This document shows, in pieces, positions 1 to 64,000 of a DNA stretch of 64,000 nucleotides; positions within the stretch are counted from its first letter, which is position 1, and the number at the start of each line of letters is the position of its first letter. The stretch comes from Macrostomum lignano. Taxonomy: Eukaryota. The DNA is taken from positions 28,636 through 92,635 of the forward strand of contig NIVC01003532.1 of the NCBI GenBank assembly GCA_002269645.1, in the 5' to 3' direction. Under the pieces are notes generated by a model, which saw nothing but the letters and a program-made list of their open reading frames with translations, was not told the DNA's origin and ran no database searches. A program made the translations under genes and the position numbers.

Positions 1-135
1 GAGCGTGCGTAGAAAATTTTTTTATTTGCCAGTGTGTCCTTTCAGTACGTTAAGGAAGGCACCAAACAATGCTCAAAACGGGTATCATTATCAGCTATCT
101 GATAAAGCGGCGCGTTTGAAGGAAACCTTTAAGCC

Positions 136-250
136 ATTTCGTCGACTGCCTGCTGGATAACGCCGGCGCCTCGGATTCGGCTGGCGGCGTGGGTTCATTC
201 GCGACCTGGCCTTGAGGCGCGCCCTGAGACGCTGAACGCGTATTCTGTTG
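136..250 (+). mobile_element. 5'-truncated 3' end of an RTE-like non-LTR retrotransposon
   Basis: Matches the 3' ends at 51240-51365 and 63661-63790 (FVDCLL..AGAPDS..RDLALRRAL). Ends in TATTCTGTTG and is flanked by 8-bp direct repeat TTTAAGCC (128-135 and 251-258). Confidence 0.75.
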
Positions 251-480
251 TTTAAGCCCGGTTAACACTTACTGCTCCACGGGCCAAATACAAAGTATGA
301 CTCAAACCAATTTTAAATTGTCTAAGCAAAATCGTACATTGGTTTAGGAAATAGTTACAAATTGAAAACCACACACAGTTAATTTATGCTTACTAATTAA
401 CAATTTTAAGTTTTATTACTACATTCAAGTGTGTAGAAGAGCGTAGAATCCCGAAAATCGACTTTATTAACAAAAATTTT

Positions 481-2274
481 TCAGTGTAGCGGATGCTGCA
501 CTACGGGCTCTCGCATATTGAATGACACGCTTTCAAAGAACGCCTCCGGGTCCTGCGACTGCTTGCGCATGCGGCGGCTTTCGGTGAGCATGAAGTCGAG
601 GAACAACTCCGATGTGGCAAAGTCATCGCCTCGCTGTCTGAGATGCAGCTCTGTGAACAGTCTCACTTGCAGAGCGGAGAATCCGAGCTGAGTGAGCAGT
701 CTCACAACGGGCAGGTCGGCTCTCGCCTTGATGTCTCTGGCCTCGACTCTGAACTCGACTCCAGGTGTGACTGCGAGAGCCTCGTCTGCGCGACTGCTGC
801 GGACTGCGGACCCGTCGACAGTCGCAGCACCAGCTGATGCAGTTGAGTCCGTCTGTACCAATGCAGTGTGACGCTGAGCTGAGGCGCCACAAGTCGGGTG
901 CTGCACGGGAGGCGACAGTCGGTGCACTGTCTGTACAAAGTCGCTGCCTCGCTCCAACAACACGTGAGGACACCGAGGTGACCACCTGGCGTGCTCAACC
1001 CACACATCATCGTCGCAGCTCCACTCGCTCATGCAGAGTCCGCAGCTGAAGCAGCAGGTCGCTCTCTCGGCTTCCGAGTAGAAGAAGCCCGCCTTTGCAA
1101 GCAAGTACACTGGCTGCTGAACGAGAGCCGAGTGCAGAGACTGCGACCTCGCTTGGTAGGTCTCGAACTGTGCGCGTTTGGCAGTCACACTCGATGGATC
1201 ACTCTCGAGACTGTGTTGCAGAGCTGACAGGTTCGTGAGAGCTCTCTCGGAGCACGCAGATCTCGCTACGTCGCTCGACACTGGAAGCTGAGGACGCTTC
1301 ATCATGTCGAAAGCAACCAGCTTATCGTCCACATCGCGTTCTGCATTCGTTCCAAAAGTTGCGCGTGTCGCCAGCGCCCACTCGTTCAGTCCAGCGAACT
1401 CCATCGGTGGTAGCTCAGCGACCAGCTTTATGCTCCAGTCTCCGTTCACCATCACTGCTGCATCATCTGCAGTCTGATCACTGCACTGCACTGCTTCTAC
1501 CAGCTTTGCTGAACTCAAGACTCTTTCCGGCTCTCTGTGATCTCGAGGCACGTTGCCGACCTCGACGAACAACACGAACGGACAGGTGGAGAAGTGGCGT
1601 CTGTGAGCCTCTCGGACCTGCTCGCCCGCCTCCCAGTCCTTGAGCACACCCTTGCAGAATGCACACTTTACTCTGTCCGACTCCTGCAGGTAGAAGAATC
1701 CGTCAGCAGCCAGATCCGTCACTGACACCAGGTGAGCCGCTGTGAAGCTGGCATCTGGCAGGTGGAAAGACTGCCACCTGTTCTCCTCTCGTCTCATGTC
1801 CCACAGGTGTTGTGGAATCGAGGCCGGCATTCCACTCGTGTCCCATCGCTGATTGCGGAAGTCCAGAGTCTGCGGCACGGATGACGCTCTGCCACCAGGT
1901 GTGCTGTTGTTGTAGTACCGCAGCACCTTGCTCTTACCTGTCAGTTTTTTCTGCTGACTAATATTTTGCTCAAGATTTTGCCTAGTCGATCTTTGGATGA
2001 GTAGACGAAGTCTCGGAATTTCGACGAGGGCCACTGATATGAGACAATCCCTGAAGTCATTCGTCCAGCGAATTTCCTGAAAAATTAGTTGCAGCAGTTC
2101 CTTATGTCTCGTCTTTGAGACTATGATGAATCCAAATATTTCATTAGCGAAGTCCAATCCCTTTTGAGAGATAAGTTCTTTTGGAACTGTTTTGGATCGC
2201 AGCGATAAAATGTGTCGTTCTGTGGCTCGTATTTCAAATAGGTTGTATTTTGAACGGTTTGTTTTACTTTCCAT
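481..2274 (-). CDS. IAP copy 1: variable N-terminus + BIR1 + BIR2 + UBA-like, no RING
   Basis: ORF 481..2295, first ATG at 2274. Two BIRs with C-x2-C-x16-H-x6-C (CAFC...H...C; CFSC...H...C) and a UBA-like segment (PVVRLLTQLGF...GDDFATSELFLDFM). Leaves the shared cassette at EAFFES and stops after QHPLH; AATAAA follows the stop. Confidence 0.85.
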   Translation of the reverse strand: MESKTNRSKYNLFEIRATERHILSLRSKTVPKELISQKGLDFANEIFGFIIVSKTRHKELLQLIFQEIRWTNDFRDCLISVALVEIPRLRLLIQRSTRQNLEQNISQQKKLTGKSKVLRYYNNSTPGGRASSVPQTLDFRNQRWDTSGMPASIPQHLWDMRREENRWQSFHLPDASFTAAHLVSVTDLAADGFFYLQESDRVKCAFCKGVLKDWEAGEQVREAHRRHFSTCPFVLFVEVGNVPRDHREPERVLSSAKLVEAVQCSDQTADDAAVMVNGDWSIKLVAELPPMEFAGLNEWALATRATFGTNAERDVDDKLVAFDMMKRPQLPVSSDVARSACSERALTNLSALQHSLESDPSSVTAKRAQFETYQARSQSLHSALVQQPVYLLAKAGFFYSEAERATCCFSCGLCMSEWSCDDDVWVEHARWSPRCPHVLLERGSDFVQTVHRLSPPVQHPTCGASAQRHTALVQTDSTASAGAATVDGSAVRSSRADEALAVTPGVEFRVEARDIKARADLPVVRLLTQLGFSALQVRLFTELHLRQRGDDFATSELFLDFMLTESRRMRKQSQDPEAFFESVSFNMREPVVQHPLH

Positions 2275-4226
2275 TATTTTTTGTCGCTCGGTCAAGACAG
2301 GTGGAAGATAAAGTGTTCTCTAACTTCGAAAATTTTGGGACTATGATTGACTCACGGTTGGAAATCTACAATGAAATGTTTTAGTGCTTTTGCAAAGGAC
2401 TAAGCAATTCGAGTGGTATATAAATGATACATTTATGTATACTTAGTTATTTTGAGGTTTATTTTGCTAGATACTTTCCTGATATTTTGAACACGTTCAC
2501 GACAGTATGTGTACATGCAATTTAAAATTTTGTTTTTGGCAAAAGCAAAGCACAAAAAGGTTATAGCCGCAAAAGTCAAAACGTCTCGGTTCTTACCTGT
2601 ATATAGTGTGCTCAAGACAGTTCAAATTTTTAAAAAACATATTTTTTCGATGGATGAGGTGAGGTGCAGTATTAGGTTTAGTGTTATAGATAGTGTAATT
2701 TTTGTTTCCTTACTAATGAATTGTTTTGAAACTAAAAAACAGTGTTCTTAGTTCGATGCAGTTTAGAGTATTACTAGTAGATAAAATAGTTAGTTGACTT
2801 GGGGTGTGAGTGAATCTTCTTGTACAAGAACGGTTTTTATGAACAGGCTCAGTAGAGAAGCAACTACCCCAGCCAACTACACTTTATAATCAGTGTTCAC
2901 TGTTCTTAGCTCGCATTTGCGCACCAAAAGCTATATGCAAACTGTACACGCGTTGGAATGGCCGCGGTTTGTTCGTGGATTTTTCGCGGATTATTTTGGG
3001 ATTTCCCAATTTTTACTTCACTGGCTGCAGTGCTAGGGCGTTAATCTCTAATCTAACCATGTGTAAAAATAATTTTCCCATTCGCCTATAAATATGTGGT
3101 GTAGCTGAAGATGGCTTCTCCATGGCATTGCCACGGTTCAACCATAGCCAGTTCGTGCTATAAAAAGGACTTCTCCGGTAAGTTCTATCTAGATTACTGC
3201 AATTATACTCTCGTTTGCGGTACTAATCTGCTTAAGGGTGCAATTCACGCTACTGAGAAATTAAGGACCTCCACACCAGTTGCTCTGAGAACACTAGCTA
3301 GCTACGTGTAGATAGGACGCATTCCCACTTGCTTGTCATGCATTAGGAAAATGATTATCTCTGATAAAGAAGTACATAAAAAGTGTAAACTAATCTGTAA
3401 TATTATTCTCATTGAGAAAAAAACTCTTATTGAAATATTGCATATATTACATTCACATTAAAACTCGAACGCTTTCTAACAATTTTGCTTTACACAACTT
3501 ATATCGAGGATATATTATTGCCGTTGCTAAATTGCTCATTTGTCCATTGTTTTGATCGTCCTAAAAAGAAATTCAGAAGTCGTAATTATTATAGTTAGAG
3601 ACCAGTCTCATTGCCTGCTGATTTCTAGAAGATTTCTTTGTCTTGTTTTGTTTCAGCTAGCCTAGAATTAAAGAGAAATTTCCGCGGAAATTCCACGTTA
3701 TTGCCGGGAGTCGAAAATAGCACTGACGGTATTAGTCTCCAAAACAGCTGATAAAAATAGAGTACTGGCAGCGGTGTTTTGCATGGACTAAATACGAGCT
3801 ATAGACACACAAGCAAGTGTGTACACACCACTTTCGATGACGAAAAATGTGTTTGACTGGTTAAAAAAGCTGGAAAATTTATCTCATAGATTAGATTAGA
3901 TTCTTTTAAGGCCACATCCTAGATGTATGATGTATAAAATTACAAAGTTATAACTGTTATATTAGAAAAATAAATGTGAAACTACATCAAACTAGGCATT
4001 AAAAAAAGAAAATACTTGCCAGACCACATCTTAGCTTTCTATGAAAAACTAAGGATCTCTCGAAAAGCTTTAACAATAGAGTATTAAGCCAAGACCCTTC
4101 TATAGGCCACTAAAATCAGTCATTCAAAAACTATACAGTACTAACAGTACCCAACCTTATTCGCATAAAACGAACTATCATTTGCAGAAATTTAGCCTGC
4201 AGACCGAACAAAGAAGAAGCATCTAC

Positions 4227-6272
4227 ATGTCGACAGAAGTACAAAACCCAAAAAGTTCAAACTTAATTAAAAAAGGTACGTCAAAAACAAAAGAGTGCAT
4301 AAAAACGGCATGTTCAAAAATTAATAGCTATGTGGATGAAATTAGAAACGTCTTCAAACTTACCGTCCATCTTGTTAAAGAATTCGAGAGCGTTCTCAAA
4401 AAAAGAGCATATTATCTCTCAAAAAACATTTCAAATATTTTCTATGAAATTACACATTCTGCACTGAATGCCACAGATAATATGGACCATATAATAAATT
4501 GCATTGAAGAAGAACAACAGATTGCAGACGAAAAGATCCAAAGTCTTTTGTCCGTAGTTTTATCTGAAATGCAAAAACAGCGACTGCTTGTCATGAAGTC
4601 TTCAAACCAAATATCTGACCAACGAATAGTCGAGCACAAAATACAGACAGGCAAGAGCAAGGTACTGCGGTACTACAACAACAGCACACCTGGTGGCAGA
4701 GCGTCCTCCGTGCCGCAGACTCTGGACTTCCGCAATCAGCGATGGGACACGAGTGGAATGCCGGCCTCGATTCCACAACACCTTTGGGACATGAGACGAG
4801 AGGAGAACAGGTGGCAGTCCTTTCACCTGTCAGATGCCAGCTTCACAGCGGCTCACCTGGTGTCAGTGACGGATCTGGCTGCTGACGGATTCTTCTACCT
4901 GCAGGAGTCGGACAGAGTAAAGTGTGCATTCTGCAAGGGTGTGCTCAAGGACTGGGAGGCGGGCGAGCAGGTCCGAGAGGCTCACAGACGCCACTTCTCC
5001 ACCTGTCCGTTCGTTCTGTTCGTCGAGGTCGGCAACGTGCCTCGAGATCACAGAGAGCCGGAAGGAGCCTCGAGGTCTGCAAAGTTGGTAGAGGCAGTGC
5101 AGTGCAGTGATCAGACTGCAGATGATGCAGCAGTGATGGTGAACGGAGACTGGAGCATGAAGCTGGTCGCTGAGCTACCACCGATGGAGTTCGCTGGACT
5201 GAATGAGTGGGCGCTGGCGACACGCGCAACTATTGGAACGAATGCAGAACGCGGTGTGGAGGACGAGCTGGTCGCAGTCGACATGATGAAGCGTCCTCAG
5301 CTTCCAGTGTCGAGCGAAGTAGCGAGATCTGCGTGCTCCGAGAGAGCTCTCACGAACCTGTCCGCTCTGCAGCACAGTCTCGAGAGTGATCCATCGAGTG
5401 TGACTGCCAAACACACACAGTTCGAGACCTACCAAGCGAGGTCGCAGTCTCTGCACTCGGCTCTCGTTCAGCAGCCAGTGTACTTGCTTGCAAAGGCGGG
5501 CTTCTTCTACTCGGATGCCGAGAGAGCGACCTGCTGCTTCAGCTGCGGACTTTGCATGAGCGAGTGGAGCTGCGACGATGATGTGTGGGTTGAGCACGCC
5601 AGGTGGTCACCTCGGTGTCCTCACGTGTTGTTGGAGCGAGGTAGCGACTTTGTGCAGACAGTGCACCGACTGTCGCCTCCCGTGCAGCACCCGACTTGTG
5701 GCGCCTCAGCTCAGCGTCACACTGCATTGGTACAGACGGACTCAACTGCATCAGCTGGTGCTGCGACTGTCGACGGGTCCGCAGTCCGCAGCAGTCGCGC
5801 AGACGAGGCTCTCGCAGTCACACCTGGAGTCGAGTTCAGAGTCGAGGCCAGAGACATCAAGGCGAGAGCCGACCTGCCCGTTGTGAGACTGCTCACTCAG
5901 CTCGGATTCTCCGCTCTGCAAGTGAGACTGTTCACAGAGCTGCATCTCAGACAGCGAGGCGATGACTTTGCCACATCGGAGTTGTTCCTCGACTTCATGC
6001 TCACCGAAAGCCGCCGCATGCGCAAGCAGTCGCAGGACCCGGAGGCGTTCTTCGAGAGCAGGATGTCTCAGATTCGGGAGTCTCTGAACCAACAGCCGAG
6101 ACCCCGAGACACAACCGACTGGAAGACGTGCAAGGTGTGCATGGACAAGGAGGTGAACATCATGCTGCTGGACTGTGGTCACGTGGCCTGCTGCTCAGTG
6201 TGCGCCAAGTCGCTGAAGACGTGTCCCATCTGCAGAGCCTTCATTCGTGGGGTGGTATTTGTGCAAATGTGA
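4227..6272 (+). CDS. IAP copy 2: coiled-coil-like N-terminus + BIR-BIR-UBA-RING
   Basis: ORF 4182..6272, first ATG at 4227. Two BIR zinc motifs and C-terminal RING CKVCMDKEVNIMLLDCGHVACCSVCAKSLKTCPICR. Single uninterrupted ORF. Confidence 0.92.
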   Translation: MSTEVQNPKSSNLIKKGTSKTKECIKTACSKINSYVDEIRNVFKLTVHLVKEFESVLKKRAYYLSKNISNIFYEITHSALNATDNMDHIINCIEEEQQIADEKIQSLLSVVLSEMQKQRLLVMKSSNQISDQRIVEHKIQTGKSKVLRYYNNSTPGGRASSVPQTLDFRNQRWDTSGMPASIPQHLWDMRREENRWQSFHLSDASFTAAHLVSVTDLAADGFFYLQESDRVKCAFCKGVLKDWEAGEQVREAHRRHFSTCPFVLFVEVGNVPRDHREPEGASRSAKLVEAVQCSDQTADDAAVMVNGDWSMKLVAELPPMEFAGLNEWALATRATIGTNAERGVEDELVAVDMMKRPQLPVSSEVARSACSERALTNLSALQHSLESDPSSVTAKHTQFETYQARSQSLHSALVQQPVYLLAKAGFFYSDAERATCCFSCGLCMSEWSCDDDVWVEHARWSPRCPHVLLERGSDFVQTVHRLSPPVQHPTCGASAQRHTALVQTDSTASAGAATVDGSAVRSSRADEALAVTPGVEFRVEARDIKARADLPVVRLLTQLGFSALQVRLFTELHLRQRGDDFATSELFLDFMLTESRRMRKQSQDPEAFFESRMSQIRESLNQQPRPRDTTDWKTCKVCMDKEVNIMLLDCGHVACCSVCAKSLKTCPICRAFIRGVVFVQM

Positions 6273-7789
6273 CTTGCAGTCGACCGATTGGATACAGGTT
6301 GATTAGCAACTTCTTCTGACTCGATATGTGATTTGTATGTCGGTGGCAAATGCACCAGAGAACTTGTAAAAAGCTGCAACGTTGCTTCAACAGAAAAAAT
6401 CATTCGAAGTCGGATGAATAAATCAATATTTGGTGAAGTAGGACAAAGCTTACATGGGAATTTCAGCTATGTTGAAAGAAAGTGAGTTCTTCGTTCGGTG
6501 AATTATTCTAAGTGCAAGAGTGGCCTACGCCTGAAAAAAGCGACATAAGTTTTTATAAAAGGATTTGTTTTCGGACTTTCAATACCGGATCTCATCAATG
6601 AAACATCTGCAATGTTTTTTATATGGAATTGCGAAGCTTTGAAAGCTAAAGACTGCTGCTGAAGTATTCGAAGCCGAGAGTTATAGTGTGCTTTCATCAG
6701 TCGTCGCAACAGTTCGCTTTTCATATCAAAAGCTTTGAACGTTGACTCCAATCAAAATGACTTACTGTTTCTGAAAAAGTTCACAGATTTCGGCATGGGA
6801 CTCAAGCCAGAACGGAAGTCGGTGACGTCATGAATTGCAAAAATCTGTATAGCTTTTGCATAGATTTTGCGATGAGACGCCTTTTTGAGAACTTGGACAT
6901 CTGATCTTTGATTTTCAATCCATTTAAAGTAACAAATATTTTATACTAACCAAGTTATCGTAGAAGTAGCTTATCGCAGTAGGAATATTTGCAAATTTTA
7001 ATAGAAGTAAATATTGTTTTCTTATATTATAATTTTAATTATATTATACGCTCCTATTATTCACTGAATGGCTTGTCGGTACAATGTCATTGTAGTTTTC
7101 TTCATCTGATAATTATATTGTGCATATGTAATGGAAGTACTTCGTGTAAGGCTTTCGATAGATTTAAAACATCTGAACGCATTTGTCCGTGAACGGAAAG
7201 AATCCACTGTACGGTACATCGAATCGCTTTACATGACACATCATCGCCAATTTGAATAGTTTTGATTCTTGCAAAAGAAAAGGCATGATAGTATGAAAGA
7301 AATGTTAACGAAGTTTAGTGGCTATGTTTGTAAATTGAATTGGAATGGAACTTTTATTAAGGTATTTTTTAACTGTTCCAGCAGGCTCCTACCTAGTTAT
7401 CCTTATCCTTCACACTCCAATCTCTTTCTTTCTTTTTTCATCAGATCCTCTTTGATCCTAGTCTGCTTTCACCCTACTCTCCACCGTAATCTGCATCCTC
7501 TACCTCTCGCACTACCGTTATGATGTTCTATCTCATTTGCCTACATTTTCACACTAAAAAACGTAGGCAAACAGTTAAAAAAAGTCTCGTAAAGTCAAGA
7601 AGCCAGATCGGGCAACTTCAGATGGTGCTGCGGTGCCAGTGAGCCGACATAGTCCGGCCGTTCCATTGAAGCCATCAGAGGCCATCACTTAGACGATGCA
7701 GATGACTTCAGGCTTGGTCCCGCCCGAATTGAAGTCCTAAAGGTGCTGGGCGAAATAACCGTTAGCCCCCGCACCCTTGAATCGCGGCA

Positions 7790-8720
7790 TCATGCAGAAT
7801 CGTTGCTGCCGCCAGTCTGACCGAAGATGCTCGATACAGAGCGAACCAGTTGGCTCAGGATGTCACCTGCGCCGCAAAATGACATCTGCATCGCTGACGA
7901 GCTCCCGTTGGTGGCGGCTGCAGTTACCGACTGGCCGTTGATGTCGGTGACGCCTCCGCCTGCAAACTGATGAGCCACGTCAGCGGCATTCGCCGTCGAG
8001 TAGCACCGTCGGTGGCTTCGGCCGTTGCCAGCTGCAGACGACATCGCAGAGTCGCTGGCGAAGTCTTCCAGCCGCTCCCGGTTGGTGTTGCGAACATCGT
8101 CACCGATGGCTGCTTGGATGCCGCCGCTGTCGCTGACATTGCTCTGACTGGCTGCAACCGGTGACATCGCTGGAGAACAGGGAAGGGTTGAGCTGATGCT
8201 GGAGGCACCAATTTAAAAAGTGTAATGTTCAAGTGTTTCCAGTTTCATCAACTCATTTCACATGTTCATCGATCGATCATGTTAGATCGTTTAGCTCCTA
8301 ACTTTCTAGCTACATGTATACTATGTAATGCTTTTTTAGGCCTTCATCTTTTACTCAAAACGGGATGATTCAGTGTCTTGAAATCATAGCGTGATTTTTT
8401 TCTGGAGTAGAACTGATTGATGGATGTTATTTTAGACTTGACGGGGGGTCATTTTGAAGTTGATTAGTGACATTTTGGAGCTCTCTACCTTCCGACTGTC
8501 CATAGCGCCCGCCTCTGTCAGGTGAAGCTGATCCGGTTTCGAAGCTGACTGCCATGGATGACGCGGATCCTGCAGTCGATTGTTGATGCAGCGACATAGC
8601 AGCCCGACTCAGACTTTGGAGTCCATGAGCATCTGCATCTGTAGGAAGCGACAGGTCGTCTTCTGCTGACAGTCCGCTGAATTCCGAGGCCAGGTCCGGC
8701 TCGCTCGTTGTGTTTGGCAT
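7790..8720 (-). CDS. Putative two-exon gene (8720-8489, 8169-7790) encoding a 203-aa Ser/Ala/Gly-rich protein of unknown function
   Basis: ATG 8720. Donor GAAG|GTAGAG at 8489/8488 (phase 1) and acceptor CCCTGTTCTCCAG|CG at 8170/8169 join ORFs 8427..8720 and 7790..8167 in frame. Exons are GC-rich, intron is AT-rich. Confidence 0.55.
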
Positions 8721-8756
8721 TTCCGCAGGACAGAAGAGGGAGAGGCTGGCACAATA

Positions 8757-8764
8757 CTATTTAT
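8757..8764 (-). promoter_or_regulatory. TATA box (TATAAATA) about 37 bp upstream of ATG 8720
   Basis: Plus strand TATTTATA at 8757-8764 reads TATAAATA on the minus strand, upstream of the spliced ORF. Confidence 0.5.
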
Positions 8765-10036
8765 AAGCGGCCAGCTAGCTATAGCTGTTTACGGGGAGGA
8801 AAACAGCGTACGTAGAATTATACATTGAAATTTACTACGAGCTACCTTTTATTTCGCTACTTGTCAAGAAATTTCCGTGGCAGTTCCATGGAAAAACCGC
8901 GGCATATTTTCAAACCCGGATCCGTAAGCCTTGTGCATTCAGTGTATAGTTTAGAACTAACTGCGCAAACTGTAGGCCTGGCCTGCATTATGAGAGTTGT
9001 GAGTTGTGCCTTATTGTTGAAGGTTTCCTTTTCTCTAAGGCTGTTTCGAATGACAAAAATTGTAATTACATGACTAGCAAACATTTCTGTTTAGCTGCTT
9101 TAGCAAATGATATCTGCTAGGTGGGATGGCTTGAAAGAGAATGGATTTCCAGAAGGTGGATTCCCAGTGGCTTAGAAATAGAATTCCAGAAGAGCTGCGA
9201 GCGTACAAAGGATCGGTACTGAATTCTCTGGGTGAACAGTTTGTTGCAAATGTGCGCGCTATTTTTATCGCTATAAATAGAACACGAGCATGTGCATGCG
9301 TGGATTTACAGTTTTGGTAGATGTGCGTCGAAAACTGCACTAGCGAATCAGAATTTTTAACCGACTTCTTATTTTCCCTTCTAATTGTTCAATGCGTGTG
9401 TATAAATGGAAAACCCAAAATCTGAGCAACAATCACGCCAAGTACGTGTGCATTCACTGCTGAAACAATCGTACGATACTGAGCACGCAAGCTTTCCGGA
9501 CATCATTCAGCTATTGTGCTAAGGTAGGGAATCTGCAGTGCAATTAAGGTATTTTAGAAACCATATACATTAATACGTTCAGCTGAGTAAAGAATCAAAA
9601 CCATACTCGACCTATTTTAATCATTAGCCGCTTTACTTAGTTTTTCTTAGTTTTCTTAGTTCTTCACAATTCCTTTTTCACTTACTAGTTTTTCACTCAC
9701 TTACTTGTTATACTCTCGTACATGTATGTGTTAAAAGAGTATAAATGGGTGTAATACGTACAACAGACAAATTAAAGTTTGAATTTGCATAAATCTACAC
9801 GAGTATACATTATATCAATTTGAATAGGCTGTAGATGAAGACCGAAACGAGCTAGAATATCGAATCGCATAGCGTCGAGGCGTTATGACTTGTTTTGGCC
9901 AAGCAGCCTATCTACACTTGGCAACATTTAAAAGTTTTCACTCTTATGCGGGCGCGAAAAATCGTCAAGACTGTTAGTACTTTTGACCATAGACAAATAG
10001 AGTAGCTGAAAATTCTTTCAGTGGGTGGAAACAATA

Positions 10037-10260
10037 CACCTTTTCACGTTCAATTTTGAACAAAGTCCAGTTCTAAAAAAACTAGCGGAAATTCAATTCG
10101 GACAATTCAGACTGGGGACAATTTTGTCTATGGCTAAACCTCGCTTCCGTAGCAGAATGTTTTGAACTGGGGTTTGTTGCCCCAGTCTGAATTGTCTGAA
10201 TTGAATTTCCGCTAGTTTTTTTAGAACTGGACTTTGTTCGGGATTGAACGTGAAAAGGTG
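10037..10260. mobile_element. MITE with about 80-bp terminal inverted repeats, TA-flanked (Tc1/mariner-like)
   Basis: CACCTTTTCACGTTCAAT...CAGACTGGGG (10037-10117) is near-perfectly inverted at 10180-10260. TA on both sides. Confidence 0.75.
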
Positions 10261-10314
10261 TATTAGCGTTGTAGTTGTAGTCTAAGCTATTTCACGGCTA
10301 TTTCACGAATTCAT

Positions 10315-11118
10315 GGGCGGTATGAACAAAAAAAGAGATACTTTTTTTTCTTGCAAGAAAGCGAGAATTTCTTGGCTTTTAATGAATAAGAAAATTACTT
10401 TTTCTCGCGAGAATTTCTTCTGAAGATTTTCTTATGAGATTTTGAGACAAGAAAATCTTGCTAAGAAAATCTGTGAAGAAAAAGATTTTCTCGCTCTCGT
10501 ATGAATAAAATCACCCTTTTCTCAATGTCTGTGTAAAAACTAGAGTTTTTGACGAGCTCCTTCTTCTAAAGCTCAGACACTGAATTTCTATCACTGATTT
10601 TTTTTCTTGCTTTAGATTTGAAATGTTTGCATTAATAAGGAAGCGCAAGGCGTATCAGCCACGACAGGCCTCTCCCCCTGGCATACCACCAGCTGCATCG
10701 GTTTTCTGAGGAACACGTGTCCCTCCTGGCAGAGAACTTTTTGCGGGAATCAACAGAGACCAGAGGTGGTGCTTTGTCTTCCAAGCAGAAGATAGAGGTC
10801 GCTTTGCGATACCTCAACAATCCCGGCTTCTAGTCGGGCGTTGCGAAAGAGACTGGCGTACATCAGAGCACAGTGTCAAATACTGTCTGGGATGTTTTGC
10901 AGCAGATTGCAGCACACTCAATCGACTGGATTCGCTTTCCACGAGACCTTGCAGAAGCAAATGAGGTAAAGCTCCGATTTTCCGCAGCCACTGGATTCCC
11001 ATCTGGGATTGGAGCAATAGACTGCACGCATGTTCGAATCGAGAAGCCTGCAGGAGTTTTCGGGGACGAGTATATCAATCGTATGCCGAGATTTTCTCGA
11101 TTTTTATTCATACCGCCC
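10315..11118 (+). mobile_element. Internally deleted PIF/Harbinger transposon with a HARBI1-like transposase fragment
   Basis: TIRs GGGCGGTATGAA(C/T)AAAAA at 10315 and inverted ending at 11118. Internal peptide ...VALRYL*..KETGVHQSTVSNTVWDV...FPSGIGAIDCTHVRI (DDE_Tnp_4 motif), with a stop and truncation. Confidence 0.85.
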
Positions 11119-12179
11119 TGGGAGAGAGAAACTACTGCCTCTGTGTTAGACCCCGTTCCACTTCTCTATCCCAAGCATTCTGATTGTAGCTCGTAAATGC
11201 ATCAATTGTTTTGCATAGAATACAGCATGCAGAAGAAGTAAGATCCTATCTCATTCTTGCTGCTGCAGCTTTTAATTTAAATATGAGCTCACGATCAGCC
11301 TCAGTCTCTCCTCATTCCTCAGTCAGCTTCCAATCCTGCGCCAAGTAACCCTACAAAAGTTGTTGGAAAATATCACAATGTATTCTGGCACTGTACGCGA
11401 TAGGAAAAAAGAAAAACAATTAAGAACTCCAGAGTATGATCAGATTTTGGTTCAAATGGCATCCTTGAGACGGCAGAACCTACATGTAACACACTATATT
11501 CACCCAATTTTCAGATAGCAGCTACTTCTACCGACTCTCTAGCGGCTCTCGTCAGCTTCGGCTGCTCCCAAGGCGTTGATCTTGAACCTGTAGGAACTCG
11601 ATGTGTGCGCAGAATTATTTCGATCAACCAACTGGGTCTTGTTCAAAGTGGAGTTGTCGAGTTACAGATACGAATTTTGCCTTCCTACGGGTATTGGCAT
11701 TCTCAGCCTCAGAGGTAATTCCACTAAGCATAGCAATGCTTAAAATATCAAAAAGAATTTTTACAATAGTCTTAAGAGTTTACTGTGAAAAAACCAACAA
11801 TGATAATCTAAATTTCCATCAATTTAAACCGAAGTTAATTACTAAAATCAATACCGAAAATTTTTAGTTCCATGTTAAAGTGGCAAACCCACGGAAAGTC
11901 CAAGGAAATGCCTTCTTATCATTTGGCCAAATTTACCGACCATTAAAAATAGACTGTACGCTCGTACAGCCTGTACAACTGAATTCTAAAAATAGCTCCT
12001 CCGTATTCCCCACAGTACACACCGTGTTCTAAAAGCCCGAGACAAGAGAGTTGAGAGTTTAGTAATGGTGCAGTGCAGTGCATACAGTTCGTAAAATTGG
12101 ACATCGTTGGCATGGATAATTTTTTCTCCTTGCTTTTTGGGCGCCCCAAAGGTGGTATAGATTGCTAGTCCACCTTTAA

Positions 12180-12435
12180 AAATAATAATTACACCTGCCC
12201 AATGGGCAGATGTGCAACTGACAGCTCAACTATTGCGCGGGGCATCCTGAAGGCTGCGTACGGCTGTTTACTCCAAGGACTAAGGGGACGCCACACACAC
12301 ACCTCAGTTACCCCAGCTAAAGCTGGCCCATTTTACAGCTGGGTGAACTGAAGCAATGCAGAGTTAAGTTAAACATTGTTCCAGGTGGGTCGAAAATCAA
12401 ACCCCGACCTTTCGTGAGTCCGATGCTGAAAACAA
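12180..12435 (-). mobile_element. tRNA-derived SINE with a CORE/Meta-like central domain
   Basis: Minus-strand head CGGACTCACGA..AAGGTCGGGGTTTGATT (B-box-like). Central CCCATTTTACAGCTGGGTGAACTGAAGCAATGCAGAGTTAAGT resembles the MIR/CORE domain. TTA-type tail. Head and tail shared with 51655-51740. Confidence 0.55.
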
Positions 12436-12885
12436 TAAACTACAACCCCTATAAGCTTTAGAGCTTTTAGTTTTTGACAGTTGTTCCTAATAACATTTCA
12501 TTATTTAAAGATCAAATTAAAACTGTTTTAGAGAGAAACGACTTTCAACAAGAGGCTACTGAAGCATCGAGATAACAAAATAATAAATTGATAAAAACAA
12601 CTGCTACACGACTTTTTTCTCCGAGGATTGGTTTGAATCATGAATCATCTCAACTTTCGAAGCGTGCTTCAGTGGCAATTGGACTCATCTTATTCAACTC
12701 AAACGGTCCAAATTCAAAATCAATCCCAGCGACAAGCCGTAGACATCAGCGATGTTGAGCTCACTAGCAATGCGGTCATGGAAACAGCAGATTTTAATAG
12801 AGCTCAATAAACAGACAATACAATATCAAACCCAAGTGTTAAAAATTCATTAGCTGTTGCACTAAAAGCCATAGCTGACACAGAA

Positions 12886-14598
12886 ATGGCCAAGCAGCGA
12901 ATGCTCATAGCAGCTCAGCATCGAGTTTCAACATACTTTGGTACACCTGACACGCGACAATTGGTACAAACAGGTAAGAGCAAGGTGCTGCGGTACTACA
13001 AAAACAGCACACCTGGTGGAAGAGCGTCCTCCGTGCCGCAGACTCTGGACTTCCGCAATCAGCGATGGGACACGAGTGGAATGCCCGCCTCGATTCCACA
13101 ACACCTGTGGGACATGAGACGAGAGGAGAACAGGTGGCAGTCCTTCCACCTGCCAGATGCCAGCTTCACAGCGGCTCACCTGGTGTCCGTGACGGATCTG
13201 GCTGCTGACGGATTCTTCTACCTGCAGGAGTCGGACAGAGTAAAGTGTGCATTCTGCAAGGGTGTGCTCAAGGACTGGGAGGCGGGCGAGCAGGTCCGAG
13301 AGGCTCACAGACGCCACTTCTCCACCTGTCCGTTCGTGCTGTTCGTCGAGGTCGGCAACGTGCCTCGAGACCACAGAGAGCCGGAAGGAGTCTCGAGGTC
13401 AGCAAAGCTGGTAGAGGCAGTGCAATGCTGTGATCAGACTGCAGATGATGATGCAGCAGTGATGGTGAACGGAGACTGGAGCATGAATCTGGTCGCTGAG
13501 CTACCACCGATGGAGTTCGCTGGACTGAACGAGTGGGCGCTGGCGACACGCGCAACTATTGGAACGAATGCAGAACGCGTTGTGGACGATAAGCTGGTTG
13601 CTTTCGACATGATGAAGGGTCCTCAGCTTCCAGTGTCGAGTGAGGTAGCGAGATCTGCGTGCTCCGAGAGAGCTCTCACGAACCTGTCCGCTCTGCAGCA
13701 CAGTGTCGAGAGTGATCCATCGAGTGTGACTGCCAAACACGCACAGTTCGAGACCTACCAAGCGAGGTCGCAGTCTCTGCACTCGGCTCTCGTTCAGCAG
13801 CCAGTGTACTTGCTTGCAAAGGCGGGCTTCTTCTACTCGGAAGCCGAGAGAGCGACCTGCTGCTTCAGCTGCGGACTCTGCATGAGCGAGTGGAGCTGCG
13901 ACGATGATGTGTGGGTTGAGCACGCCAGGTGGTCACCTCGGTGTCCTCACGTGTTGTTGGAGCGAGGTAGCGACTTTGTACAGGCGGTGCATCGACTGTC
14001 GCCTCCCGTGCAGCACCCGACTTGTGGCGCCTCTGCTCAGCGTCACACTGCATTGGTACAGACGGACTCAACTGCATCAGCAGGTGCTGCGACTGTCGAC
14101 GGGTCCGCAGTCCGCAGCAGTCGCGCAGACGAGGCTCTCGCAGTCACTCCTGGAGTCGAGTTTAGAGTCGAGGCCAGAGACATCAAGGCGAGAGCCGACC
14201 TGCCCGTTGTGAGACTGCTCACTCAACTCGGATTCTCCGCCCTGCAAGTGAGACTGTTCACAGAGCTGCATCTCAGACAGCGAGGCGATGACTTTGCCAC
14301 ATCGGAGCTGTTCCTCGACTTCATGCTCACCGAGAGCCGCCGCATGCGCAAGCAGTCGCAGGACCCGGAGGCGTTCTTCGAGAGCAGGATGTCTCAGATT
14401 CGGGAGTCTCTGAACCAACAGCCGAGACACCGAGACACAACCGACTGGAAGACGTGCAAGGTGTGCATGGACAAGGAGGTGAACATCATGCTGCTGGACT
14501 GTGGTCACGTGGCCTGCTGCTCAGTGTGCGCCAAGTCGCTGAAGACCTGCCCCATCTGCAGGGCCTTCATCCGTGGCTCAGTGTTTATTAAGATGTAA
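12886..14598 (+). CDS. IAP copy 3: BIR-BIR-UBA-RING; upstream in-frame extension (ATG 12640) broken by TAA 12808-12810
   Basis: Intact 570-aa ORF with both BIRs and RING. The upstream frame translates MNHLNFRSVLQWQLDS...DISDVELTSNAV...*...SLAVALKAIADTEM, homologous to the copy 4 N-terminus. Confidence 0.88.
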   Translation: MAKQRMLIAAQHRVSTYFGTPDTRQLVQTGKSKVLRYYKNSTPGGRASSVPQTLDFRNQRWDTSGMPASIPQHLWDMRREENRWQSFHLPDASFTAAHLVSVTDLAADGFFYLQESDRVKCAFCKGVLKDWEAGEQVREAHRRHFSTCPFVLFVEVGNVPRDHREPEGVSRSAKLVEAVQCCDQTADDDAAVMVNGDWSMNLVAELPPMEFAGLNEWALATRATIGTNAERVVDDKLVAFDMMKGPQLPVSSEVARSACSERALTNLSALQHSVESDPSSVTAKHAQFETYQARSQSLHSALVQQPVYLLAKAGFFYSEAERATCCFSCGLCMSEWSCDDDVWVEHARWSPRCPHVLLERGSDFVQAVHRLSPPVQHPTCGASAQRHTALVQTDSTASAGAATVDGSAVRSSRADEALAVTPGVEFRVEARDIKARADLPVVRLLTQLGFSALQVRLFTELHLRQRGDDFATSELFLDFMLTESRRMRKQSQDPEAFFESRMSQIRESLNQQPRHRDTTDWKTCKVCMDKEVNIMLLDCGHVACCSVCAKSLKTCPICRAFIRGSVFIKM

Positions 14599-16611
14599 TT
14601 TGCTTAAACATTAACTTAGTTTTCGTTTTAAACATAATATAATTTAGCAGTGTCTGTAATTTTTCTTTCGGGTATTGACCCAAAATTATTGACCCCACCT
14701 GTGCCTTCATGAATTTATAATCTATTTAGAAATTTTCTTCCTTTTTTATTCTTCATTCTTTATTTTCCTCGCTTGTTGCCTTCTAAAATAAATTTAATTC
14801 GCTGTACTTATCTTTCATCAAAAAATGAATCATAGGAAATAATATTGCTGTTCTTTGCTTTAATTCTGTTTCTACGCTGTTATTACCGCGTGCGCATGCT
14901 TCGTACCCCATATCCTTGATTTTTATCGTACTCGTACTCGTACATTTTCAATGGTTATTTGCTTGTGAACGGGAACCAAAATAAATAGATTCTCCTTAAT
15001 TGTAGCTTTTACCGCGCGTGTAATGCAAGCTAAAAGCTACTGTTGTAGAAAGAAGACCCCAATTTCATATGTATTGCTGTCTTCTACATTTTTTGTTGAG
15101 ATTAAAGATGATAGCTACGGAATAGCTATCATATAGCGAATACTCTAACTGAGAATTACAGAACCGGGTTTAATATCCTACATGTACATAAGCATGGCTT
15201 GTTATAAATCAGATTGAGCTATAAATGTATGTGAAACTGGAAGTTTCAGGCTGTACATTAATGGAAAAATCGAGAAGAATAGTACCTGAATAAAACCGGA
15301 ATAGTAAGAGATTGTCGTCAGAAGTTCTTTGTGAAAATCTTTCTGACATTGTTTTCGAGTAACCCAGAGATAAAAATCTAGACATATACGGTGAACCTGC
15401 ACGTGTCTAGATGATAATGCTTTGGAGAAGGTCGGTAGCGGATCGGAATGCTCCCTCCTGCAAGGGTTCAGAGAGAATACATGATTGAGAAAAAGAATCC
15501 ATACCTGTATAATAAAAACTTCTCAGATTAAAAATAAAAAGGGGATAACATATTATCACGAGTAAGATGAGGCGCCGCGGCCTATATATCGCATAATTGG
15601 ATGGCACCAAAATTCCATGAATTTTGTTAGCAATGTAAACAAAAGTTAAATTTGTCATGCAGATTAGGCAAGACTCCAGCTGTTGAATTTTCCAGGCTCA
15701 GTGGAGCGTTCGTGTTATCAAAGCTGGGCTATTCAAGATTATTCTGGATATACAGGTACGAGCGTAAGTAGAATGATGGATATACATTTTTATACACCAT
15801 GTATTTTATGTACATGTAGACCTAGCGAAGGGGTAGATTGAAATTAACCGATGTTGATCCTTGACTAATAAGACAATACTCTTAGATAGAAAATACTAAA
15901 ACAATACTACGAGCGTAAAATGAAGCTTTTGATCGTTTTCACTAAACTTAGTCTTTGTTGAACGGTTGAGTATATAGATTTACGACGTATTCGATATTTA
16001 TTCTCGTATTTCGCAGAAGGAACCAGTTCCCTAAACATACATGTACATGTACATGTATACCAGACCAAGTCTTACATGTAATTGGATTTCGCAAATCTCA
16101 TTCTGTAGCATCTGAAAGTGAGCCACCGCTACATTGTAAGCAGTAAATTATTTTGGAGAAAATTAAAGTCACCATAATTTCGTCGCAAGCAGCTCAGCCG
16201 ATAGCAAATGAAAATAATAATGCTTTCAAATAACTTGTTTTACTTGAGTATACGAGCGTATTTTCTTCTTCATTTAGTTCAAACTCCACGGTGGTCATCA
16301 ATTGTTAGCATAGAAGCAATGATTTAGATGTAAATTGCAAGTACATGTACATGTATATAGCCATACTGCTTATATAAAGTGGTAGGAATTAAAGCTACGT
16401 CGACAAAAAGTTACTCTTTGTATTTTGTGTTTCTCCCAGTAATAATGCGCGCCTGCTTCTGTTTTTTGTTTTTTTTTCTGCCATGGGTTCTTCCCGTACA
16501 GCAATCTGACGTCGTGGTGACGTCTGGCCGTCGATGTCAGGTTGTACTTTTACATTACGCCAACGTCGGATTGCTGTACGAGCTTGTCTGTCCCACCCTG
16601 TAGTCCCGCGT

Positions 16612-16841
16612 TGTTAGAAATGACAAGCCAAGGCGAGCAATTGCTATGAAACGAGAATCACGACAGTTCTGAGCCAATGCTCAGTGCAAAACTATTTATT
16701 ATCAACGATGTAAACAGTGCGAAGCCCCGCCCAAGTCCAACACGCGTCATCCTGCACTGGTTTCACTCGGTGGGTCCTCATTTATCACCACGGCGTACCC
16801 CCCCCATTCGTATCCGGTGGCTCATGAAAGCTTTCATAACA
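16612..16841 (-). mobile_element. Probable solo LTR
   Basis: Ends TGTTA...TAACA; AATAAA on the minus strand; 4-bp flanks GCGT and GCCT (one mismatch). Confidence 0.45.
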
Positions 16842-17012
16842 GCCTAAAGTGTACATGTGTATGCTGCCCGTCCATGGCCAGACTAGAATGTAGCCAGCTC
16901 CCTTTTCTTAAATGCCCCTACTGATACCTATAAGCCCAAGCCACCGGCACTGACCAGCTCATGCCCATAAGCTAATTTTTGTTAATTTATCAATTCTGTC
17001 TGCTAATTAGCT

Positions 17013-18407
17013 GCTCTGCAGAATATAGCTCGTACCGTATATTCTGTGGCTAAGCTCTGCAGAATATACTGTATATTCTGTGGCTAGGCTCTGCAGAATA
17101 TACTGTATATTCTGTGGCTAGGCTCTGCAGAATATACTGTATATTCTGTGGCTAAGCTCTGCAGAATATACTGTATATTCTGTGGCTAGGCTCTGCAGAA
17201 TATACTGTATATTCTGTGGCTAAGCTCTGCAGAATATACTGTATATTCTGTGGCTAAGCTCTGCAGAATATACTGTATATTCTGTGGCTAGGCTCTGCAG
17301 AATATACTGTATATTCTGTGGCTAAGCTCTGCAGAATATACTGTATATTCTGTGGCTAAGCTCTGCAGAATATACTGTATATTCTGTGGCTAGGCTCTGC
17401 AGAATATACTGTATATTCTGTGGCTAAGCTCTGCAGAATATACTGTATATTCTGTGGCTAGGCTCTGCAGAATATACTGTATATTCTGTGGCTAAGCTCT
17501 GCAGAATATACTGTACATTCTGTGGCTAAGCTCTGCAGAATATACTGTATATTCTGTGGTTAAGCTCTGCAGAATATACTGTATATTCTGTGGCTAAGCT
17601 CTGCAGAATATACTGTATATTCTGTGGCTAGGCTCTGCAGAATATACTGTATATTCTGTGGCTAAGCTCTGCAGAATATACTGTATATTCTGTGGCTAAG
17701 CTCTGCAGAATATACTGTATATTCTGTGGCTAAGCTCTGCAGAATATACTGTATATTCTGTGGCTAAGCTCTGCAGAATATACTGTATATTCTGTGGCTA
17801 AGCTCTGCAGAATATACTGTATATTCTGTGGCTAGGCTCTGCAGAATATACTGTATATTCTGTGGCTAGGCTCTGCAGAATATACTGTATATTCTGTGGC
17901 TAAGCTCTGCAGAATATACTGTATATTCTGTGGCTAAGCTCTGCAGAATATACTGTATATTCTGTGGCTAGGCTCTGCAGAATATACTGTATATTCTGTG
18001 GCTAAGCTCTGCAGAATATACTGTATATTCTGTGGCTAGGCTCTGCAGAATATACTGTATATTCTGTGGCTAGGCTCTGCAGAATATACTGTATATTCTG
18101 TGGCTAAGCTCTGCAGAATATACTGTATATTCTGTGGCTAAGCTCTGCAGAATATACTGTATATTCTGTGGCTAAGCTCTGCAGAATATACTGTATATTC
18201 TGTGGCTAAGCTCTGCAGAATATACTGTATATTCTGTGGCTAAGCTCTGCAGAATATACTGTATATTCTGTGGCTAAGCTCTGCAGAATATAGCTCGTAC
18301 CGTATATTCTGTGGCTAAGCTCTGCAGAATATAGCTCGTACCGTATATTCTGTGGCTAAGCTCTGCAGAATATAGCTCGTACCGTATATTCTGTGGCTAA
18401 GCTCTGC
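17013..18407. repeat. 34-bp minisatellite, about 40 units (GCTCTGCAGAATATACTGTATATTCTGTGGCTA[A/G])
   Basis: Direct reading; near-identical units with no spacers. Confidence 0.95.
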
Positions 18408-19186
18408 TAATAAGCTGGAAATAAGCTCTGCTAATTTCACTGCAGTACGCTGATACTTGTGGACGTCTCACTAAATTGTAAATAAAGCCAGTTTTTTGTC
18501 ACCAATCTTTGGTAAAGCGCGAGCATCGAGAACGCTCACTTGGATTAAATTGTTCCTTCGACTTTCTAGAGCCCTCATTGGTCTCTGGCTTCGTTCTTTC
18601 TTCGGTTTTGATGAATTGTTCGAATCTCCCAGCCGTGTCTCAGAGAGCTTACAGTAGAGATCGCGCTTTAAGTAAAGTCCTTCCGTGCCTTTAGCACAAA
18701 TAATCGTAAAGAAACTCCACGTGTTTTTGATTGTTCCAGAGATATTTCTAAAGTAGCTAAGAAGCGAGAGAGCACGCCGAGGGCCGACGCTTGTGTCTAT
18801 TTTATAGATGCCATGAGACGGAGACGCTATCGGCAGCCGCTGGAGGGGGTGGATTCTCTCTTGGTTAGCAACGGCCTCAGCTGGCACTGCAGGTAAACAG
18901 ACGCAAGCAATTATAGATTTTTACATTGAACTAGCAGGTTGCTGCAGGCGAGATAAATTATTTGATATTATAGTTACTTATAGCGAGGTTGAGTCGTCAG
19001 AGCGATTAGGGGAGCTCAATCAGGAGACGTCTCTTTTTCTTTTGCGCATATCAGACCCCCACTGATCCATGCAGCCTTCGGTTTTCAGCGCGATCAGGTG
19101 AGCCGTATGCTTCTCGTTCTTCAGTCGGCCAAATTCCACACTGGCGTCAGCACTGATCTCGCCTGTCAACCGTTAATTGCTTGTCT

Positions 19187-19702
19187 GTTGTTGTTGTTGT
19201 TGTTATTTCCGGCCGGTCAGTCCGGGGGGGGGGGGGGGCGGGTCTGAGCCCCGACCTCCTTCAAGAAGTCTATCACCTGCCTGCTGATGTTGCTGAGCGT
19301 CTGGAGGCTCGGGTTTTCGCCGAGGTGCCGGTCTCTGGCCTGTTGGTGAGAGCGGCAAACCTTGATCAGGTGCTCCAGGTCCTCATTGGCTTCGCCGCAG
19401 TGCGGGTACGTAGGGCTGTCGGCTTGGCCAATGCGGTGACGCTACTGCTGGAGCAAGGGGGAGTGACCAGTTCGGAGTTGGGCGTCATGTCTGGGGAGAG
19501 ATCTCTTGATTTTGGCGCCGTCCCCGGTGGTTAGGCGGTGAGTGATGCAGTGCGGGTCCGCTCGGTAGACGGCGGTGAATTGGGACTTGGCTGATCGGTC
19601 GATCGCCGCTTTGGCCGCGGCCAGGCTGATTTTTGCGTGAGTCTGGTCAAGAGCCGATCCAGCTTTGGCGGTGGCGTCCGCCAGGTCGTTGAGGCCGACT
19701 GA
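19187..19702 (-). mobile_element. 5'-truncated RNase H-containing (I-clade-like) LINE 3' end
   Basis: Minus strand reads GLNDLADATAKAG...QLRTGHSPLLQQ*RHRIGQADSPTYPHCGEANEDLEHLIKVC (end of RNase H plus C-terminal zinc knuckle). (AAC)n tail; 14-bp TSD TTAATTGCTTGTCT at 19173-19186 and 19737-19750. Confidence 0.8.
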
Positions 19703-19741
19703 GCCCGGTTAGCTCAGTCGGTAGAGCATGAGACTCTTAAT
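19703..19741 (+). pseudogene. tRNA-Lys(CTT) 5' half
   Basis: GCCCGGTTAGCTCAGTCGGTAGAGCATGAGACTCTTAAT matches nt 1-39 of eukaryotic tRNA-Lys(CTT). Ends just after the anticodon loop; no T-arm. Confidence 0.85.
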
Positions 19742-21897
19742 TGCTTGTCTCGCCCGCCATGTCGGAGGTATCTCGTCATCTTGATTTGCCTGACAATGCA
19801 ACGGCGCGACTGCTGGCTCTGCTGCCTGACTGCAGAAAAGCTCTGCCTTGGCTGACATTGATGTCAACTCGCTTGGCCTGCAGTGCAGGTATCTGGAATG
19901 AAGGGTGATTTTTTAATTCTTATGTACGAGTATCACACAATCGTGTCCCCCTACGGACTCTAGCCATAGTCGTTCCATTTACGAGCCTTATCTTTTCACT
20001 CCCTTTACACGTAAATTGTTCCTGCATCTAGCCTAGGTTATCCAGCTTTGGTGTGTGGTTATTTTACAGGTACTTTGTTTAATTTATGTGGCGTTTCTTG
20101 TGGATTTCTCAGCCCTTTCAGACTTTTGTGACCCTCGAATTATAGCATTCCAATCTCAGAGGTCAATTGTCAAAGAATAGTCCTGCGGACTATACTCATA
20201 TTCGCGTCAACTCAGTCACGGAAGTATCGCAGCGGTGAGATGGTATGGTATAGCGACAGTATTAAGCATTTAACCCTCTAGCAAGCTTTACTAATTAAGT
20301 GGTTTTTAGAATGATTGGATATTGAAGGCAAAAGAAGGCAATATGCGTATATAGCGATGAATTACTATAGAAACGATGAAAAAGGAAAATACACAATTGT
20401 TGAGCGAGATGCTCTTTAGCTACGAGTATATGGTCAATAAAAAGTTATAATTTCTGCGTGCAGGCGTACAACACAGAGACCAATAAATAATTAACAAGTG
20501 CAGGGCGGTCGACAAGTTGCAATCAATGGCCACTATAGAAGTCCTTTGTAGTCTATAGAAGTTCTAGTGGTCCTTGGTTGCAATTTACGTTACATGTACA
20601 AATATGTTAAGCTAACTGATCGGTACTGTCTTGTTATCGCAAGACCTTTAGACAAAGACGGTAACGGAGAAGTAACAAAGACAGCTTAAATGAACACGCT
20701 TAGTTCGCCCAGAGGCTGCATGAGTATCTATACAAATTTCGTTAAATTTTTCACCTTGGCTAACCTAAATCCTGTCTGCCCAGCATTCTAAAGACGGTAT
20801 CAACTCACACAACTCAGCCAGGAACACAGCTACCCTCCCCCTGAGCTTGACGAACTCAGCAGCGGAGCAGCCGAAGCTCCTCGTTGCACCCCAGTTTGTT
20901 CAAATCTCCCTAGACTCTCGGAAATTCCGGCACCGATTTAAACTCACATCAACATGGAACTCATTTGACATCATGGCAATATATACAACTAGTATAGTAC
21001 GCCTGGTAGCATTTGATGTTGAGGTAGGTAGGCAAAGACAGGTACGTCGTGCTTGATCACCACTAGCTAGCTAACAGCACTCGACTCACCCTTCGGCACC
21101 CAGCCAGAGCCAAGACCAAAATAAGCCCCCGTCTTAAAAAAGTAATTCATCTAACTTTGGTAATTGGTAATCTAAATGTTGGCCTACTACGGGTGCGGGG
21201 TGCCTACCTGTCTTTGCGGGGGGGGGGGGACTTTGCCTACCTACCTCAACTCAACCTCAATCGCATCGCTCAATGCTACCAGTGGAACCAGCTGTACTGT
21301 ACTAGTTGTATTCATAGCATAGCTAAATTATTTATTACTACGTTAGGCCTAATTCAAACTTTAGTTATTTTTAACATCTTTCGATCCAATGCTTGTGTTC
21401 AGTATTTGTAGTGTTGTGTGTGGAATGAAATGTCATTATCGCCTTATCGGGTTTTTTTATCCAATTTCAATTATGTTTAGGCCTAGCCATAATTTTTAGG
21501 GCCTAGGGCCTAGTCTAAGTTTTAAATTAAAAATAAAATAGACCATACATAAATTAATGAATTAAGTTATTGTAGCCCAGCTCACAGCGAAATAAGTCCT
21601 AGTCCATGACATTTAATAGGCTAGCTTTTCCAAAAAGCTGCTTAGGATATATTCTAAAAATAGGCTATAGTTTTTGTCTGTCTTTCAATCTAAAAATAGA
21701 TAGAGTTTAGCATAGGTTAAAAATAGGTCTATGAACTATGGTGTAGCCTAAACCTAATTGAATGATTATTATATTGTCATTGTACTTTTACTTGTATTGG
21801 AAGGGTCTTACTTAAGCAGGCTAGGCCTGTAACAATGACAGGCTATGTTAAGGCCTAGGTAAAGCCTATAGGCCCTAGGCCTAGAGCAAGATAGGAG

Positions 21898-22330
21898 CAG
21901 GGGGTCAGCAAACTTAGGCCCATAGGCTAGGGCCTACATGTAGCCTGCAAATTCTTTCTAGGGCCCATTCAGCCCTTGGGTCTTTAAAACTTTACAATAG
22001 CAATCTGGTAGATTTTGGTCTAGTTAAGGTTTGTATCTTATTTAGTTATTATTTTCTCTTGTCTTTTTTATCTTTTCTCTTGTCTTTTTTCTTTCCTTTC
22101 CTCTCTTCTTTTCTTTCCTTTTATTTCAATTTCTTTCTCCTTTTTCCTTTCCTTTCTCCTTACCTTTCCTTCTTCTCTTCTTTTTCTTTCTTTTTTCCTT
22201 TTCTTTCTTTACTTCTTTTTTATTCCATTTCTATTTTTCTTCTTTATTCCCTTTTTTCTTCCCCTCTAGCTTGTAGTCATGTGCTAGGTTCTTTATTTGA
22301 CCCTTTAGGTAAAAAGTTTGCCAACCCCTA
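21898..22330. mobile_element. Degenerate hAT-type MITE
   Basis: Ends CAGGGGGTCAGCAAACTT and AAGTTTGCCAACCCCTA resemble the common hAT terminus CAGGGGTCGGCAAACT with the CpGs decayed. Internal polypyrimidine tract; no TSD found. Confidence 0.55.
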
Positions 22331-22744
22331 CCTTAGTGGCTTAGAAGCTATAATTTACTATTTGAAATTTCCAAAAATTAGAAATTAGGCCTAGGATTAG
22401 CCTTAGCTACTAGGGATAAAGATTTTGCTAACTCTAAAGTCTAATTCTAGCTAGATATCAAAAGAATCAAAAATTTAAATTTTAGGACTGAACCCAGTAT
22501 AATTAGTACAAGGATAAATTTAAAGGAGGCTACGTTTTAACACTTGCCATGGACTTTTCATTTGGTTCATTATTAGGCATTTTATCCAATCTAAGCTTAA
22601 AAAGCAAATTTTTACTTGAGACAAAGTGCAAAATTGCACCTTGTGCCCAATTTTAAAGTGCAATTTTAAGACTCAAAGTCAATGACATAGCCAGGAATTT
22701 CAATTGGGGGGTTGGCTTGGCTGGCCATGCCTTATGCCATTGCC

Positions 22745-22985
22745 ACTTTTGGTGCTGCAGGCTCTCATTTTGGTGCCACAAGCACTCATTTTGGTGCTGC
22801 AAGCACTCATTTTGGCACTGCAGGCACTCATTTTAGCACCACAAGCACTCATTATAGCACCACAGGCACTCATTTTGGTGCCGCAGACACTCATTTTGGC
22901 GCTGTAGGCACTCATTTTGGTGCTATAGGCACTCATTTTGGCACTGTAAGCACTCATTTTGGTGCCACAAGCATTCATTTTGGCA
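22745..22985. repeat. 21-bp tandem repeat (about 11 units), inferred ancestor ATTTTGGCGCCGCAGGCGCTC
   Basis: Units differ mostly at CG/TG/CA/TA positions. Confidence 0.85.
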
Positions 22986-25250
22986 TTGCATTGCCCCCCT
23001 GGCTATGCCATTGCTCAAAGTACTTTTTTTCTTTTCTCTTAAAAATTTTCCCTTTTTCTTATTTTAAGATTGCAAATGAGCTTAAAAGGATAAAAAAAGG
23101 TTATAAGACTATATATAGACTACATTTTCTTTTCAATTTTAGAGTGCAATTCAAAAATTTAGGGTGCATATGCATATTGCACACAAAAACATAGGAGAGG
23201 GGCAAGGAGGTGGTTGCCTCCCCTAGCCCCCTCTATAGCTAGCAATGATAATGCATGCCCCTTTTCTTTTAGGCTAAAAGGGTCATTATAGCCCTTAGTT
23301 AACTTAGTACAGTGCCCCTAGGCCTGCCCTTACTTATTTTTATAGTTAATATCTACCTACTTATTTTATATTTATATATCTACTTTTAATAATTGGGTTA
23401 GGCCCTATTAATTTTTCTTAAGATCACATAGTTTTTTGATTATAGAATTAGGCCTAAGATAGGCCCAAGGGTCACAATTTCTAGGATCTAAAAATGCTAA
23501 AATCCTGGACCTAGGATTCAATTTTTTAAGATCTTTAAAATCTTTAAAATCTTGTCCTTGGGATATCCAAGATTTATTCCTAGATTTTAGAAAATTTTAA
23601 ACAAATAAAGATCTTAGGATTGTTAAATACCAAGATTTTGGCATCTAGATCTTTAGTTAATATCATAGTATACATCCTTCAAAATACATTTTAAGACCAA
23701 AAAACTTTCTGTCTTGATGCCTTGATTCCCTAAAACTAAAACTCAGAATCCTTGATGCCTTTAAATAATCTTAATTTCTATCTCAAGGTCAAATTTTGTG
23801 TTTTAGTCATTTTTATCTAGATCCACATTGTAGTATTAGCCAACAAACAAATGGGCAATATGTCTTGGCTCTAGCATATTAGTCAAAACTTTGCTATTCA
23901 ATATACTACCTTGCCCTTGCCTTGCCCCAATCTACCTTGACCTTTTTGCAAATTTTTTCAATGCTACTTTAGGATTTAAATTGGGATCCTCTCTAACCTC
24001 TAATTTACTAGACTATATAGTTTTGTTTTAAGAAATGCTATTTAGTTTTTAACAACATTGTTTTAATTAGTCTAGTTGCAACTCTGTTTTTGTTTTTTCT
24101 CTTTTTTTTCTTTGTTTCCTTGGTATCTTTTTTATTTTTTGTTTATAGGGAAATCAATTAATATTGTGACTTATCTAGGCTAATAGTATCCTCATCTAGC
24201 TAGATTGGGCAGGTTGCCTAGGTATTATATATATAATCATTTTAAGAACTAAATACTATAAAAAGCCTATATCTAATCATCTAACTTTCTAAAGTTATAG
24301 TCATTGCCTATTATTTAATATTTAAGCTTAAAATTATATCAATATTCTTGAAGCCTTCTATTAATAAGTAAAATCAGTCAAATAGTAAAAGCTCAACATA
24401 ATAAATGTTCAACATTATTGTTAAAATTAAAATTTATAGTAAAACTTGACTTATAAAGAGGACTTTCTCCTAGAATTTTTCATTATATTAAAATAGAAAG
24501 AACAATAGAAGCACATAAAATTTGAGAATATAAGCTAACTTTTATATTGCACCTTCTAAAAAAATAATCAATTTGCCAGCCTTTTCTGCCATTTAAATAT
24601 ATAACAATTCTGAGGTTAGATTTTTCTTATAAATATTAGTGTTTTAAATATAGCCCCCTTTAACTTTCATCAGCAGCCTAACAACATTTGTCTGTATTAG
24701 CTCTGACTTTGTTGGTCTTTCATTGGCCTTCACCCAAGTAGAGCTTCTAGATATTTAGTTAGAGGTGAATGATAGTGTTTATAGACACCCTGTTACAAAT
24801 ATATACGTAGCAACATTGAAAGGTCGCCACCCTTCACCTAGCCAACCATTTTGTTATTAAAAATGCTTTTAAAAACAATGAAAACCGGGCAGAAGCTTCA
24901 ATCCATCTAGTCTTCGCCCTCTGCTCTTCCCAATCCCTCCTCACCCAGCTCAACTCTGTGTCATGTGGTGCAAGTTGCGTCACTCAAAAGTCAATAATGA
25001 GCTGGAATTTACTGCACACTCTCAATTGGTGGCGACTTTTTAATGTTGGTGAGTATATATGCTTCTATCTCTCATCAAGCGTTAACAGTGGGCAAACCTT
25101 GATTGCCAAACCTTAGCAATCAAGCATTAAAAATGGTTTTGTAAGTTGGATAACTCTCAATATTCATTCCAGTGGGTGAAAAAATGGCTTAGTATTCCTA
25201 TTGCTACTGTTAAGCAGATCTAAACCTCTAGTTAAAATTGCAGCAATCCA

Positions 25251-25500
25251 CCTATACTAAATCTCTAAGATTTGTATGCTTGCTTGCTTGCTTGTCTATC
25301 CATCCACCCCACCCCACCTATACTAAATCTCTAAGATCTGTTTGTTTTTCTGTTTGTAACGCTCTAGAAATTGCAGTTCTTGACCAATTTTGATCGCATT
25401 TTCGCCAAAAGATTCAAAATTGTTTGGAAAGAAGACAGTTAAAATTTCTTTAATCTGTTTCAATGCTAAAGGTATTCGAAAAACGAGTTTTCCTAATGCT
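25251..25500 (+). mobile_element. Non-autonomous Helitron-like (Lep1/HINE-type) repeat; related pieces at 29095-29260 and 57324-57570
   Basis: TATACTAAATCTCTAA start, (GTTT/GCTT)n microsatellite and AACGCTCTAGA.ATTGCA.TTCTTGAC shared with 57324-57390. TTGCACTGTTCGATCAGAA shared between 29161 and 57481. Confidence 0.45.
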
Positions 25501-25789
25501 TTAATGGGACTCCAAACCAGGTTGAATTCTTGACTGGCTGAGTTCCAATTTCAAAAATGATTGCGCCACAACTTTTCTCTATTCACTGTGTAGGCCCCAA
25601 TACTGGCTGCAGTGTGCAGGGGAGAGGAAAATGCTCAGGGGCTGCGTGTACATTCTGACCCTGGCTGACTGGCGGACTGCATAGACAATTGCTATTTATA
25701 GATTTCACTCAACTGTGCATTGGCTCTGCCGAAGTGCCGTAGCATATATGGCTGATTTTGTCTCCCCCGATCAATAGGCGGAGTAGCCG

Positions 25790-25856
25790 CGCTGTAGGCA
25801 CTAGGACTAGGTTTAGGCTAGGCGTAAGGTCCCAGGTTCGAGTCCCGGCCCCGGCT
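25790..25856 (+). mobile_element. tRNA-derived SINE head
   Basis: B-box GGTTCGAGTCCC with an upstream A-box-like TAGCCGCGCTGTAGG; no intact cloverleaf. Confidence 0.35.
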
Positions 25857-25942
25857 GACAATTTAAATTGAGTAAATTCATTTATTGGTAGCTTGTGCAT
25901 CGACTTATTGCAAAGTTTTTTCATGAATAGGAATTAAAACTA

Positions 25943-26551
25943 CACTCAGCAACAGTCAAAACCGCCACCCTACCGAGAGAGGCAACTTCTCTCTCACCTC
26001 AACTGCAAGTGACGTAACTTGCGCCACGGCGTGGCTAAAGCTGGGTGAGAGTGAATTCCAGGGTGAGAGTAAAAAAGGGACTGGGGTTGGGGTTGGGGGT
26101 GCAACAGTACACGTGACAATGGTCAGGCATATGACAGACGCTGAACGATGGCGCGCTGTTGGCATGCTAGAAGCTGGTGCATCCATCAGCGCAGTTCGAC
26201 AATTCAACGTTCAACAATTCGAGCGCTATTAACGAAGTCCCAAGATACTGGTAGTGTTCAACACGCAGCCATAGGCAGCCAGCGCCATGATCTCCGCGGC
26301 TCAACAGCCAGGGAAAATCGACGTCTGCTGCGGATTGTCAGGCGAACTCCGACCGCGCCAGCCACCCTGCTCCGTCTAATGTGGGGTGAAAGAAGCAGAT
26401 GGGGCATCCCATGTATCCCCTGATTGCCCTCTCCTGCATTCACTCTCACCCAGCTTTAGCCACGCCGTGGCACAAGTTACGTCACTTGCAGTTGAGGTGA
26501 AAGAGAAGTTGCCTCTCTCGATAGGGTGGCGGTTTTGACTGTTGTTGAGTG
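25943..26551 (+). mobile_element. Internally deleted Tc1-family transposon
   Basis: About 120-bp TIRs (CACTCAGCAACAGTCAAAACCGCC... and inverse ending 26551), TA on both sides. Internal MVRHMTDAERWRAVGMLEAGASISAV..TGSV..TARENRRLLRIVRR is a frameshifted paired-type HTH of Tc1/Tc3 transposases. Confidence 0.88.
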
Positions 26552-27879
26552 TATTTTTACTAATTAGCAATTAATTATTTTTGCTACTCGGCACAAGCCA
26601 GTAAGCAAATTTGATTTCTAAAAACTGCTTCGAGTATTACTGATCCCATCAATGGGTATTGCCTAGCTCAATGGAAGTATGAAATTGCTAAACTGCAGAC
26701 GATGATAAGAGACTGCTGAAGGTATTGCTAAATGCTGAGTTGTGCAAAAGACTGCCGATATGCATCGAAAATGGATAAGTGAGCCACACAATGCTGGGCA
26801 AATTTCTAGATTGTTAAAAGGATCATTCATGCAGACCTTCCAGACTTATGAGTGTATAGCTGCAAACTGCTGAGGGGATAACTATCTACAGAGTTTTGAG
26901 TGGATTAAGTGCAACTTTGCTGAGGGGACAGTTCTAGGCCGCTAAGGGTAAAGTGTTAAATGTTCATGAAAGTTTTAGACTGCAAAGTGGATAAATGCAG
27001 ACTGCTAAGAGATGACTGCAGTCTGTTTTGCGGCATAAGATGAAGGGATAATTTCAGGTTGTTCTGGGGATAACTGCCGATTTCTGGGGGGTTAACTTCA
27101 AACTGCTGAAGTTACTAAACTTCTTGAATAGTAGAAGGTTTATTTCGACCATCTGTCAATAGGCGTAATAGCCGCAGTAGGCAGGCAGTAACAGGCATAG
27201 ACTGAAGGTCGGCAGTTCGAGCCTGAATTGAAGTAGCGAATTTATTTCTGACCTGTGACAATATTTACTGTCTACTATACAGATTCCTGCAGATTTTTAA
27301 CATTTAATATTAAATGTACTTTTGCTGGATCTGCGTTAATCTTCTAGAACAGTGCTACTCTGATGTAAATGCTAATTTACAGGAGGTATTACTAATCTGG
27401 GTGAGCAGCGCTAATCGGGGAGAGCAGTGCTAATCTGATGTACTGATGTGTTCCTTATTACCAGTCCTCAACTGTAATCAAGGAACACTCACTTCTAGCT
27501 CGGTAGCTAGGCAACCCAGTAAGTCAACAGAAGGTATTTAATTACCTTGAATCCTTATGAGATATCTCTTCAATGTGGATCTCGTGTAGATCTCGTCTGT
27601 AGTTGTGTGAATCTCAGTTGATCTGATAGATCAGGCGCCTTGGTTCTTCAGTTGCTCTGGTCCTGGTTCCTCTTGTACTTCCGATGAAGTTGTTCCGGCC
27701 GGTATCTGTCGTTCGGACCAATAGGAAGCTTCCAAATTAACAATGGGTACCCTGCGCCAAACTGCGGTATCGTCTAAGCCTTCTCTTTCTAGCAGTGGCT
27801 CTATGCACTCTAGGAATAGCTCCGGAAAGCTGCTGTCAAAGCTCATGGGGATAATTACTGGAATGCTGTGGCTGTTGGG

Positions 27880-28700
27880 GGAATTGCCGAGATTGTTAAA
27901 GTAAGGTAAGGGTTAAACCATAAATGAATTGGCCTGTCAAACAGAAAATACTCATTGGGGAATGTCAAGGCTCATGGGGGTATCTGAAATATACTGTGGC
28001 TCAAGGCTCAGGAGGAATTGCTGTGATTGCAAAACATGGGGATATTGCCGAAATTCTGTGCCTCAAATAGGAGTTGCTGAGATATCAAGACTCATTGGGG
28101 AATTGCTGTGCTGTCAAAGCTCATGGGGTATCCGTGTAATGCTGTACGCTGTGGCTCTTGGGGTATTGCTGAGATGCTAGGGTTCACATGGGAACGGCTA
28201 GGATGTCAAAGGCTCATATGGGAATTAATAAAATTCACGAAATGTCAAGGTTCATTGGGAAATTATTGAAATGCAGTGACTCGACAGGGTTAGGGTTAGG
28301 GTCAGTTTTGATTCAAACATAGAATAACCGCTCTGTCAACCATAAAAGACTTGCTAAGATAGAATTGCTAAGATATCAAGGCTCATGGGGGGAATCGCTG
28401 AGTTACCAAGGCTCATGAAGAAATTGCAGAGATATCAAGGCTCATAAGGGGATTGCTGAATTGTAGGGGAGAGGTGAGTTGGGTTGCTGGGATGTCAAGG
28501 CTTACTGGGCTGGGAGAATTGCGTAGATGTCAAGGCTCAAGTATAATTGCTGCGATGTCGAGGCTTACTGAGGAAATTTCTGAGATGTCAAGGCTTACTG
28601 GGGATTCGGGGAAATTGCTGAGATGTCAAGGCTTACTGGGGGAATAGCTGAGATGTCAAGGCTTACTGGGGGAATTACTGAGATGTCAAGGCTCATGGGG
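27880..28700. repeat. Degenerate tandem repeat of about 30-33 bp (GCTGAGATGTCAAGGCT(T/C)A(C/T)GGGGGAATT); short relative at 60105-60160
   Basis: Recurring GTCAAGGCT core. Confidence 0.7.
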
Positions 28701-29732
28701 GGTGGCTGAATTGTTGGGGGGAGGGAGTAGGTTTCTGGGCGATTGTCAGATAGTCAAGTAGTACGGCTCAAGTAGCTCATTTAGTTCAGATAATGAAAAT
28801 GTACACGTAAGTGATCCTAATTTCTGCTAATAGGAAATACCAGCGTATTTATTAAAGGTTTGATTCTCTGAGTTAGGCTAATAAAGAGGGGTCTAAGGCC
28901 GTCAGGGATTGGCATATTAAGCTTCTGCAGACCATAATATAACTAGGCCAATAACGATACGCACTAAGAGTTTTGCTTGAAAGGATAAGCACTATTTGCT
29001 AATTTAAAAAGGGAAAGACAAGCGCTAAACTGATAAAAAGCCACCCGGAGGGGGCTAAATGGCTAGTCCATCCATTAAACTAAATTCCATTAAACTAAAA
29101 ATGGTCTGTCGGTAGGTATGTGTAATCGATTCTAGAAAAAATGGCTCATCTTTTTCGAACTTGCACTGTTCGATCAGAAATTTTTCCGTGACGGTACAAG
29201 TGTCTTGGCTAAGAAATTGCTCAATGCTAAAGGGATTAAATATTCAAAAAACATGCTTTTTTGCAAAGGTCAAGCAGCTCTTTCGACTTGAAATGCATTG
29301 TAAGAATGCTAGAGAAAAAACTGACTGGTTGAATTCTGATTCTGAAATAGATTGCATCACAATAGGCTTTTTATTTATTCAGTCTGTGTACTGGCTGAAT
29401 TTTGACACTCAATTGAATTGCGTCACAGCGTGGAAGCATAGCACAATACTTGATTTATATTGCGTAACCATATTGGTAACTTTATTAGAGACTGACTTGC
29501 CTAAGAAATTGATTGTCATAACTGCTTCGTGTGACTTTTACTCTAGCTGACTTGGTGTGAGTGTTGAATTATAAGTGCTACAAATTCACTTATAAATTCG
29601 ATGAGAGCTAGCCTAGAGGTGAACAGACTGGACTGCTAATGCAGCGACCTGGGATCGAATCTTAGTACTGTAAAAAAAAGTAATGTAATTTTTTTATTGA
29701 AAGCTTTTATTAAAATATTAATTAAAAGGTCC

Positions 29733-31540
29733 TGGATTACTGCACTTGATAAACCAAGGACTACTGCACTTGATAAACCAAGGACTACTGCACTTGATAA
29801 ACCAAGGACTACTGCACTTGATAAACCAAGGATTACTGCACTTGATAAACCAAGGACTACTGCACTTGATAAACCAAGGACTACTGCACTTGATAAACCA
29901 AGGATTACTGCACTTGATAGGCTAAGGATTACTGCGCTTGATAAACCAAGGACTACTGCACTTGATAAACCAAGGACTACTGCACTTGATAAACCAAGGA
30001 CTACTGCACTTGATAAACCAAGGATTACTGCACTTGATAGGCTAAGGATTAATGCACTTTATAAACCAAGGACTACTGCACTTGATAAACCAAGGACTAC
30101 TGCACTTGATAAATCAAGGACTACTGCACTTGATAAACCAAGGATTACTGCACTTGATAAACCAAGGATTACTGCACTTGATAAACCAAGGACTACTGCA
30201 CTTGATAAACCAAGGACTACTGCACTTGATAAACCAAGGATTACTGCACTTGATAGGCTAAGGATTACTGCGCTTGATAAACCAAGGACTACTGCACTTG
30301 ATAAACCAAGGATTACTGCACTTGATAGGCTAAGGATTACTGCGCTTGATAAACCAAGGACTACTGCACTTGATAAACCAAGGATTACTGCACTTGATAA
30401 GCTAAGGATTACTGCACTTGATAAACCAAGGACTACTGCACTTGATAAACCAAGGACTACTGCACTTGATAAACCAAGGACTACTGCACTTGATAAACCA
30501 AGGATTACTGCACTTGATAAACCAAGGACTACTGCACTTGATAAACCAAGGACTACTGCACTTGATAAACCAAGGATTACTGCACTTGATAGGCTAAGGA
30601 TTACTGCGCTTGATAAACCAAGGACTACTGCACTTGATAAACCAAGGACTACTGCACTTGATAAACCAAGGACTACTGCACTTGATAAACCAAGGATTAC
30701 TGCACTTGATAGGCTAAGGATTAATGCACTTTATAAACCAAGGACTACTGCACTTGATAAACCAAGGACTACTGCACTTGATAAATCAAGGACTACTGCA
30801 CTTGATAAACCAAGGATTACTGCACTTGATAAACCAAGGATTACTGCACTTGATAAACCAAGGACTACTGCACTTGATAAACCAAGGACTACTGCACTTG
30901 ATAAACCAAGGATTACTGCACTTGATAGGCTAAGGATTACTGCGCTTGATAAACCAAGGACTACTGCACTTGATAAACCAAGGATTACTGCACTTGATAG
31001 GCTAAGGATTACTGCGCTTGATAAACCAAGGACTACTGCACTTGATAAACCAAGGATTACTGCACTTGATAAGCTAAGGATTACTGCACTTGATAAACCA
31101 AGGACTACTGCACTTGATAAACCAAGGACTACTGCACTTGATAAACCAAGGACTACTGCACTTGATAAACCAAGGATTACTGCACTTGATAGGCTAAGGA
31201 TTAATGCACTTGATAAACCAAGGATTACTGCACTTGATAAACCAAGGACTACTGCACTTGATAAACCAAGGACTACTGCACTTGATAAATCAAGGACTAC
31301 TGCACTTGATAAACCAAGGATTACTGCACTTGATAAACCAAGGATTACTGCACTTGATAAACCAAGGACTACTGCACTTGATAAACCAAGGACTACTGCA
31401 CTTGATAAACCAAGGATTACTGCACTTGATAGGCTAAGGATTACTGCGCTTGATAAACCAAGGACTACTGCACTTGATAAACCAAGGATTACTGCACTTG
31501 ATAAGCTAAGGATTACTGCACTTGATAGAGCAAGGATCAT
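29733..31540. repeat. 24-bp minisatellite (GGA(C/T)TACTGCACTTGATAAACCAA), about 75 units, with a 672-bp higher-order duplication
   Basis: Direct reading; rare variant units recur 672 bp apart (about 30050/30722 and 30111/30783). Confidence 0.95.
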
Positions 31541-31704
31541 TGCACTAGATAATAAAATGATTCTTGCACTATCTTAGAAGCGGATAATTGCGCTGAAAAA
31601 AAAGAGATTATTGCGCTAGCTGAGACATGGATTATTGCACAACCTGAGAAAGCGATTATTTCATTAGCGGAGGAAATATTTGCACTAGCTACTTGCTGTC
31701 TAAT

Positions 31705-32010
31705 GGATGCTTGCTATCTGCAGGATGCTTGCTATCTGCAGGATGCTTGCTATCTTCAGGATGCTTGCTATCTGCAGTATGCTTGCTATCTGCAGGATGC
31801 TTGCTATCTGCAGGATGCTTGCTATTTGGGGGGATGCTTACTATTTTGGAGGATGCTTGCTATCTGGGTGGAGGCTTGCTATCTGCAGGATGCTTGCTAT
31901 CTGCAGGATGCTTGCTATTTGGAGGGATGCTTACTATTTTGGAGGATGCTTGCTATCTGGGTGGAGGCTTGCTATCTGGGGAATGCTTGCTGTCTTGGGG
32001 ATGTTTTCTA
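31705..32010. repeat. 18-bp degenerate repeat (GGATGCTTGCTATCTGCA)
   Basis: Direct reading; a related motif occurs at 60243-60275. Confidence 0.85.
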
Positions 32011-32644
32011 TTTAGGGGGAATGTCTGTGTCTTTGTAAAATTCAGGTGGAATTTAGGGGGAATCTTTGTGAAAACTATATTTTGTCTTTCTGTTAATTTA
32101 AAAAAAGTAAGAGATTCATAGCAAACATCTTTGTTCATGACAATTTTACTCGAATAAGGTGATTTATAAAACTTAAGAAGGAATTGGTTCTTAAGAAAAT
32201 GTGCTTTTTTAATTGTTTTATATAAATATTTTTGCTCCTTGCTTATTGCGCGCCCCGAAGGGGGGCACTAGATTGCTAGTAGCAATAGCTAAATTTAGAT
32301 AGTTACAAGTGTAGACAATGATACAATCAAGTGTAGCCTAAATAAATAAACTTTAACATTGATAATAGCTTAGAAAAAGAGCTAATTGTCTTTAATTCTT
32401 TAGTATAGCATATTGGTGAATATCTAGATATCTAGATATATCATACTTGTTTCATGTCCATGTTGCGCTCCTATTGGCTGAAAGGCTTATCTGTTTGATA
32501 GTTCTGAATTAATGTACTGACCCATTTCAGTGTAAACTTGCTAACCAAGTAAATATAAAAAAAAATTCAGACACCTGCAGCCACAAACTACGCTGTCAAA
32601 TCATTTTGCTGCATACCGCTTTGTAGCAGTTCAATTTGTGAAAA

Positions 32645-34630
32645 ATGACGAACTTAATGTCAGTTAGTAATTGGCTAACAGACTCCGCCGTCAATCAACC
32701 GCAAAATGTAGTACTAAATAACACATTCGCCACATCAGAGAGGGATTCCGATATATTAGACTATGAGATTACGAGCAATGCTGTCATACCAACTGAGGCA
32801 TTGATACCAATATTACCTACTCCATGCAACTTAGCAAACAATAGTACGAAAGACTCCTTAGCTGTTGCACTGAAAGCCATAGCTGACACTGAAATGACTA
32901 AGCAGCGAATGCTCATAGCAGCTCAGCTTCGAGATTCAACGCAAATTCAACTTCAGTACTTCAGTACACCTGACACGCGACAATTGGTACAAACAGGTAA
33001 GAGCAAGGTGCTGCGGTACTACAACAACAGCACACCTGGTGGCAGAGCGTCCTCCGTGCCGCAGACTCTAGACTTCCGCAATCAGCGATGGGACACGAGT
33101 GGAATGCCGGCCTCGATTCCACAACACCTGTGGGACATGAGACGAGAGGAGAACAGGTGGCAGTCCTTCCACCTGCCGGATGCCAGCTTCACAGCGGCTC
33201 ACCTGGTGTCAGTGACGGATCTGGCTGCTGACGGATTCTTCTACCTGCAGGAGTCGGACAGAGTAAAGTGTGCATTCTGCAAGGGTGTGCTCAAGGACTG
33301 GGAGGCGGGCGAGCAGGTCCGAGAGGCTCACAGACGCCACTTCTCCACCTGTCCGTTCGTGCTGTTCGTCGAAGTCGGCAACGTGCCTCGAGATCACAGA
33401 GAGCCAGAAAGAGTCTTGAGTTCAGCAAAAATAGTAGAGGCAGTGCAATGCAGTGATCAGACTGCAGATGATGCAGCAGTGATGGTGAACAGAGACTGGA
33501 GCATGAATCTGGTCGCTGAGCTACCACCGATGGAGTTCGCTGGACTGAACGAGTGGGCGCTGGCGACACGCGCAACTATTGGAACGAATGCAGAACGCGT
33601 AGTGGACGACGAGCTGGTCGCTTTCAACATGATGAAGCGTCCTCAGCTTCCAGTGTCGAGCGAAGTAGCGAGATCTGCGTGCTCCGAGAGAGCGCTCACG
33701 AACCTGTCCGCTCTGCAGCACAGTCTCGAGAGTGAGCCATCGAGTGTGACTGCCAAACACGCACAGTTCGAGACCTACCAAGCGAGGTCGCAGTCTCTGC
33801 ACTCGGCTCTCGTTCAGCAGCCAGTGTACTTGCTTGCAAAGGCGGGCTTCTTCTACTCGGAAGCCGAGAGAGCGACCTGCTGCTTCAGCTGCGGACTCTG
33901 CATGAGCGAGTGGAGCTGCGACGATGATGTGTGGGTTGAGCACGCCAGGTGGTCACCTCGATGTCCTCACGTGTTGTTGGAGCGAGGCAGCGACTTTGTA
34001 CAGGCGGTGCATCGACTGTCGCCTCCCGTGCAGCACCCGACTTGTGGTGCTTCTGCTCAGCGTCACACTGCATTGGTACAGACGGAATCAACTGCATCAG
34101 CTGGTGCTGCGACTGTCGACGGGTCCGCCGCCACTACTGCAGTCCGCAGCAGTCGCGCAGACGAGGCTCTCGCAGTCACTCCTGGAGTCGAGTTCAGAGT
34201 CGAGGCCAGAGACATCAAGGCGAGAGCCGACCTGCCCGTTGTGAGACTGCTCACTCAGCTCGGATTCTCCGCTCTGCAAGTGAGACTGTTCACAGAGCTG
34301 CATCTCAGACAGCGAGGCGATGACTTTGCCACATCGGAGCTGTTCCTCGACTTCATGCTCACCGAGAGCCGCCGCATGCGCAAGCAGTCGCAGGATCCGG
34401 AGGCGTTCTTCGAGAGCAGGATGTCTCAGATTCGAGACTCTCTAAACCAACAGCCTAGACGCCGAGACACAACCGACTGGAAGACGTGCAAGGTGTGCAT
34501 GGACAAGGAGGTGAACATCATGCTGCTGGACTGTGGTCACGTGGCCTGCTGCTCAGTGTGCGCCAAGTCGCTGAAGACGTGCCCCATCTGCAGGGCCTTT
34601 ATTCGCGGCTCCCTATTTTTTCGTGAGTGA
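32645..34630 (+). CDS. IAP copy 4: variable N-terminus + BIR-BIR-UBA-RING
   Basis: 661-aa uninterrupted ORF from ATG; BIR and RING zinc motifs intact; 12-bp linker insertion (AATT). Confidence 0.93.
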   Translation: MTNLMSVSNWLTDSAVNQPQNVVLNNTFATSERDSDILDYEITSNAVIPTEALIPILPTPCNLANNSTKDSLAVALKAIADTEMTKQRMLIAAQLRDSTQIQLQYFSTPDTRQLVQTGKSKVLRYYNNSTPGGRASSVPQTLDFRNQRWDTSGMPASIPQHLWDMRREENRWQSFHLPDASFTAAHLVSVTDLAADGFFYLQESDRVKCAFCKGVLKDWEAGEQVREAHRRHFSTCPFVLFVEVGNVPRDHREPERVLSSAKIVEAVQCSDQTADDAAVMVNRDWSMNLVAELPPMEFAGLNEWALATRATIGTNAERVVDDELVAFNMMKRPQLPVSSEVARSACSERALTNLSALQHSLESEPSSVTAKHAQFETYQARSQSLHSALVQQPVYLLAKAGFFYSEAERATCCFSCGLCMSEWSCDDDVWVEHARWSPRCPHVLLERGSDFVQAVHRLSPPVQHPTCGASAQRHTALVQTESTASAGAATVDGSAATTAVRSSRADEALAVTPGVEFRVEARDIKARADLPVVRLLTQLGFSALQVRLFTELHLRQRGDDFATSELFLDFMLTESRRMRKQSQDPEAFFESRMSQIRDSLNQQPRRRDTTDWKTCKVCMDKEVNIMLLDCGHVACCSVCAKSLKTCPICRAFIRGSLFFRE

Positions 34631-36086
34631 AGGCTGTGTAGTTTTTTAGCACTAGGTAAAACGTTGCACGAATTGTTTTCCATAGAAACAATAACTGTTG
34701 GATTGTTAGCGCATAATGGGGCGGAATCAAAGAGAAGAATAATTAGTGAGTTTTTTGGATCCTTACTAGCAGTTTTTTGTAGGCAAGTCATCTTCAAGTT
34801 GAGACCTTGTCACAATTTATTTTAACAAGTTTTTGATTTCATAGTCGCTTAGTCGCTTAATGACATTTATGCTACTTTTCAGTTTGGTTTTTCCTTGCAA
34901 ATAGATTCATCGCTTCAGATAGCAAGAATACCATATTTTTAATTTATCGCATCTATTTATAGCATTTGTGACATTAATACTTACATTAGTTGGTTTTCAT
35001 CTTTCTGTGCAATATTATTACTGCGTAATGTATAATGCACTTGTACATTACTTGTACATTACTTGTACATTACTTGTACATTAGTTCGTATAATTTTGTC
35101 ATATGTACGTAGGATAAGCGTTTACGAGTATTTAGACGTCACCGTGTGGATATTCAGTGGATCTATCATCGATGCAAGCACCCACGCCTAATCGGTAACT
35201 TCTACACCATTACCTTCAATTTCATTCAAGTTCCAATTCACGTTGCACAATCGGAAGCTCAACTTCGACACTTCTAGCTCTGGATAACAATCTATATTCA
35301 TTTAAGACAAACTCCTTTTTAATATCGATAGAAAGCACAAATTTGTATGGGGAAGAAAGCCTATATGTTGTTGGCACTGCCAAAACTCCTTTTCATTTTT
35401 GTCAAACTCCAATTCATATCAAAAAAATTTTTGACGCAACTTCTATGAACTCTGATCAAAGTTCGTCAAAGTACTCCAACATCGTTTATCTACACCCACT
35501 TTCGTCGGGTTCCATTCCATGTCTTTTAAAGCCGTTTATTTTCGTAGCAAAAAGGTAGCATGGCTAGAAGTGTCGAAGTTAAGCCATGGCAACAGTACGT
35601 GCCATTGTACGTGTACATTCATACCCATGCGTAATCTGATGTGTTCATACTGAATATTGCCCTTTTTTACAGTGTACTGCAACGCAAGCATTGAAGAATG
35701 AACGTCATTATATACGCTCGTATTTCATAAGGTTTTCAGCTTAATACATCATTTTTAACCTGTTGCATATGCAGCTTATTTTGCTGGCCTTGCATCAGAC
35801 GTTGCAGACCGATTTTGTTAAGTTTTATGTATCTGCTATTGCTTTAAAGTTCTTACTAGCTTTTGTTACCAAACTGGTGTTTCTTATTTAAACTAAATGA
35901 TTTCCAAGAGTTTGGAGCAAATGAGGCTTCATACTCAATTTACCACTTAATCAAGGACTTGACCAAGTGACTGTCGAAATAGCACAAATAAGGCTGGTTT
36001 ACTTCACACTTTTGCCAGAATATTCGCTGGTCAAATATTGCTCAAAACTTTATGTTGGCCTTTAATCAAATCATAAGTATAACTGT

Positions 36087-37450
36087 AGCCCAATTAGTCG
36101 GCCATCAAATCACAGGTACAATAGTTGCTGTACCCCAATTAGTCAGCCATCAAATCACAGGTACAATTGTTGCTGTACCCCAATTAGTCAGCCATCAAAT
36201 CACAGGTACAATTGTTGCTGTACCCCAATTAGTCGGCCATCAAATCACAGGTACAATTGTTGCTGTACCCCAATTAGTCAGCCATCAAATCACAGGTACA
36301 ATTGTTGCTGTACCCCAATTAGTCAGCCATCAAATCACAGGTACAATTGTTGCTGTACCCCAATTAGTCGGCCATCAAATCACAGGTACAATTGTTGCTG
36401 TACCCCAATTAGTCAGCCATCAAATCACAGGTACAATTGTTGCTGTACCCCAATTAGTCGGCCATCAAATCACAGGTACAATTGTTGCTGTACCCCAATT
36501 AGTCAGCCATCAAATCACAGGTACAATTGTTGCTGTACCCCAATTAGTCAGCCATCAAATCACAGGTACAATTGTTGCTGTACCCCAATTAGTCAGCCAT
36601 CAAATCACAGGTACAATTGTTGCTGTACCCCAATTAGTCAGCCGTCAAATCACAGGTACAATTGTTGCTGTACCCCAATTAGTCAGCCATCAAATCACAG
36701 GTACAATTGTTGCTGTACCCCAATTAGTCAGCCATCAAATCACAGGTACAATAGTTGCTGTACCCCAATTAGTCAGCCATCAAATCACAGGTACAATTGT
36801 TGCTGTACCCCAATTAGTCAGCCATCAAATCATAGGTACAATTGTTGCTGTACCCCAATTAGTCGGCCATCAAATCACAGGTACAATAGTTGCTGTACCC
36901 CAATTAGTCAGCCATCAAATCACAGGTATTGTTGCTGTACCCCAATTAGTCAGCCATCAAATCACAGGTACAATTGTTGCTGTACCCCAATTAGTCAGCC
37001 ATCAAATCACAGGTACAATTGTTGCTGTACCCCAATTAGTCGGCCATCAAATCACAGGTACAATTGTTGCTGTACCCCAATTAGTCAGCCATCAAATCAC
37101 AGGTACAATAGTTGCTGTACCCCAATTAGTCAGCCATCAAATCACAGGTACAATTGTTGCTGTACCCCAATTAGTCAGCCGTCAAATCACAGGTACAATT
37201 GTTGCTGTACCCCAATTAGTCAGCCGTCAAATCACAGGTACAATTGTTGCTGTACCCCAATTAGTCAGCCGTCAAATCACAGGTACAATTGTTGCTGTAC
37301 CCCAATTAGTCAGCCGTCAAATCACAGGTACAATTGTTGCTGTACCCCAATTAGTCAGCCGTCAAATCACAGGTACAATTGTTGCTGTACCCCAATTAGT
37401 CAGCCGTCAAATCACAGGTACAAGTAACTGTACCCCAATTAGTAGGCCAT
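36087..37450. repeat. 45-bp minisatellite, about 30 units (GGTACAATTGTTGCTGTACCCCAATTAGTCAGCCATCAAATCACA)
   Basis: Direct reading. Confidence 0.95.
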
Positions 37451-38289
37451 AAAATAACAAATACAAGTAACTATACCCTAATTAGTCAGCCATAAAATCG
37501 CAGGTAAGATTGACAGTCTGCACCCAAGTATTCAGCCTTTGTATCACAGGTACAAGTGGTATTGGAGTACACTAAAGGCAATTGAAGGCATGTACTAAAG
37601 GCTTTTTCTGCTGCAAAATCAGCTGCTTTTGTGGTTTATCCTGCAAAAACCCCGTTTGCCAACTCTGCAAGCACGCGGAATTAAAGAGCATGGGAGAGCA
37701 GTTTGTTACCAGACTGTAGAGAAATCCAATGTAAATCAAATCACTCTAGATCTCTGGTGATTACGCAGTAATGCCTGTTCTGTAATTTTATAAATCGTGG
37801 ATGAGAAGTCCAGATTTTACGGTTTTATTGGCTGGGTTGATGGGTAGTGCCCGATTTCTAACTGACTTGCCTATTGATTAGGAAATAATTACAGTATATC
37901 AAATACGTAACAATATTTGCTCTATATTTATTGCAATATAAGAGTTCACTCTCTTCTCTTATGTCTCCTCTTTTTCTCACTTCTCTCTCATCTCTACTGC
38001 TCTCTCTGTGCGACCCCATATTCACAAGCTTCTTAATGTGCTACCCGTGGATTTTGAACCGCTGAATTCCAATCCCAGTCCAATTTCAATTCCAATTCCA
38101 CTTCCAATCCCAGGAACTGTTTTTGCATACATATTTAAATTTGAAATCTTATATTTTAACAAAAAACTTGTTGAGATGGAGGTAAACAAAAATGAAGTGA
38201 ATTCGTGTTAAATTAAGATATTTGAGGCGAGCATTGATCTCATCAGCTGGGGTACAGTTACCTCTTCAAACTCTGACCTCTGGCTTCTG

Positions 38290-38850
38290 CCTCTCTCCAT
38301 CACTAAGGTCCCTTGAAACTTCTCTGTTCTCTTCTCTCTTCTCTCTCTCCTGTCTTCTGTCTCATCTCTTCTTTCTTCTCGTTCTTATCTCCTTTCTTTT
38401 CTCATCTATCATCTACATGTATTTCGTCCTCCTCCCTCTCTTCCCTCCTCTCTCTGCTCTCTTATCTCCTCGCTGCTCTCATCTCTGCTCTCATCTCTCC
38501 TCTCTGCTCTCTCCTCTCTCCTCTCTCTCTTCTTTTTTCTTCTCTTATCTCTTTCTCTCGTCTCTGCTCTTTCCTCTCTCCTCTCTCTCCTTTTTTCTCT
38601 CATCTCTTCACTCTCTTTTCTCTCGTCTCTGCTCTCTGCTCTCTCATCTCTCATCCCTACTCTCTCCTCTCTTCTCTTCTCTCTAGTCTCTCTAGTCTCT
38701 CCTCTCTTCTCTTCTCTCTAGTCTCTCTAGTCTCTCCTTTCTTCTCTCTCTCTTTGCTCTCCCATCTTCTATCTCTAATCTCGTCCTCTCTCATCTCTCC
38801 TTGCTCCGCTCTCTCATCTCTTCCCTCTTCTCTTCCCTCTCTCCCCCTTT
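38290..38850. repeat. CT-rich low-complexity tract
   Basis: Almost purely C/T sequence. Confidence 0.9.
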
Positions 38851-38869
38851 CTTTCCAATCGACTATCCG

Positions 38870-39950
38870 GCCTGGTGGAGGAATTCAGGACCGGCTGGCT
38901 CGTAGGCATCCGGTGGGCAGCTAACAAGATCGGCAGAGCCTGGAGCCCCCGCATTCTTGACTGTGTGATGGAACGCCTGCACACCCACGGATTCAAGGCA
39001 CTGGCCGACTGTCTGAGTCAACTGCATGGCTACGCAGCTCCCGGCGACACCGCTTTCCCAAACGTTGACTGCTGCCCCGCCTCGGAGAGGCGTCCCTCCC
39101 CGTGACCGATTCTGTTGTGCTACAGATACGGTCACTGCTGAGGTCACTGACCCCAGACCACCAGCCACCACCAGGAAGCGACCCCCATCGGGGTTTTATG
39201 AGTCAATGAGCCTGGAACAGCCACTAAAGACTGCCAGGAGCTTCCCTGAGAATCCGAGAATTCCCAAAGTCATCTTCCACGGCGGCTCAAAGATGAACTG
39301 GCACCTGAGATCGAGACAGACGCCCACCCTGGTGATCGCGGACCAAAACGTGGAGTTCGTGAAACCCGCCTCTCAGGACTTGGACGTGCACTGCTTTCCC
39401 GGCCTCACGCTGGACTATCTCAAAAATATCTGCAGAGTCGAGAACGCGAGTCCGCCACGAGCCGCATCATCATCTGGGCCGGCTACAATGACCTCCGCCG
39501 CCAGAGCTTCGACCTTTCCGTCGCCAGGCTCTGGAAGGCGAGCTTCACCAACCTAAGGAAGGCCTTCCCCAACGCGGAAATCTGGGCTGTGCAGGTGGAC
39601 TGTACCCCGGACGCATCCGACGCGACCGCATCAGCCTGGACAGGCAGTCGGCCGCTGACACTGAACGAGCAGAGACTATTTGAGCGCGGCCAATCCTTCG
39701 TGGTGTCCTCTCCTGCACCCCGGTGGAGTCCTTGGCCTCTGGCATCAGCGACTTCGGCCAGCGGCTCGCGGTTTCGGCAGTTCGGGGCTTCAGGCGTCAA
39801 CTGGCGACAGACCCGAGACTCAAGCGATGCTGCAAGAGCTGCAAGAGCTGGATGGAATTCGAGACGACATCAAAGACTGCAGGAACGCTCCAAACATCAG
39901 CGACGCGGAGGCGAAGGCCCTGTGGGACCTACATGTACGGGCTGACAAGT
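38870..39950 (+). mobile_element. Degenerate retroelement fragment: SGNH-esterase-like domain plus start of a Penelope-like RT region
   Basis: LVIADQNV...VHCFPGLTL, then after a frameshift IIIWAGYNDL...LRKAFPNAEIWAVQV (SGNH blocks). Later PNISDAEAKALWDL..VRADK resembles the PLE motif NLS..E..AL..L......KPADKG. Confidence 0.5.
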
Positions 39951-40074
39951 GTAATAATAATATAAATATACAGCAACATGAGTTCACGCTTAAATATAGC
40001 AATGTCCGTGCTTAAAAAAATTTGAGAGCTTCAGAAATGTTAAGCGCATGATGAAAAATCACGCTCAGGTGTTC

Positions 40075-40600
40075 TTACTCACCCGGTGCCACCTGTTGAA
40101 GGTGCCGACGGCGTCCGGGTAATAAATGAAGGCTCGAGAGACTAGCTGAGAATGTCTGACGGTTGATTCTTGCCCACTGTCGAGGCTTGATCGGCGAAAC
40201 TAGAGAAATCCGCATCAGGGTGTCCATACTCACCTGGTGCCACAGCTGTTGAGGGTCCAGAAGCTCCACCTGGGTGAAGGCTAGTGACCAACGAAGTCAG
40301 AAGTGATGCAGACACATGTGGTCGACGTGCTGATGAAATTTGGAGACTTGGCAAGGCTGCACTGAGGCGCAGTGCTGATTGGCGCACAGGGGTGTACTGA
40401 ATACACTAGCGCTTATGGGAAAAATCCGACCTTGTGGCAGAATCGTCGAATATCTCGACGGTCCGGAGGGCTGGCGACTTGATTCTTGTTTAAGAAGGTG
40501 CGCAACAAAAAGTTAGCCCGTGTTCTTGAATTTCGTGTGCCTGCGTTGCTCCGTTTTGGCGCAGCAAAAAAAATTGTCAGGCAGGGGGAAATTTCCCCCC
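40075..40600 (+). pseudogene. Degenerate copy of an unidentified coding-like segment (homologous to 60900-61410 minus and 24660-24800)
   Basis: Reads ...MQTHVVDVLMKFGDLARLH*...KKLARVLEFRVPALLRFGAAKK versus MQTNVIDVLMKLRDLARLHW...KKLARVLEFPVPALLQYGAAKK in the other copy; contains stops. Confidence 0.5.
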
Positions 40601-40928
40601 CCCCTCTTGGTATAGTTCTACTGTTAAGCACATGTGCCAAACTGGATTCTGCATGCCAAACACTTAATCAAGTGCTGACACTAACAAAATCTAAAATCAA
40701 GAGGATGAACACGGGACTCTGACATGGCCACAGGTAAGCATACCGTGTGCGACTACCAGTACTGAGTAAGTAGACCAGGACTGAATCGGTCGCTCACCAA
40801 ATTTAGGTTTGAAAGGCCATAACATGCTTTTATAAATATAATATTAGCATTTTAAATCCCAATTCACAACTCATCAAGATTTCTTTACGAATGACAAAAA
40901 ATCATTTCTAACCCAGAGACCGTCCCAG

Positions 40929-42917
40929 TCACCAAACGTAGATATTCTGCACTTTAAAGGTGGTCATGGACAGCAGCGAGAAGTTTCTTGAGGTGATGAA
41001 TTCTGTCACGAACTTGTAGGTTTCAGACACCTGCGGTCGCTGGCCGGGCTTCCGCCAGAACTCCATCTGCAGCGCCATGATGTTGAGCTCGCTGAGCAGC
41101 CTCTTGCCTGTCTGCATGAACAGGTGCTCACCAGACTCGATGTCCGTCTTAATGACCACATTCTTGGTGCCGATGTGCGCTCTGAGCTCGTCCGCTCTGA
41201 CGGTCATCACGGGAATCGTGTCCTCGGTTATGTTGGTGACCTGCCGCATCCAATCAGCCGACCTGTCGGAGCCGCTTCCGACGTTGCAGCCAAAGTCGTC
41301 GGCACTGTAGCTGATCCGCTGGAGCACCACGTGGTCGCTGATGAAGCCCCAGAAGAGCTTCCGCTTGTCATCAAGCAAGTTCAGCCGATTCGCTGACATC
41401 TGCAGCCTGACCAGCGCGCGAATGTTCGTATCGATGGCCACCACGGGATATCCGAGCTCTCTGGCCTTCAGGCTGTAGGTGCCAAGGCTGCTTCCGTCGT
41501 CGAGGAACGTCACCGAGTCTGTCGAAAACTTCTTCAACAGGTTGAGCATCGTCCGAATCGAAGCAGTTTCCCAGTCGTGCTTCTTCAGCATCTCCACCGA
41601 AATATATTCCTCCACACTGAAGGTGAACAGCGGCATTAGAGGGCCGCCCATCGCTCGGTTCAAATTGGCCACCGGGGCGCCCTGTCTGACAATTCTGTGC
41701 ATCTGCTGCGGCAAATTCCTGCTCAGCTCGCACAATGGAAATTTGCCGCTCACTTTCAGGTAGGCTGGCGTCTCCTGACACAGCGGCTGCTGCAGGCTCC
41801 TGCTCAGCTCGCACAATGGAAATTTGCCGCTCACTTTCAGGTAGGCTGGCGTCTCCTGACACAGCGGCTGCTGCAGGCTCCTGCTCAGCTCGCACAATGG
41901 AAATTTGCCGCTCACTTTCAGGTAGGCTGGCGTCTCCTGACACAGCGGCTGCTGCAGGCTCCTGCTCAGCTCGCACAATGGAAATTTGCCGCTCACTTTC
42001 AGGTAGGCTGGCGTCTCCTGACACAGCGGCTGCTGCAGGCTCCTGCTCAGCTCGCACAATGGAAATTTGCCGCTCACTTTCAGGTAGGCTGGCGTCTCCT
42101 GACACAGCGGCTGCTGCAGGCTCCTGCTCAGCTCGCACAATGGAAATTTGCCGCTCACTTTCAGGTAGGCTGGCGTCTCCTGACACAGCGGCTGCTGCAG
42201 GCTCCTGCTCAGCTCGCACAATGGAAATTTGCCGCTCACTTTCAGGTAGGCTGGCGTCTCCTGACACAGCGGCTGCTGCAGGCTCCTGCTCAGCTCGCAC
42301 AATGGAAATTTGCCGCTCACTTTCAGGTAGGCTGGCGTCTCCTGACACAGCGGCTGCTGCAGGCTCCTGCTCAGCTCGCACAATGGAAATTTGCCGCTCA
42401 CTTTCAGGTAGGCTGGCGTCTCCTGACACAGCGGCTGCTGCAGGCTCCTGCTCAGCTCGCACAATGGAAATTTGCCGCTCACTTTCAGGTAGGCTGGCGT
42501 CTCCTGACACAGCGGCTGCTGCAGGCTCCTGCTCAGCTCGCACAATGAAAATTTGCCGCTCACTTTCAGGTAGGCTGGCGTCTCCTGACACAGCGGCTGC
42601 TGCAGGCTCCTGCTCAGCTCGCACAATGAAAATTTGCCGCTCACTTTCAGGTAGGCTGGCGTCTCCTGACACAGCCGCTGCTGCAGGCGGGGGTTCATGA
42701 AGTCAACATTGCTGAGGTCGTTGAAGGCTGGGCAGTTTTTTATCCTCTTCACTCCGCTCAGAGTTGGCAGTGGCGTCTCTAAGGCGGTCCGGCTCTTGCG
42801 CTGTGAAAGATACGACAGTGTGATGAATGCTACCAGCGTGCCAGATAGCATTAGCAAGTGCTTCAGATTTCTCATGGCTGCAGACTTGCTGCTCTTGGCT
42901 TCAATTTTTAATCTCAA
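40929..42917 (-). CDS. Type II membrane FkbM-family (Methyltransf_21-like) methyltransferase with a 12x27-aa repeat stem
   Basis: N-terminal hydrophobic anchor LLMLSGTLVAFITLSYL. C-terminal TFLDDGSSLGTYSL..A...YPVVAID and VVIKTDIESGE...LQMEF resemble FkbM motifs. Single ORF. Confidence 0.75.
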   Translation of the reverse strand: MRLKIEAKSSKSAAMRNLKHLLMLSGTLVAFITLSYLSQRKSRTALETPLPTLSGVKRIKNCPAFNDLSNVDFMNPRLQQRLCQETPAYLKVSGKFSLCELSRSLQQPLCQETPAYLKVSGKFSLCELSRSLQQPLCQETPAYLKVSGKFPLCELSRSLQQPLCQETPAYLKVSGKFPLCELSRSLQQPLCQETPAYLKVSGKFPLCELSRSLQQPLCQETPAYLKVSGKFPLCELSRSLQQPLCQETPAYLKVSGKFPLCELSRSLQQPLCQETPAYLKVSGKFPLCELSRSLQQPLCQETPAYLKVSGKFPLCELSRSLQQPLCQETPAYLKVSGKFPLCELSRSLQQPLCQETPAYLKVSGKFPLCELSRSLQQPLCQETPAYLKVSGKFPLCELSRNLPQQMHRIVRQGAPVANLNRAMGGPLMPLFTFSVEEYISVEMLKKHDWETASIRTMLNLLKKFSTDSVTFLDDGSSLGTYSLKARELGYPVVAIDTNIRALVRLQMSANRLNLLDDKRKLFWGFISDHVVLQRISYSADDFGCNVGSGSDRSADWMRQVTNITEDTIPVMTVRADELRAHIGTKNVVIKTDIESGEHLFMQTGKRLLSELNIMALQMEFWRKPGQRPQVSETYKFVTEFITSRNFSLLSMTTFKVQNIYVW
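41717..42680. repeat. 81-bp coding tandem repeat, 12 units
   Basis: Encodes LCQETPAYLKVSGKF(P/S)LCELSRSLQQP; units near-identical. Confidence 0.95.
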
Positions 42918-43769
42918 GCTTCAAAACTCAATGCAGAGTCTCCCCCTTGCCTCATAATGCAGACCATAATTTATACTCGCGCTTATCAATGGTCTTCAGT
43001 GCAGAACTTCACAACTATTACCAATATCTCACCAGTGTAGCAAACTTTTACTATTGTTTAATTACATCACCGCTTACTATTCCTGTTGAGATTATCTCTC
43101 CTATAATATGATAATTTTACATTTATACTCCGTCACAAAATGTCTAACCTCAATAAAAAATGGGGAACGATATAGGGTCTAGAAGTCCGCAAGTAGGGTT
43201 TAGCAATCCGCTAATATAGGTCACATATAATAATAGGAACGCCAAAGCGAGGTGAGGTTAAGGAGTGCCATAAGTGAAAGTGAAAAGCTAAGGCGCATAA
43301 GTGAAACGATTAGAGATCAGTCAGTAGCGAGGACATAACTCTGATAAGAATTTAACAGCCACCCTCCAATCCAGATACCAGGCCAAGCGAGTTGATATCA
43401 ACGTCAGTCGAGTTACCGAGCAGAGCGAGTTACTGTTGACAGACGAGGTCAACAGACGCACATGGAATTTGGCCGACTCGTGAAGGAGAAGCTGCATCTC
43501 ATCCAACACTGCATGATGCCGCTTGGATCGGTGGTCTGATGTACACAAAAGATCAGAAAATGGACTCCGGGCTCTCTCGAAGCACCCTCGCTATTTACTA
43601 GAACTTTTCTGTGGAATTCCATTATTTAGTCCCACAAATACTTGAAGTTTCATTCATTTGTGCTAAAGGCACGGAAGAACTAATTAGTAACCATGCAAGC
43701 TCGATGAATAAAGGAAGCTTGATTTTCCCGACCTGTGGGATTCACCGGCCTAAAGGATAGGGCTGGGGG

Positions 43770-44290
43770 CGTCGACAAGGAGACAGAGCTGTCGACAAGG
43801 AGACAGGGGCGCCGACAAGGAGACAGGGGCTCCGACAAGGAGACAGCGGCGCCGAGAAGGAGACAGGGGCGCCGAGAAGGAGACAGGGGCGCCGACAAGG
43901 AGACAGGGGCTCCGACAAGGAGACAGGGGCGCCGAGAAGGAGACAGGGGCGCCGACAAGGAGACAGGGGCTCCGACAAGGAGACAGGGGCGCCGAGAAGG
44001 AGACAGGGGCGCCGACAAGGAGACAGGGGCTCCGACAAGGAAACAGCGGCGCCGACAAGGAGACAGGGCTGTCGACAAGGAGACAGGGACGCCGACAAGG
44101 AGACAGGGCTGTCGACAAGGAGACAGGGCTGTCGACAAGGAGACAGGGGAGATAGGGTCGCCGGCCAAGAGACAGGGCACCGGCCAAGAGACAGGGGCGC
44201 CGGCCAATTGAGACAGGGGCGCCGGCCAAGAGACAGGGGCGCCGGCCAATTGAGACAGGGGCGCCGGCCAAGAGACAGGGGCGCCCGTCA
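43770..44290. repeat. GC-rich 21-bp minisatellite (GAGACAGGGGCGCCGACAAGG)
   Basis: Direct reading. Confidence 0.9.
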
Positions 44291-45301
44291 AGACACTAAA
44301 GAGGGCTGCTGTAGCCGCTCCAATTAAAATTCCCGCGTACGCCACCGGATTAAACAACATGAATCATCAAGTGTCGCATTTTAAGCTCCGTTGCAAAAAT
44401 TGTATATTAAAATACAGTTATAGATGTAATAAAATATCAGAAGGTAATCTTCATCTGTCAGTTTATCAGCACTGACTTTCATAATCTGTCAGTTTATCAG
44501 CACTGACTCCCAAGTGTAGAAATAAATTACATAATATTACTGTAAGGCGTCAAAATGGAAACATGCAATGCAATATAATATATAATATCAACACAATACG
44601 AGTATCTGAGGTAAAGATCTTTAAAAGTTTTAAGGTTTGCATGTGATTTATTTTATACGACGCATTATCTGGCTGTCTTGTTTTAGTTTTCAATTTTCCA
44701 TCCCTAGCCAATCACAGGGAACTCCGCCTGCAGCTGTCCTGATCGATTCATCCTATATCGAAAAGATAGAATTAAAAATAAAAAAATGCTGTAAGAAAGT
44801 TCAATTCTGAAGTACATCAAGATTTCATTACATTATGCTCGTAGACTGCGGGGTACTTCATTTTCAGTTAGAAGCACAGATTCCCTGCATGAATTGCTTT
44901 CACCAATAAATTCATTTGAATCTTCAAATAAAAATACGAGTATCCAAGACCGAAAATGCCATTTAACACGCAGCTTGGACTCTCAATAAACATGGACTGC
45001 ACCTTTAGTGCGTAACGCAAGAGAAGAACTGCAAATTACAAGCATTTCCAACGATAGAATTTGAAACTTCTACTGCTTAAAAGCAAAACGTAAATTTTTT
45101 TTCTAGAAGCTAACTGCCTTGTACAGTAACGTACAGTACACATGTATATCTACTAATCAACTATTTCAGAAAAGTACAATTTTATAAAGAATACAACAAG
45201 CACTTGTGTTGTCATTACTGAAAAAAACAAAAGGCGTTTTGACGGAGCCATTGCGACCCATCACAAAGTAGAATTCACAGTCCAACTCTTGTATGAGTTC
45301 A

Positions 45302-47107
45302 TCAGTCCCGCAGGAAAAGTACACCCCGAATGAAGGCTCTGCAGATGGGGCACGTCTTCAGCGACTTGGCGCACACTGAGCAGCAGGCCACGTGACCACA
45401 GTCCAGCAGCATGATGTTCACCTCCTTGTCCATGCACACCTTGCACGTCTTCCAGTCGGTTGTGTCTCGGGGTCTCGGCTGTTGGTTCAGAGACTCCCGA
45501 ATCTGAGACATCCTGCTCTCGAAGAACGCCTCCGGGTCCTGCGACTGCTTGCGCATGCGGCGGCTCTCGGTGAGCATGAAGTCGAGGAACAGCTCCGATG
45601 TGGTAAAATCATCGCCTCGCTGTCTGAGATGCAGCTCTGTGAACAGTCTCACTTGCAGGGCGGAGAATCCGAGTTGAGTGAGCAGTCTCACAACGGGCAG
45701 GTCGGCTCTCGCTTTGATGTCTCTGGCCTCGACTCTGAACTCGACTCCAGGTGTGACTGCGAGAGCCTCGTCTGCGCGACTGCTGCGGACTGCAGTAATG
45801 GCAGCGGACCCGTCGACAGCCGCAGCACCAGCTGATGCAGTTGATTCCGTCTGTACCAATGCAGTGTGATGCTGAGCAGAGGCGCCACAAGTCGGGTGCT
45901 GCACGGGAGGCGACAGTCGGTGCACTGCCTGTACAAAGTCGCTACCTCGCTCCAACAACACGTGAGGACACCGAGGTGACCACCTGGCGTGCTCAACCCA
46001 CACATCATCGTCGCAGCTCCACTCGCTCATGCGAAGTCCGCAGCTGAAGCAGCAGGTCGCTCTCTCGGCTTCCGAGTAGAAGAAGCCCGCCTTTGCAAGC
46101 AAGTACACTGGCTGCTGAACGAGAGCCGAGTGCAGAGACTGCGACCTCGCTTGGTAGGTCTCGAACTGTGCGTGTTTGGCAGTCACACTCGATGGATCAC
46201 TCTCCAGACTGTGCTGTAGAGCGGACAGGTTCGTGAGAGCTCTCTCGGAGCACGCAGATCTCGCTACCTCACTCGACACTGGAAGCTGAGGACCCTTCAT
46301 CATGTCGAAAGCAACCAGCTTATCGTCCACAACGCGTTCTTCATTCGTTCCAATAGTTGCGCGTGTCGCCAGCGCCCACTCGTTCAGTCCAGCGAACTCC
46401 ATCGGTGGTAGCTCAGCGACCAGATTCATGCTCCAGTCTCCGTTCACCATCACTGCTGCATCATCTGCAGTCTGATCACTGCACTGCACTGCCTCTACCA
46501 GCTTTGCTGAACTCAAGACTCTTTTTGGCTCTCTGTGATCTCGAGGCACGTTGCCGACCTCGACGAACAGCACGAACGGACAGGTGGAGAAGTGGCGTCT
46601 GTGAGCCTCTCGGACCTGCTCGCCCGCCTCCCAATCCTTGAGCACACCCTTGCAGAATGCACACTTTACTCTGTCCGACTCCTGCAGGTAGAAGAATCCG
46701 TCAGCAGCCAGATCCGTCACTGACACCAGGTGAGCCGCTGTGAAGCTGGCATCTGGCAGGTGGAAGGACTGCCACCTGTTCTCCTCTCGTCTCATGTCCC
46801 ACAGGTGTTGTGGAATCGAGGCCGGCATTCCACTCGTGTCCCATTGCTGATTGCGGAAGTCCAGAGTCTGCGGCACGGAGGACGCTCTGCCACCAGGTGT
46901 GCTGTTGTTGTAGTACCGCAGCACCTTGCTCTTGCCTGTTTGGTTTCGAATCGCTGCATTGAGGTGTTCATGAAATCTTCTGCTACCCTTTAGTGCGTAA
47001 TCAACTACAATTTTTTGAAGCTCAAGTAAGAGATCCGGCTTTTTGTTTCCTTCAACGGCTTGTTTGGCGATTGTGTACGTTATTGTCTTTCTGTGTTCGT
47101 CAACCAC
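45302..47107 (-). CDS. IAP copy 5: variable N-terminus + BIR-BIR-UBA-RING; start codon uncertain
   Basis: BIR and RING motifs intact. The frame stays open upstream to a TAA near 47295 without an ATG; first in-frame ATG is the cassette-internal MPASIP. Confidence 0.8.
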   Translation of the reverse strand: MVDEHRKTITYTIAKQAVEGNKKPDLLLELQKIVVDYALKGSRRFHEHLNAAIRNQTGKSKVLRYYNNSTPGGRASSVPQTLDFRNQQWDTSGMPASIPQHLWDMRREENRWQSFHLPDASFTAAHLVSVTDLAADGFFYLQESDRVKCAFCKGVLKDWEAGEQVREAHRRHFSTCPFVLFVEVGNVPRDHREPKRVLSSAKLVEAVQCSDQTADDAAVMVNGDWSMNLVAELPPMEFAGLNEWALATRATIGTNEERVVDDKLVAFDMMKGPQLPVSSEVARSACSERALTNLSALQHSLESDPSSVTAKHAQFETYQARSQSLHSALVQQPVYLLAKAGFFYSEAERATCCFSCGLRMSEWSCDDDVWVEHARWSPRCPHVLLERGSDFVQAVHRLSPPVQHPTCGASAQHHTALVQTESTASAGAAAVDGSAAITAVRSSRADEALAVTPGVEFRVEARDIKARADLPVVRLLTQLGFSALQVRLFTELHLRQRGDDFTTSELFLDFMLTESRRMRKQSQDPEAFFESRMSQIRESLNQQPRPRDTTDWKTCKVCMDKEVNIMLLDCGHVACCSVCAKSLKTCPICRAFIRGVLFLRD

Positions 47108-47670
47108 TTGCAGGCTGGTTATTTCTTGGAAGAACTGAAAAATGGTTTCTCGTCTGCTCTCTGATGCGGCGTTTCTTTGATTTGAAGTCAGATTTTGAAG
47201 CCAGCGCTCGGTGTTCAGAATGGAATTCTGTGATCTCCATTGAGCCAGTGTAGTTGATGGCCTTCGAAAGTGTTCTGCTGCATGAGAGGTTTATTTTGTG
47301 GAAATAATTTAATTTAAAAGCTGATCGACAGTGGCAAAAGTTTTTTAAACGTTTCAATAAAGTAAAAATTGAATGAAATTACCTGCGTTTCGGCGTCGAT
47401 GCCTTTGCTGTCCGACGTTAGCAATTATAACAAGTGACAGACTGTTGCTTTAAATATCGATATTAAACCGCTTTTGGCTTGCTTATTTCGACTTTCTGTG
47501 ATATGAATATTGTCGCCTGTCCATACCCCGGTATACTCGTATGTACGTGTATATATACTATTTTAAGCTGGAGCTTAAAACGTACCCCGCAATAATGCAC
47601 TAGCTAAAAATAGCTATTACAAACTATCTAAATATACTAAATCTTATATTCTATTTATGGAACGAACCAG

Positions 47671-48921
47671 CAGTGTTGGGCAAGTTACTCAAAAAAAGTA
47701 ACTTGCGTTACTGTAACTTAAGTTACCAATTTTTAAAAAGTAACTTACGTTAGCCTAGTAACTTTAGACAAAAACCCCGGTAACTTTTAAGTTACTGTCC
47801 GTTACTCACTTCCGTTACCCATGTTATTAACAAAATTTTCTGCTTTTTTCACATTGCACATTTTTTTCACACTGTTTTTACCGAAATTTGCCATTGGGCA
47901 TTGGGATTAACCGATTAACAGACAGAGACAGCAATTGGCGACACGATGTGAGGCAAGTAGAAGGACCGATGGGCAATGGCAATCAATAATTAAAATTATA
48001 AATGATAAAATAAACGAATATCAATAATTCAATAAAGTAAAATAAATAACTGTATAAAATGGTGTAGTGTACTGCAGTGCCAGCGGAGGGACTTGTGGAG
48101 GCTACAGATGAATTTCTTTCTTTGGTTGTTTGTTTGAATCAAACTTGAAAATTTTTAGTAACTTGAAAATGGAAACGTATGAAACATTCGCCGACACCCA
48201 CTCAGACACTTCTACAGACACTTCAGTTTCTGTCATACGAATCGTAGGAACAAGCATTAAATTTGTTTATTCCTTACAAACTACCAGTAAACTGCTTTAT
48301 TTTAAGCTTTTTTTGCTTTATTTTATTAAATCTGAATCATGAAATTTGTTATTCTGCATAGATTCTCTTCACGTGAAGAAGAATGTTAAATTTGTCCAGG
48401 ACACTTCCTAATTCATATTTAATAAAATAAAGCAAAAAAAGCCCAAAATAAAGCAGTTTACTGGTAGTTTGTAAGGAATAAACAAATTTAATGCTTGTTC
48501 CTACGATTCGTACGACAGAAACTAAAGTGTCTGTAGAAGCGTCTGAACAAGTGTCGGCGAATGTTTCATACGTAAATGAAAGGCAAAAATATTTTACTGA
48601 AATTATAACAAAGCAAAACATGTTTCAAGTATTTCTTCATTAATTAAAGCGCAATACCAAATGATACTATTCACTTAATTTTGAATTTAGGAATGAAAAA
48701 TGCAAAAACATGTGACAACCGGCGTAATAGCTAAGCATTTCAGTTTTAAATTTAAATATTGCGATTGTTGCAAAGTAACTGTAACGGACTTCTGAAATTT
48801 GAGTAACTTACCGTTACTTCGTTACTAAAATAAAAAAGTAACTTGCGTAAGGAACGCTTTACGAAAAAGTAACTTGCGTTACCATTTGCAAGTTACTCGG
48901 TAACGGAAGTGCCCAACACTG
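47671..48921. mobile_element. Non-autonomous hAT transposon
   Basis: TIR CAGTGTTGGGCA...TGCCCAACACTG; perfect 8-bp TSD CGAACCAG (47663-47670, 48922-48929); subterminal GTAAC/GTTAC repeats. Confidence 0.92.
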
Positions 48922-50319
48922 CGAACCAGTTTATTTCCAGTTGCAAATTAACAATAGCTGTTGCGTTGCAATGAGCAGTGAAAGATGGTCAATTATGAAA
49001 CGTATTTATTAGTGACGCATAGAGGCTTTTTTAGTTCGTTCTTTTACTTTTTTAGCTTCTTACGAAATATGATAACAATTATAATAGTCATTGATGCAGA
49101 AAACATTGATGCAACTATAATTACTCAACAAAGCTGCTCCCTACCAGACCTGTAAAATTTTTACATTTCACAGCCATTTTTAAAGAAAAAATTCACGATG
49201 CCTCTTTTCAGCTTGTCTTATAGTTGGAGAACTTTTTGTTTGTTGGTTAGGGATAAAAATGATGGATAATCGCAAGGGGATGCCTGGGCTATAAGCTAGA
49301 TGTGACACCACCTCCCAACCCCAGCTATTGCAGCTCCTGAGCTTTCAAGTTCTCCAATTTAAGTTACTTTATGTACAAATTTCATCACTTGGCTGTTTTA
49401 AATAGAGGAAAAAATAGTAAGGGCTTGTCAAGTGTCAGCTTCGAGCGTATTAATTTTGGTTTGTTTTACTTGTTTTCCGTTCTGAGAAACCAACCCTGGA
49501 CCGGCCGTTTCCGTTTCCGCCGAGACAGGTGCGCATTGCGTCCTAATGTGAATCATATAATACCAAAATGTATTACCTAAATGTCTCTTGCATCTTGCGT
49601 TAAACCCACCGGTGTAGATGCCAATGAGGCTGGCGACGTTGATAGATATGCAGTATTTTGTTTATCTAGGTGTTTGGTTTATTTGCATTTTTTGTACCAC
49701 CCGCAGGCTTCAAATCAAGCCAGAATGCCGACGCAGCAGAGCAGAAGCCAAGCGAATAAATAAGGTCACCAACCCTTTCCACCCCCTCCAGCAAGACAGG
49801 TCTGGTAGGTGCCCCCGTCAGATAAAACAGGTTACAGAACCGGTAATAACCGGCCCCGAAATTAAAGTCACTTGTATTTTGTTTAGCATATTTTATTATA
49901 TCTTTAGCAGGTTAAATTTCTCTAATCGATCACATAGATTGATAGATAGATAGATAGACACAGACAGACCATTTTTAGTATATAGGATTTCTGCTGAATG
50001 AGTTTAAAAGCAATATACACTCAGCAATATGTTAAAGTTTCCACCCCAAAACTAGTGGTCAACTTTCCCCAGATCTCAGCCCCAAATGACGCAATTCACA
50101 CCACGTCCGCAGGCTCGTATGGGCTGATTTCGCAATCAAGCTGATATGAATAAAAATAAACTGATATTAGTGTATTATCAATGATAATATTAAGAATTAA
50201 TTCCATCCAATTCATTAATTAATTTAATATTCAACTGATGAAAAATTCAGTCCACCACTGAATGACCACTGGCTTCGGGGTGGAAACTTTAGCATGTTGC
50301 TGAGTGTACATGTACTCTC

Positions 50320-51365
50320 GTAGGGGGCTTGACTGGGTGGCTGCGGATCGCTCTTCCGATGTCAACCGGCGTCGCGTGGGCGACGTCAACCGGAGAGGCG
50401 GCTCAGCGTGCTTGGCTACGCCGACGAATTCGCCCTGCTGTTCTTAAGTGTCGAGGGCGCTCAGTGACAACTGGACAAGCTAGTTGCTGTTGTGGCGAGT
50501 GTCAGCCACTTGATCAACACGCAGAAAACCGTCGTGCTCTCGTGCTCCGCGTGCCGGATGACATCGAGGCTGCGATTTTGTGCCGAAGCACTGTTGGACA
50601 GGCGGCAGAGCTTCCGCGTTGTCAGCAGTTCGTCTACCTCGGCGGTCTGGTTTCCGTCGTCCGCGAAGATTTGCCGCGTCGCCGCGGGCTTGCCTGGGCT
50701 GCCTTTCGTTCTGTGAGGGCAGTCCTGCAGTACCTGACCGCCAGAGGGCGGCGTTGTTTTAGGCGGTGATCGAGACCGTCCTGTTATACAACGCCGAGAA
50801 CTGGACGCTGACGGAGTCGATCGAGCAGCAAGTTGACGCGGCGCACGCTTGCCTGCTGCGTGCCGCCTTCAAGATCGGCTACAAGCGAGTGACCAACGCG
50901 GCTTTGTATCGCCGCGCCAGTTTATTCCGTCCAAGCGACCTGTTGCGCCGCCGGCGACTCCAGCTGTCAGGCCACATCCGCGCCGAGTCGTACTGCGCAC
51001 AGCCGGTGCAGGAAATGAGAAACACCGTGCTGATGGGCGAGGACAGCCCCCCGAGACGGCCGGTAGGACGGGCCATGGGTGACTGTAATCTGCTACTCGG
51101 GTGAGTGTGGCCGGAAAAATTGGCCCGAGGGTTGACCTCGAGACACAGCCCCCGCGTGAAGGGTGTATCGTTGGCATGCAGCCGGTGCAGGAGGTGCTGC
51201 TGATAACGCTGCAGGCACCCTACCGATGGGGACAGGTGCGCGCTCTGCCTGCTTGCTGACGCCGGCGCCCCGGATTCGGCCGGCGTTTGTGGTGTTCGTT
51301 CGCGACCTGGCCTTGAGACGCGCCTTGAGACGCTAACAGAGTATTTTGTGGTCTTTGTTGTCATT
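50320..51365 (+). mobile_element. 5'-truncated RTE-like LINE (end of RT to 3' UTR)
   Basis: LGYADEFALL (RT motif), INTQKTVVL, FVYLGG, VIETVLLYNAENWTLT, LLRRRRLQLSGHI; frameshifted; TTGTTG tail. Confidence 0.85.
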
Positions 51366-51654
51366 CATATAGACATATAATAATAATGGAGGGCGGTTAT
51401 TGGCCCGAACGCAACGACACCGTCTCACAACCAGCGCTGAAGCAATTCAGCCCATTCCACTGACTCCTGAGCATACAAGTGCGCTAATACTGTACGCAGA
51501 CACGCACTCATAGACACGCTCACACAGGGTGTACAGCCGCTCTGACTTTCTAATCGCCAGACATGTACACTCACTGTGCCTCGGAGTTGAGCCTCGTGGC
51601 GCGAGAGTCAGATGCATTTACCACTGAGCTGATCTGCACCTAAACCGATAATAA

Positions 51655-51740
51655 ATAATAATAATTGATTACACCTGCCCCGAAATCGAACCCCCGACCT
51701 TCAAGTCGTGAGTCCGACGCTAACCATTAGGCCCCCATCC
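51655..51740 (-). mobile_element. Short tRNA-derived SINE (same family as 12180-12435)
   Basis: Minus strand A-box TAATGGTTAGCG, B-box GGTTCGATT, then GGGCAGGTGTAAT and a TTA tail. Confidence 0.55.
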
Positions 51741-51869
51741 AGAGAGGTATACTAAGAAAAAAATACTTAAAAAAAGAAAACAACGTTAGCAGACAAACAA
51801 ACCATTTCTAATAACTTGTTCCGGTTGTACCAACTAAACCTGCTCGTAAAGATGAAATAATGACAGATA

Positions 51870-52322
51870 ACGCTGATCTGTCCGAATCCAATGCTGTTCT
51901 GTCCGAATCCTATGCAGATCTGTCCGAATCCAATGCAGATCTGTCCGAATCCAATGCAGATCTGTCCGAATCCAATGCAGATCTGTCCGAATCCAATGCA
52001 GATCTGTCCGAATCCAATGCAGATCTGGCCGAATCCAATGTCCGAATCCAGTGCAGATCTGTCCGAATCCAATGTCCGAATCCAGTGCAGATCTGTCCGA
52101 ATCCAATGCAGATCTGTCCGAATCCAATGCAGATCTGTCCGAATCCAATGCAGATCTGTCCGAATCCAATGCAGATCTGTCCGAATCCAATGCAGATCTG
52201 TCCGAATCCAATGCAGATCTGTCCGAATCCAATGCAGATCTGTCCGAATCCAATGCAGATCTGGCCGAATCCAATGCAGATCTGTCCGAATCCAATGCAG
52301 ATCTGTCCGAATCCAATGCAGA
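51870..52322. repeat. 21-bp minisatellite (TCCGAATCCAATGCAGATCTG)
   Basis: Direct reading; the same unit occurs inverted at 58244-58575. Confidence 0.92.
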
Positions 52323-52590
52323 TCGGCGGCAATCGAGTAACCGAGTGCCAGCTCGAAGTCTTCCTGCGCCCCTGCATCGTCAACGGAGTCCGCTGCCCGC
52401 CGGATGGCTCGATGAGCTTTGAAAATATAGCGAATTACGAGCTACATGGAGAGCACCAAGATGTTCTCCAGAGCACTCGCTGGCGAGCTGCCCAGGGAAT
52501 GTGACTGCGAAGACACCTGCGAGACTTGCAACCGTCGCTGCATGTACGCCATGATGAAGGTGCTCGTTCTCGAGTACAACGTCCCGGTCA
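52322..52590 (+). pseudogene. Frameshifted paralogue of exon 2 of the secreted Cys-rich gene at 57800-58648
   Basis: GGNRVTECQLEVFLRPCIVNGVRCPPDGSM, frameshift near 52440, then MESTKM...GELPRECDCEDTCETCNRRCMYAMMKVLVLEYNVPV. No signal exon seen. Confidence 0.75.
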
Positions 52591-53659
52591 GAATTCATGT
52601 TTACGAGTCTTAAATGTGTTCACAAATAACTCACAGCTTGTTAGTTCATCGATCATTGAGTTCAACCGCTGAAGCGTTTTGTGGTACTTGCTTGGTAGTT
52701 GCCATAAAGAGAGGATCGAGAAAAGCGGGAAAACGCGGTACGCCGTCTAAAAAAGAAATACCTTCATTGCCTAAAATAGCCTATGTGAAAGCAGTACTCC
52801 GAGAAATAATCATGTGACAAGCGTCAAGCCAAGATTATTTATAGCTTTACAGCCCTAGCTTTAATTCAGGTTTTTATAGTTCATGCAAACAGCGAGTGTC
52901 GATCTTCCAGCGCACACTGTTTATCTTGTGCAGAGCTCCCCCGGCTTTTCCATGACTAGTGTACTGTACTGCATTGTACTCGCGTGATAAAAATAACTGG
53001 CGGCTTTCCCATGAGTAAGTGTACGTTAATACGGCAGTGTAATTCACGAGATAAAAATAGCGCTGAAACTCAGGAAATTTCTTGAAGGTTCCATCAGATT
53101 GCTCCGATTTAAACATATATAAATAACGAGCAAAAACTGGACTGTATTAAAGAATTATAATTCTAGCAGAATTACTAGATTTACAATCCGCTGGATTTAA
53201 CGGAAAGTCGCCAACTCTATTTTATCTCATCGACTAAATCGTTACCTTGTAGTGGTAAGTGCTTAAAGCGTGTCTTATTCTTTGCTAAGATCATATTTAT
53301 CCGCTGTGAGGTCCCTAGATAGGCCACTCATTCAATGCTTTAGATGCCATAAACTCTGATGTGAGCTGGATTTATGGTCGAGACTAACTGAAATTTGTTA
53401 TTTTTTCAGTTTTAGAGCCGCGGAATGTGTCCAGAACCGTTTGAAGGACCACAGCGGTTAAGCCAAGTAATTTTTTGACTAAGCATTGTGAACCATACTG
53501 TTTTTAAGCTATACTTGGAACTGCATAAATTAGAGTAAAAATTTATTTTTACCGGCTGGCATTTATTGAGCCACTACTTTCCAAAACGTGCAGTTTTACA
53601 GCGTCGTAACATCATACCACTGAAATTTCAAAACGAAAACCCAAATTGTTAGTACACTT

Positions 53660-54015
53660 CATATACCCAAATTTACACATACCCGAAATTTCACATACCC
53701 AAATTTTCACATACCCAAATTTCACATACCCAAATTTTCACATACCCAAATTTTCACATACCCAAATTTTCACATACCCAAATTTTCACATACCCAAATT
53801 TTCACATACCCAAATTTTCACATACCCAAATTTTCACATACCCAAATTTTCACATACCCAAATTTTCACATACCCAAATTTTCACATACCCAAATTTTCA
53901 CATACCCAAATTTTCACATACCCAAATTTTCACATACCCAAATTTTCACATACCCAAATTTTCACATACCCAAATTTTCACATACCCAAATTTTCACATA
54001 CCCGAAATTTCACAT
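53660..54015. repeat. 16-bp minisatellite (CACATACCCAAATTTT), about 21 units
   Basis: Direct reading. Confidence 0.92.
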
Positions 54016-55007
54016 AGCAAAAGTTCACATACTTAGAAGTTTACGTCGAATTGCACAATGTCGAAATAACCTTTAGAGATAAGACTATAAACTAGAATTT
54101 TAAAATAGGTAATTTCCCTAATTTCACACTTTGCTCTTTCCGTAATTTCTATACTCACTTATCTGGATACGAAGGTCCTGTGTGATAACCTGATATTGTT
54201 AGGATAGTCTCCAAATCTGCTGGAAATGTTATTTTTCAGCTGATATTATGGGAATTATAAAACTTCTGCCCAACCTTAATTAAATATTGAATACTAGGTC
54301 CGGGAGCTCAGCTAGGATGTGCAATTTTCTGTTTAAGAAATGAAACAAAATGGATGACTGCTGGTAATAAGTGTCCTAAGTGTAAGTGTGGTCTTCTAAG
54401 TGTAAATTCGACGTTGTGAAATTTTAGAGTTGTGAAACCAACTGTCGCTGTATTATAACAAAACGTAAAAATCAAAGATGGAGTAATTTTTAGAAAGCCA
54501 ATTTCCAGGAGAAATACACTGCGGAGATTGGAAAAATTATTTTTTCCATAAAAAAATCAATAAATGCATTTGATATGGGTCAGTGAAGATTACCCCTTCT
54601 TCAATTGCACAGCAACAATATAAAACACAATATTCACCTGTTTCCATGCTAAATTAAAGGAATGGTAATCTCAACTGGCCTGAATCAAATGCAAATATTG
54701 ATATTGTAACGAAAAAATGATTTTTCGTGGAAATCGGCCTCCTAAAAACCTACCAGATTTATGAGTTTTACGTCCTGGTATACTACAGTGTTCGTTTTGT
54801 AAAACTTCGGAGTTGAAAGTAAAGTTCACATTTCGCTGATATAAGATACTTTCCTTAGATTTATAACAGTCTAGCACTCTCTAATGGCAAATATTTAGGC
54901 CTCTAGTTATCTTTTGCCATAAAGAACGCCCATTACGAGCGTAAATAAGGATCTGTAGATAAACAAAGTTACATGAATTTCTAATCTACTAATGTTTTAG
55001 CCAAAAA

Positions 55008-57047
55008 ATGCACTCGACAAGACAACAAAGTTACTTCCCTCAAGCATCCGCCGGTGTGGCAAAGAAGTTTCGAGCGGCCAACGGAACAGGCAGCTCTGTG
55101 GAAAATATTATGCATTTAATTTCCAGTCTCACACAACCTGCAAGCGGCTGCAACTTCTATGTAACTTTAGACGACAAAACACTTCAGCGGTTGAACTCAA
55201 TGGTCGATGAGGTCACAAGCTGCACTCGAGACCGACTTCCGCTAGACAACATGGAACTAATTCAGGAACACCAAAAAATGAGCTTCACAGGTGAAATGTT
55301 TCAAAAGTTGCTTCAACATGCAGCCACAGAAATTTCAAAGTTCCTGATGATGAATGTTAGACAGAATACTCAGGCTTCAGAAATGAATTTACGGGCAGCG
55401 CAACAAGGAAATAAGGCTCAAACAGGTAAGAGCAAGGTGCTGCGGTACTACAACAACAGCACACCTGGTGGCAGAGCGTCATCCGTGCCGCAGACTCTGG
55501 ACTTCCGCAATCAGCGATGGGACACGAGTGGAATGCCGGCCTCGATTCCACAACACCTGTGGGACATGAGACGAGAGGAGAACAGGTGGCAGTCCTTCCA
55601 CCTGCCGGATGCCAGCTTCACAGCGGCTCACCTGGTGTCAGTGACGGATCTGGCTGCTGACGGATTCTTCTACCTGCAGGAGTCGGACAGAGTAAAGTGT
55701 GCATTCTGCAAGGGTGTGCTCAAGGACTGGGAGGCGGGCGAGCAGGTCCGAGAGGCTCACAGACGCCACTTCTCCACCTGTCCGTTCGTGCTGTTCGTCG
55801 AGGTCGGCAACGTGCCTCGAGACCACAGAGAGCCGGAAGGAGTCTCGAGGTCAGCAAAGCTGGTAGAGGCAGTGCAGTGCAGTGATCAGACTGCAGATGA
55901 TGCAGCAGTGATGGTGAACGGAGACTGGAGCATGAATCTGGTCGCTGAGCTACCACCGATGGAGTTCGCTGGACTGAACGAGTGGGCGCTGGCGACACGC
56001 GCAACTTTTGGAACGAATGCAGAACGCGTTGTGGACAATAAGCTGGTCGCTTTCGACATGATGAAGCGTCCTCAGCTTCCAGTGTCGAGCGAAGTAGCGA
56101 GATCTGCGTGCTCCGAGAGAGCTCTCACGAACCTGTCCGCTCTGCAGCACAGTGTCGAGAGTGATCCATCGAGTGTGACTGCCAAACACACACAGTTCGA
56201 GACCTACCAAGCGAGGTCGCAGTCTCTGCACTCGGCTCTCGTTCAGCAGCCAGTGTACTTGCTTGCAAAGGCGGGCTTCTTCTACTCGGAAGCCGAGAGA
56301 GCGACCTGCTGCTTCAGCTGCGGACTTTGCATGAGCGAGTGGAGCTGCGACGATGATGTGTGGGTTGAGCACGCCAGGTGGTCACCTCGGTGTCCTCACG
56401 TGTTGTTGGAGCGAGGTAGCGACTTTGTACAGGCGGTGCATCGACTGTCGCCTCCCGTGCAGCACCCGACTTGTGGCGCCTCAGCTCAGCGTCACACTGC
56501 ATTGGTACAGACGGACTCAACTGCATCAGCTGGTGTTGCGACTGTCGACGGGTCCGCAGTCCACAGCAGTCGCGCAGACGAGGCTCTCGCAGTCACTCCT
56601 GGAGTCGAGTTCAGAGTCGAGGCCAGAGACATCAAGGCGAGAGCCGACCTGCCCGTTGTGAGACTGCTCACTCAGCTCGGATTCTCCGCTCTGCAAGTGA
56701 GACTGTTCACAGAGCTGCATCTCAGACAGCGAGGCGATGACTTTGCCACATCGGAGCTGTTCCTCGACTTCATGCTCACCGAGAGCCGCCGCATGCGCAA
56801 GCAGTCGCAGGACCCGGAGACGTTCTTCGAGAGCAGGATGTCTCAGATTCGAGAGTCTCTGAACCATCAGCCGAGACCCCGAGACACAACCGACTGGAAG
56901 ACGTGCAAGGTGTGCATGGACAAGGAGGTGAACATCATACTGCTGGACTGTGGTCACGTGGCCTGCTGCTCAGTGTGCGCCAAGTCGCTGAAGACGTGCC
57001 CCATCTGCAGAGCCTTCATTCGGGGTGTACTTTTTCTGCGGGACTGA
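55008..57047 (+). CDS. IAP copy 6: variable N-terminus + BIR-BIR-UBA-RING
   Basis: 679-aa uninterrupted ORF from ATG; BIR and RING motifs intact. Confidence 0.93.
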   Translation: MHSTRQQSYFPQASAGVAKKFRAANGTGSSVENIMHLISSLTQPASGCNFYVTLDDKTLQRLNSMVDEVTSCTRDRLPLDNMELIQEHQKMSFTGEMFQKLLQHAATEISKFLMMNVRQNTQASEMNLRAAQQGNKAQTGKSKVLRYYNNSTPGGRASSVPQTLDFRNQRWDTSGMPASIPQHLWDMRREENRWQSFHLPDASFTAAHLVSVTDLAADGFFYLQESDRVKCAFCKGVLKDWEAGEQVREAHRRHFSTCPFVLFVEVGNVPRDHREPEGVSRSAKLVEAVQCSDQTADDAAVMVNGDWSMNLVAELPPMEFAGLNEWALATRATFGTNAERVVDNKLVAFDMMKRPQLPVSSEVARSACSERALTNLSALQHSVESDPSSVTAKHTQFETYQARSQSLHSALVQQPVYLLAKAGFFYSEAERATCCFSCGLCMSEWSCDDDVWVEHARWSPRCPHVLLERGSDFVQAVHRLSPPVQHPTCGASAQRHTALVQTDSTASAGVATVDGSAVHSSRADEALAVTPGVEFRVEARDIKARADLPVVRLLTQLGFSALQVRLFTELHLRQRGDDFATSELFLDFMLTESRRMRKQSQDPETFFESRMSQIRESLNHQPRPRDTTDWKTCKVCMDKEVNIILLDCGHVACCSVCAKSLKTCPICRAFIRGVLFLRD

Positions 57048-57799
57048 TGAACTCGTACAGTGGGTGGACTGTGAATTTTTTATACCTGGTAGTCAATAAT
57101 GGTATTTCTCAACGTTTACTTTGCTTTTCTATCAAAAATGTATCTTTATCATTTTCTTTTTGTTTTTTGAACTGTCTTTCAGTTTTAAAAGCTTTTGTTT
57201 TCAGCTATTGCGTGAGACAATAGTTTGTTTGTCCCACTCCGTATTTCCGCCTATTTATCCAGTCCAGTCTTACATAAAATTCGGTTTAAAGCTGTCTAAT
57301 TACGAGCGTACTTGCTTATCTAAATATACTAAATCTCTAATATTTGTTTGTATGTTTGTCCATAACGCTCTAGAGATTGCAATTCTTGACAGATTTCCAT
57401 ATACTAAAAATGGTTTGTTTGTTTGTTTGTTTGTACGAAATCGATTATCTCCCAAAAGGCTTGACCGATTTTCTTTGAACTTGCACTGTTCGATCAGAAT
57501 TTTTTCCGTGAGGGTACATGCATCGTGGCTAAGAAATTACTCGATGTTAAAGAGATTAAATATTCGAAAAAAAATCTCTAAAACTTTAAGACTAAAGCCA
57601 TTAATCAAAAAATTGAAAGACCTGAAATTACCCATGCAGACTTTGCTCCTTAGTCTTCAGTCATGCCTTGGCAGTGAAGCAGGGGATAATTAATTTATTT
57701 GGTGGTATATTTATTACTAGTAATTAAACCAGTGGAAGTTTAATAGAATTGTTTAATCTATTCATCGTAAAACATCCACCTAATTCTGATCTGCAGCGA

Positions 57800-58648
57800 T
57801 CAGCCTTGAAAACCGAAGAATCGCTTCGACTGAGGAGCACCGACGGGAATGTTGTACTCGAGGATGAGCACCTTCATCATGGCGTACATGCAGCGCCTGT
57901 TGCACCTCTCGCTGCTATCGTCGCAGTCGCATTCGCTGGGCAACTCGCCAGCCAGCATCCTGGTGGCCATCTTGGTGTTCTCCATGTTCTCCACGATCTT
58001 GTCGTAGCTCAGAGAGCCATCCGGCGGGCAGCGGACTCCGTTGACGATGCAGGGGCGCAGGAAGGCTTCGAGCTGGCCCTCGGTGAGCCGGTTGCGGCCG
58101 CCCGGCTGAGCAGACTGGGAAAGAGCGAGTTAAGATTGAGTATGCACAGAATTATTAGCTGCAATTATGAGTATTGAGAGCGTTCATTTACATGTAAGAG
58201 TCACGTCTGTATTGGATGTGGACGGGCATCTGGACGGGAATCAGCACTGGATTCGGACAGATCTGCATTGGATTCGGACAGATCTGCACTGGATTCGGAA
58301 AGATTTGCACTGGATTCGGACAGATCTGCACTGGATTCGGACAGATCTGCATTGGATTCGGGCATATCTGCATTGGATTCGGACATTCTGGAAGATCTGC
58401 ATTGGATTCGGGCATATCTGCATTGGATTCGGACATTCTGGAAGATCTGCATTGGATTCGGGCATATCTGCATTGGATTCGGACATTCTGGAAGATCTGC
58501 ATTGGATTCGGACAGATCTGCACTGGATTCGGACAGATCTGCATTGGATTCGGACAGATCTGCACTGGATTCGGAGATTCACAATAAATAGAGGTCTTAC
58601 CACAGTGGCCACGATGGCAAAAAGAGCAGCACAGACGATGAGCTTCAT
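57800..58648 (-). CDS. Two-exon secreted 120-aa Cys-rich precursor (exons 58648-58601 and 58114-57800)
   Basis: Exon 1 MKLIVCAALFAIVATV, donor GTG|GTAAGA, acceptor CTCTTTCCCAG|TCT, in frame. Spliced product has a signal peptide ending VSA|Q, six Cys and C-terminal SKRFFGFQG*. Confidence 0.8.
58244..58575. repeat. 21-bp minisatellite inside the intron of the secreted-protein gene
   Basis: GGATTCGGACAGATCTGCA(C/T)T units between the donor and acceptor. Confidence 0.9.
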
Positions 58649-59019
58649 GATTGAGAGATGGTTAAGCTGTTCTCAAGTTGCAGTTGCAGTGATCTGGCTG
58701 AGGAAAACGATTTGCTGCCTCCCTAAAGTTTCGAATGCCGTTAAATAGACTTTTGACAGCAATTATTGCAACGGAATGTGTCGAATCTGACTTTAATGGT
58801 TTTCTTCCGGCCGGGGGGGGGCGTATGGGATGGTGAAAATTGGAGGGTCGACAAAAAGAGCAGGAAGCTTTTAATGCGAGGTCATTATGTAGAGTTTTTC
58901 GACAATATCCAACTTATAGTGTCATTCGGTACGGAAACTGTAGATAAGCCTTCACAGTTTAAATAGTGCTCGAACAGTTTTCCCTTAAAAGAGAAATGTC
59001 TGCTAAAAAATGCTCTACC

Positions 59020-59092
59020 GCTTTGGTCTGGAGCAGTAAACGCGTCTGACGCTCGCTCCAGAACACCTGGTTCGATTCCCTGCGTGGCCACA
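59020..59092 (+). mobile_element. tRNA-derived SINE head
   Basis: B-box GGTTCGATTCCC; upstream GGTCTGGAGCAGTAAACGCGTCTGAC. Confidence 0.35.
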
Positions 59093-59479
59093 TTCATTTC
59101 TGGAGTTTGCGCCTGCGCCTGCGTACATTATTGGCGCCTTGTACTCCCATGTGCTCTGAAATTAGAATTGCCTTAGTCGCTGAAGGCGTCGCACCAGGGG
59201 CTCATAACCTTCATTAGTATGTCCCCGTTTAAAGGATGTCATTTTGCGCAGAATGAGGAATGTTAATGGCTACTGACAGTTTATTTTGAAGTTTTGTAGC
59301 TGGAACGTTTTTTAATAGATTGGCTCGCTTTCGATGTCTCCTGGTCGTCAAGGATGGAAAAACTGCTTAAGAAATAAATAATTTGGAACCAATCTTACTT
59401 AAATAGGTTTTAAATGGGCAACGATGTTGACCACAAATGCTTTCATCGCTTCAAAACAGTCTTTATTTTATTAAAGTAT

Positions 59480-59921
<442 letters not shown>

Positions 59922-60899
59922 TTACCCAAAATATTGCTGTGACCATGCAGGCGTCCAAATGATACTAATCCAGTTAAGGACTGAGAGGGATTGTACACTG
60001 TGAAAATAAAAGTAGCGTAATCTAAAACAAAAAGCTACGTTGAGGTCATGTCAAGCATGGAAGAAGCGTCGGTTTTAAAAATTGTCTTGAGACGTCAAGA
60101 CTGACGGGAAATTGCTGAGATGCCAAGGCTTACTGGGGGATTACTGAGATGTCATGGCTGAGAGTTCAGAAGCTACATGTAGTTTATTCAAAAATCTTTA
60201 GTCCATTCCTTTGTTGTTGGCTCTCCAACGCTTTCTATCGGGGGTGCTTGCTATCGAGTGATCGCTTGCTGTCTATGTCTGGGTTGCTTACGATTGCGGG
60301 AAGGAAGCCTAGAGAGGCTTAGAATGTTTATGAGCGTAGTTTTATACGATGATCAATAGCAAAAATACGAAAGCTACTTTAAATGGCAGATCTATTTAAC
60401 TTGATCAAATGACACAGCTTTCTAATACTTTTGCTGGGTCTGCCAGCTAATTTTACTTTCTGCAAAATGAATTAATGTCAACCGGACAAGAGGAAATGTG
60501 CATACGTTTTGGTTTCTACAACAGTATCTCAGCTTGATATGTATTTAGTTCACGAATCGATTCAGATATGTATTTAACCACTTCCGTGACTGAGCAGAAC
60601 CTGGATATTTAGGTCCACTATTAGAATTTCGTTGGTGTATGGAGGGCCCGTTGCACTGGAGACAGTGTAGGGACCTCTGCGAAGTTGATTTTGTTCGTAC
60701 GCTAACACCCACTGTTACAGGCTCTAATAAATAAGCAGCGTTTTCACTAAGCGTATGTTACTCGTATAGCATCAACAACCGGAAATGAAAGTATTGGAGT
60801 TTGGAATTTTTATCATCTTTTTCCGGTTCAGTTTATATTGCTGCTAGTTAATTGCTGGAGTTTTTGGAGCGATTATAAAGACTGAATGGTGACTGACAC

Positions 60900-61712
60900 G
60901 TGATGCATCAGCTAATAGTTCGGCTATTAACAGTGGGAATACCAAGCCATTTTTCCGCCCGTAGAACTACCAAGAGGGGGGAAATCACCCCTGGCAATTT
61001 TTTTGCTGCGCCGTATTGGAGCAACGCAGGCACAGGAAATTCAAGAACACGGGCTAACTTTTTGTTGAGCACCTTCTCGTCGATATTCGACGATTCTGCC
61101 AGAAGGTTGGATTTTTCCCAGTGCAGCCTTGCCAAGTCTCGAAGTTTCATTAGCACGTCGATTACATTTGTCTGCATCAGCTCTGACTTTGTTGGTCACT
61201 GGATTTTACCCAGACGGAGCTTCTGAACCTTCAACAGGTGGCACCAGGTGACTATGGACAACCTACTGCGAATTTCTCTAGTTTCGCTGATCAAGCCTCG
61301 ACAGTGGGCAAGCCTCAACTGCTGGACATCCTAGGCTAGTCTCTCAAGCATTCCGTTATCACCCGGACGCCGTCGGCACGTCCAACAGATTACACCAGGC
61401 GACTATGGACGCGCTGTTGCGAATTTCTGTGATTTCGCTGACCGGAACAGTTGCTCTGATCAGTTGCTCCTGTACAATGAGCTGGTTTTGTTTGAGGCTA
61501 GCTCTTAGACTTTATTTTGATCTTAATCTTAGTCTTACTCTAGTGGGTGTCATTTTGCTCTCCAGAGGGGGGCAATTGGTTTGTTTTAACTGTCCAAACT
61601 TCACACTGACACTGAGGTAGAGCAAACTTCATCGCATCCATAGCAGTGACTTCATTAACTTCGATCTTTTCTGCAATCATCTTGCCTCTTTCGAACGGAT
61701 TCTGGCTCATCT
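60900..61712 (-). pseudogene. Unidentified, probably multi-exon coding relic (second copy of 40075-40600)
   Basis: Protein-like frame shared with 40075-40600. A candidate exon MSQNPFERGKMIAEKIEVNEVTAMDAMKFALP follows acceptor TTTTTATGCAG near 61712. Stops present. Confidence 0.4.
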
Positions 61713-62969
61713 GCATAAAAAAGAAAAGTGCTGCGTAAGTGATAGAATGATTAAACCAGCAAACTTGTTTACCTCAAGGGCCAGGTAAAAAACTTTGCTA
61801 ATGCTGCGGCCCGGATGGGAGAGGACAGAAGAGAGGAAAGGCGAGAGAGATAAGAGAAGAGAGGAATGAAGGGAGAGGAGAAGAGAAGATGAGAGAGGTG
61901 GACCTTGAGGTAGTCGCCGTTTCTTACGACTCGATTAAAGAAACATCTAATTCTGCTTCAATAAGGATTCCCCATCATTTGCCCTGCTCTCAGTTGAGTC
62001 TGTAAACTGATAGCCGCCATGAAGCATGCAGAGCATGCAAGCAGACAGGTAAAGAGAATGCAGTGAGACAAAAGGAAGCATCAGACACATTCGTCCCAAA
62101 TCCCGGTATCTGAAACCGGTAAAACGGATATTTCAGGAAAAGCAATACCGTCCTCAAGCATTGTGAATTTAAATCTGAATGCACTGAGGAATTATTCAAG
62201 GTGTAAAAATGAGCATTACTTTGCTGCACCAAAAGACGTCCCAAGCATCTCCGCAGAGCGGCGGCCTGGCTTTCTCCATAGGTCGTCAAGGCCCTACAGC
62301 TCCTTCTATCATTTTTCTAGTCTTCCAACTAGCCAGACAGTCAAAGAGACGCCCGTTGGATTCAATTCCCTTTCCGCTGTGCACAGCCGGCACGAATTGT
62401 CCTTCTGCTTTCTTAGGCGAGCTCTCACCTTTGATCTCAATGTCTATCCAGCTGGCCGTGAGCTGGGGGGCCTCAAGGAGGCCTGGAAGAAGCTTCATGG
62501 CTTTCCATCAGCGACTTAAATAATCCTGATTAGGGTTAAGTGTTAGTACTTTCGTTTCCCTCTTTGGAACAATAGCCATTACGCCTCCTCCTTGCACTTT
62601 GATACTATGACATCATTGACTATGATGTCATCGAAGCTTCAGCCGTGGCATGCGCGACATGTCCGTCCGATAAAGAACTTCTGATTTATTTTCGTCATAC
62701 ATCCGAGTGATGCACTGGCTCACTCCGTCCGGCCAAGCGATAAAGTTGATGAAAAAATTTTTCTTTCGCTTTCGCTTTCCGCATTTTGAGCAGGTTTTGC
62801 TGTCCGGGGAATTCTCCGTCAGGATACGATTCAGGAAGTGTTTCTCGCCAGTAACACTCACCAGTTACCACTTATAGTTGCATCCAAATGGCCGAATGTC
62901 TTTAGCCGCAGTTCCCTCATGCTGAACAAATTTCGATATCTGTTCAAAGTTCCTGGCGAGGCCGACAAT

Positions 62970-63335
62970 ATTCTCCGCCCTGCAAGTGAGACTGTTCACA
63001 GAGCTGCATCTCAGACAGCGAGGCGACGACTTTTCCACATCGGAGCTCTTCCTCGACTTCATGCTCACCGAGAGCGCTGCATGCGCAAGCAGTCGCAGGA
63101 CCCGGAGGCGTTCTTCGAGAGCAGGATGTCTCAGATTCGAGAGTCTCTGAACCAACAGCCGAGACACCGAGACACAACCGACTGGAAGACGTGCAAGGTG
63201 TGCATGGACAAGGAGGTGAACATCATGCTGCTGGACTGTGGTCACGTGGCCTGCTGCTCAGTGTGCGCCAAGTCGCTGAAGACGTGCCCCATCTGCAGAG
63301 CATTCATTCGGGGTGTACTTTTTCTGCGGGACTGA
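62970..63335 (+). pseudogene. IAP copy 7: 5'-truncated, frameshifted UBA-end + RING fragment
   Basis: Near-identical to the cassette from ATTCTCCGCCCTGCAAG onward; 1-bp deletion near 63078 (GAGAGCGCTGC versus GAGAGCCGCCGC); tail and 3' flank like copies 5 and 6. Confidence 0.85.
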
Positions 63336-63660
63336 TGAACTCGTACAGGATTTGGACTGTGAATTCTACTAGGATGGGTCCCAATGGCTTCGTCAAAACA
63401 GTTTTAATATCTTATGAACGATGGCACCTAGGCACTGATTATATTAATTATGCATGTAATTTTTAATAGAAGTTCTTCTTGTCGAGCATTCAAAGGTATT
63501 CCCTTGTATGCTCATGTAGTCTCTTTTAGGCTATCAGCCGTATACCCGCATCATCAAATTAAAGTTTTTTGTTAAATAAGTTTTAAAAGCTTAGGTGCAC
63601 AGTTTTACATAAGATTTGTTCAGTAATTTGTTTTCCTCTTCATATTTTTGCTTGCTTATA

Positions 63661-64000
63661 CAACAACAACAACAGAATACGCAGTTAGCGTCACAGGGCG
63701 CGCCTCAAGGCCATGTCGCGGATGAACGCTATGCCGCAGTCGAATCCGGGGCGCCGGCGTCAGCCAGTAGGCAGTCGACGAAACGCCGAGTGCGCGCCTG
63801 TCCCTGTCGGTACGGTGCCTGCAGCGTTAACAGCAGCACCTCCTGCACCGGCTGTGGGCAGTACGACTCGGCGTGGATGATGTGGCCTGCCAGCTGGAGT
63901 CGCTGGCGGCGCAACAGGTCGCTTGGACGGACCAGACCACACGGTGATACAATACCGCGTTGGTCACTCGCTCGTTGCCGATCTTGAAGGCGGCGCGCAG
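63661..64000 (-). mobile_element. 3' part of an RTE-like LINE running off the window
   Basis: RRQRLQLAGHIIHAESYCPQPVQEVLLLTLQAPYRQGQARTRRFVDCLLADAGAPDS; (TTG)n tail; same family as 50320-51365. Confidence 0.85.

Follow-up and report, generated by a model that had tools for sequence, protein, structure and literature searches.

The window analysed is a 64,000-nt stretch of Macrostomum lignano contig NIVC01003532.1 (positions 28,636–92,635, forward strand). Between positions 481 and 63335 of the window lie six long intronless IAP ORFs (c1–c6) and a RING-only fragment (c7) (Table 1). An earlier note, made from the letters alone, had described six such ORFs with a common core of ~540 aa, and this is confirmed: the common core is 1.62 kb long (542 aa in c6), with 96.5–97.8 % DNA identity among copies. 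Only c2, c4 and c6 are fully intact. The other three of the six are damaged: c1 is RING-less, c3 carries a nonsense codon and c5 lacks an ATG throughout the 116 upstream codons that are open. In c1, homology to the other copies stops after ...DPEAFFES and is followed by an unrelated 16-codon tail to the stop at 481. The longest c3 ORF begins only at 12886 because the in-frame TAA breaks the N-terminus; the same codon is TCA (Ser) in the c3 duplicate at locus L004. The c5 product from MPASIP (45302–46828) is among the M. lignano proteins annotated at NCBI.

Table 1. Features of the IAP array (window positions)
Feature	Position	Strand	Remarks
c1 ORF	481–2295	−	ORF list
c1 core, BIR1-BIR2-mid region	529–1944	−	Without RING
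c1 N-terminal extension	1945–2274	−	110 codons from ATG at 2274; 125 codons open
c2 ORF	4182–6272	+	ORF list
c2 N-terminal extension	4227–4643	+	139 codons from ATG; 188 codons open
c2 core, linker, BIR1, BIR2, mid region and RING	4644–6272	+	Intact
c3 ORF	12886–14598	+	ORF list
c3 N-terminal extension	12640–12966	+	c4-like along full length; in-frame TAA 12808–12810
c3 core	12967–14598	+	Intact
c4 ORF	32645–34630	+	ORF list
c4 N-terminal extension	32645–32989	+	115 codons; proximal ~125 nt still c3-like
c4 core	32990–34630	+	Intact; 12-nt insertion in common with c5
c5 ORF	45302–47107	−	ORF list
c5 core	45302–46942	−	Intact
c5 N-terminal open frame	46943–47290	−	116 codons, no ATG
c6 ORF	55008–57047	+	ORF list
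c6 N-terminal extension	55008–55418	+	137 codons
c6 core	55419–57047	+	Intact; GC 0.58 vs 0.39 on both sides
c6 BIR1	~55560–55793	+	
c6 BIR2	~56190–56447	+	
c6 RING	~56898–57026	+	
c7, 3′ core fragment (pre-RING region and RING)	62970–63335	+	3′ tail of c5/c6 type

BIR domains (Pfam PF00653, E=1e-26 to 1e-29) are found in two stretches in each of c1–c6, with PDB matches to BIR domains of cIAP1, XIAP, NAIP and DIAP1. A C3HC4 RING (PF13920, E ~3e-13) is present in c2–c6 and in c7; Pfam finds none in c1, which the earlier note had already called RING-less. The best PDB match is cIAP1 3t6p (E=1.7e-26), to whose RING the array RING aligns. Judged by sequence, with at least one BIR and a C-terminal C3HC4 RING, the products are predicted to be IAPs and, more narrowly, RING-type IAPs of the DIAP1/XIAP/cIAP kind. 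The UBA previously placed in the cassette was not recovered. Pfam gives no UBA match even at E≤10, the region searched alone against PDB sequences matches no UBA, its positional alignment to the cIAP1 UBA scores 0.8 bits, and the three helices given by AF2 have a pLDDT of 38, too low to use. No CARD or death-fold was matched in Pfam at E≤0.01, and the proteins do not qualify as cIAP-type on that feature. As in the DIAP1/XIAP/cIAP RING IAPs there are two BIRs, of which the first best matches XIAP BIR2-type and the second cIAP1/XIAP BIR3-type chains, and the C-terminal C3HC4 RING is followed by a short tail that retains an aromatic residue. Unlike them, the array genes are intronless, without a CARD, and carry a 110–140-aa N-terminal extension and a ~38-aa linker ahead of BIR1.

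Both edges of the core are sharp. At the 5′ junction, ungapped identity rises from 0.29 in the 60 nt upstream to 0.96 in the 60 nt downstream; this step falls within one codon and at the same position in all six copies. The identical junction is also present in a distant paralogue, Mlig006323, the core of which is 87–88 % identical, and the same architecture and junction were found on five separate contigs. At the 3′ edge, homology between copies stops within about 20–30 nt of the stop codon. GC content is 0.34–0.44 in the N-terminal regions vs 0.58 in the core, and GC3 is 0.29–0.44 vs 0.66–0.68, with steps at both edges. However, the raised core GC3 is not specific to gene conversion, since the FkbM-like neighbour (the only neighbour scored) has a GC3 of 0.80; such values may just be usual for coding regions of the M. 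lignano genome. Among window copies, core dS is 0.05–0.10 and dN/dS 0.13–0.30.

These edges also bear on the origin of the array. The GC-rich intronless cassette might be a retrocopy of an IAP mRNA, a tentative reading that is compatible with later conversion; it is similarly doubtful, although conceivable, that AT-rich local sequence beside the cassette became the N-terminal extension, which would make the junction an old insertion edge. The GC steps and the shared junction in the distant paralogue fit such an origin, as does the continuous ORF, whereas the C-type BIR is intron-split in other bilaterians (PMC13159474). Against it, no common 3′ UTR, poly(A) remnant or target-site duplication was found among the copies beyond the stop codon, about which homology ends.

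The N-terminal regions were proposed to be AT-rich, open and probably coding, and all three points hold. The in-frame open stretch is 116–188 codons in c1, c2, c4, c5 and c6; stop-free dinucleotide shuffles numbered 14 (c1), 0 (c2), 3 (c4), 64 (c5) and 10 (c6) per 5000, giving a joint chance probability for the five frames of ~1e-13 or less. The other five frames contain 2–16 stops in each region. PAA94447.1, a duplicate elsewhere in the assembly, is annotated as a complete CDS with an intact c3-type N-terminus and core, starting at the N-terminal ATG, and GenBank CDS annotation for M. lignano is transcript-based (PMC5730564). Because the frames are open beyond chance, protein homology outlasts DNA homology and PAA94447.1 exists, the N-termini are very probably coding. 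That the proteins instead begin at MPASIP within the cassette, with everything upstream being 5′ UTR, is unlikely on the same evidence, although the N-terminal GC3 resembles that of non-coding DNA rather than that of the neighbouring gene, c3 has its stop codon, and c5, without an upstream ATG, is annotated from MPASIP both in the window and in its duplicate. Within window positions 35302–56828 and the duplicate loci L004 and L005, c5 is the only copy annotated in GenBank; c6, c2′, c4′ and c6′ are unannotated. A further CDS, PAA61298.1, which also speaks for coding N-termini, is 5′-partial and starts 2 nt downstream of a TTTCAG acceptor.

The N-termini had also been called helix-prone, which AF2 bears out for c2, where two long helices are predicted ahead of a disordered linker. 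The N-terminus and linker have no Pfam match, and a profile of the two found no relatives outside its own family among 1.84 billion representative proteins. Five distinct N-terminal types had been counted. At the DNA level this stands, as similarity is absent between most N-termini; as proteins they are homologous and colinear. Smith–Waterman z scores against shuffles are 5.7 for c1–c2 (a weak homology), 7.9 for c2–c4, 3.0 for c2–c6 and 33 for c3–c4, the last in agreement with the kinship of copies 3 and 4 already noticed. In a leave-one-out HMM test each of the six matches the profile of the other five (p≤0.003; p=0.003 for c5). Since all six are homologous, colinear and in register with the junction, at which the alignments end, they appear from their sequences to descend from one ancestral N-terminal region.

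This homology tells against the swappable module of the earlier note, in which unrelated N-termini would have been joined to a constant IAP cassette by exon or module shuffling, to give a diversified sensor/adaptor family under diversifying selection. Several observations are in keeping with such shuffling: most N-termini lack DNA similarity although the cores are ~97 % identical and share one junction, c5 and c6 have the same 3′ tail type yet very different N-termini, and the N-terminal profile lacks outside relatives. Shuffling is nevertheless very improbable. The N-termini did not originate independently, no N-terminal module detached from a core was found in the window or at locus L001, and c1, c3 and c5 are defective. 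In the distal N-terminus of c3/c4, pN is 0.44 vs a saturated pS of 0.79, and there is thus no sign of diversifying selection in that region.

Divergence within this one gene pair is strongly uneven: dS is 0.08 in the core and 0.23 in the proximal 40 codons of the N-terminus, with saturation in the distal part. Same-type duplicates on contigs NIVC01000010.1 and NIVC01000199.1 show the reverse. The N-termini mismatch at 0.72 % (c2), 1.22 % (c3) and 0 % (c6) of positions, and the cores at 2.43, 2.37 and 0.31 %, respectively (pooled Fisher p=2e-6). The c4 pair differs by 3.3 % in the N-terminus, all within the stretch shared with c3, and core differences over all same-type pairs are 0.3–3.2 %. Non-coding flanks, like the N-termini, are less changed than the cores. 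As same-type duplicates differ less there than in the cores, the N-termini are not fast-evolving, and the term hypervariable does not apply to them. If the duplications were recent, with core dS giving their true age and the N-termini hypermutated or positively selected without any conversion, the uniformly similar core would be accounted for, and all seven differences between duplicates in the c2 and c3 N-termini do change the protein; this all-replacement pattern is as compatible with relaxed constraint as with function. Recent duplication is, however, barely tenable. It would need the rate to change more than 20-fold from one nucleotide to the next, which no neutral process gives, and it is contradicted by the saturated pS beside the low core dS and by the slower change of N-termini and flanks between duplicates. 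In Mlig006323, g1 and g2 likewise differ by 1.3 % in the N-terminus vs 2.9 % in the core.

The cores are related to one another in a mosaic way that does not follow the relationships of the N-termini and flanks. The core of c2, c3 or c4, and of each of their duplicates, is nearest to a copy of another type, and in these pairs roughly half of the core differences, or more, have both alleles in other paralogues. The 31 informative core sites give 16 different split patterns, and of their 465 pairings 255 are incompatible under the four-gamete test; the observed run clustering was reached in 0 of 2000 permutations of a GENECONV-like test. In c4′ the conversion goes beyond the core into the proximal N-terminus, over just the stretch in which c3 and c4 remain alike.

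The assembly was made with Canu (errorRate 0.04) and then polished by Pilon with short reads, both genomic and RNA-seq (PMC5730564), a procedure that can make a chimeric consensus in a multicopy, 97 %-identical core. Part of the four-gamete, run-clustering and core-over-flank signals could therefore be artefact; the c6/c6′ pair, for example, differs at 5/1604 positions in the core vs 0/941 in the flanks, as consensus noise would also give. That read correction and polishing account for both the near-identity and the mosaicism is quite unlikely. The gross contrast between a ~97 %-identical core and an unalignable N-terminus cannot be produced in this way: polishing does not turn unalignable sequence into 1.6 kb of 97 % identity that shows purifying selection at the codon level (dN/dS 0.13–0.30). 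Additionally, in-frame indels still tell copies apart (3 nt in c3; 12 nt in c4/c5), and the architecture and junction recur on five contigs and in the 12 %-diverged Mlig006323, which stayed distinct.

The preferred reading, with a probability of roughly 0.78, is an old IAP array in which the core has been homogenised by regional gene conversion and the N-terminal extension has diverged outside the tract. It would have begun as an old tandem array of a lineage-specific IAP gene in M. lignano, all copies deriving from a single ancestral gene in which the extension was already present and was followed by the disordered linker and a DIAP1/XIAP-like BIR-BIR-RING core. Repeated ectopic conversion among paralogues would then have held the 1.62-kb core at ~97 % identity, while the N-terminal region and both flanks diverged at the DNA level to saturation, under weak purifying selection. 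The boundary would be so sharp because heterology of the diverged flanks confined later tracts to the same edges. Conversion would also have kept the cores of the damaged copies c1, c3 and c5 intact-looking. Two results expected of concerted evolution were obtained: identity in the tract far exceeds that outside it, synonymous sites included (dS 0.05–0.10 vs pS 0.79), and the tract is mosaic with a genealogy discordant with its flanks, to which Pilon/Canu artefact may contribute. The earlier description of the array is thus partly confirmed and its interpretation partly supported; the homogenised core stands. Regional conversion in an old tandem array gives just such a pattern, and the likeness to variable-plus-constant immune receptors drawn in the earlier note is neither favoured nor opposed by these results.

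The closest analogue would be the fish protocadherin clusters, where regional gene conversion acts on the clustered variable exons of fugu and zebrafish (Yu et al. 2007, PMC1852091; Noonan et al. 2004, as cited in PMC1852091). In both cases the 3′ part of tandem paralogues is strongly homogenised, the 5′ part is divergent and sets the paralogues apart, and GC3 is raised in the tract (54–69 % vs 38–45 % in fugu, PMC1852091; 66–68 % vs 29–44 % in the array). The protocadherins are of another gene family and phylum, however, and are variable exons spliced to common constant exons, whereas the array consists of separate genes in both orientations. In the array it is the whole functional-domain core that is homogenised and a domain-less extension that is left out, and beyond the tract the sequences have diverged so much further that their DNA cannot be aligned. 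Tandem intronless duplicates, RING-less derivatives and novel architectures also occur in IAP expansions of bivalves and other invertebrates (PMC7831173, PMC8917759, PMC13159474); gene conversion is unmentioned in the 2026 IAP survey (PMC13159474).

Each paralogue may yield a protein whose common BIR/RING core binds IBM-bearing partners and ubiquitinates, and the divergent helical N-terminus could provide paralogue-specific oligomerisation, partners or localisation. According to the same 2026 survey, Platyhelminthes have almost no RING-containing IAPs, and its main text does not mention Macrostomum (PMC13159474); the array shows several RING IAPs in a free-living flatworm. The array adds a clear new case of an evolutionary process already known, and is not a receptor system of swappable modules.

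The IAP array of the window is a lineage-specific, N-terminally extended family under region-restricted concerted evolution, and half of its members are degenerate. Six intronless IAP ORFs (c1–c6) and a RING-only fragment (c7) share all or part of a 1.62-kb core, upstream of which each of the six carries its own N-terminus. The junction between the two is the 5′ edge of the core.

IAP ORFs of the window, with the nucleotide at which the core begins
Feature	Position	Strand	Source	Core start
c1 IAP ORF	481–2295	-	ORF listing of window	1944
c2 IAP ORF	4182–6272	+	ORF listing of window	4644
c3 IAP ORF	12886–14598	+	ORF listing of window	12967
c4 IAP ORF	32645–34630	+	ORF listing of window	32990
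c5 IAP ORF	45302–47107	-	ORF listing of window	46942
c6 IAP ORF	55008–57047	+	ORF listing of window	55419
c7 RING-only ORF	62838–63335	+	ORF listing of window	

Two BIR domains are recognized by Pfam in each of c1–c6 and a C3HC4 RING in c2–c7, c7 being a 366-nt 3′ fragment of the core. No RING is found by Pfam in c1, because homology of this copy to the others stops after ...DPEAFFES. The best PDB matches of the first BIR are XIAP-BIR2-type chains and those of the second are cIAP1/XIAP-BIR3-type chains, while the RING aligns to cIAP1 (top overall match 3t6p, E=1.7e-26). The earlier note had described a BIR-BIR-UBA-RING cassette; its BIRs and RING stand, but for a UBA between the second BIR and the RING, Pfam gives no match even at E≤10 and the PDB none when the segment is searched by itself. 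Its one indication is that the segment aligns by position with the cIAP1 UBA at 0.8 bits, in a region whose AF2 model is unusable (pLDDT 38). The core is therefore treated as BIR, BIR, possible UBA and RING. As a domain core it is that of an ordinary DIAP1/XIAP-like RING IAP.

Past the RING, the RING-bearing copies end in five or six codons of one of three tail types, all with Phe at one fixed place: VVFVQM in c2 (6250–6272), SVFIKM and SLFFRE in c3 (14576–14598) and c4 (34608–34630), and VLFLRD in c5 (45302–45324), c6 (57025–57047) and c7 (63313–63335). The grouping by tail disagrees with the grouping by N-terminal type. Both c1 and c7 are followed, after a few hundred bases, by a 117-nt segment (137–252 and 63668–63783, 87 % identity), which suggests that c1 derives from a c7-like 3′ context through deletion of the RING.

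By self-BLAST of the window, the core is 96.5–97.8 % identical between copies. It starts at the equivalent nucleotide in every copy, and its homology stops ~20–30 nt from the stop codon. With the junction as anchor, ungapped identity averages 0.29 over the 60 nt upstream versus 0.96 over the 60 nt downstream. GC content steps at both edges of the core (0.39 to 0.58 to 0.39); GC3 is 0.66–0.68 in the core versus 0.29–0.44 in the N-termini, a signal that is ambiguous because a neighbouring gene has a GC3 of 0.80. The core of Mlig006323, a more distant IAP paralogue, is 87–88 % identical to those of the window (dS 0.24–0.28), with the junction and GC step as in the window copies.

In c1, c3, c4 and c6 the core begins with CAG/GTAAGAG, a near-perfect splice-donor consensus; in c2, c5 and Mlig006323 the bases at its start are CAGGCAAG, with GGCAAG and not GTAAGAG. 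A real donor at the junction was rejected in view of GGCAAG in these three genes and of the frame running through. The donor-like site is probably out of use, as the reading frame continues across it.

Upstream of the junction, 125, 188, 52, 116, 116 and 142 codons are open in c1 to c6, respectively. Dinucleotide shuffles of each stretch served as the null, an empirical null from the window having been discarded as useless because minisatellites make long ORFs; stop-free shuffles numbered 14, 0, 312, 3, 64 and 10 per 5000 in the same order. The remaining five frames of these stretches contain 2–16 stops. ATG-initiated extensions measure 110 codons in c1, 139 in c2, 115 in c4 and 137 in c6; the open stretch upstream of c5 has no ATG, and c3 has a full c4-like N-terminus interrupted by a TAA at 12808–12810. 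Same-type duplicates of five copies are found elsewhere in the assembly (c2′ and c3′ on contig NIVC01000010.1, locus L004; c4′, c5′ and c6′ on NIVC01000199.1, locus L005). At the position of the TAA, c3′ reads TCA (Ser), a single-base nonsense difference.

GenBank annotation of the assembly, Mlig_3_7, was derived from TransDecoder ORFs of a genome-guided transcriptome (PMC5730564). In this annotation c3′ is a complete CDS of 651 aa (PAA94447.1) in which an intact c3-type N-terminus is joined to the core. A second M. lignano entry, PAA61298.1, is a 5′-partial CDS that includes the N-terminal region and starts 2 nt after a TTTCAG acceptor, a position consistent with a trans-splice site. The two annotations give indirect but real support for N-terminus and core on one mRNA. 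The open-frame shuffles, the stops in other frames and the transcript-based PAA94447.1 thus uphold the earlier proposal that the N-termini are probably coding. In exact protein look-ups the full-length window products were unmatched; the c5 product starting at MPASIP, a start motif inside the core, is an NCBI protein, and c5 and c5′ are both annotated from MPASIP. The locus of that protein, L003 on contig NIVC01003532.1 of Mlig_3_7, matches window 35302–56828 at 100 % identity, which assigns the window to M. lignano. No annotated gene was found for c6, c2′, c4′ or c6′ in GenBank (window 35302–56828, L004 and L005), and no promoter or acceptor motif common to the copies is evident upstream of the ATGs. 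The c5′ copy equals c5 apart from one missing nucleotide shortly ahead of the RING (L005 ~11350–11410), a deletion that frameshifts its protein (PAA88220.1, 469 aa) so that the RING is lost.

Swappable N-terminal modules had been proposed. Smith–Waterman scores against shuffles give z values of 33 for c3–c4, 7.9 for c2–c4, 5.7 for c1–c2, 4.2 for c2–c3, 3.0 for c2–c6 and 2.8 for c1–c6, and the pairwise alignments are colinear and terminate at the junction. All six N-termini have the motif E-[IVL]-[TF]-[SHG] at a distance of 62–76 residues from the junction. With leave-one-out HMMs, no N-terminus is equalled or beaten by more than 3 of its 1000 shuffles (3 for c5, none for c6). No detached N-terminal module was found elsewhere in the window by tblastn. 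Judged by these alignments, the N-termini are mutually homologous and not independent modules.

In a search of 1.84 billion representative proteins, a profile of N-terminus and linker hit PAA61298.1 and no relative outside the family, and no Pfam match above threshold was obtained for the N-termini. PAA61298.1 was the single match. AF2, run on the N-terminal alignment, models the c2 N-terminus as a pair of long helices (residues 8–81 and 85–141, pLDDT ~70–84) with a disordered linker after them; Foldseek found no PDB match to this model. As a working guess, the extension may serve paralogue-specific oligomerization or partner binding via the predicted helices.

Between c3 and c4, the distal N-terminus has a pS of 0.79 (saturated) and a pN of 0.44, and dS falls from 0.23 in the proximal 40 N-terminal codons to 0.078 in the core. 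Over all pairs, core dS is 0.05–0.10 and dN/dS 0.13–0.30, with variable residues at 1 of 80 positions in BIR1 and 22 of 130 in the inter-BIR linker. Recent duplication followed by fast N-terminal evolution is untenable as an explanation, because synonymous divergence steps more than 20-fold at one nucleotide. The core is also mosaic: its 31 informative sites show 16 split patterns, all four gametes occur at 255 of 465 site pairs, and concordant runs are clustered to a degree reached in none of 2000 permutations.

An independent test comes from the duplicate arrays, c2′ and c3′ in L004 and c6′, c5′ and c4′ in L005, whose order and relative orientation match the window. Mismatch in the N-terminus and core, respectively, is 0.72 and 2.43 % for the c2 pair, 1.22 and 2.37 % for c3, 3.3 and 3.16 % for c4, 0 and 0 % for c5, and 0 and 0.31 % for c6; c3 flanks differ by just 0–0.8 %. 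With c2, c3 and c6 pooled, cores exceed N-termini in differences at Fisher p=2e-6, the flanks of c3 and c6 being counted with the N-termini; this excess, like the fine-scale mosaic, may be partly artefact because polishing of a multicopy core can yield a chimeric consensus. Mlig_3_7 was assembled with Canu at errorRate 0.04 and Pilon-polished with short genomic and RNA-seq reads (PMC5730564). The gross pattern of a homogenized core beside divergent N-termini cannot be produced by assembly artefact; the copies retain distinct in-frame indels, and the architecture is present on five contigs.

For c2, c3, c4 and their duplicates, the nearest core is a copy of another type, not of their own. Both alleles occur in other paralogues at 19 of 39 core differences in the c2 pair, 26 of 39 in the c3 pair and 27 of 51 in the c4 pair. 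The N-terminal differences of c4′ are confined to the proximal part still common to c3 and c4, where the c3 type is matched. From these same-type comparisons it follows that the N-termini are not fast-evolving and that the cores exchange sequence. The observation behind the earlier note is real and its interpretation half right: coding N-termini and a homogenized core hold up, whereas a reading as swappable, hypervariable modules of an immune-receptor-like kind is not supported.

Several other features lie between the IAP genes. Minisatellites fill the intergenic DNA (17033–18407, 29734–31552, 36083–37506, 43766–44285, 51875–52324, 53658–54032 and 58240–58580), for example 34 nt x40, 24 nt x76 and 45 nt x32, with spurious long ORFs in several frames. 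A 662-aa ORF (40929–42917, minus strand) weakly matches FkbM methyltransferase in its C-terminal part (PF05050, E=0.0026, under the curated cut-off); its middle (41717–42688) consists of 12 tandem copies, 99 % identical, of an 81-nt/27-aa unit, its non-repeat GC3 is 0.80, and the GenBank record has no annotated gene there. Upstream of c5, a 195-nt non-coding element (47671–47861) is rich in short palindromes (GTAACTTAAGTTAC-like) and recurs with 92 % identity at 1583–1775 of L001, within the SelK gene range upstream of the Mlig006323 IAP. This element is probably a MITE-like repeat. No Rfam match was found in the window, and no Pfam match in ten other window ORFs.

The process seen in the IAP array matches that in fish protocadherin clusters, where regional gene conversion leaves the 3′ part >99 % identical between paralogues and the 5′ part different, with GC3 of 54–69 % in the common and 38–45 % in the divergent part (PMC1852091). 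The divergent N-termini of the IAPs would sit outside the conversion-exchanged core. It seems unlikely that selection, and not heterology alone, keeps the boundary, with divergent helical N-termini providing specificity to a common, conversion-uniform caspase-binding/E3 core. If it did, this would be an IAP family of variable-plus-constant design, and the paralogues would be functionally distinct apoptosis regulators (e.g. tissue-, stem-cell- or stress-specific) in a highly regenerative animal.

Gene conversion in IAPs is not described in the literature searched, including a 2026 metazoan survey in which RING IAPs are nearly absent from Platyhelminthes and Macrostomum is unmentioned in the main text (PMC13159474). 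Against that near-absence, M. lignano has at least two distinct BIR-BIR-RING IAP gene groups over five contigs (the window and L001–L005), so RING-type IAPs are present and expanded in a free-living flatworm. As an example of domain-restricted concerted evolution the array is unusually clean, with a one-codon-wide boundary between essentially unalignable DNA and ~97 % identity; as a practical warning, trees of the conserved core of such families misdate duplications. A lineage-specific N-terminal extension is now defined, and M. lignano is open to RNAi and transgenesis for testing its role.

Follow-up and report, generated by a model that had tools for sequence, protein, structure and literature searches.

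The question raised by this locus is whether a CpG-depleted, AT-rich block in an animal genome carries a signature like that of repeat-induced point mutation (RIP), as a preliminary description of the sequence had proposed, or the footprint of some other process that turns C into T. The window, a 64-kb stretch forming the end of Macrostomum lignano contig NIVC01003532.1, carries intronless IAP genes arrayed in tandem. Within it, the block (3356 nt, 32.7% G+C) holds exactly 4 CpGs, at 21588, 22533, 22882 and 22900, where 88.7 are expected (o/e 0.045; Poisson P = 6e-33). These are the same four that had been counted by eye, and the several dozen then thought to be expected, and present in AT-rich neighbors, are also borne out: neighboring DNA that is equally AT-rich has a CpG o/e of 0.8-1.1, and the 195 nt directly left of the block carry 6 CpGs versus 6.5 expected. 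The closest CpGs outside the block are at 21448 and 24806. Dinucleotide o/e values are alike in each 400-nt sub-block (CG 0.04, GC 1.66, CC/GG 1.54, AC/GT 0.64), and the reported enrichment of TpA motifs is real: CTAG occurs 35 times versus 9.9 expected (a 3.5-fold excess; elsewhere in the window the count is 139 versus 233 expected), while CCTAGG and TAGGCCTA are 42-fold and 72-fold denser, respectively, than in the remainder of the window. The overall CA/TG value of 0.90 is not raised. Tandem repetition was considered as a cause of the CpG poverty and rejected (10-mer uniqueness in the block is >0.94); the window has three other stretches poor in CpG (17033-18407, 29734-31552 and 36083-37506), which are minisatellites.

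Each reading frame of the block contains ~70 stop codons, and Rfam and tRNA searches of 21450-24805 returned no match. The only gene model across it, BOX15_Mlig029966g1, fuses two IAP paralogues 30 kb apart. No credible gene body therefore includes the block, and gene-body methylation, the usual targeting rule in invertebrates, is not obviously applicable here. CpG had been described as returning abruptly at about 24806. There is indeed a CpG at that position, but the edge is the start of a MITE-like insertion of ~250 bp, and CpG-poor DNA resumes at 25061 (Table 1). The insertion has 33-nt inverted ends (24799-24831 and 25028-25060, 85% complementary), is flanked on either side by TATATA(T) and carries 6 CpGs (o/e 0.51). 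Homology to the dispersed repeat picks up immediately beyond it, where 25061-25105 aligns to the adjoining section of the copies at 40 kb and 61 kb, and a younger repeat family starts at ~25300-25320, with copies in L005 at 82-85% identity. The block borders on younger sequence at both edges (CpG-normal DNA to the left, the MITE-like insertion to the right), and these junctions are not the limits of an enzyme's reach.

Table 1. Features of the block, reference copies of its dispersed repeat and CpG-poor patches at other loci.
Feature	Position	Strand	Basis or remark
CpG-free, AT-rich, G:C>A:T-hypermutated non-coding block, main body	21450..24805	.	CpG count
Pyrimidine (CT)-rich low-complexity tract and unique flank, C-depleted	21923..22321	+	Transition-tolerant search
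21-bp satellite array, 11 full units	22747..22990	+	From TTTTGGCGCCGC(A/G)(G/A)GCACTCA
Hypermutated copy of dispersed ~0.55-kb repeat	24433..24802	+	Aligns to 40627-40204 (-) and 60961-61275 (+)
Younger MITE-like insertion	24803..25060	.	Inverted ends; makes apparent right boundary
Mutated repeat continued and CpG-poor DNA past insertion	25061..25300	+	1 CpG vs 8.0 expected
Unmutated sister copy, reference state	40204..40627	-	G+C 0.51, 20 CpGs, o/e 0.72
Second unmutated sister copy, reference state	60961..61275	+	G+C 0.48, 13 CpGs, o/e 0.72
CpG-poor patch	L003 2915-4630	.	o/e 0.06, CA/TG 1.26
CpG-poor patch	L004 10062-10528	.	Found in 180-kb sample

The block is native, repeat-derived, non-coding M. 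lignano DNA. It contains three separate M. lignano repeats, each with unmutated copies elsewhere in the same genome, those in the window lying 16-37 kb away. A foreign or artefactual origin (contamination, a chimeric join, horizontal gain from a CpG-poor genome or a CpG-free vector) would fit a dinucleotide signature sharply unlike that of the flanks, as well as the ~2.3 kb of the block with no homologue in 222 kb of M. lignano DNA. We nevertheless consider it extremely improbable, given these host repeats, the insertion of a host MITE-like element into a mutated repeat that carries on beyond it, the presence of this class of sequence, with its motifs, in introns of other contigs, and a comparison of the block to plasmid and phage sequences that gave no match.

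The dispersed repeat allows a mutated copy to be compared to its sisters. The block copy (blastn E = 6e-11 for its core) has a G+C of 0.29 and 0 CpGs, in contrast to the two sister copies (Table 1), which share the repeat with each other (40076-40621 matches 61405-60961). In a three-way alignment of 284 columns, 46 of the 69 block-specific changes were G:C>A:T transitions, with 7 A:T>G:C transitions and 16 transversions, whereas the sisters combined showed 10 G:C>A:T versus 12 reverse transitions (Fisher p = 4e-4 overall; p = 0.019 at non-CpG sites alone, where the block branch is unrooted). A pairwise matrix scored symmetrically gave 61 C>T and G>A changes (about 30 each) versus 2 T>C and 4 A>G. 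All 17 aligned ancestral CpGs were lost (8 to TA, 3 to TG and 3 to CA), and G:C>A:T change at non-CpG positions affected 27/88 sites, compared to 7/124 in the reverse direction; overall, 100% of CpGs and ~31% of non-CpG G/C are gone from this repeat. The fraction of C changed to T was 0.40 at CpA, 0.32 at CpT and 0.24 at CpC, giving a context order of CpG >> CpA >= CpT >= CpC. Two assertions of the preliminary description are thereby upheld: that recognizable sequences embedded in the block show CG>TG/CA/TA and CA/TG>TA changes, and that the change exceeds ordinary CpG decay. The process was locus-specific, as the sister copies are only modestly younger (23 substitutions on the block branch in classes insensitive to the process, versus 14 and 14 on those of the sisters, or ~1.6x), yet keep a CpG o/e of 0.72 without any GC>AT bias.

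The satellite gives the polarity of mutation without an outgroup, because separate units carry either TG or CA at the same site. Its homologues are CpG-bearing arrays in L002 (6529-6998) and L006 (5800-5943 and 7085-7308). Of 22 CpG sites, 11 are now TG, 8 CA and 1 TA, with 2 still CG and fates varying from unit to unit. Non-CpG positions show 14 variants, of which 12 are G>A or C>T; A>G and T>C variants are absent. The array has lost 91% of its CpGs and about 8-12% of its non-CpG G/C, less on both counts than the dispersed repeat, indicating that parts of the block of different age have decayed to different degrees and that change was cumulative. In the CT tract, C/(C+T) is 0.29, compared to 0.46-0.59 in six other tracts, so about 40-50% of its C is gone; the transition-tolerant search matched it to 38460-38684 (+) and 61759-61902 (-) in the window and to tracts in L002, L006, L008 and L009.

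Is this, then, RIP? True homology-triggered point mutation, in which duplicated DNA is recognized and mutated as in Neurospora, would account for several of these observations. The mutated DNA is repeat-derived, the changes are almost exclusively G:C>A:T transitions (46 versus 7 in the three-way alignment; 61 versus 6 pairwise), the product is AT-rich and TpA-rich, and CpA>TpA is frequent. The RIP-like signature that had been claimed is, however, not supported by the indices. RIP is called at TpA/ApT above ~0.89 together with (CpA+TpG)/(ApC+GpT) below ~1.03; the block scores 1.15 and 1.41, passing only the first threshold, which ordinary AT-rich windows of the M. lignano genome also pass. CpA/TpG shows no net deficit relative to ApC/GpT, the result named beforehand as contrary to the claim. 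Although sub-windows at 21001-22500 have a positive composite index, the block as a whole scores -0.26, and positive values are also obtained for ordinary AT-rich windows of the genome. The context differs too: Neurospora RIP follows a CpA-dominated order, whereas the prime target here was CpG, every one of which was lost from the dispersed repeat. RIP mutates all sufficiently long and similar copies in a nucleus, yet six IAP paralogues of 1.4-1.6 kb, 95-98% identical and within 60 kb of one another, are untouched (58% G+C, CpG o/e 0.85-0.98), as are the sister copies of the mutated repeats in the window. An association with duplicated sequence, which the preliminary description had put forward for testing, fails, as the process was not triggered by duplication. 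RIP and its RID-type enzyme are, moreover, regarded as fungus-specific (PMC7882544). The block is not RIP in the strict sense, and these intact linked duplicates already largely refute a RIP-like origin, which we judge to be very improbable.

An alternative hypothesis is that an AID/APOBEC-like or other DNA deaminase acted on this DNA, either in an intermediate that was mobile or extrachromosomal or at a locus that is transcribed or forms R-loops. C>T change in every dinucleotide context, far above the reverse, is what such an enzyme could leave, and the AID/APOBEC-like family is present in several invertebrate phyla (PMC5889660). Strand-coordinated tracts are absent, however, with C>T and G>A interleaved at random on both strands (32 runs versus 31.5 expected). 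Nor is there a TC, CC or WRC preference, since non-CpG C>T fractions are similar for each 5' neighbor (A 0.27, C 0.39, G 0.34, T 0.28; ~30 sites per class). The strong CpG preference is a 5-methylcytosine (5mC) signature, and the unequal decay of different parts of the block also speaks against this explanation. The survey that describes this distribution reports no secure flatworm member of the family, its sole flatworm case having identical sequences in common with the snail host (PMC5889660). A deaminase is thus an improbable source of the block.

We favor, with confidence about evenly balanced for and against, the hypothesis that the block is the footprint of cumulative 5mC deamination in a locally targeted, densely methylated domain; both methylation as the cause and whatever targets it to this segment are inferred. 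Under this hypothesis, DNMT3 and DNMT1, both retained by M. lignano, would densely methylate the cytosines of this segment alone in germ-line or stem cells. 5mC would then deaminate spontaneously, so that C>T changes accumulate on both strands until virtually all CpGs and some 25-40% of the cytosines outside CpG are converted. The weaker non-CpG part could reflect off-target non-CpG methylation, or deamination that sped up after the DNA turned AT-rich. Part of the TG and CA derived from CpG would be converted further to TA, which would explain the residue rich in TAG, CTA, CCTAGG and AGGCCT. According to published reviews, M. lignano has kept DNMT1 and DNMT3 and carries 5mC at a low level, in a genomic pattern that they describe as unknown (PMC9246332, PMC11292947, PMC10658182). 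The strong CpG deficit and the TpG and CpA products on either strand, as seen in the fates of satellite CpGs, are those of CpG decay, and a CA/TG o/e of 1.26 in the L003 patch agrees with it. The excess is not confined to CpG, however (27/88 versus 7/124, and the loss of C from the CT tract), and pure CpG methylation does not explain this ~5-fold non-CpG C>T excess, which rests on one 284-column alignment (p = 0.019), the satellite variants and one low-complexity tract. Classical CpG decay also raises CA/TG, and in this respect the block is unlike it. Of the localized CpG and CpA deamination proposed in the preliminary description, C>T change on both strands, near-complete at CpG and reaching 40% at CpA, is confirmed, but CpA is not the dominant target. 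An undescribed genome-defense mechanism goes beyond the evidence, most of which is explained by deamination through the retained DNMT1/DNMT3 methylation.

Similar patches occur elsewhere in the genome, in introns as well as in intergenic DNA (Table 1). CpG o/e in 279 non-tandem windows of 500 bp, drawn from 180 kb of M. lignano sequence, is bimodal, with a main mode at 0.8-0.9, ten windows below 0.1 and none between 0.1 and 0.2. Such a distribution, with edges that are sharp at insertion junctions, also fits a past regime, in which the patches are the oldest non-coding DNA, dating from a time of heavier germ-line methylation or poor repair of deaminated cytosine, and CpG-normal DNA came later through transposon bursts and duplications. 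The longer branch of the block copy, the occurrence of patches in both introns and intergenic DNA and a repeat-rich genome with very young duplicates point the same way. So do younger MITEs: that at 24806-25053 keeps its CpGs, and one inside CpG-free DNA of L003 keeps 5/5 of the CpGs that it has in common with a 92%-identical copy. As younger insertions in CpG-free DNA retain their CpGs, the process may no longer act there, which is as compatible with a past regime as with targeting. Against a past regime, the modest age difference of the sisters is hard to reconcile with their balanced transitions (10 versus 12) and o/e of 0.72; the conserved ARMC9, metallophosphatase and TIR genes of L004 had no CpG-poor windows in the sample; and DNMT1/DNMT3 and measurable 5mC are still present according to the literature (PMC9246332, PMC11292947). 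We regard this explanation as unlikely, although with an appreciable chance of being correct.

Among platyhelminths, to our knowledge, only the free-living flatworms have kept DNMT1 and DNMT3. Where in their genomes methylation is located was described as unknown in a 2022 review (PMC9246332). CpG-free blocks in an otherwise CpG-normal genome offer a prediction, made from sequence only, of where methylation is or was concentrated: in repeat-derived intergenic and intronic patches and not in gene bodies. If the non-CpG component holds genome-wide, it would reveal that an animal silences selected DNA by mutating it, and would provide a natural system for studying DNMT targeting in a regenerating stem-cell model. 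We speculate, while considering it doubtful, that M. lignano has or recently had a locus-targeted mutagenic silencing, based on a DNMT or a deaminase, that erases CpG and attacks CpA, CpT and CpC in selected repeat-derived DNA. Such silencing would be analogous to RIP in function, but targeted by, e.g., small RNAs or chromatin state instead of duplication. CpG-free blocks are invisible to ordinary similarity searches, so transposon annotation under-counts old copies in M. lignano.

Among known systems, APOBEC3 footprints on vertebrate retroelements likewise appear as single copies in which G>A or C>T changes far outnumber those of their sisters. They are, however, clustered, context-specific and confined to one strand, and are made on cDNA before integration, whereas in the block both strands were hit with random interleaving and CpG went first. 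RIP in Neurospora crassa and other Ascomycota resembles the block in concentrating G:C>A:T change in repeat-derived DNA, in its frequent CpA>TpA and in an AT- and TpA-rich product barely recognizable by ordinary BLAST; the block differs in its main target, CpG, in its negative composite index and in lacking a duplication trigger, and M. lignano, an animal, is not known to have a RID-type enzyme. In Basidiomycota (e.g., Microbotryum), CpG-targeted hypermutation of transposable elements shares C>T change in repeats and a CpG preference and is thought to be linked to methylation, but it is fungal and prefers TCG, while the block shows no 5'-neighbor preference (PMC3318451). Mosaic CpG decay in animals, driven by 5mC and DNMT1/DNMT3, differs in that the block is intergenic and repeat-derived, has added non-CpG C>T change and has seen its TG and CA intermediates largely go to TA; typical methylated gene bodies of invertebrates, moreover, show far shallower depletion than an o/e of 0.045. 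Like the block, however, such decay turns CpG directly into TG or CA on either strand, at a CpG rate excess of the order of 10-30 fold and with a bimodal o/e, and its enzymes are retained in M. lignano.

The block at 21450-24805 contains exactly four CpGs, at the positions where the preliminary description had seen them, against 88.7 expected (observed/expected ratio, o/e, 0.045; Poisson P = 6e-33), and the nearest flanking CpGs lie at 21448 and 24806. AT-rich spacers elsewhere in the window have a CpG o/e of 0.8-1.1, and the three other CpG-poor stretches of the window are all minisatellites whose unit lacks CpG. Tandem sequence makes up only ~15% of the block, 10-mer uniqueness exceeds 0.94, and the dinucleotide signature is uniform throughout (CG 0.04, GC 1.66, CC/GG 1.54, AG/CT 1.30, AC/GT 0.64, CA/TG 0.90, TA 0.95). 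An enrichment of TpA-type motifs, also proposed on first reading, was borne out for CTAG, which occurs 35 times (9.9 expected) compared with 139 times in the rest of the window (233 expected). CCTAGG, AGGCCT and TAGGCCTA are 16-72x denser in the block than outside it.

The left side of the block is flanked by CpG-normal DNA (6 CpGs in the 195 nt before 21450, 6.5 expected). On the right, the abrupt return of CpG reported at ~24806 is a genuine sharp change, but it belongs to an inverted-repeat element with arms at 24799-24831 and 25028-25060 (33 nt, 85% complementary), which is flanked by TATATA(T) and looks like a MITE of ~250 bp. Directly behind this element, from 25061, homology to two sister copies of a dispersed repeat, at 40 kb and 61 kb in the window, picks up again, and 25061-25300 holds 1 CpG against 8 expected. 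What looks like a sharp right edge is thus the junction of an insertion: some 3.6 kb of mutated DNA is split by a younger element. At ~25300, the sequence gives way to a younger repeat family; its copies at another M. lignano locus (L005) are 82-85% identical and have most CpGs intact. The stretch at 24806-29700 shows intermediate CpG depletion (o/e ~0.45-0.6), unlike the spacers, which may reflect a weaker effect of the process seen in the block, or old and young pieces interspersed. A young terminal-inverted-repeat element probably lies a short way beyond the right end of the block: inverted repeats of 122 nt at 25935-26056 and 26438-26559 (96% identical) enclose ~380 bp. Another such element has ends of 20 nt that match perfectly (21018-21037 and 21231-21250).

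Two repeats embedded in the block record what happened to its cytosines. The first is a 21-bp satellite, whose relatives at two other loci (L002 and L006) have the unit GCACTCATTT(T/A)GGCGCCGC... and normal CpG content. Across the 11 full, in-register units in the block, two ancestral CpG sites are now TG or CA, varying by unit (TG 11, CA 8, TA 1, CG 2). CG is one transition away from TG and from CA, and these two are not one transition apart, which fixes the direction of change; the unit-to-unit differences indicate that the changes were independent and came after the array existed. Loss reached 91% of CpG sites and only ~12% of other G/C bases, and all of the non-CpG transition variants (12/12) are G>A or C>T. 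A protein search with the 160-aa satellite ORF returned a single M. lignano model, whose annotation takes the satellite for an exon: P0013 (UniRef A0A1I8GI...), a delta-aminolevulinate dehydratase model with a run of THFGAAG/THFSAAG heptads, the translated satellite. These heptads suggest that a further copy is probably intronic in that gene.

The second repeat is the dispersed one. When the block was compared with the window and the other loci by ordinary blastn, the only matches besides the satellite were two short ones near its right end, to two other places in the window. The homologies that blastn missed required a custom local aligner with a log-odds matrix tolerant of C>T and G>A, which scored the block against window 40.2-40.8 kb at 126 bits (shuffled 200-mers, ≤34). 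Re-aligned with symmetric scoring to avoid circularity, block 24433-24804 matched 40627-40204 on the minus strand, with 30 C>T and 31 G>A against 2 T>C and 4 A>G, and 23 C>A plus G>T against 4 A>C plus T>G. The repeat occurs a third time, at 60961-61275. In a three-way MAFFT alignment (284 ungapped columns) with changes assigned by lineage, the block carries 69 changes (46 G:C>A:T transitions, 7 A:T>G:C transitions and 16 transversions), the 40-kb copy 16 (2, 8 and 6, respectively) and the 61-kb copy 22 (8, 4 and 10), an asymmetry in G:C>A:T that sets the block apart from its sisters (Fisher p = 4e-4). Changes other than C>T number 14 in the 40-kb copy, 14 in the 61-kb copy and 23 in the block, the sister branches being comparable in length to that of the block. 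G+C content is 0.29 in the block, 0.51 in the 40-kb copy and 0.48 in the 61-kb copy, with 0, 20 and 13 CpGs, respectively. The sister copies thus retain CpGs and lack a GC>AT bias; the CpG-loss process was locus-specific or time-specific.

The base changes at CpG and CpA that had been suspected in the embedded sequences are confirmed by this alignment. Seventeen CpGs of the 40-kb copy have an aligned counterpart in the block, and none survives there (8 became TA, 3 TG and 3 CA); C has changed to T in the block at fractions of 0.40 at CpA, 0.32 at CpT and 0.24 at CpC, values that are not statistically distinguishable. Only 5% of A and T sites underwent a transition. Where the sister copies agree, G:C>A:T changes affect 19/25 bases within CpGs and 27/88 non-CpG G/C bases (reverse changes, 7/124), and the non-CpG excess over the sister copies is itself significant (p = 0.019). 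Surrounding G+C has a weak, not significant relation to the survival of non-CpG cytosines (0.40 versus 0.30). The components of the block have decayed to different degrees, which fits slow accumulation, at a CpG rate on the order of 10-30 times that of other sites, rather than one burst. From the context table, we infer that the AGGCCT, CCTAGG and CTAG residue is left over from the removal of C before G or A and of G after C or T, which turns CCWGG and CCGG into CTAG-containing words. Editing by an APOBEC-like single-strand enzyme is disfavored: along the sequence, C>T (31) and G>A (30) interleave at random (32 runs, 31.5 expected) with no tracts confined to one strand, and there is no preference for the 5' neighboring base.

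C/(C+T) is 0.29 in a CT-rich tract with unique flank (block 21923-22321), compared with 0.46-0.59 in its relatives, which lie at 38.4 kb and 61.8 kb in the window and at four other loci. Together, the satellite, dispersed repeat and CT-rich tract identify the block as native flatworm DNA in which cytosines have become thymines on both strands. Foreign or contaminant DNA, an explanation that the preliminary description had left standing, is excluded, because host repeats lie within the block and a host element has inserted into it; no match was found that would indicate a CpG-free vector, phage or plasmid. The remaining segments (21450-21920, 22320-22747 and 22990-24430) have no homologue in 222 kb of M. 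lignano DNA, and neither terminal repeats nor a target-site duplication was found for the whole block. It has no coding capacity (ORFs only low-complexity or satellite, ~70 stops per frame) and no match to an RNA family. A protein search with a reverse-transcriptase fragment, aimed at M. lignano loci, returned distant proteins only, none attributed to M. lignano.

The surroundings of the block bear on whether duplication triggered its mutation. The long ORFs in the window are G+C-rich and encode inhibitor-of-apoptosis (IAP) proteins, with BIR and RING-finger domains, whose nearest relatives (88-96% identity) all come from M. lignano, a free-living flatworm. Six intronless paralogues, 95-98% identical along 1.4-1.6 kb, have two BIR domains and a C-terminal RING (58% G+C) and are spaced by AT-rich DNA with many minisatellites and dispersed repeats. 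With further copies on at least five other contigs, they point to a young, lineage-specific IAP expansion. An exact look-up of the 661-aa IAP ORF found no identical protein on record. The GenBank gene model BOX15_Mlig029966g1 (685 aa) runs over 30 kb, 4227-34630 (+), starting in the second IAP gene and ending with the stop codon of the fourth. This model is probably a chimera fusing two near-identical paralogues, which would put the block in a false intron. Elsewhere in the window, a 662-aa ORF at 40929-42917 (-) has a middle of twelve 81-bp (27-aa) repeats (99% identical; 41717-42688) and a C-terminal 260 aa that resembles the FkbM methyltransferase domain (PF05050) only weakly, at E = 0.003 and 18 bits, below the cut-off of 22.7. 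Scanning the entire window for Rfam families and tRNAs gave no matches.

Coordinates of IAP paralogues, repeats and CpG-poor patches (window position = position in NIVC01003532.1, GCA_002269645.1, minus 28635; L002 to L007 are other M. lignano loci)
Feature	Sequence	Position	Strand	Remarks
IAP paralogue	window	481-2295	-	without RING match
IAP paralogue	window	4182-6272	+	
IAP paralogue	window	12886-14598	+	
IAP paralogue	window	32645-34630	+	
IAP paralogue	window	45302-47107	-	
IAP paralogue	window	55008-57047	+	
21-bp satellite	window	22747-22990		blastn; related to arrays at L002 6529-6998 and counterpart in L006
Minisatellite	window	17033-18407		34 bp x 40
Minisatellite	window	29734-31552		24 bp x 76
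Minisatellite	window	36083-37506		45 bp x 32
Minisatellite	window	53658-54032		16 bp x 24
Minisatellite	L007	1-2211		24 bp x 92
CpG-poor patch	L003	2915-4630		2 CpGs, o/e 0.06, CA/TG 1.26; intron 1 of SelK gene
CpG-poor patch	L004	10062-10528		466 nt; intron, same low class
MITE	L003	1486-1780		CAGTGTTGGGCA... ends, CGTTAA-motif-rich; in CpG-free intron DNA of SelK gene

Repeat-induced point mutation (RIP) proper does not account for the block. Its duplication trigger fails, since the mutations spared both the six long, near-identical, closely linked IAP duplicates and other copies of the block's own repeats. The TpA/ApT index of 1.15 passes a threshold that ordinary AT-rich windows of the M. 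lignano genome also surpass, (CpA+TpG)/(ApC+GpT) is 1.41, showing no deficit of CpA/TpG relative to ApC/GpT, and the composite index is negative. No report of RIP-like mutation in animals was found in the literature searched. Of the localized CpG and CpA deamination first proposed, the loss of cytosine at CpG and CpH is real; it is not duplication-induced, and a known process explains most of it.

The block has counterparts elsewhere. Across ~222 kb of M. lignano DNA (the window and loci L002-L009), CpG o/e was bimodal in the first 180 kb (279 non-tandem windows of 500 bp), with a main mode at 0.8-0.9, ten windows below 0.1 and none between 0.1 and 0.2. Several minisatellites are CpG-free because their unit has no CpG, so masking is required in any genome-wide scan for CpG-free blocks; the large minisatellites are very homogeneous, and several look like long ORFs. 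The TAGGCCTA-rich, CpG-poor DNA around the L003 patch is broken by a CpG-rich MITE; as a homologue of the block it was ruled out, having only motifs in common. The MITE in the SelK intron and its 92%-identical partial copy at window 47671-47861 share 5/5 aligned CpGs, so that CpG loss is not obviously continuing there; both of their transition differences are TG in the window and TA in L003. The main competing explanation is that methylation or deamination was once heavier and that the patches are relics of that regime, which would explain why young insertions within CpG-free patches keep their CpGs.

Dense 5-methylcytosine (5mC) followed by deamination would be expected to leave a footprint of this kind, with CpG as the dominant target, TG and CA arising on either strand, changes that accumulate, and an all-or-none, bimodal distribution of CpG o/e. 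Dense methylation of the CpG-free patches is the most likely cause. CpG methylation does not account for C>T outside CpG, where changes at CpA, CpT and CpC show a roughly five-fold excess. Nominally, these contexts rank CpA ≥ CpT ≥ CpC, similar to the off-target preference of DNMT3 enzymes. The literature searched contained no methylome map of M. lignano. Most of the cytosine loss in the block is explained by a known process in an undescribed place, and the non-CpG C>T anomaly remains, real and testable. On sequence alone, the block predicts where M. lignano targets, or once targeted, its methylation; according to published reviews, this species, unlike planarians and parasitic flatworms, keeps DNMT1 and DNMT3 together with low-level 5mC (PMC9246332, PMC11292947).
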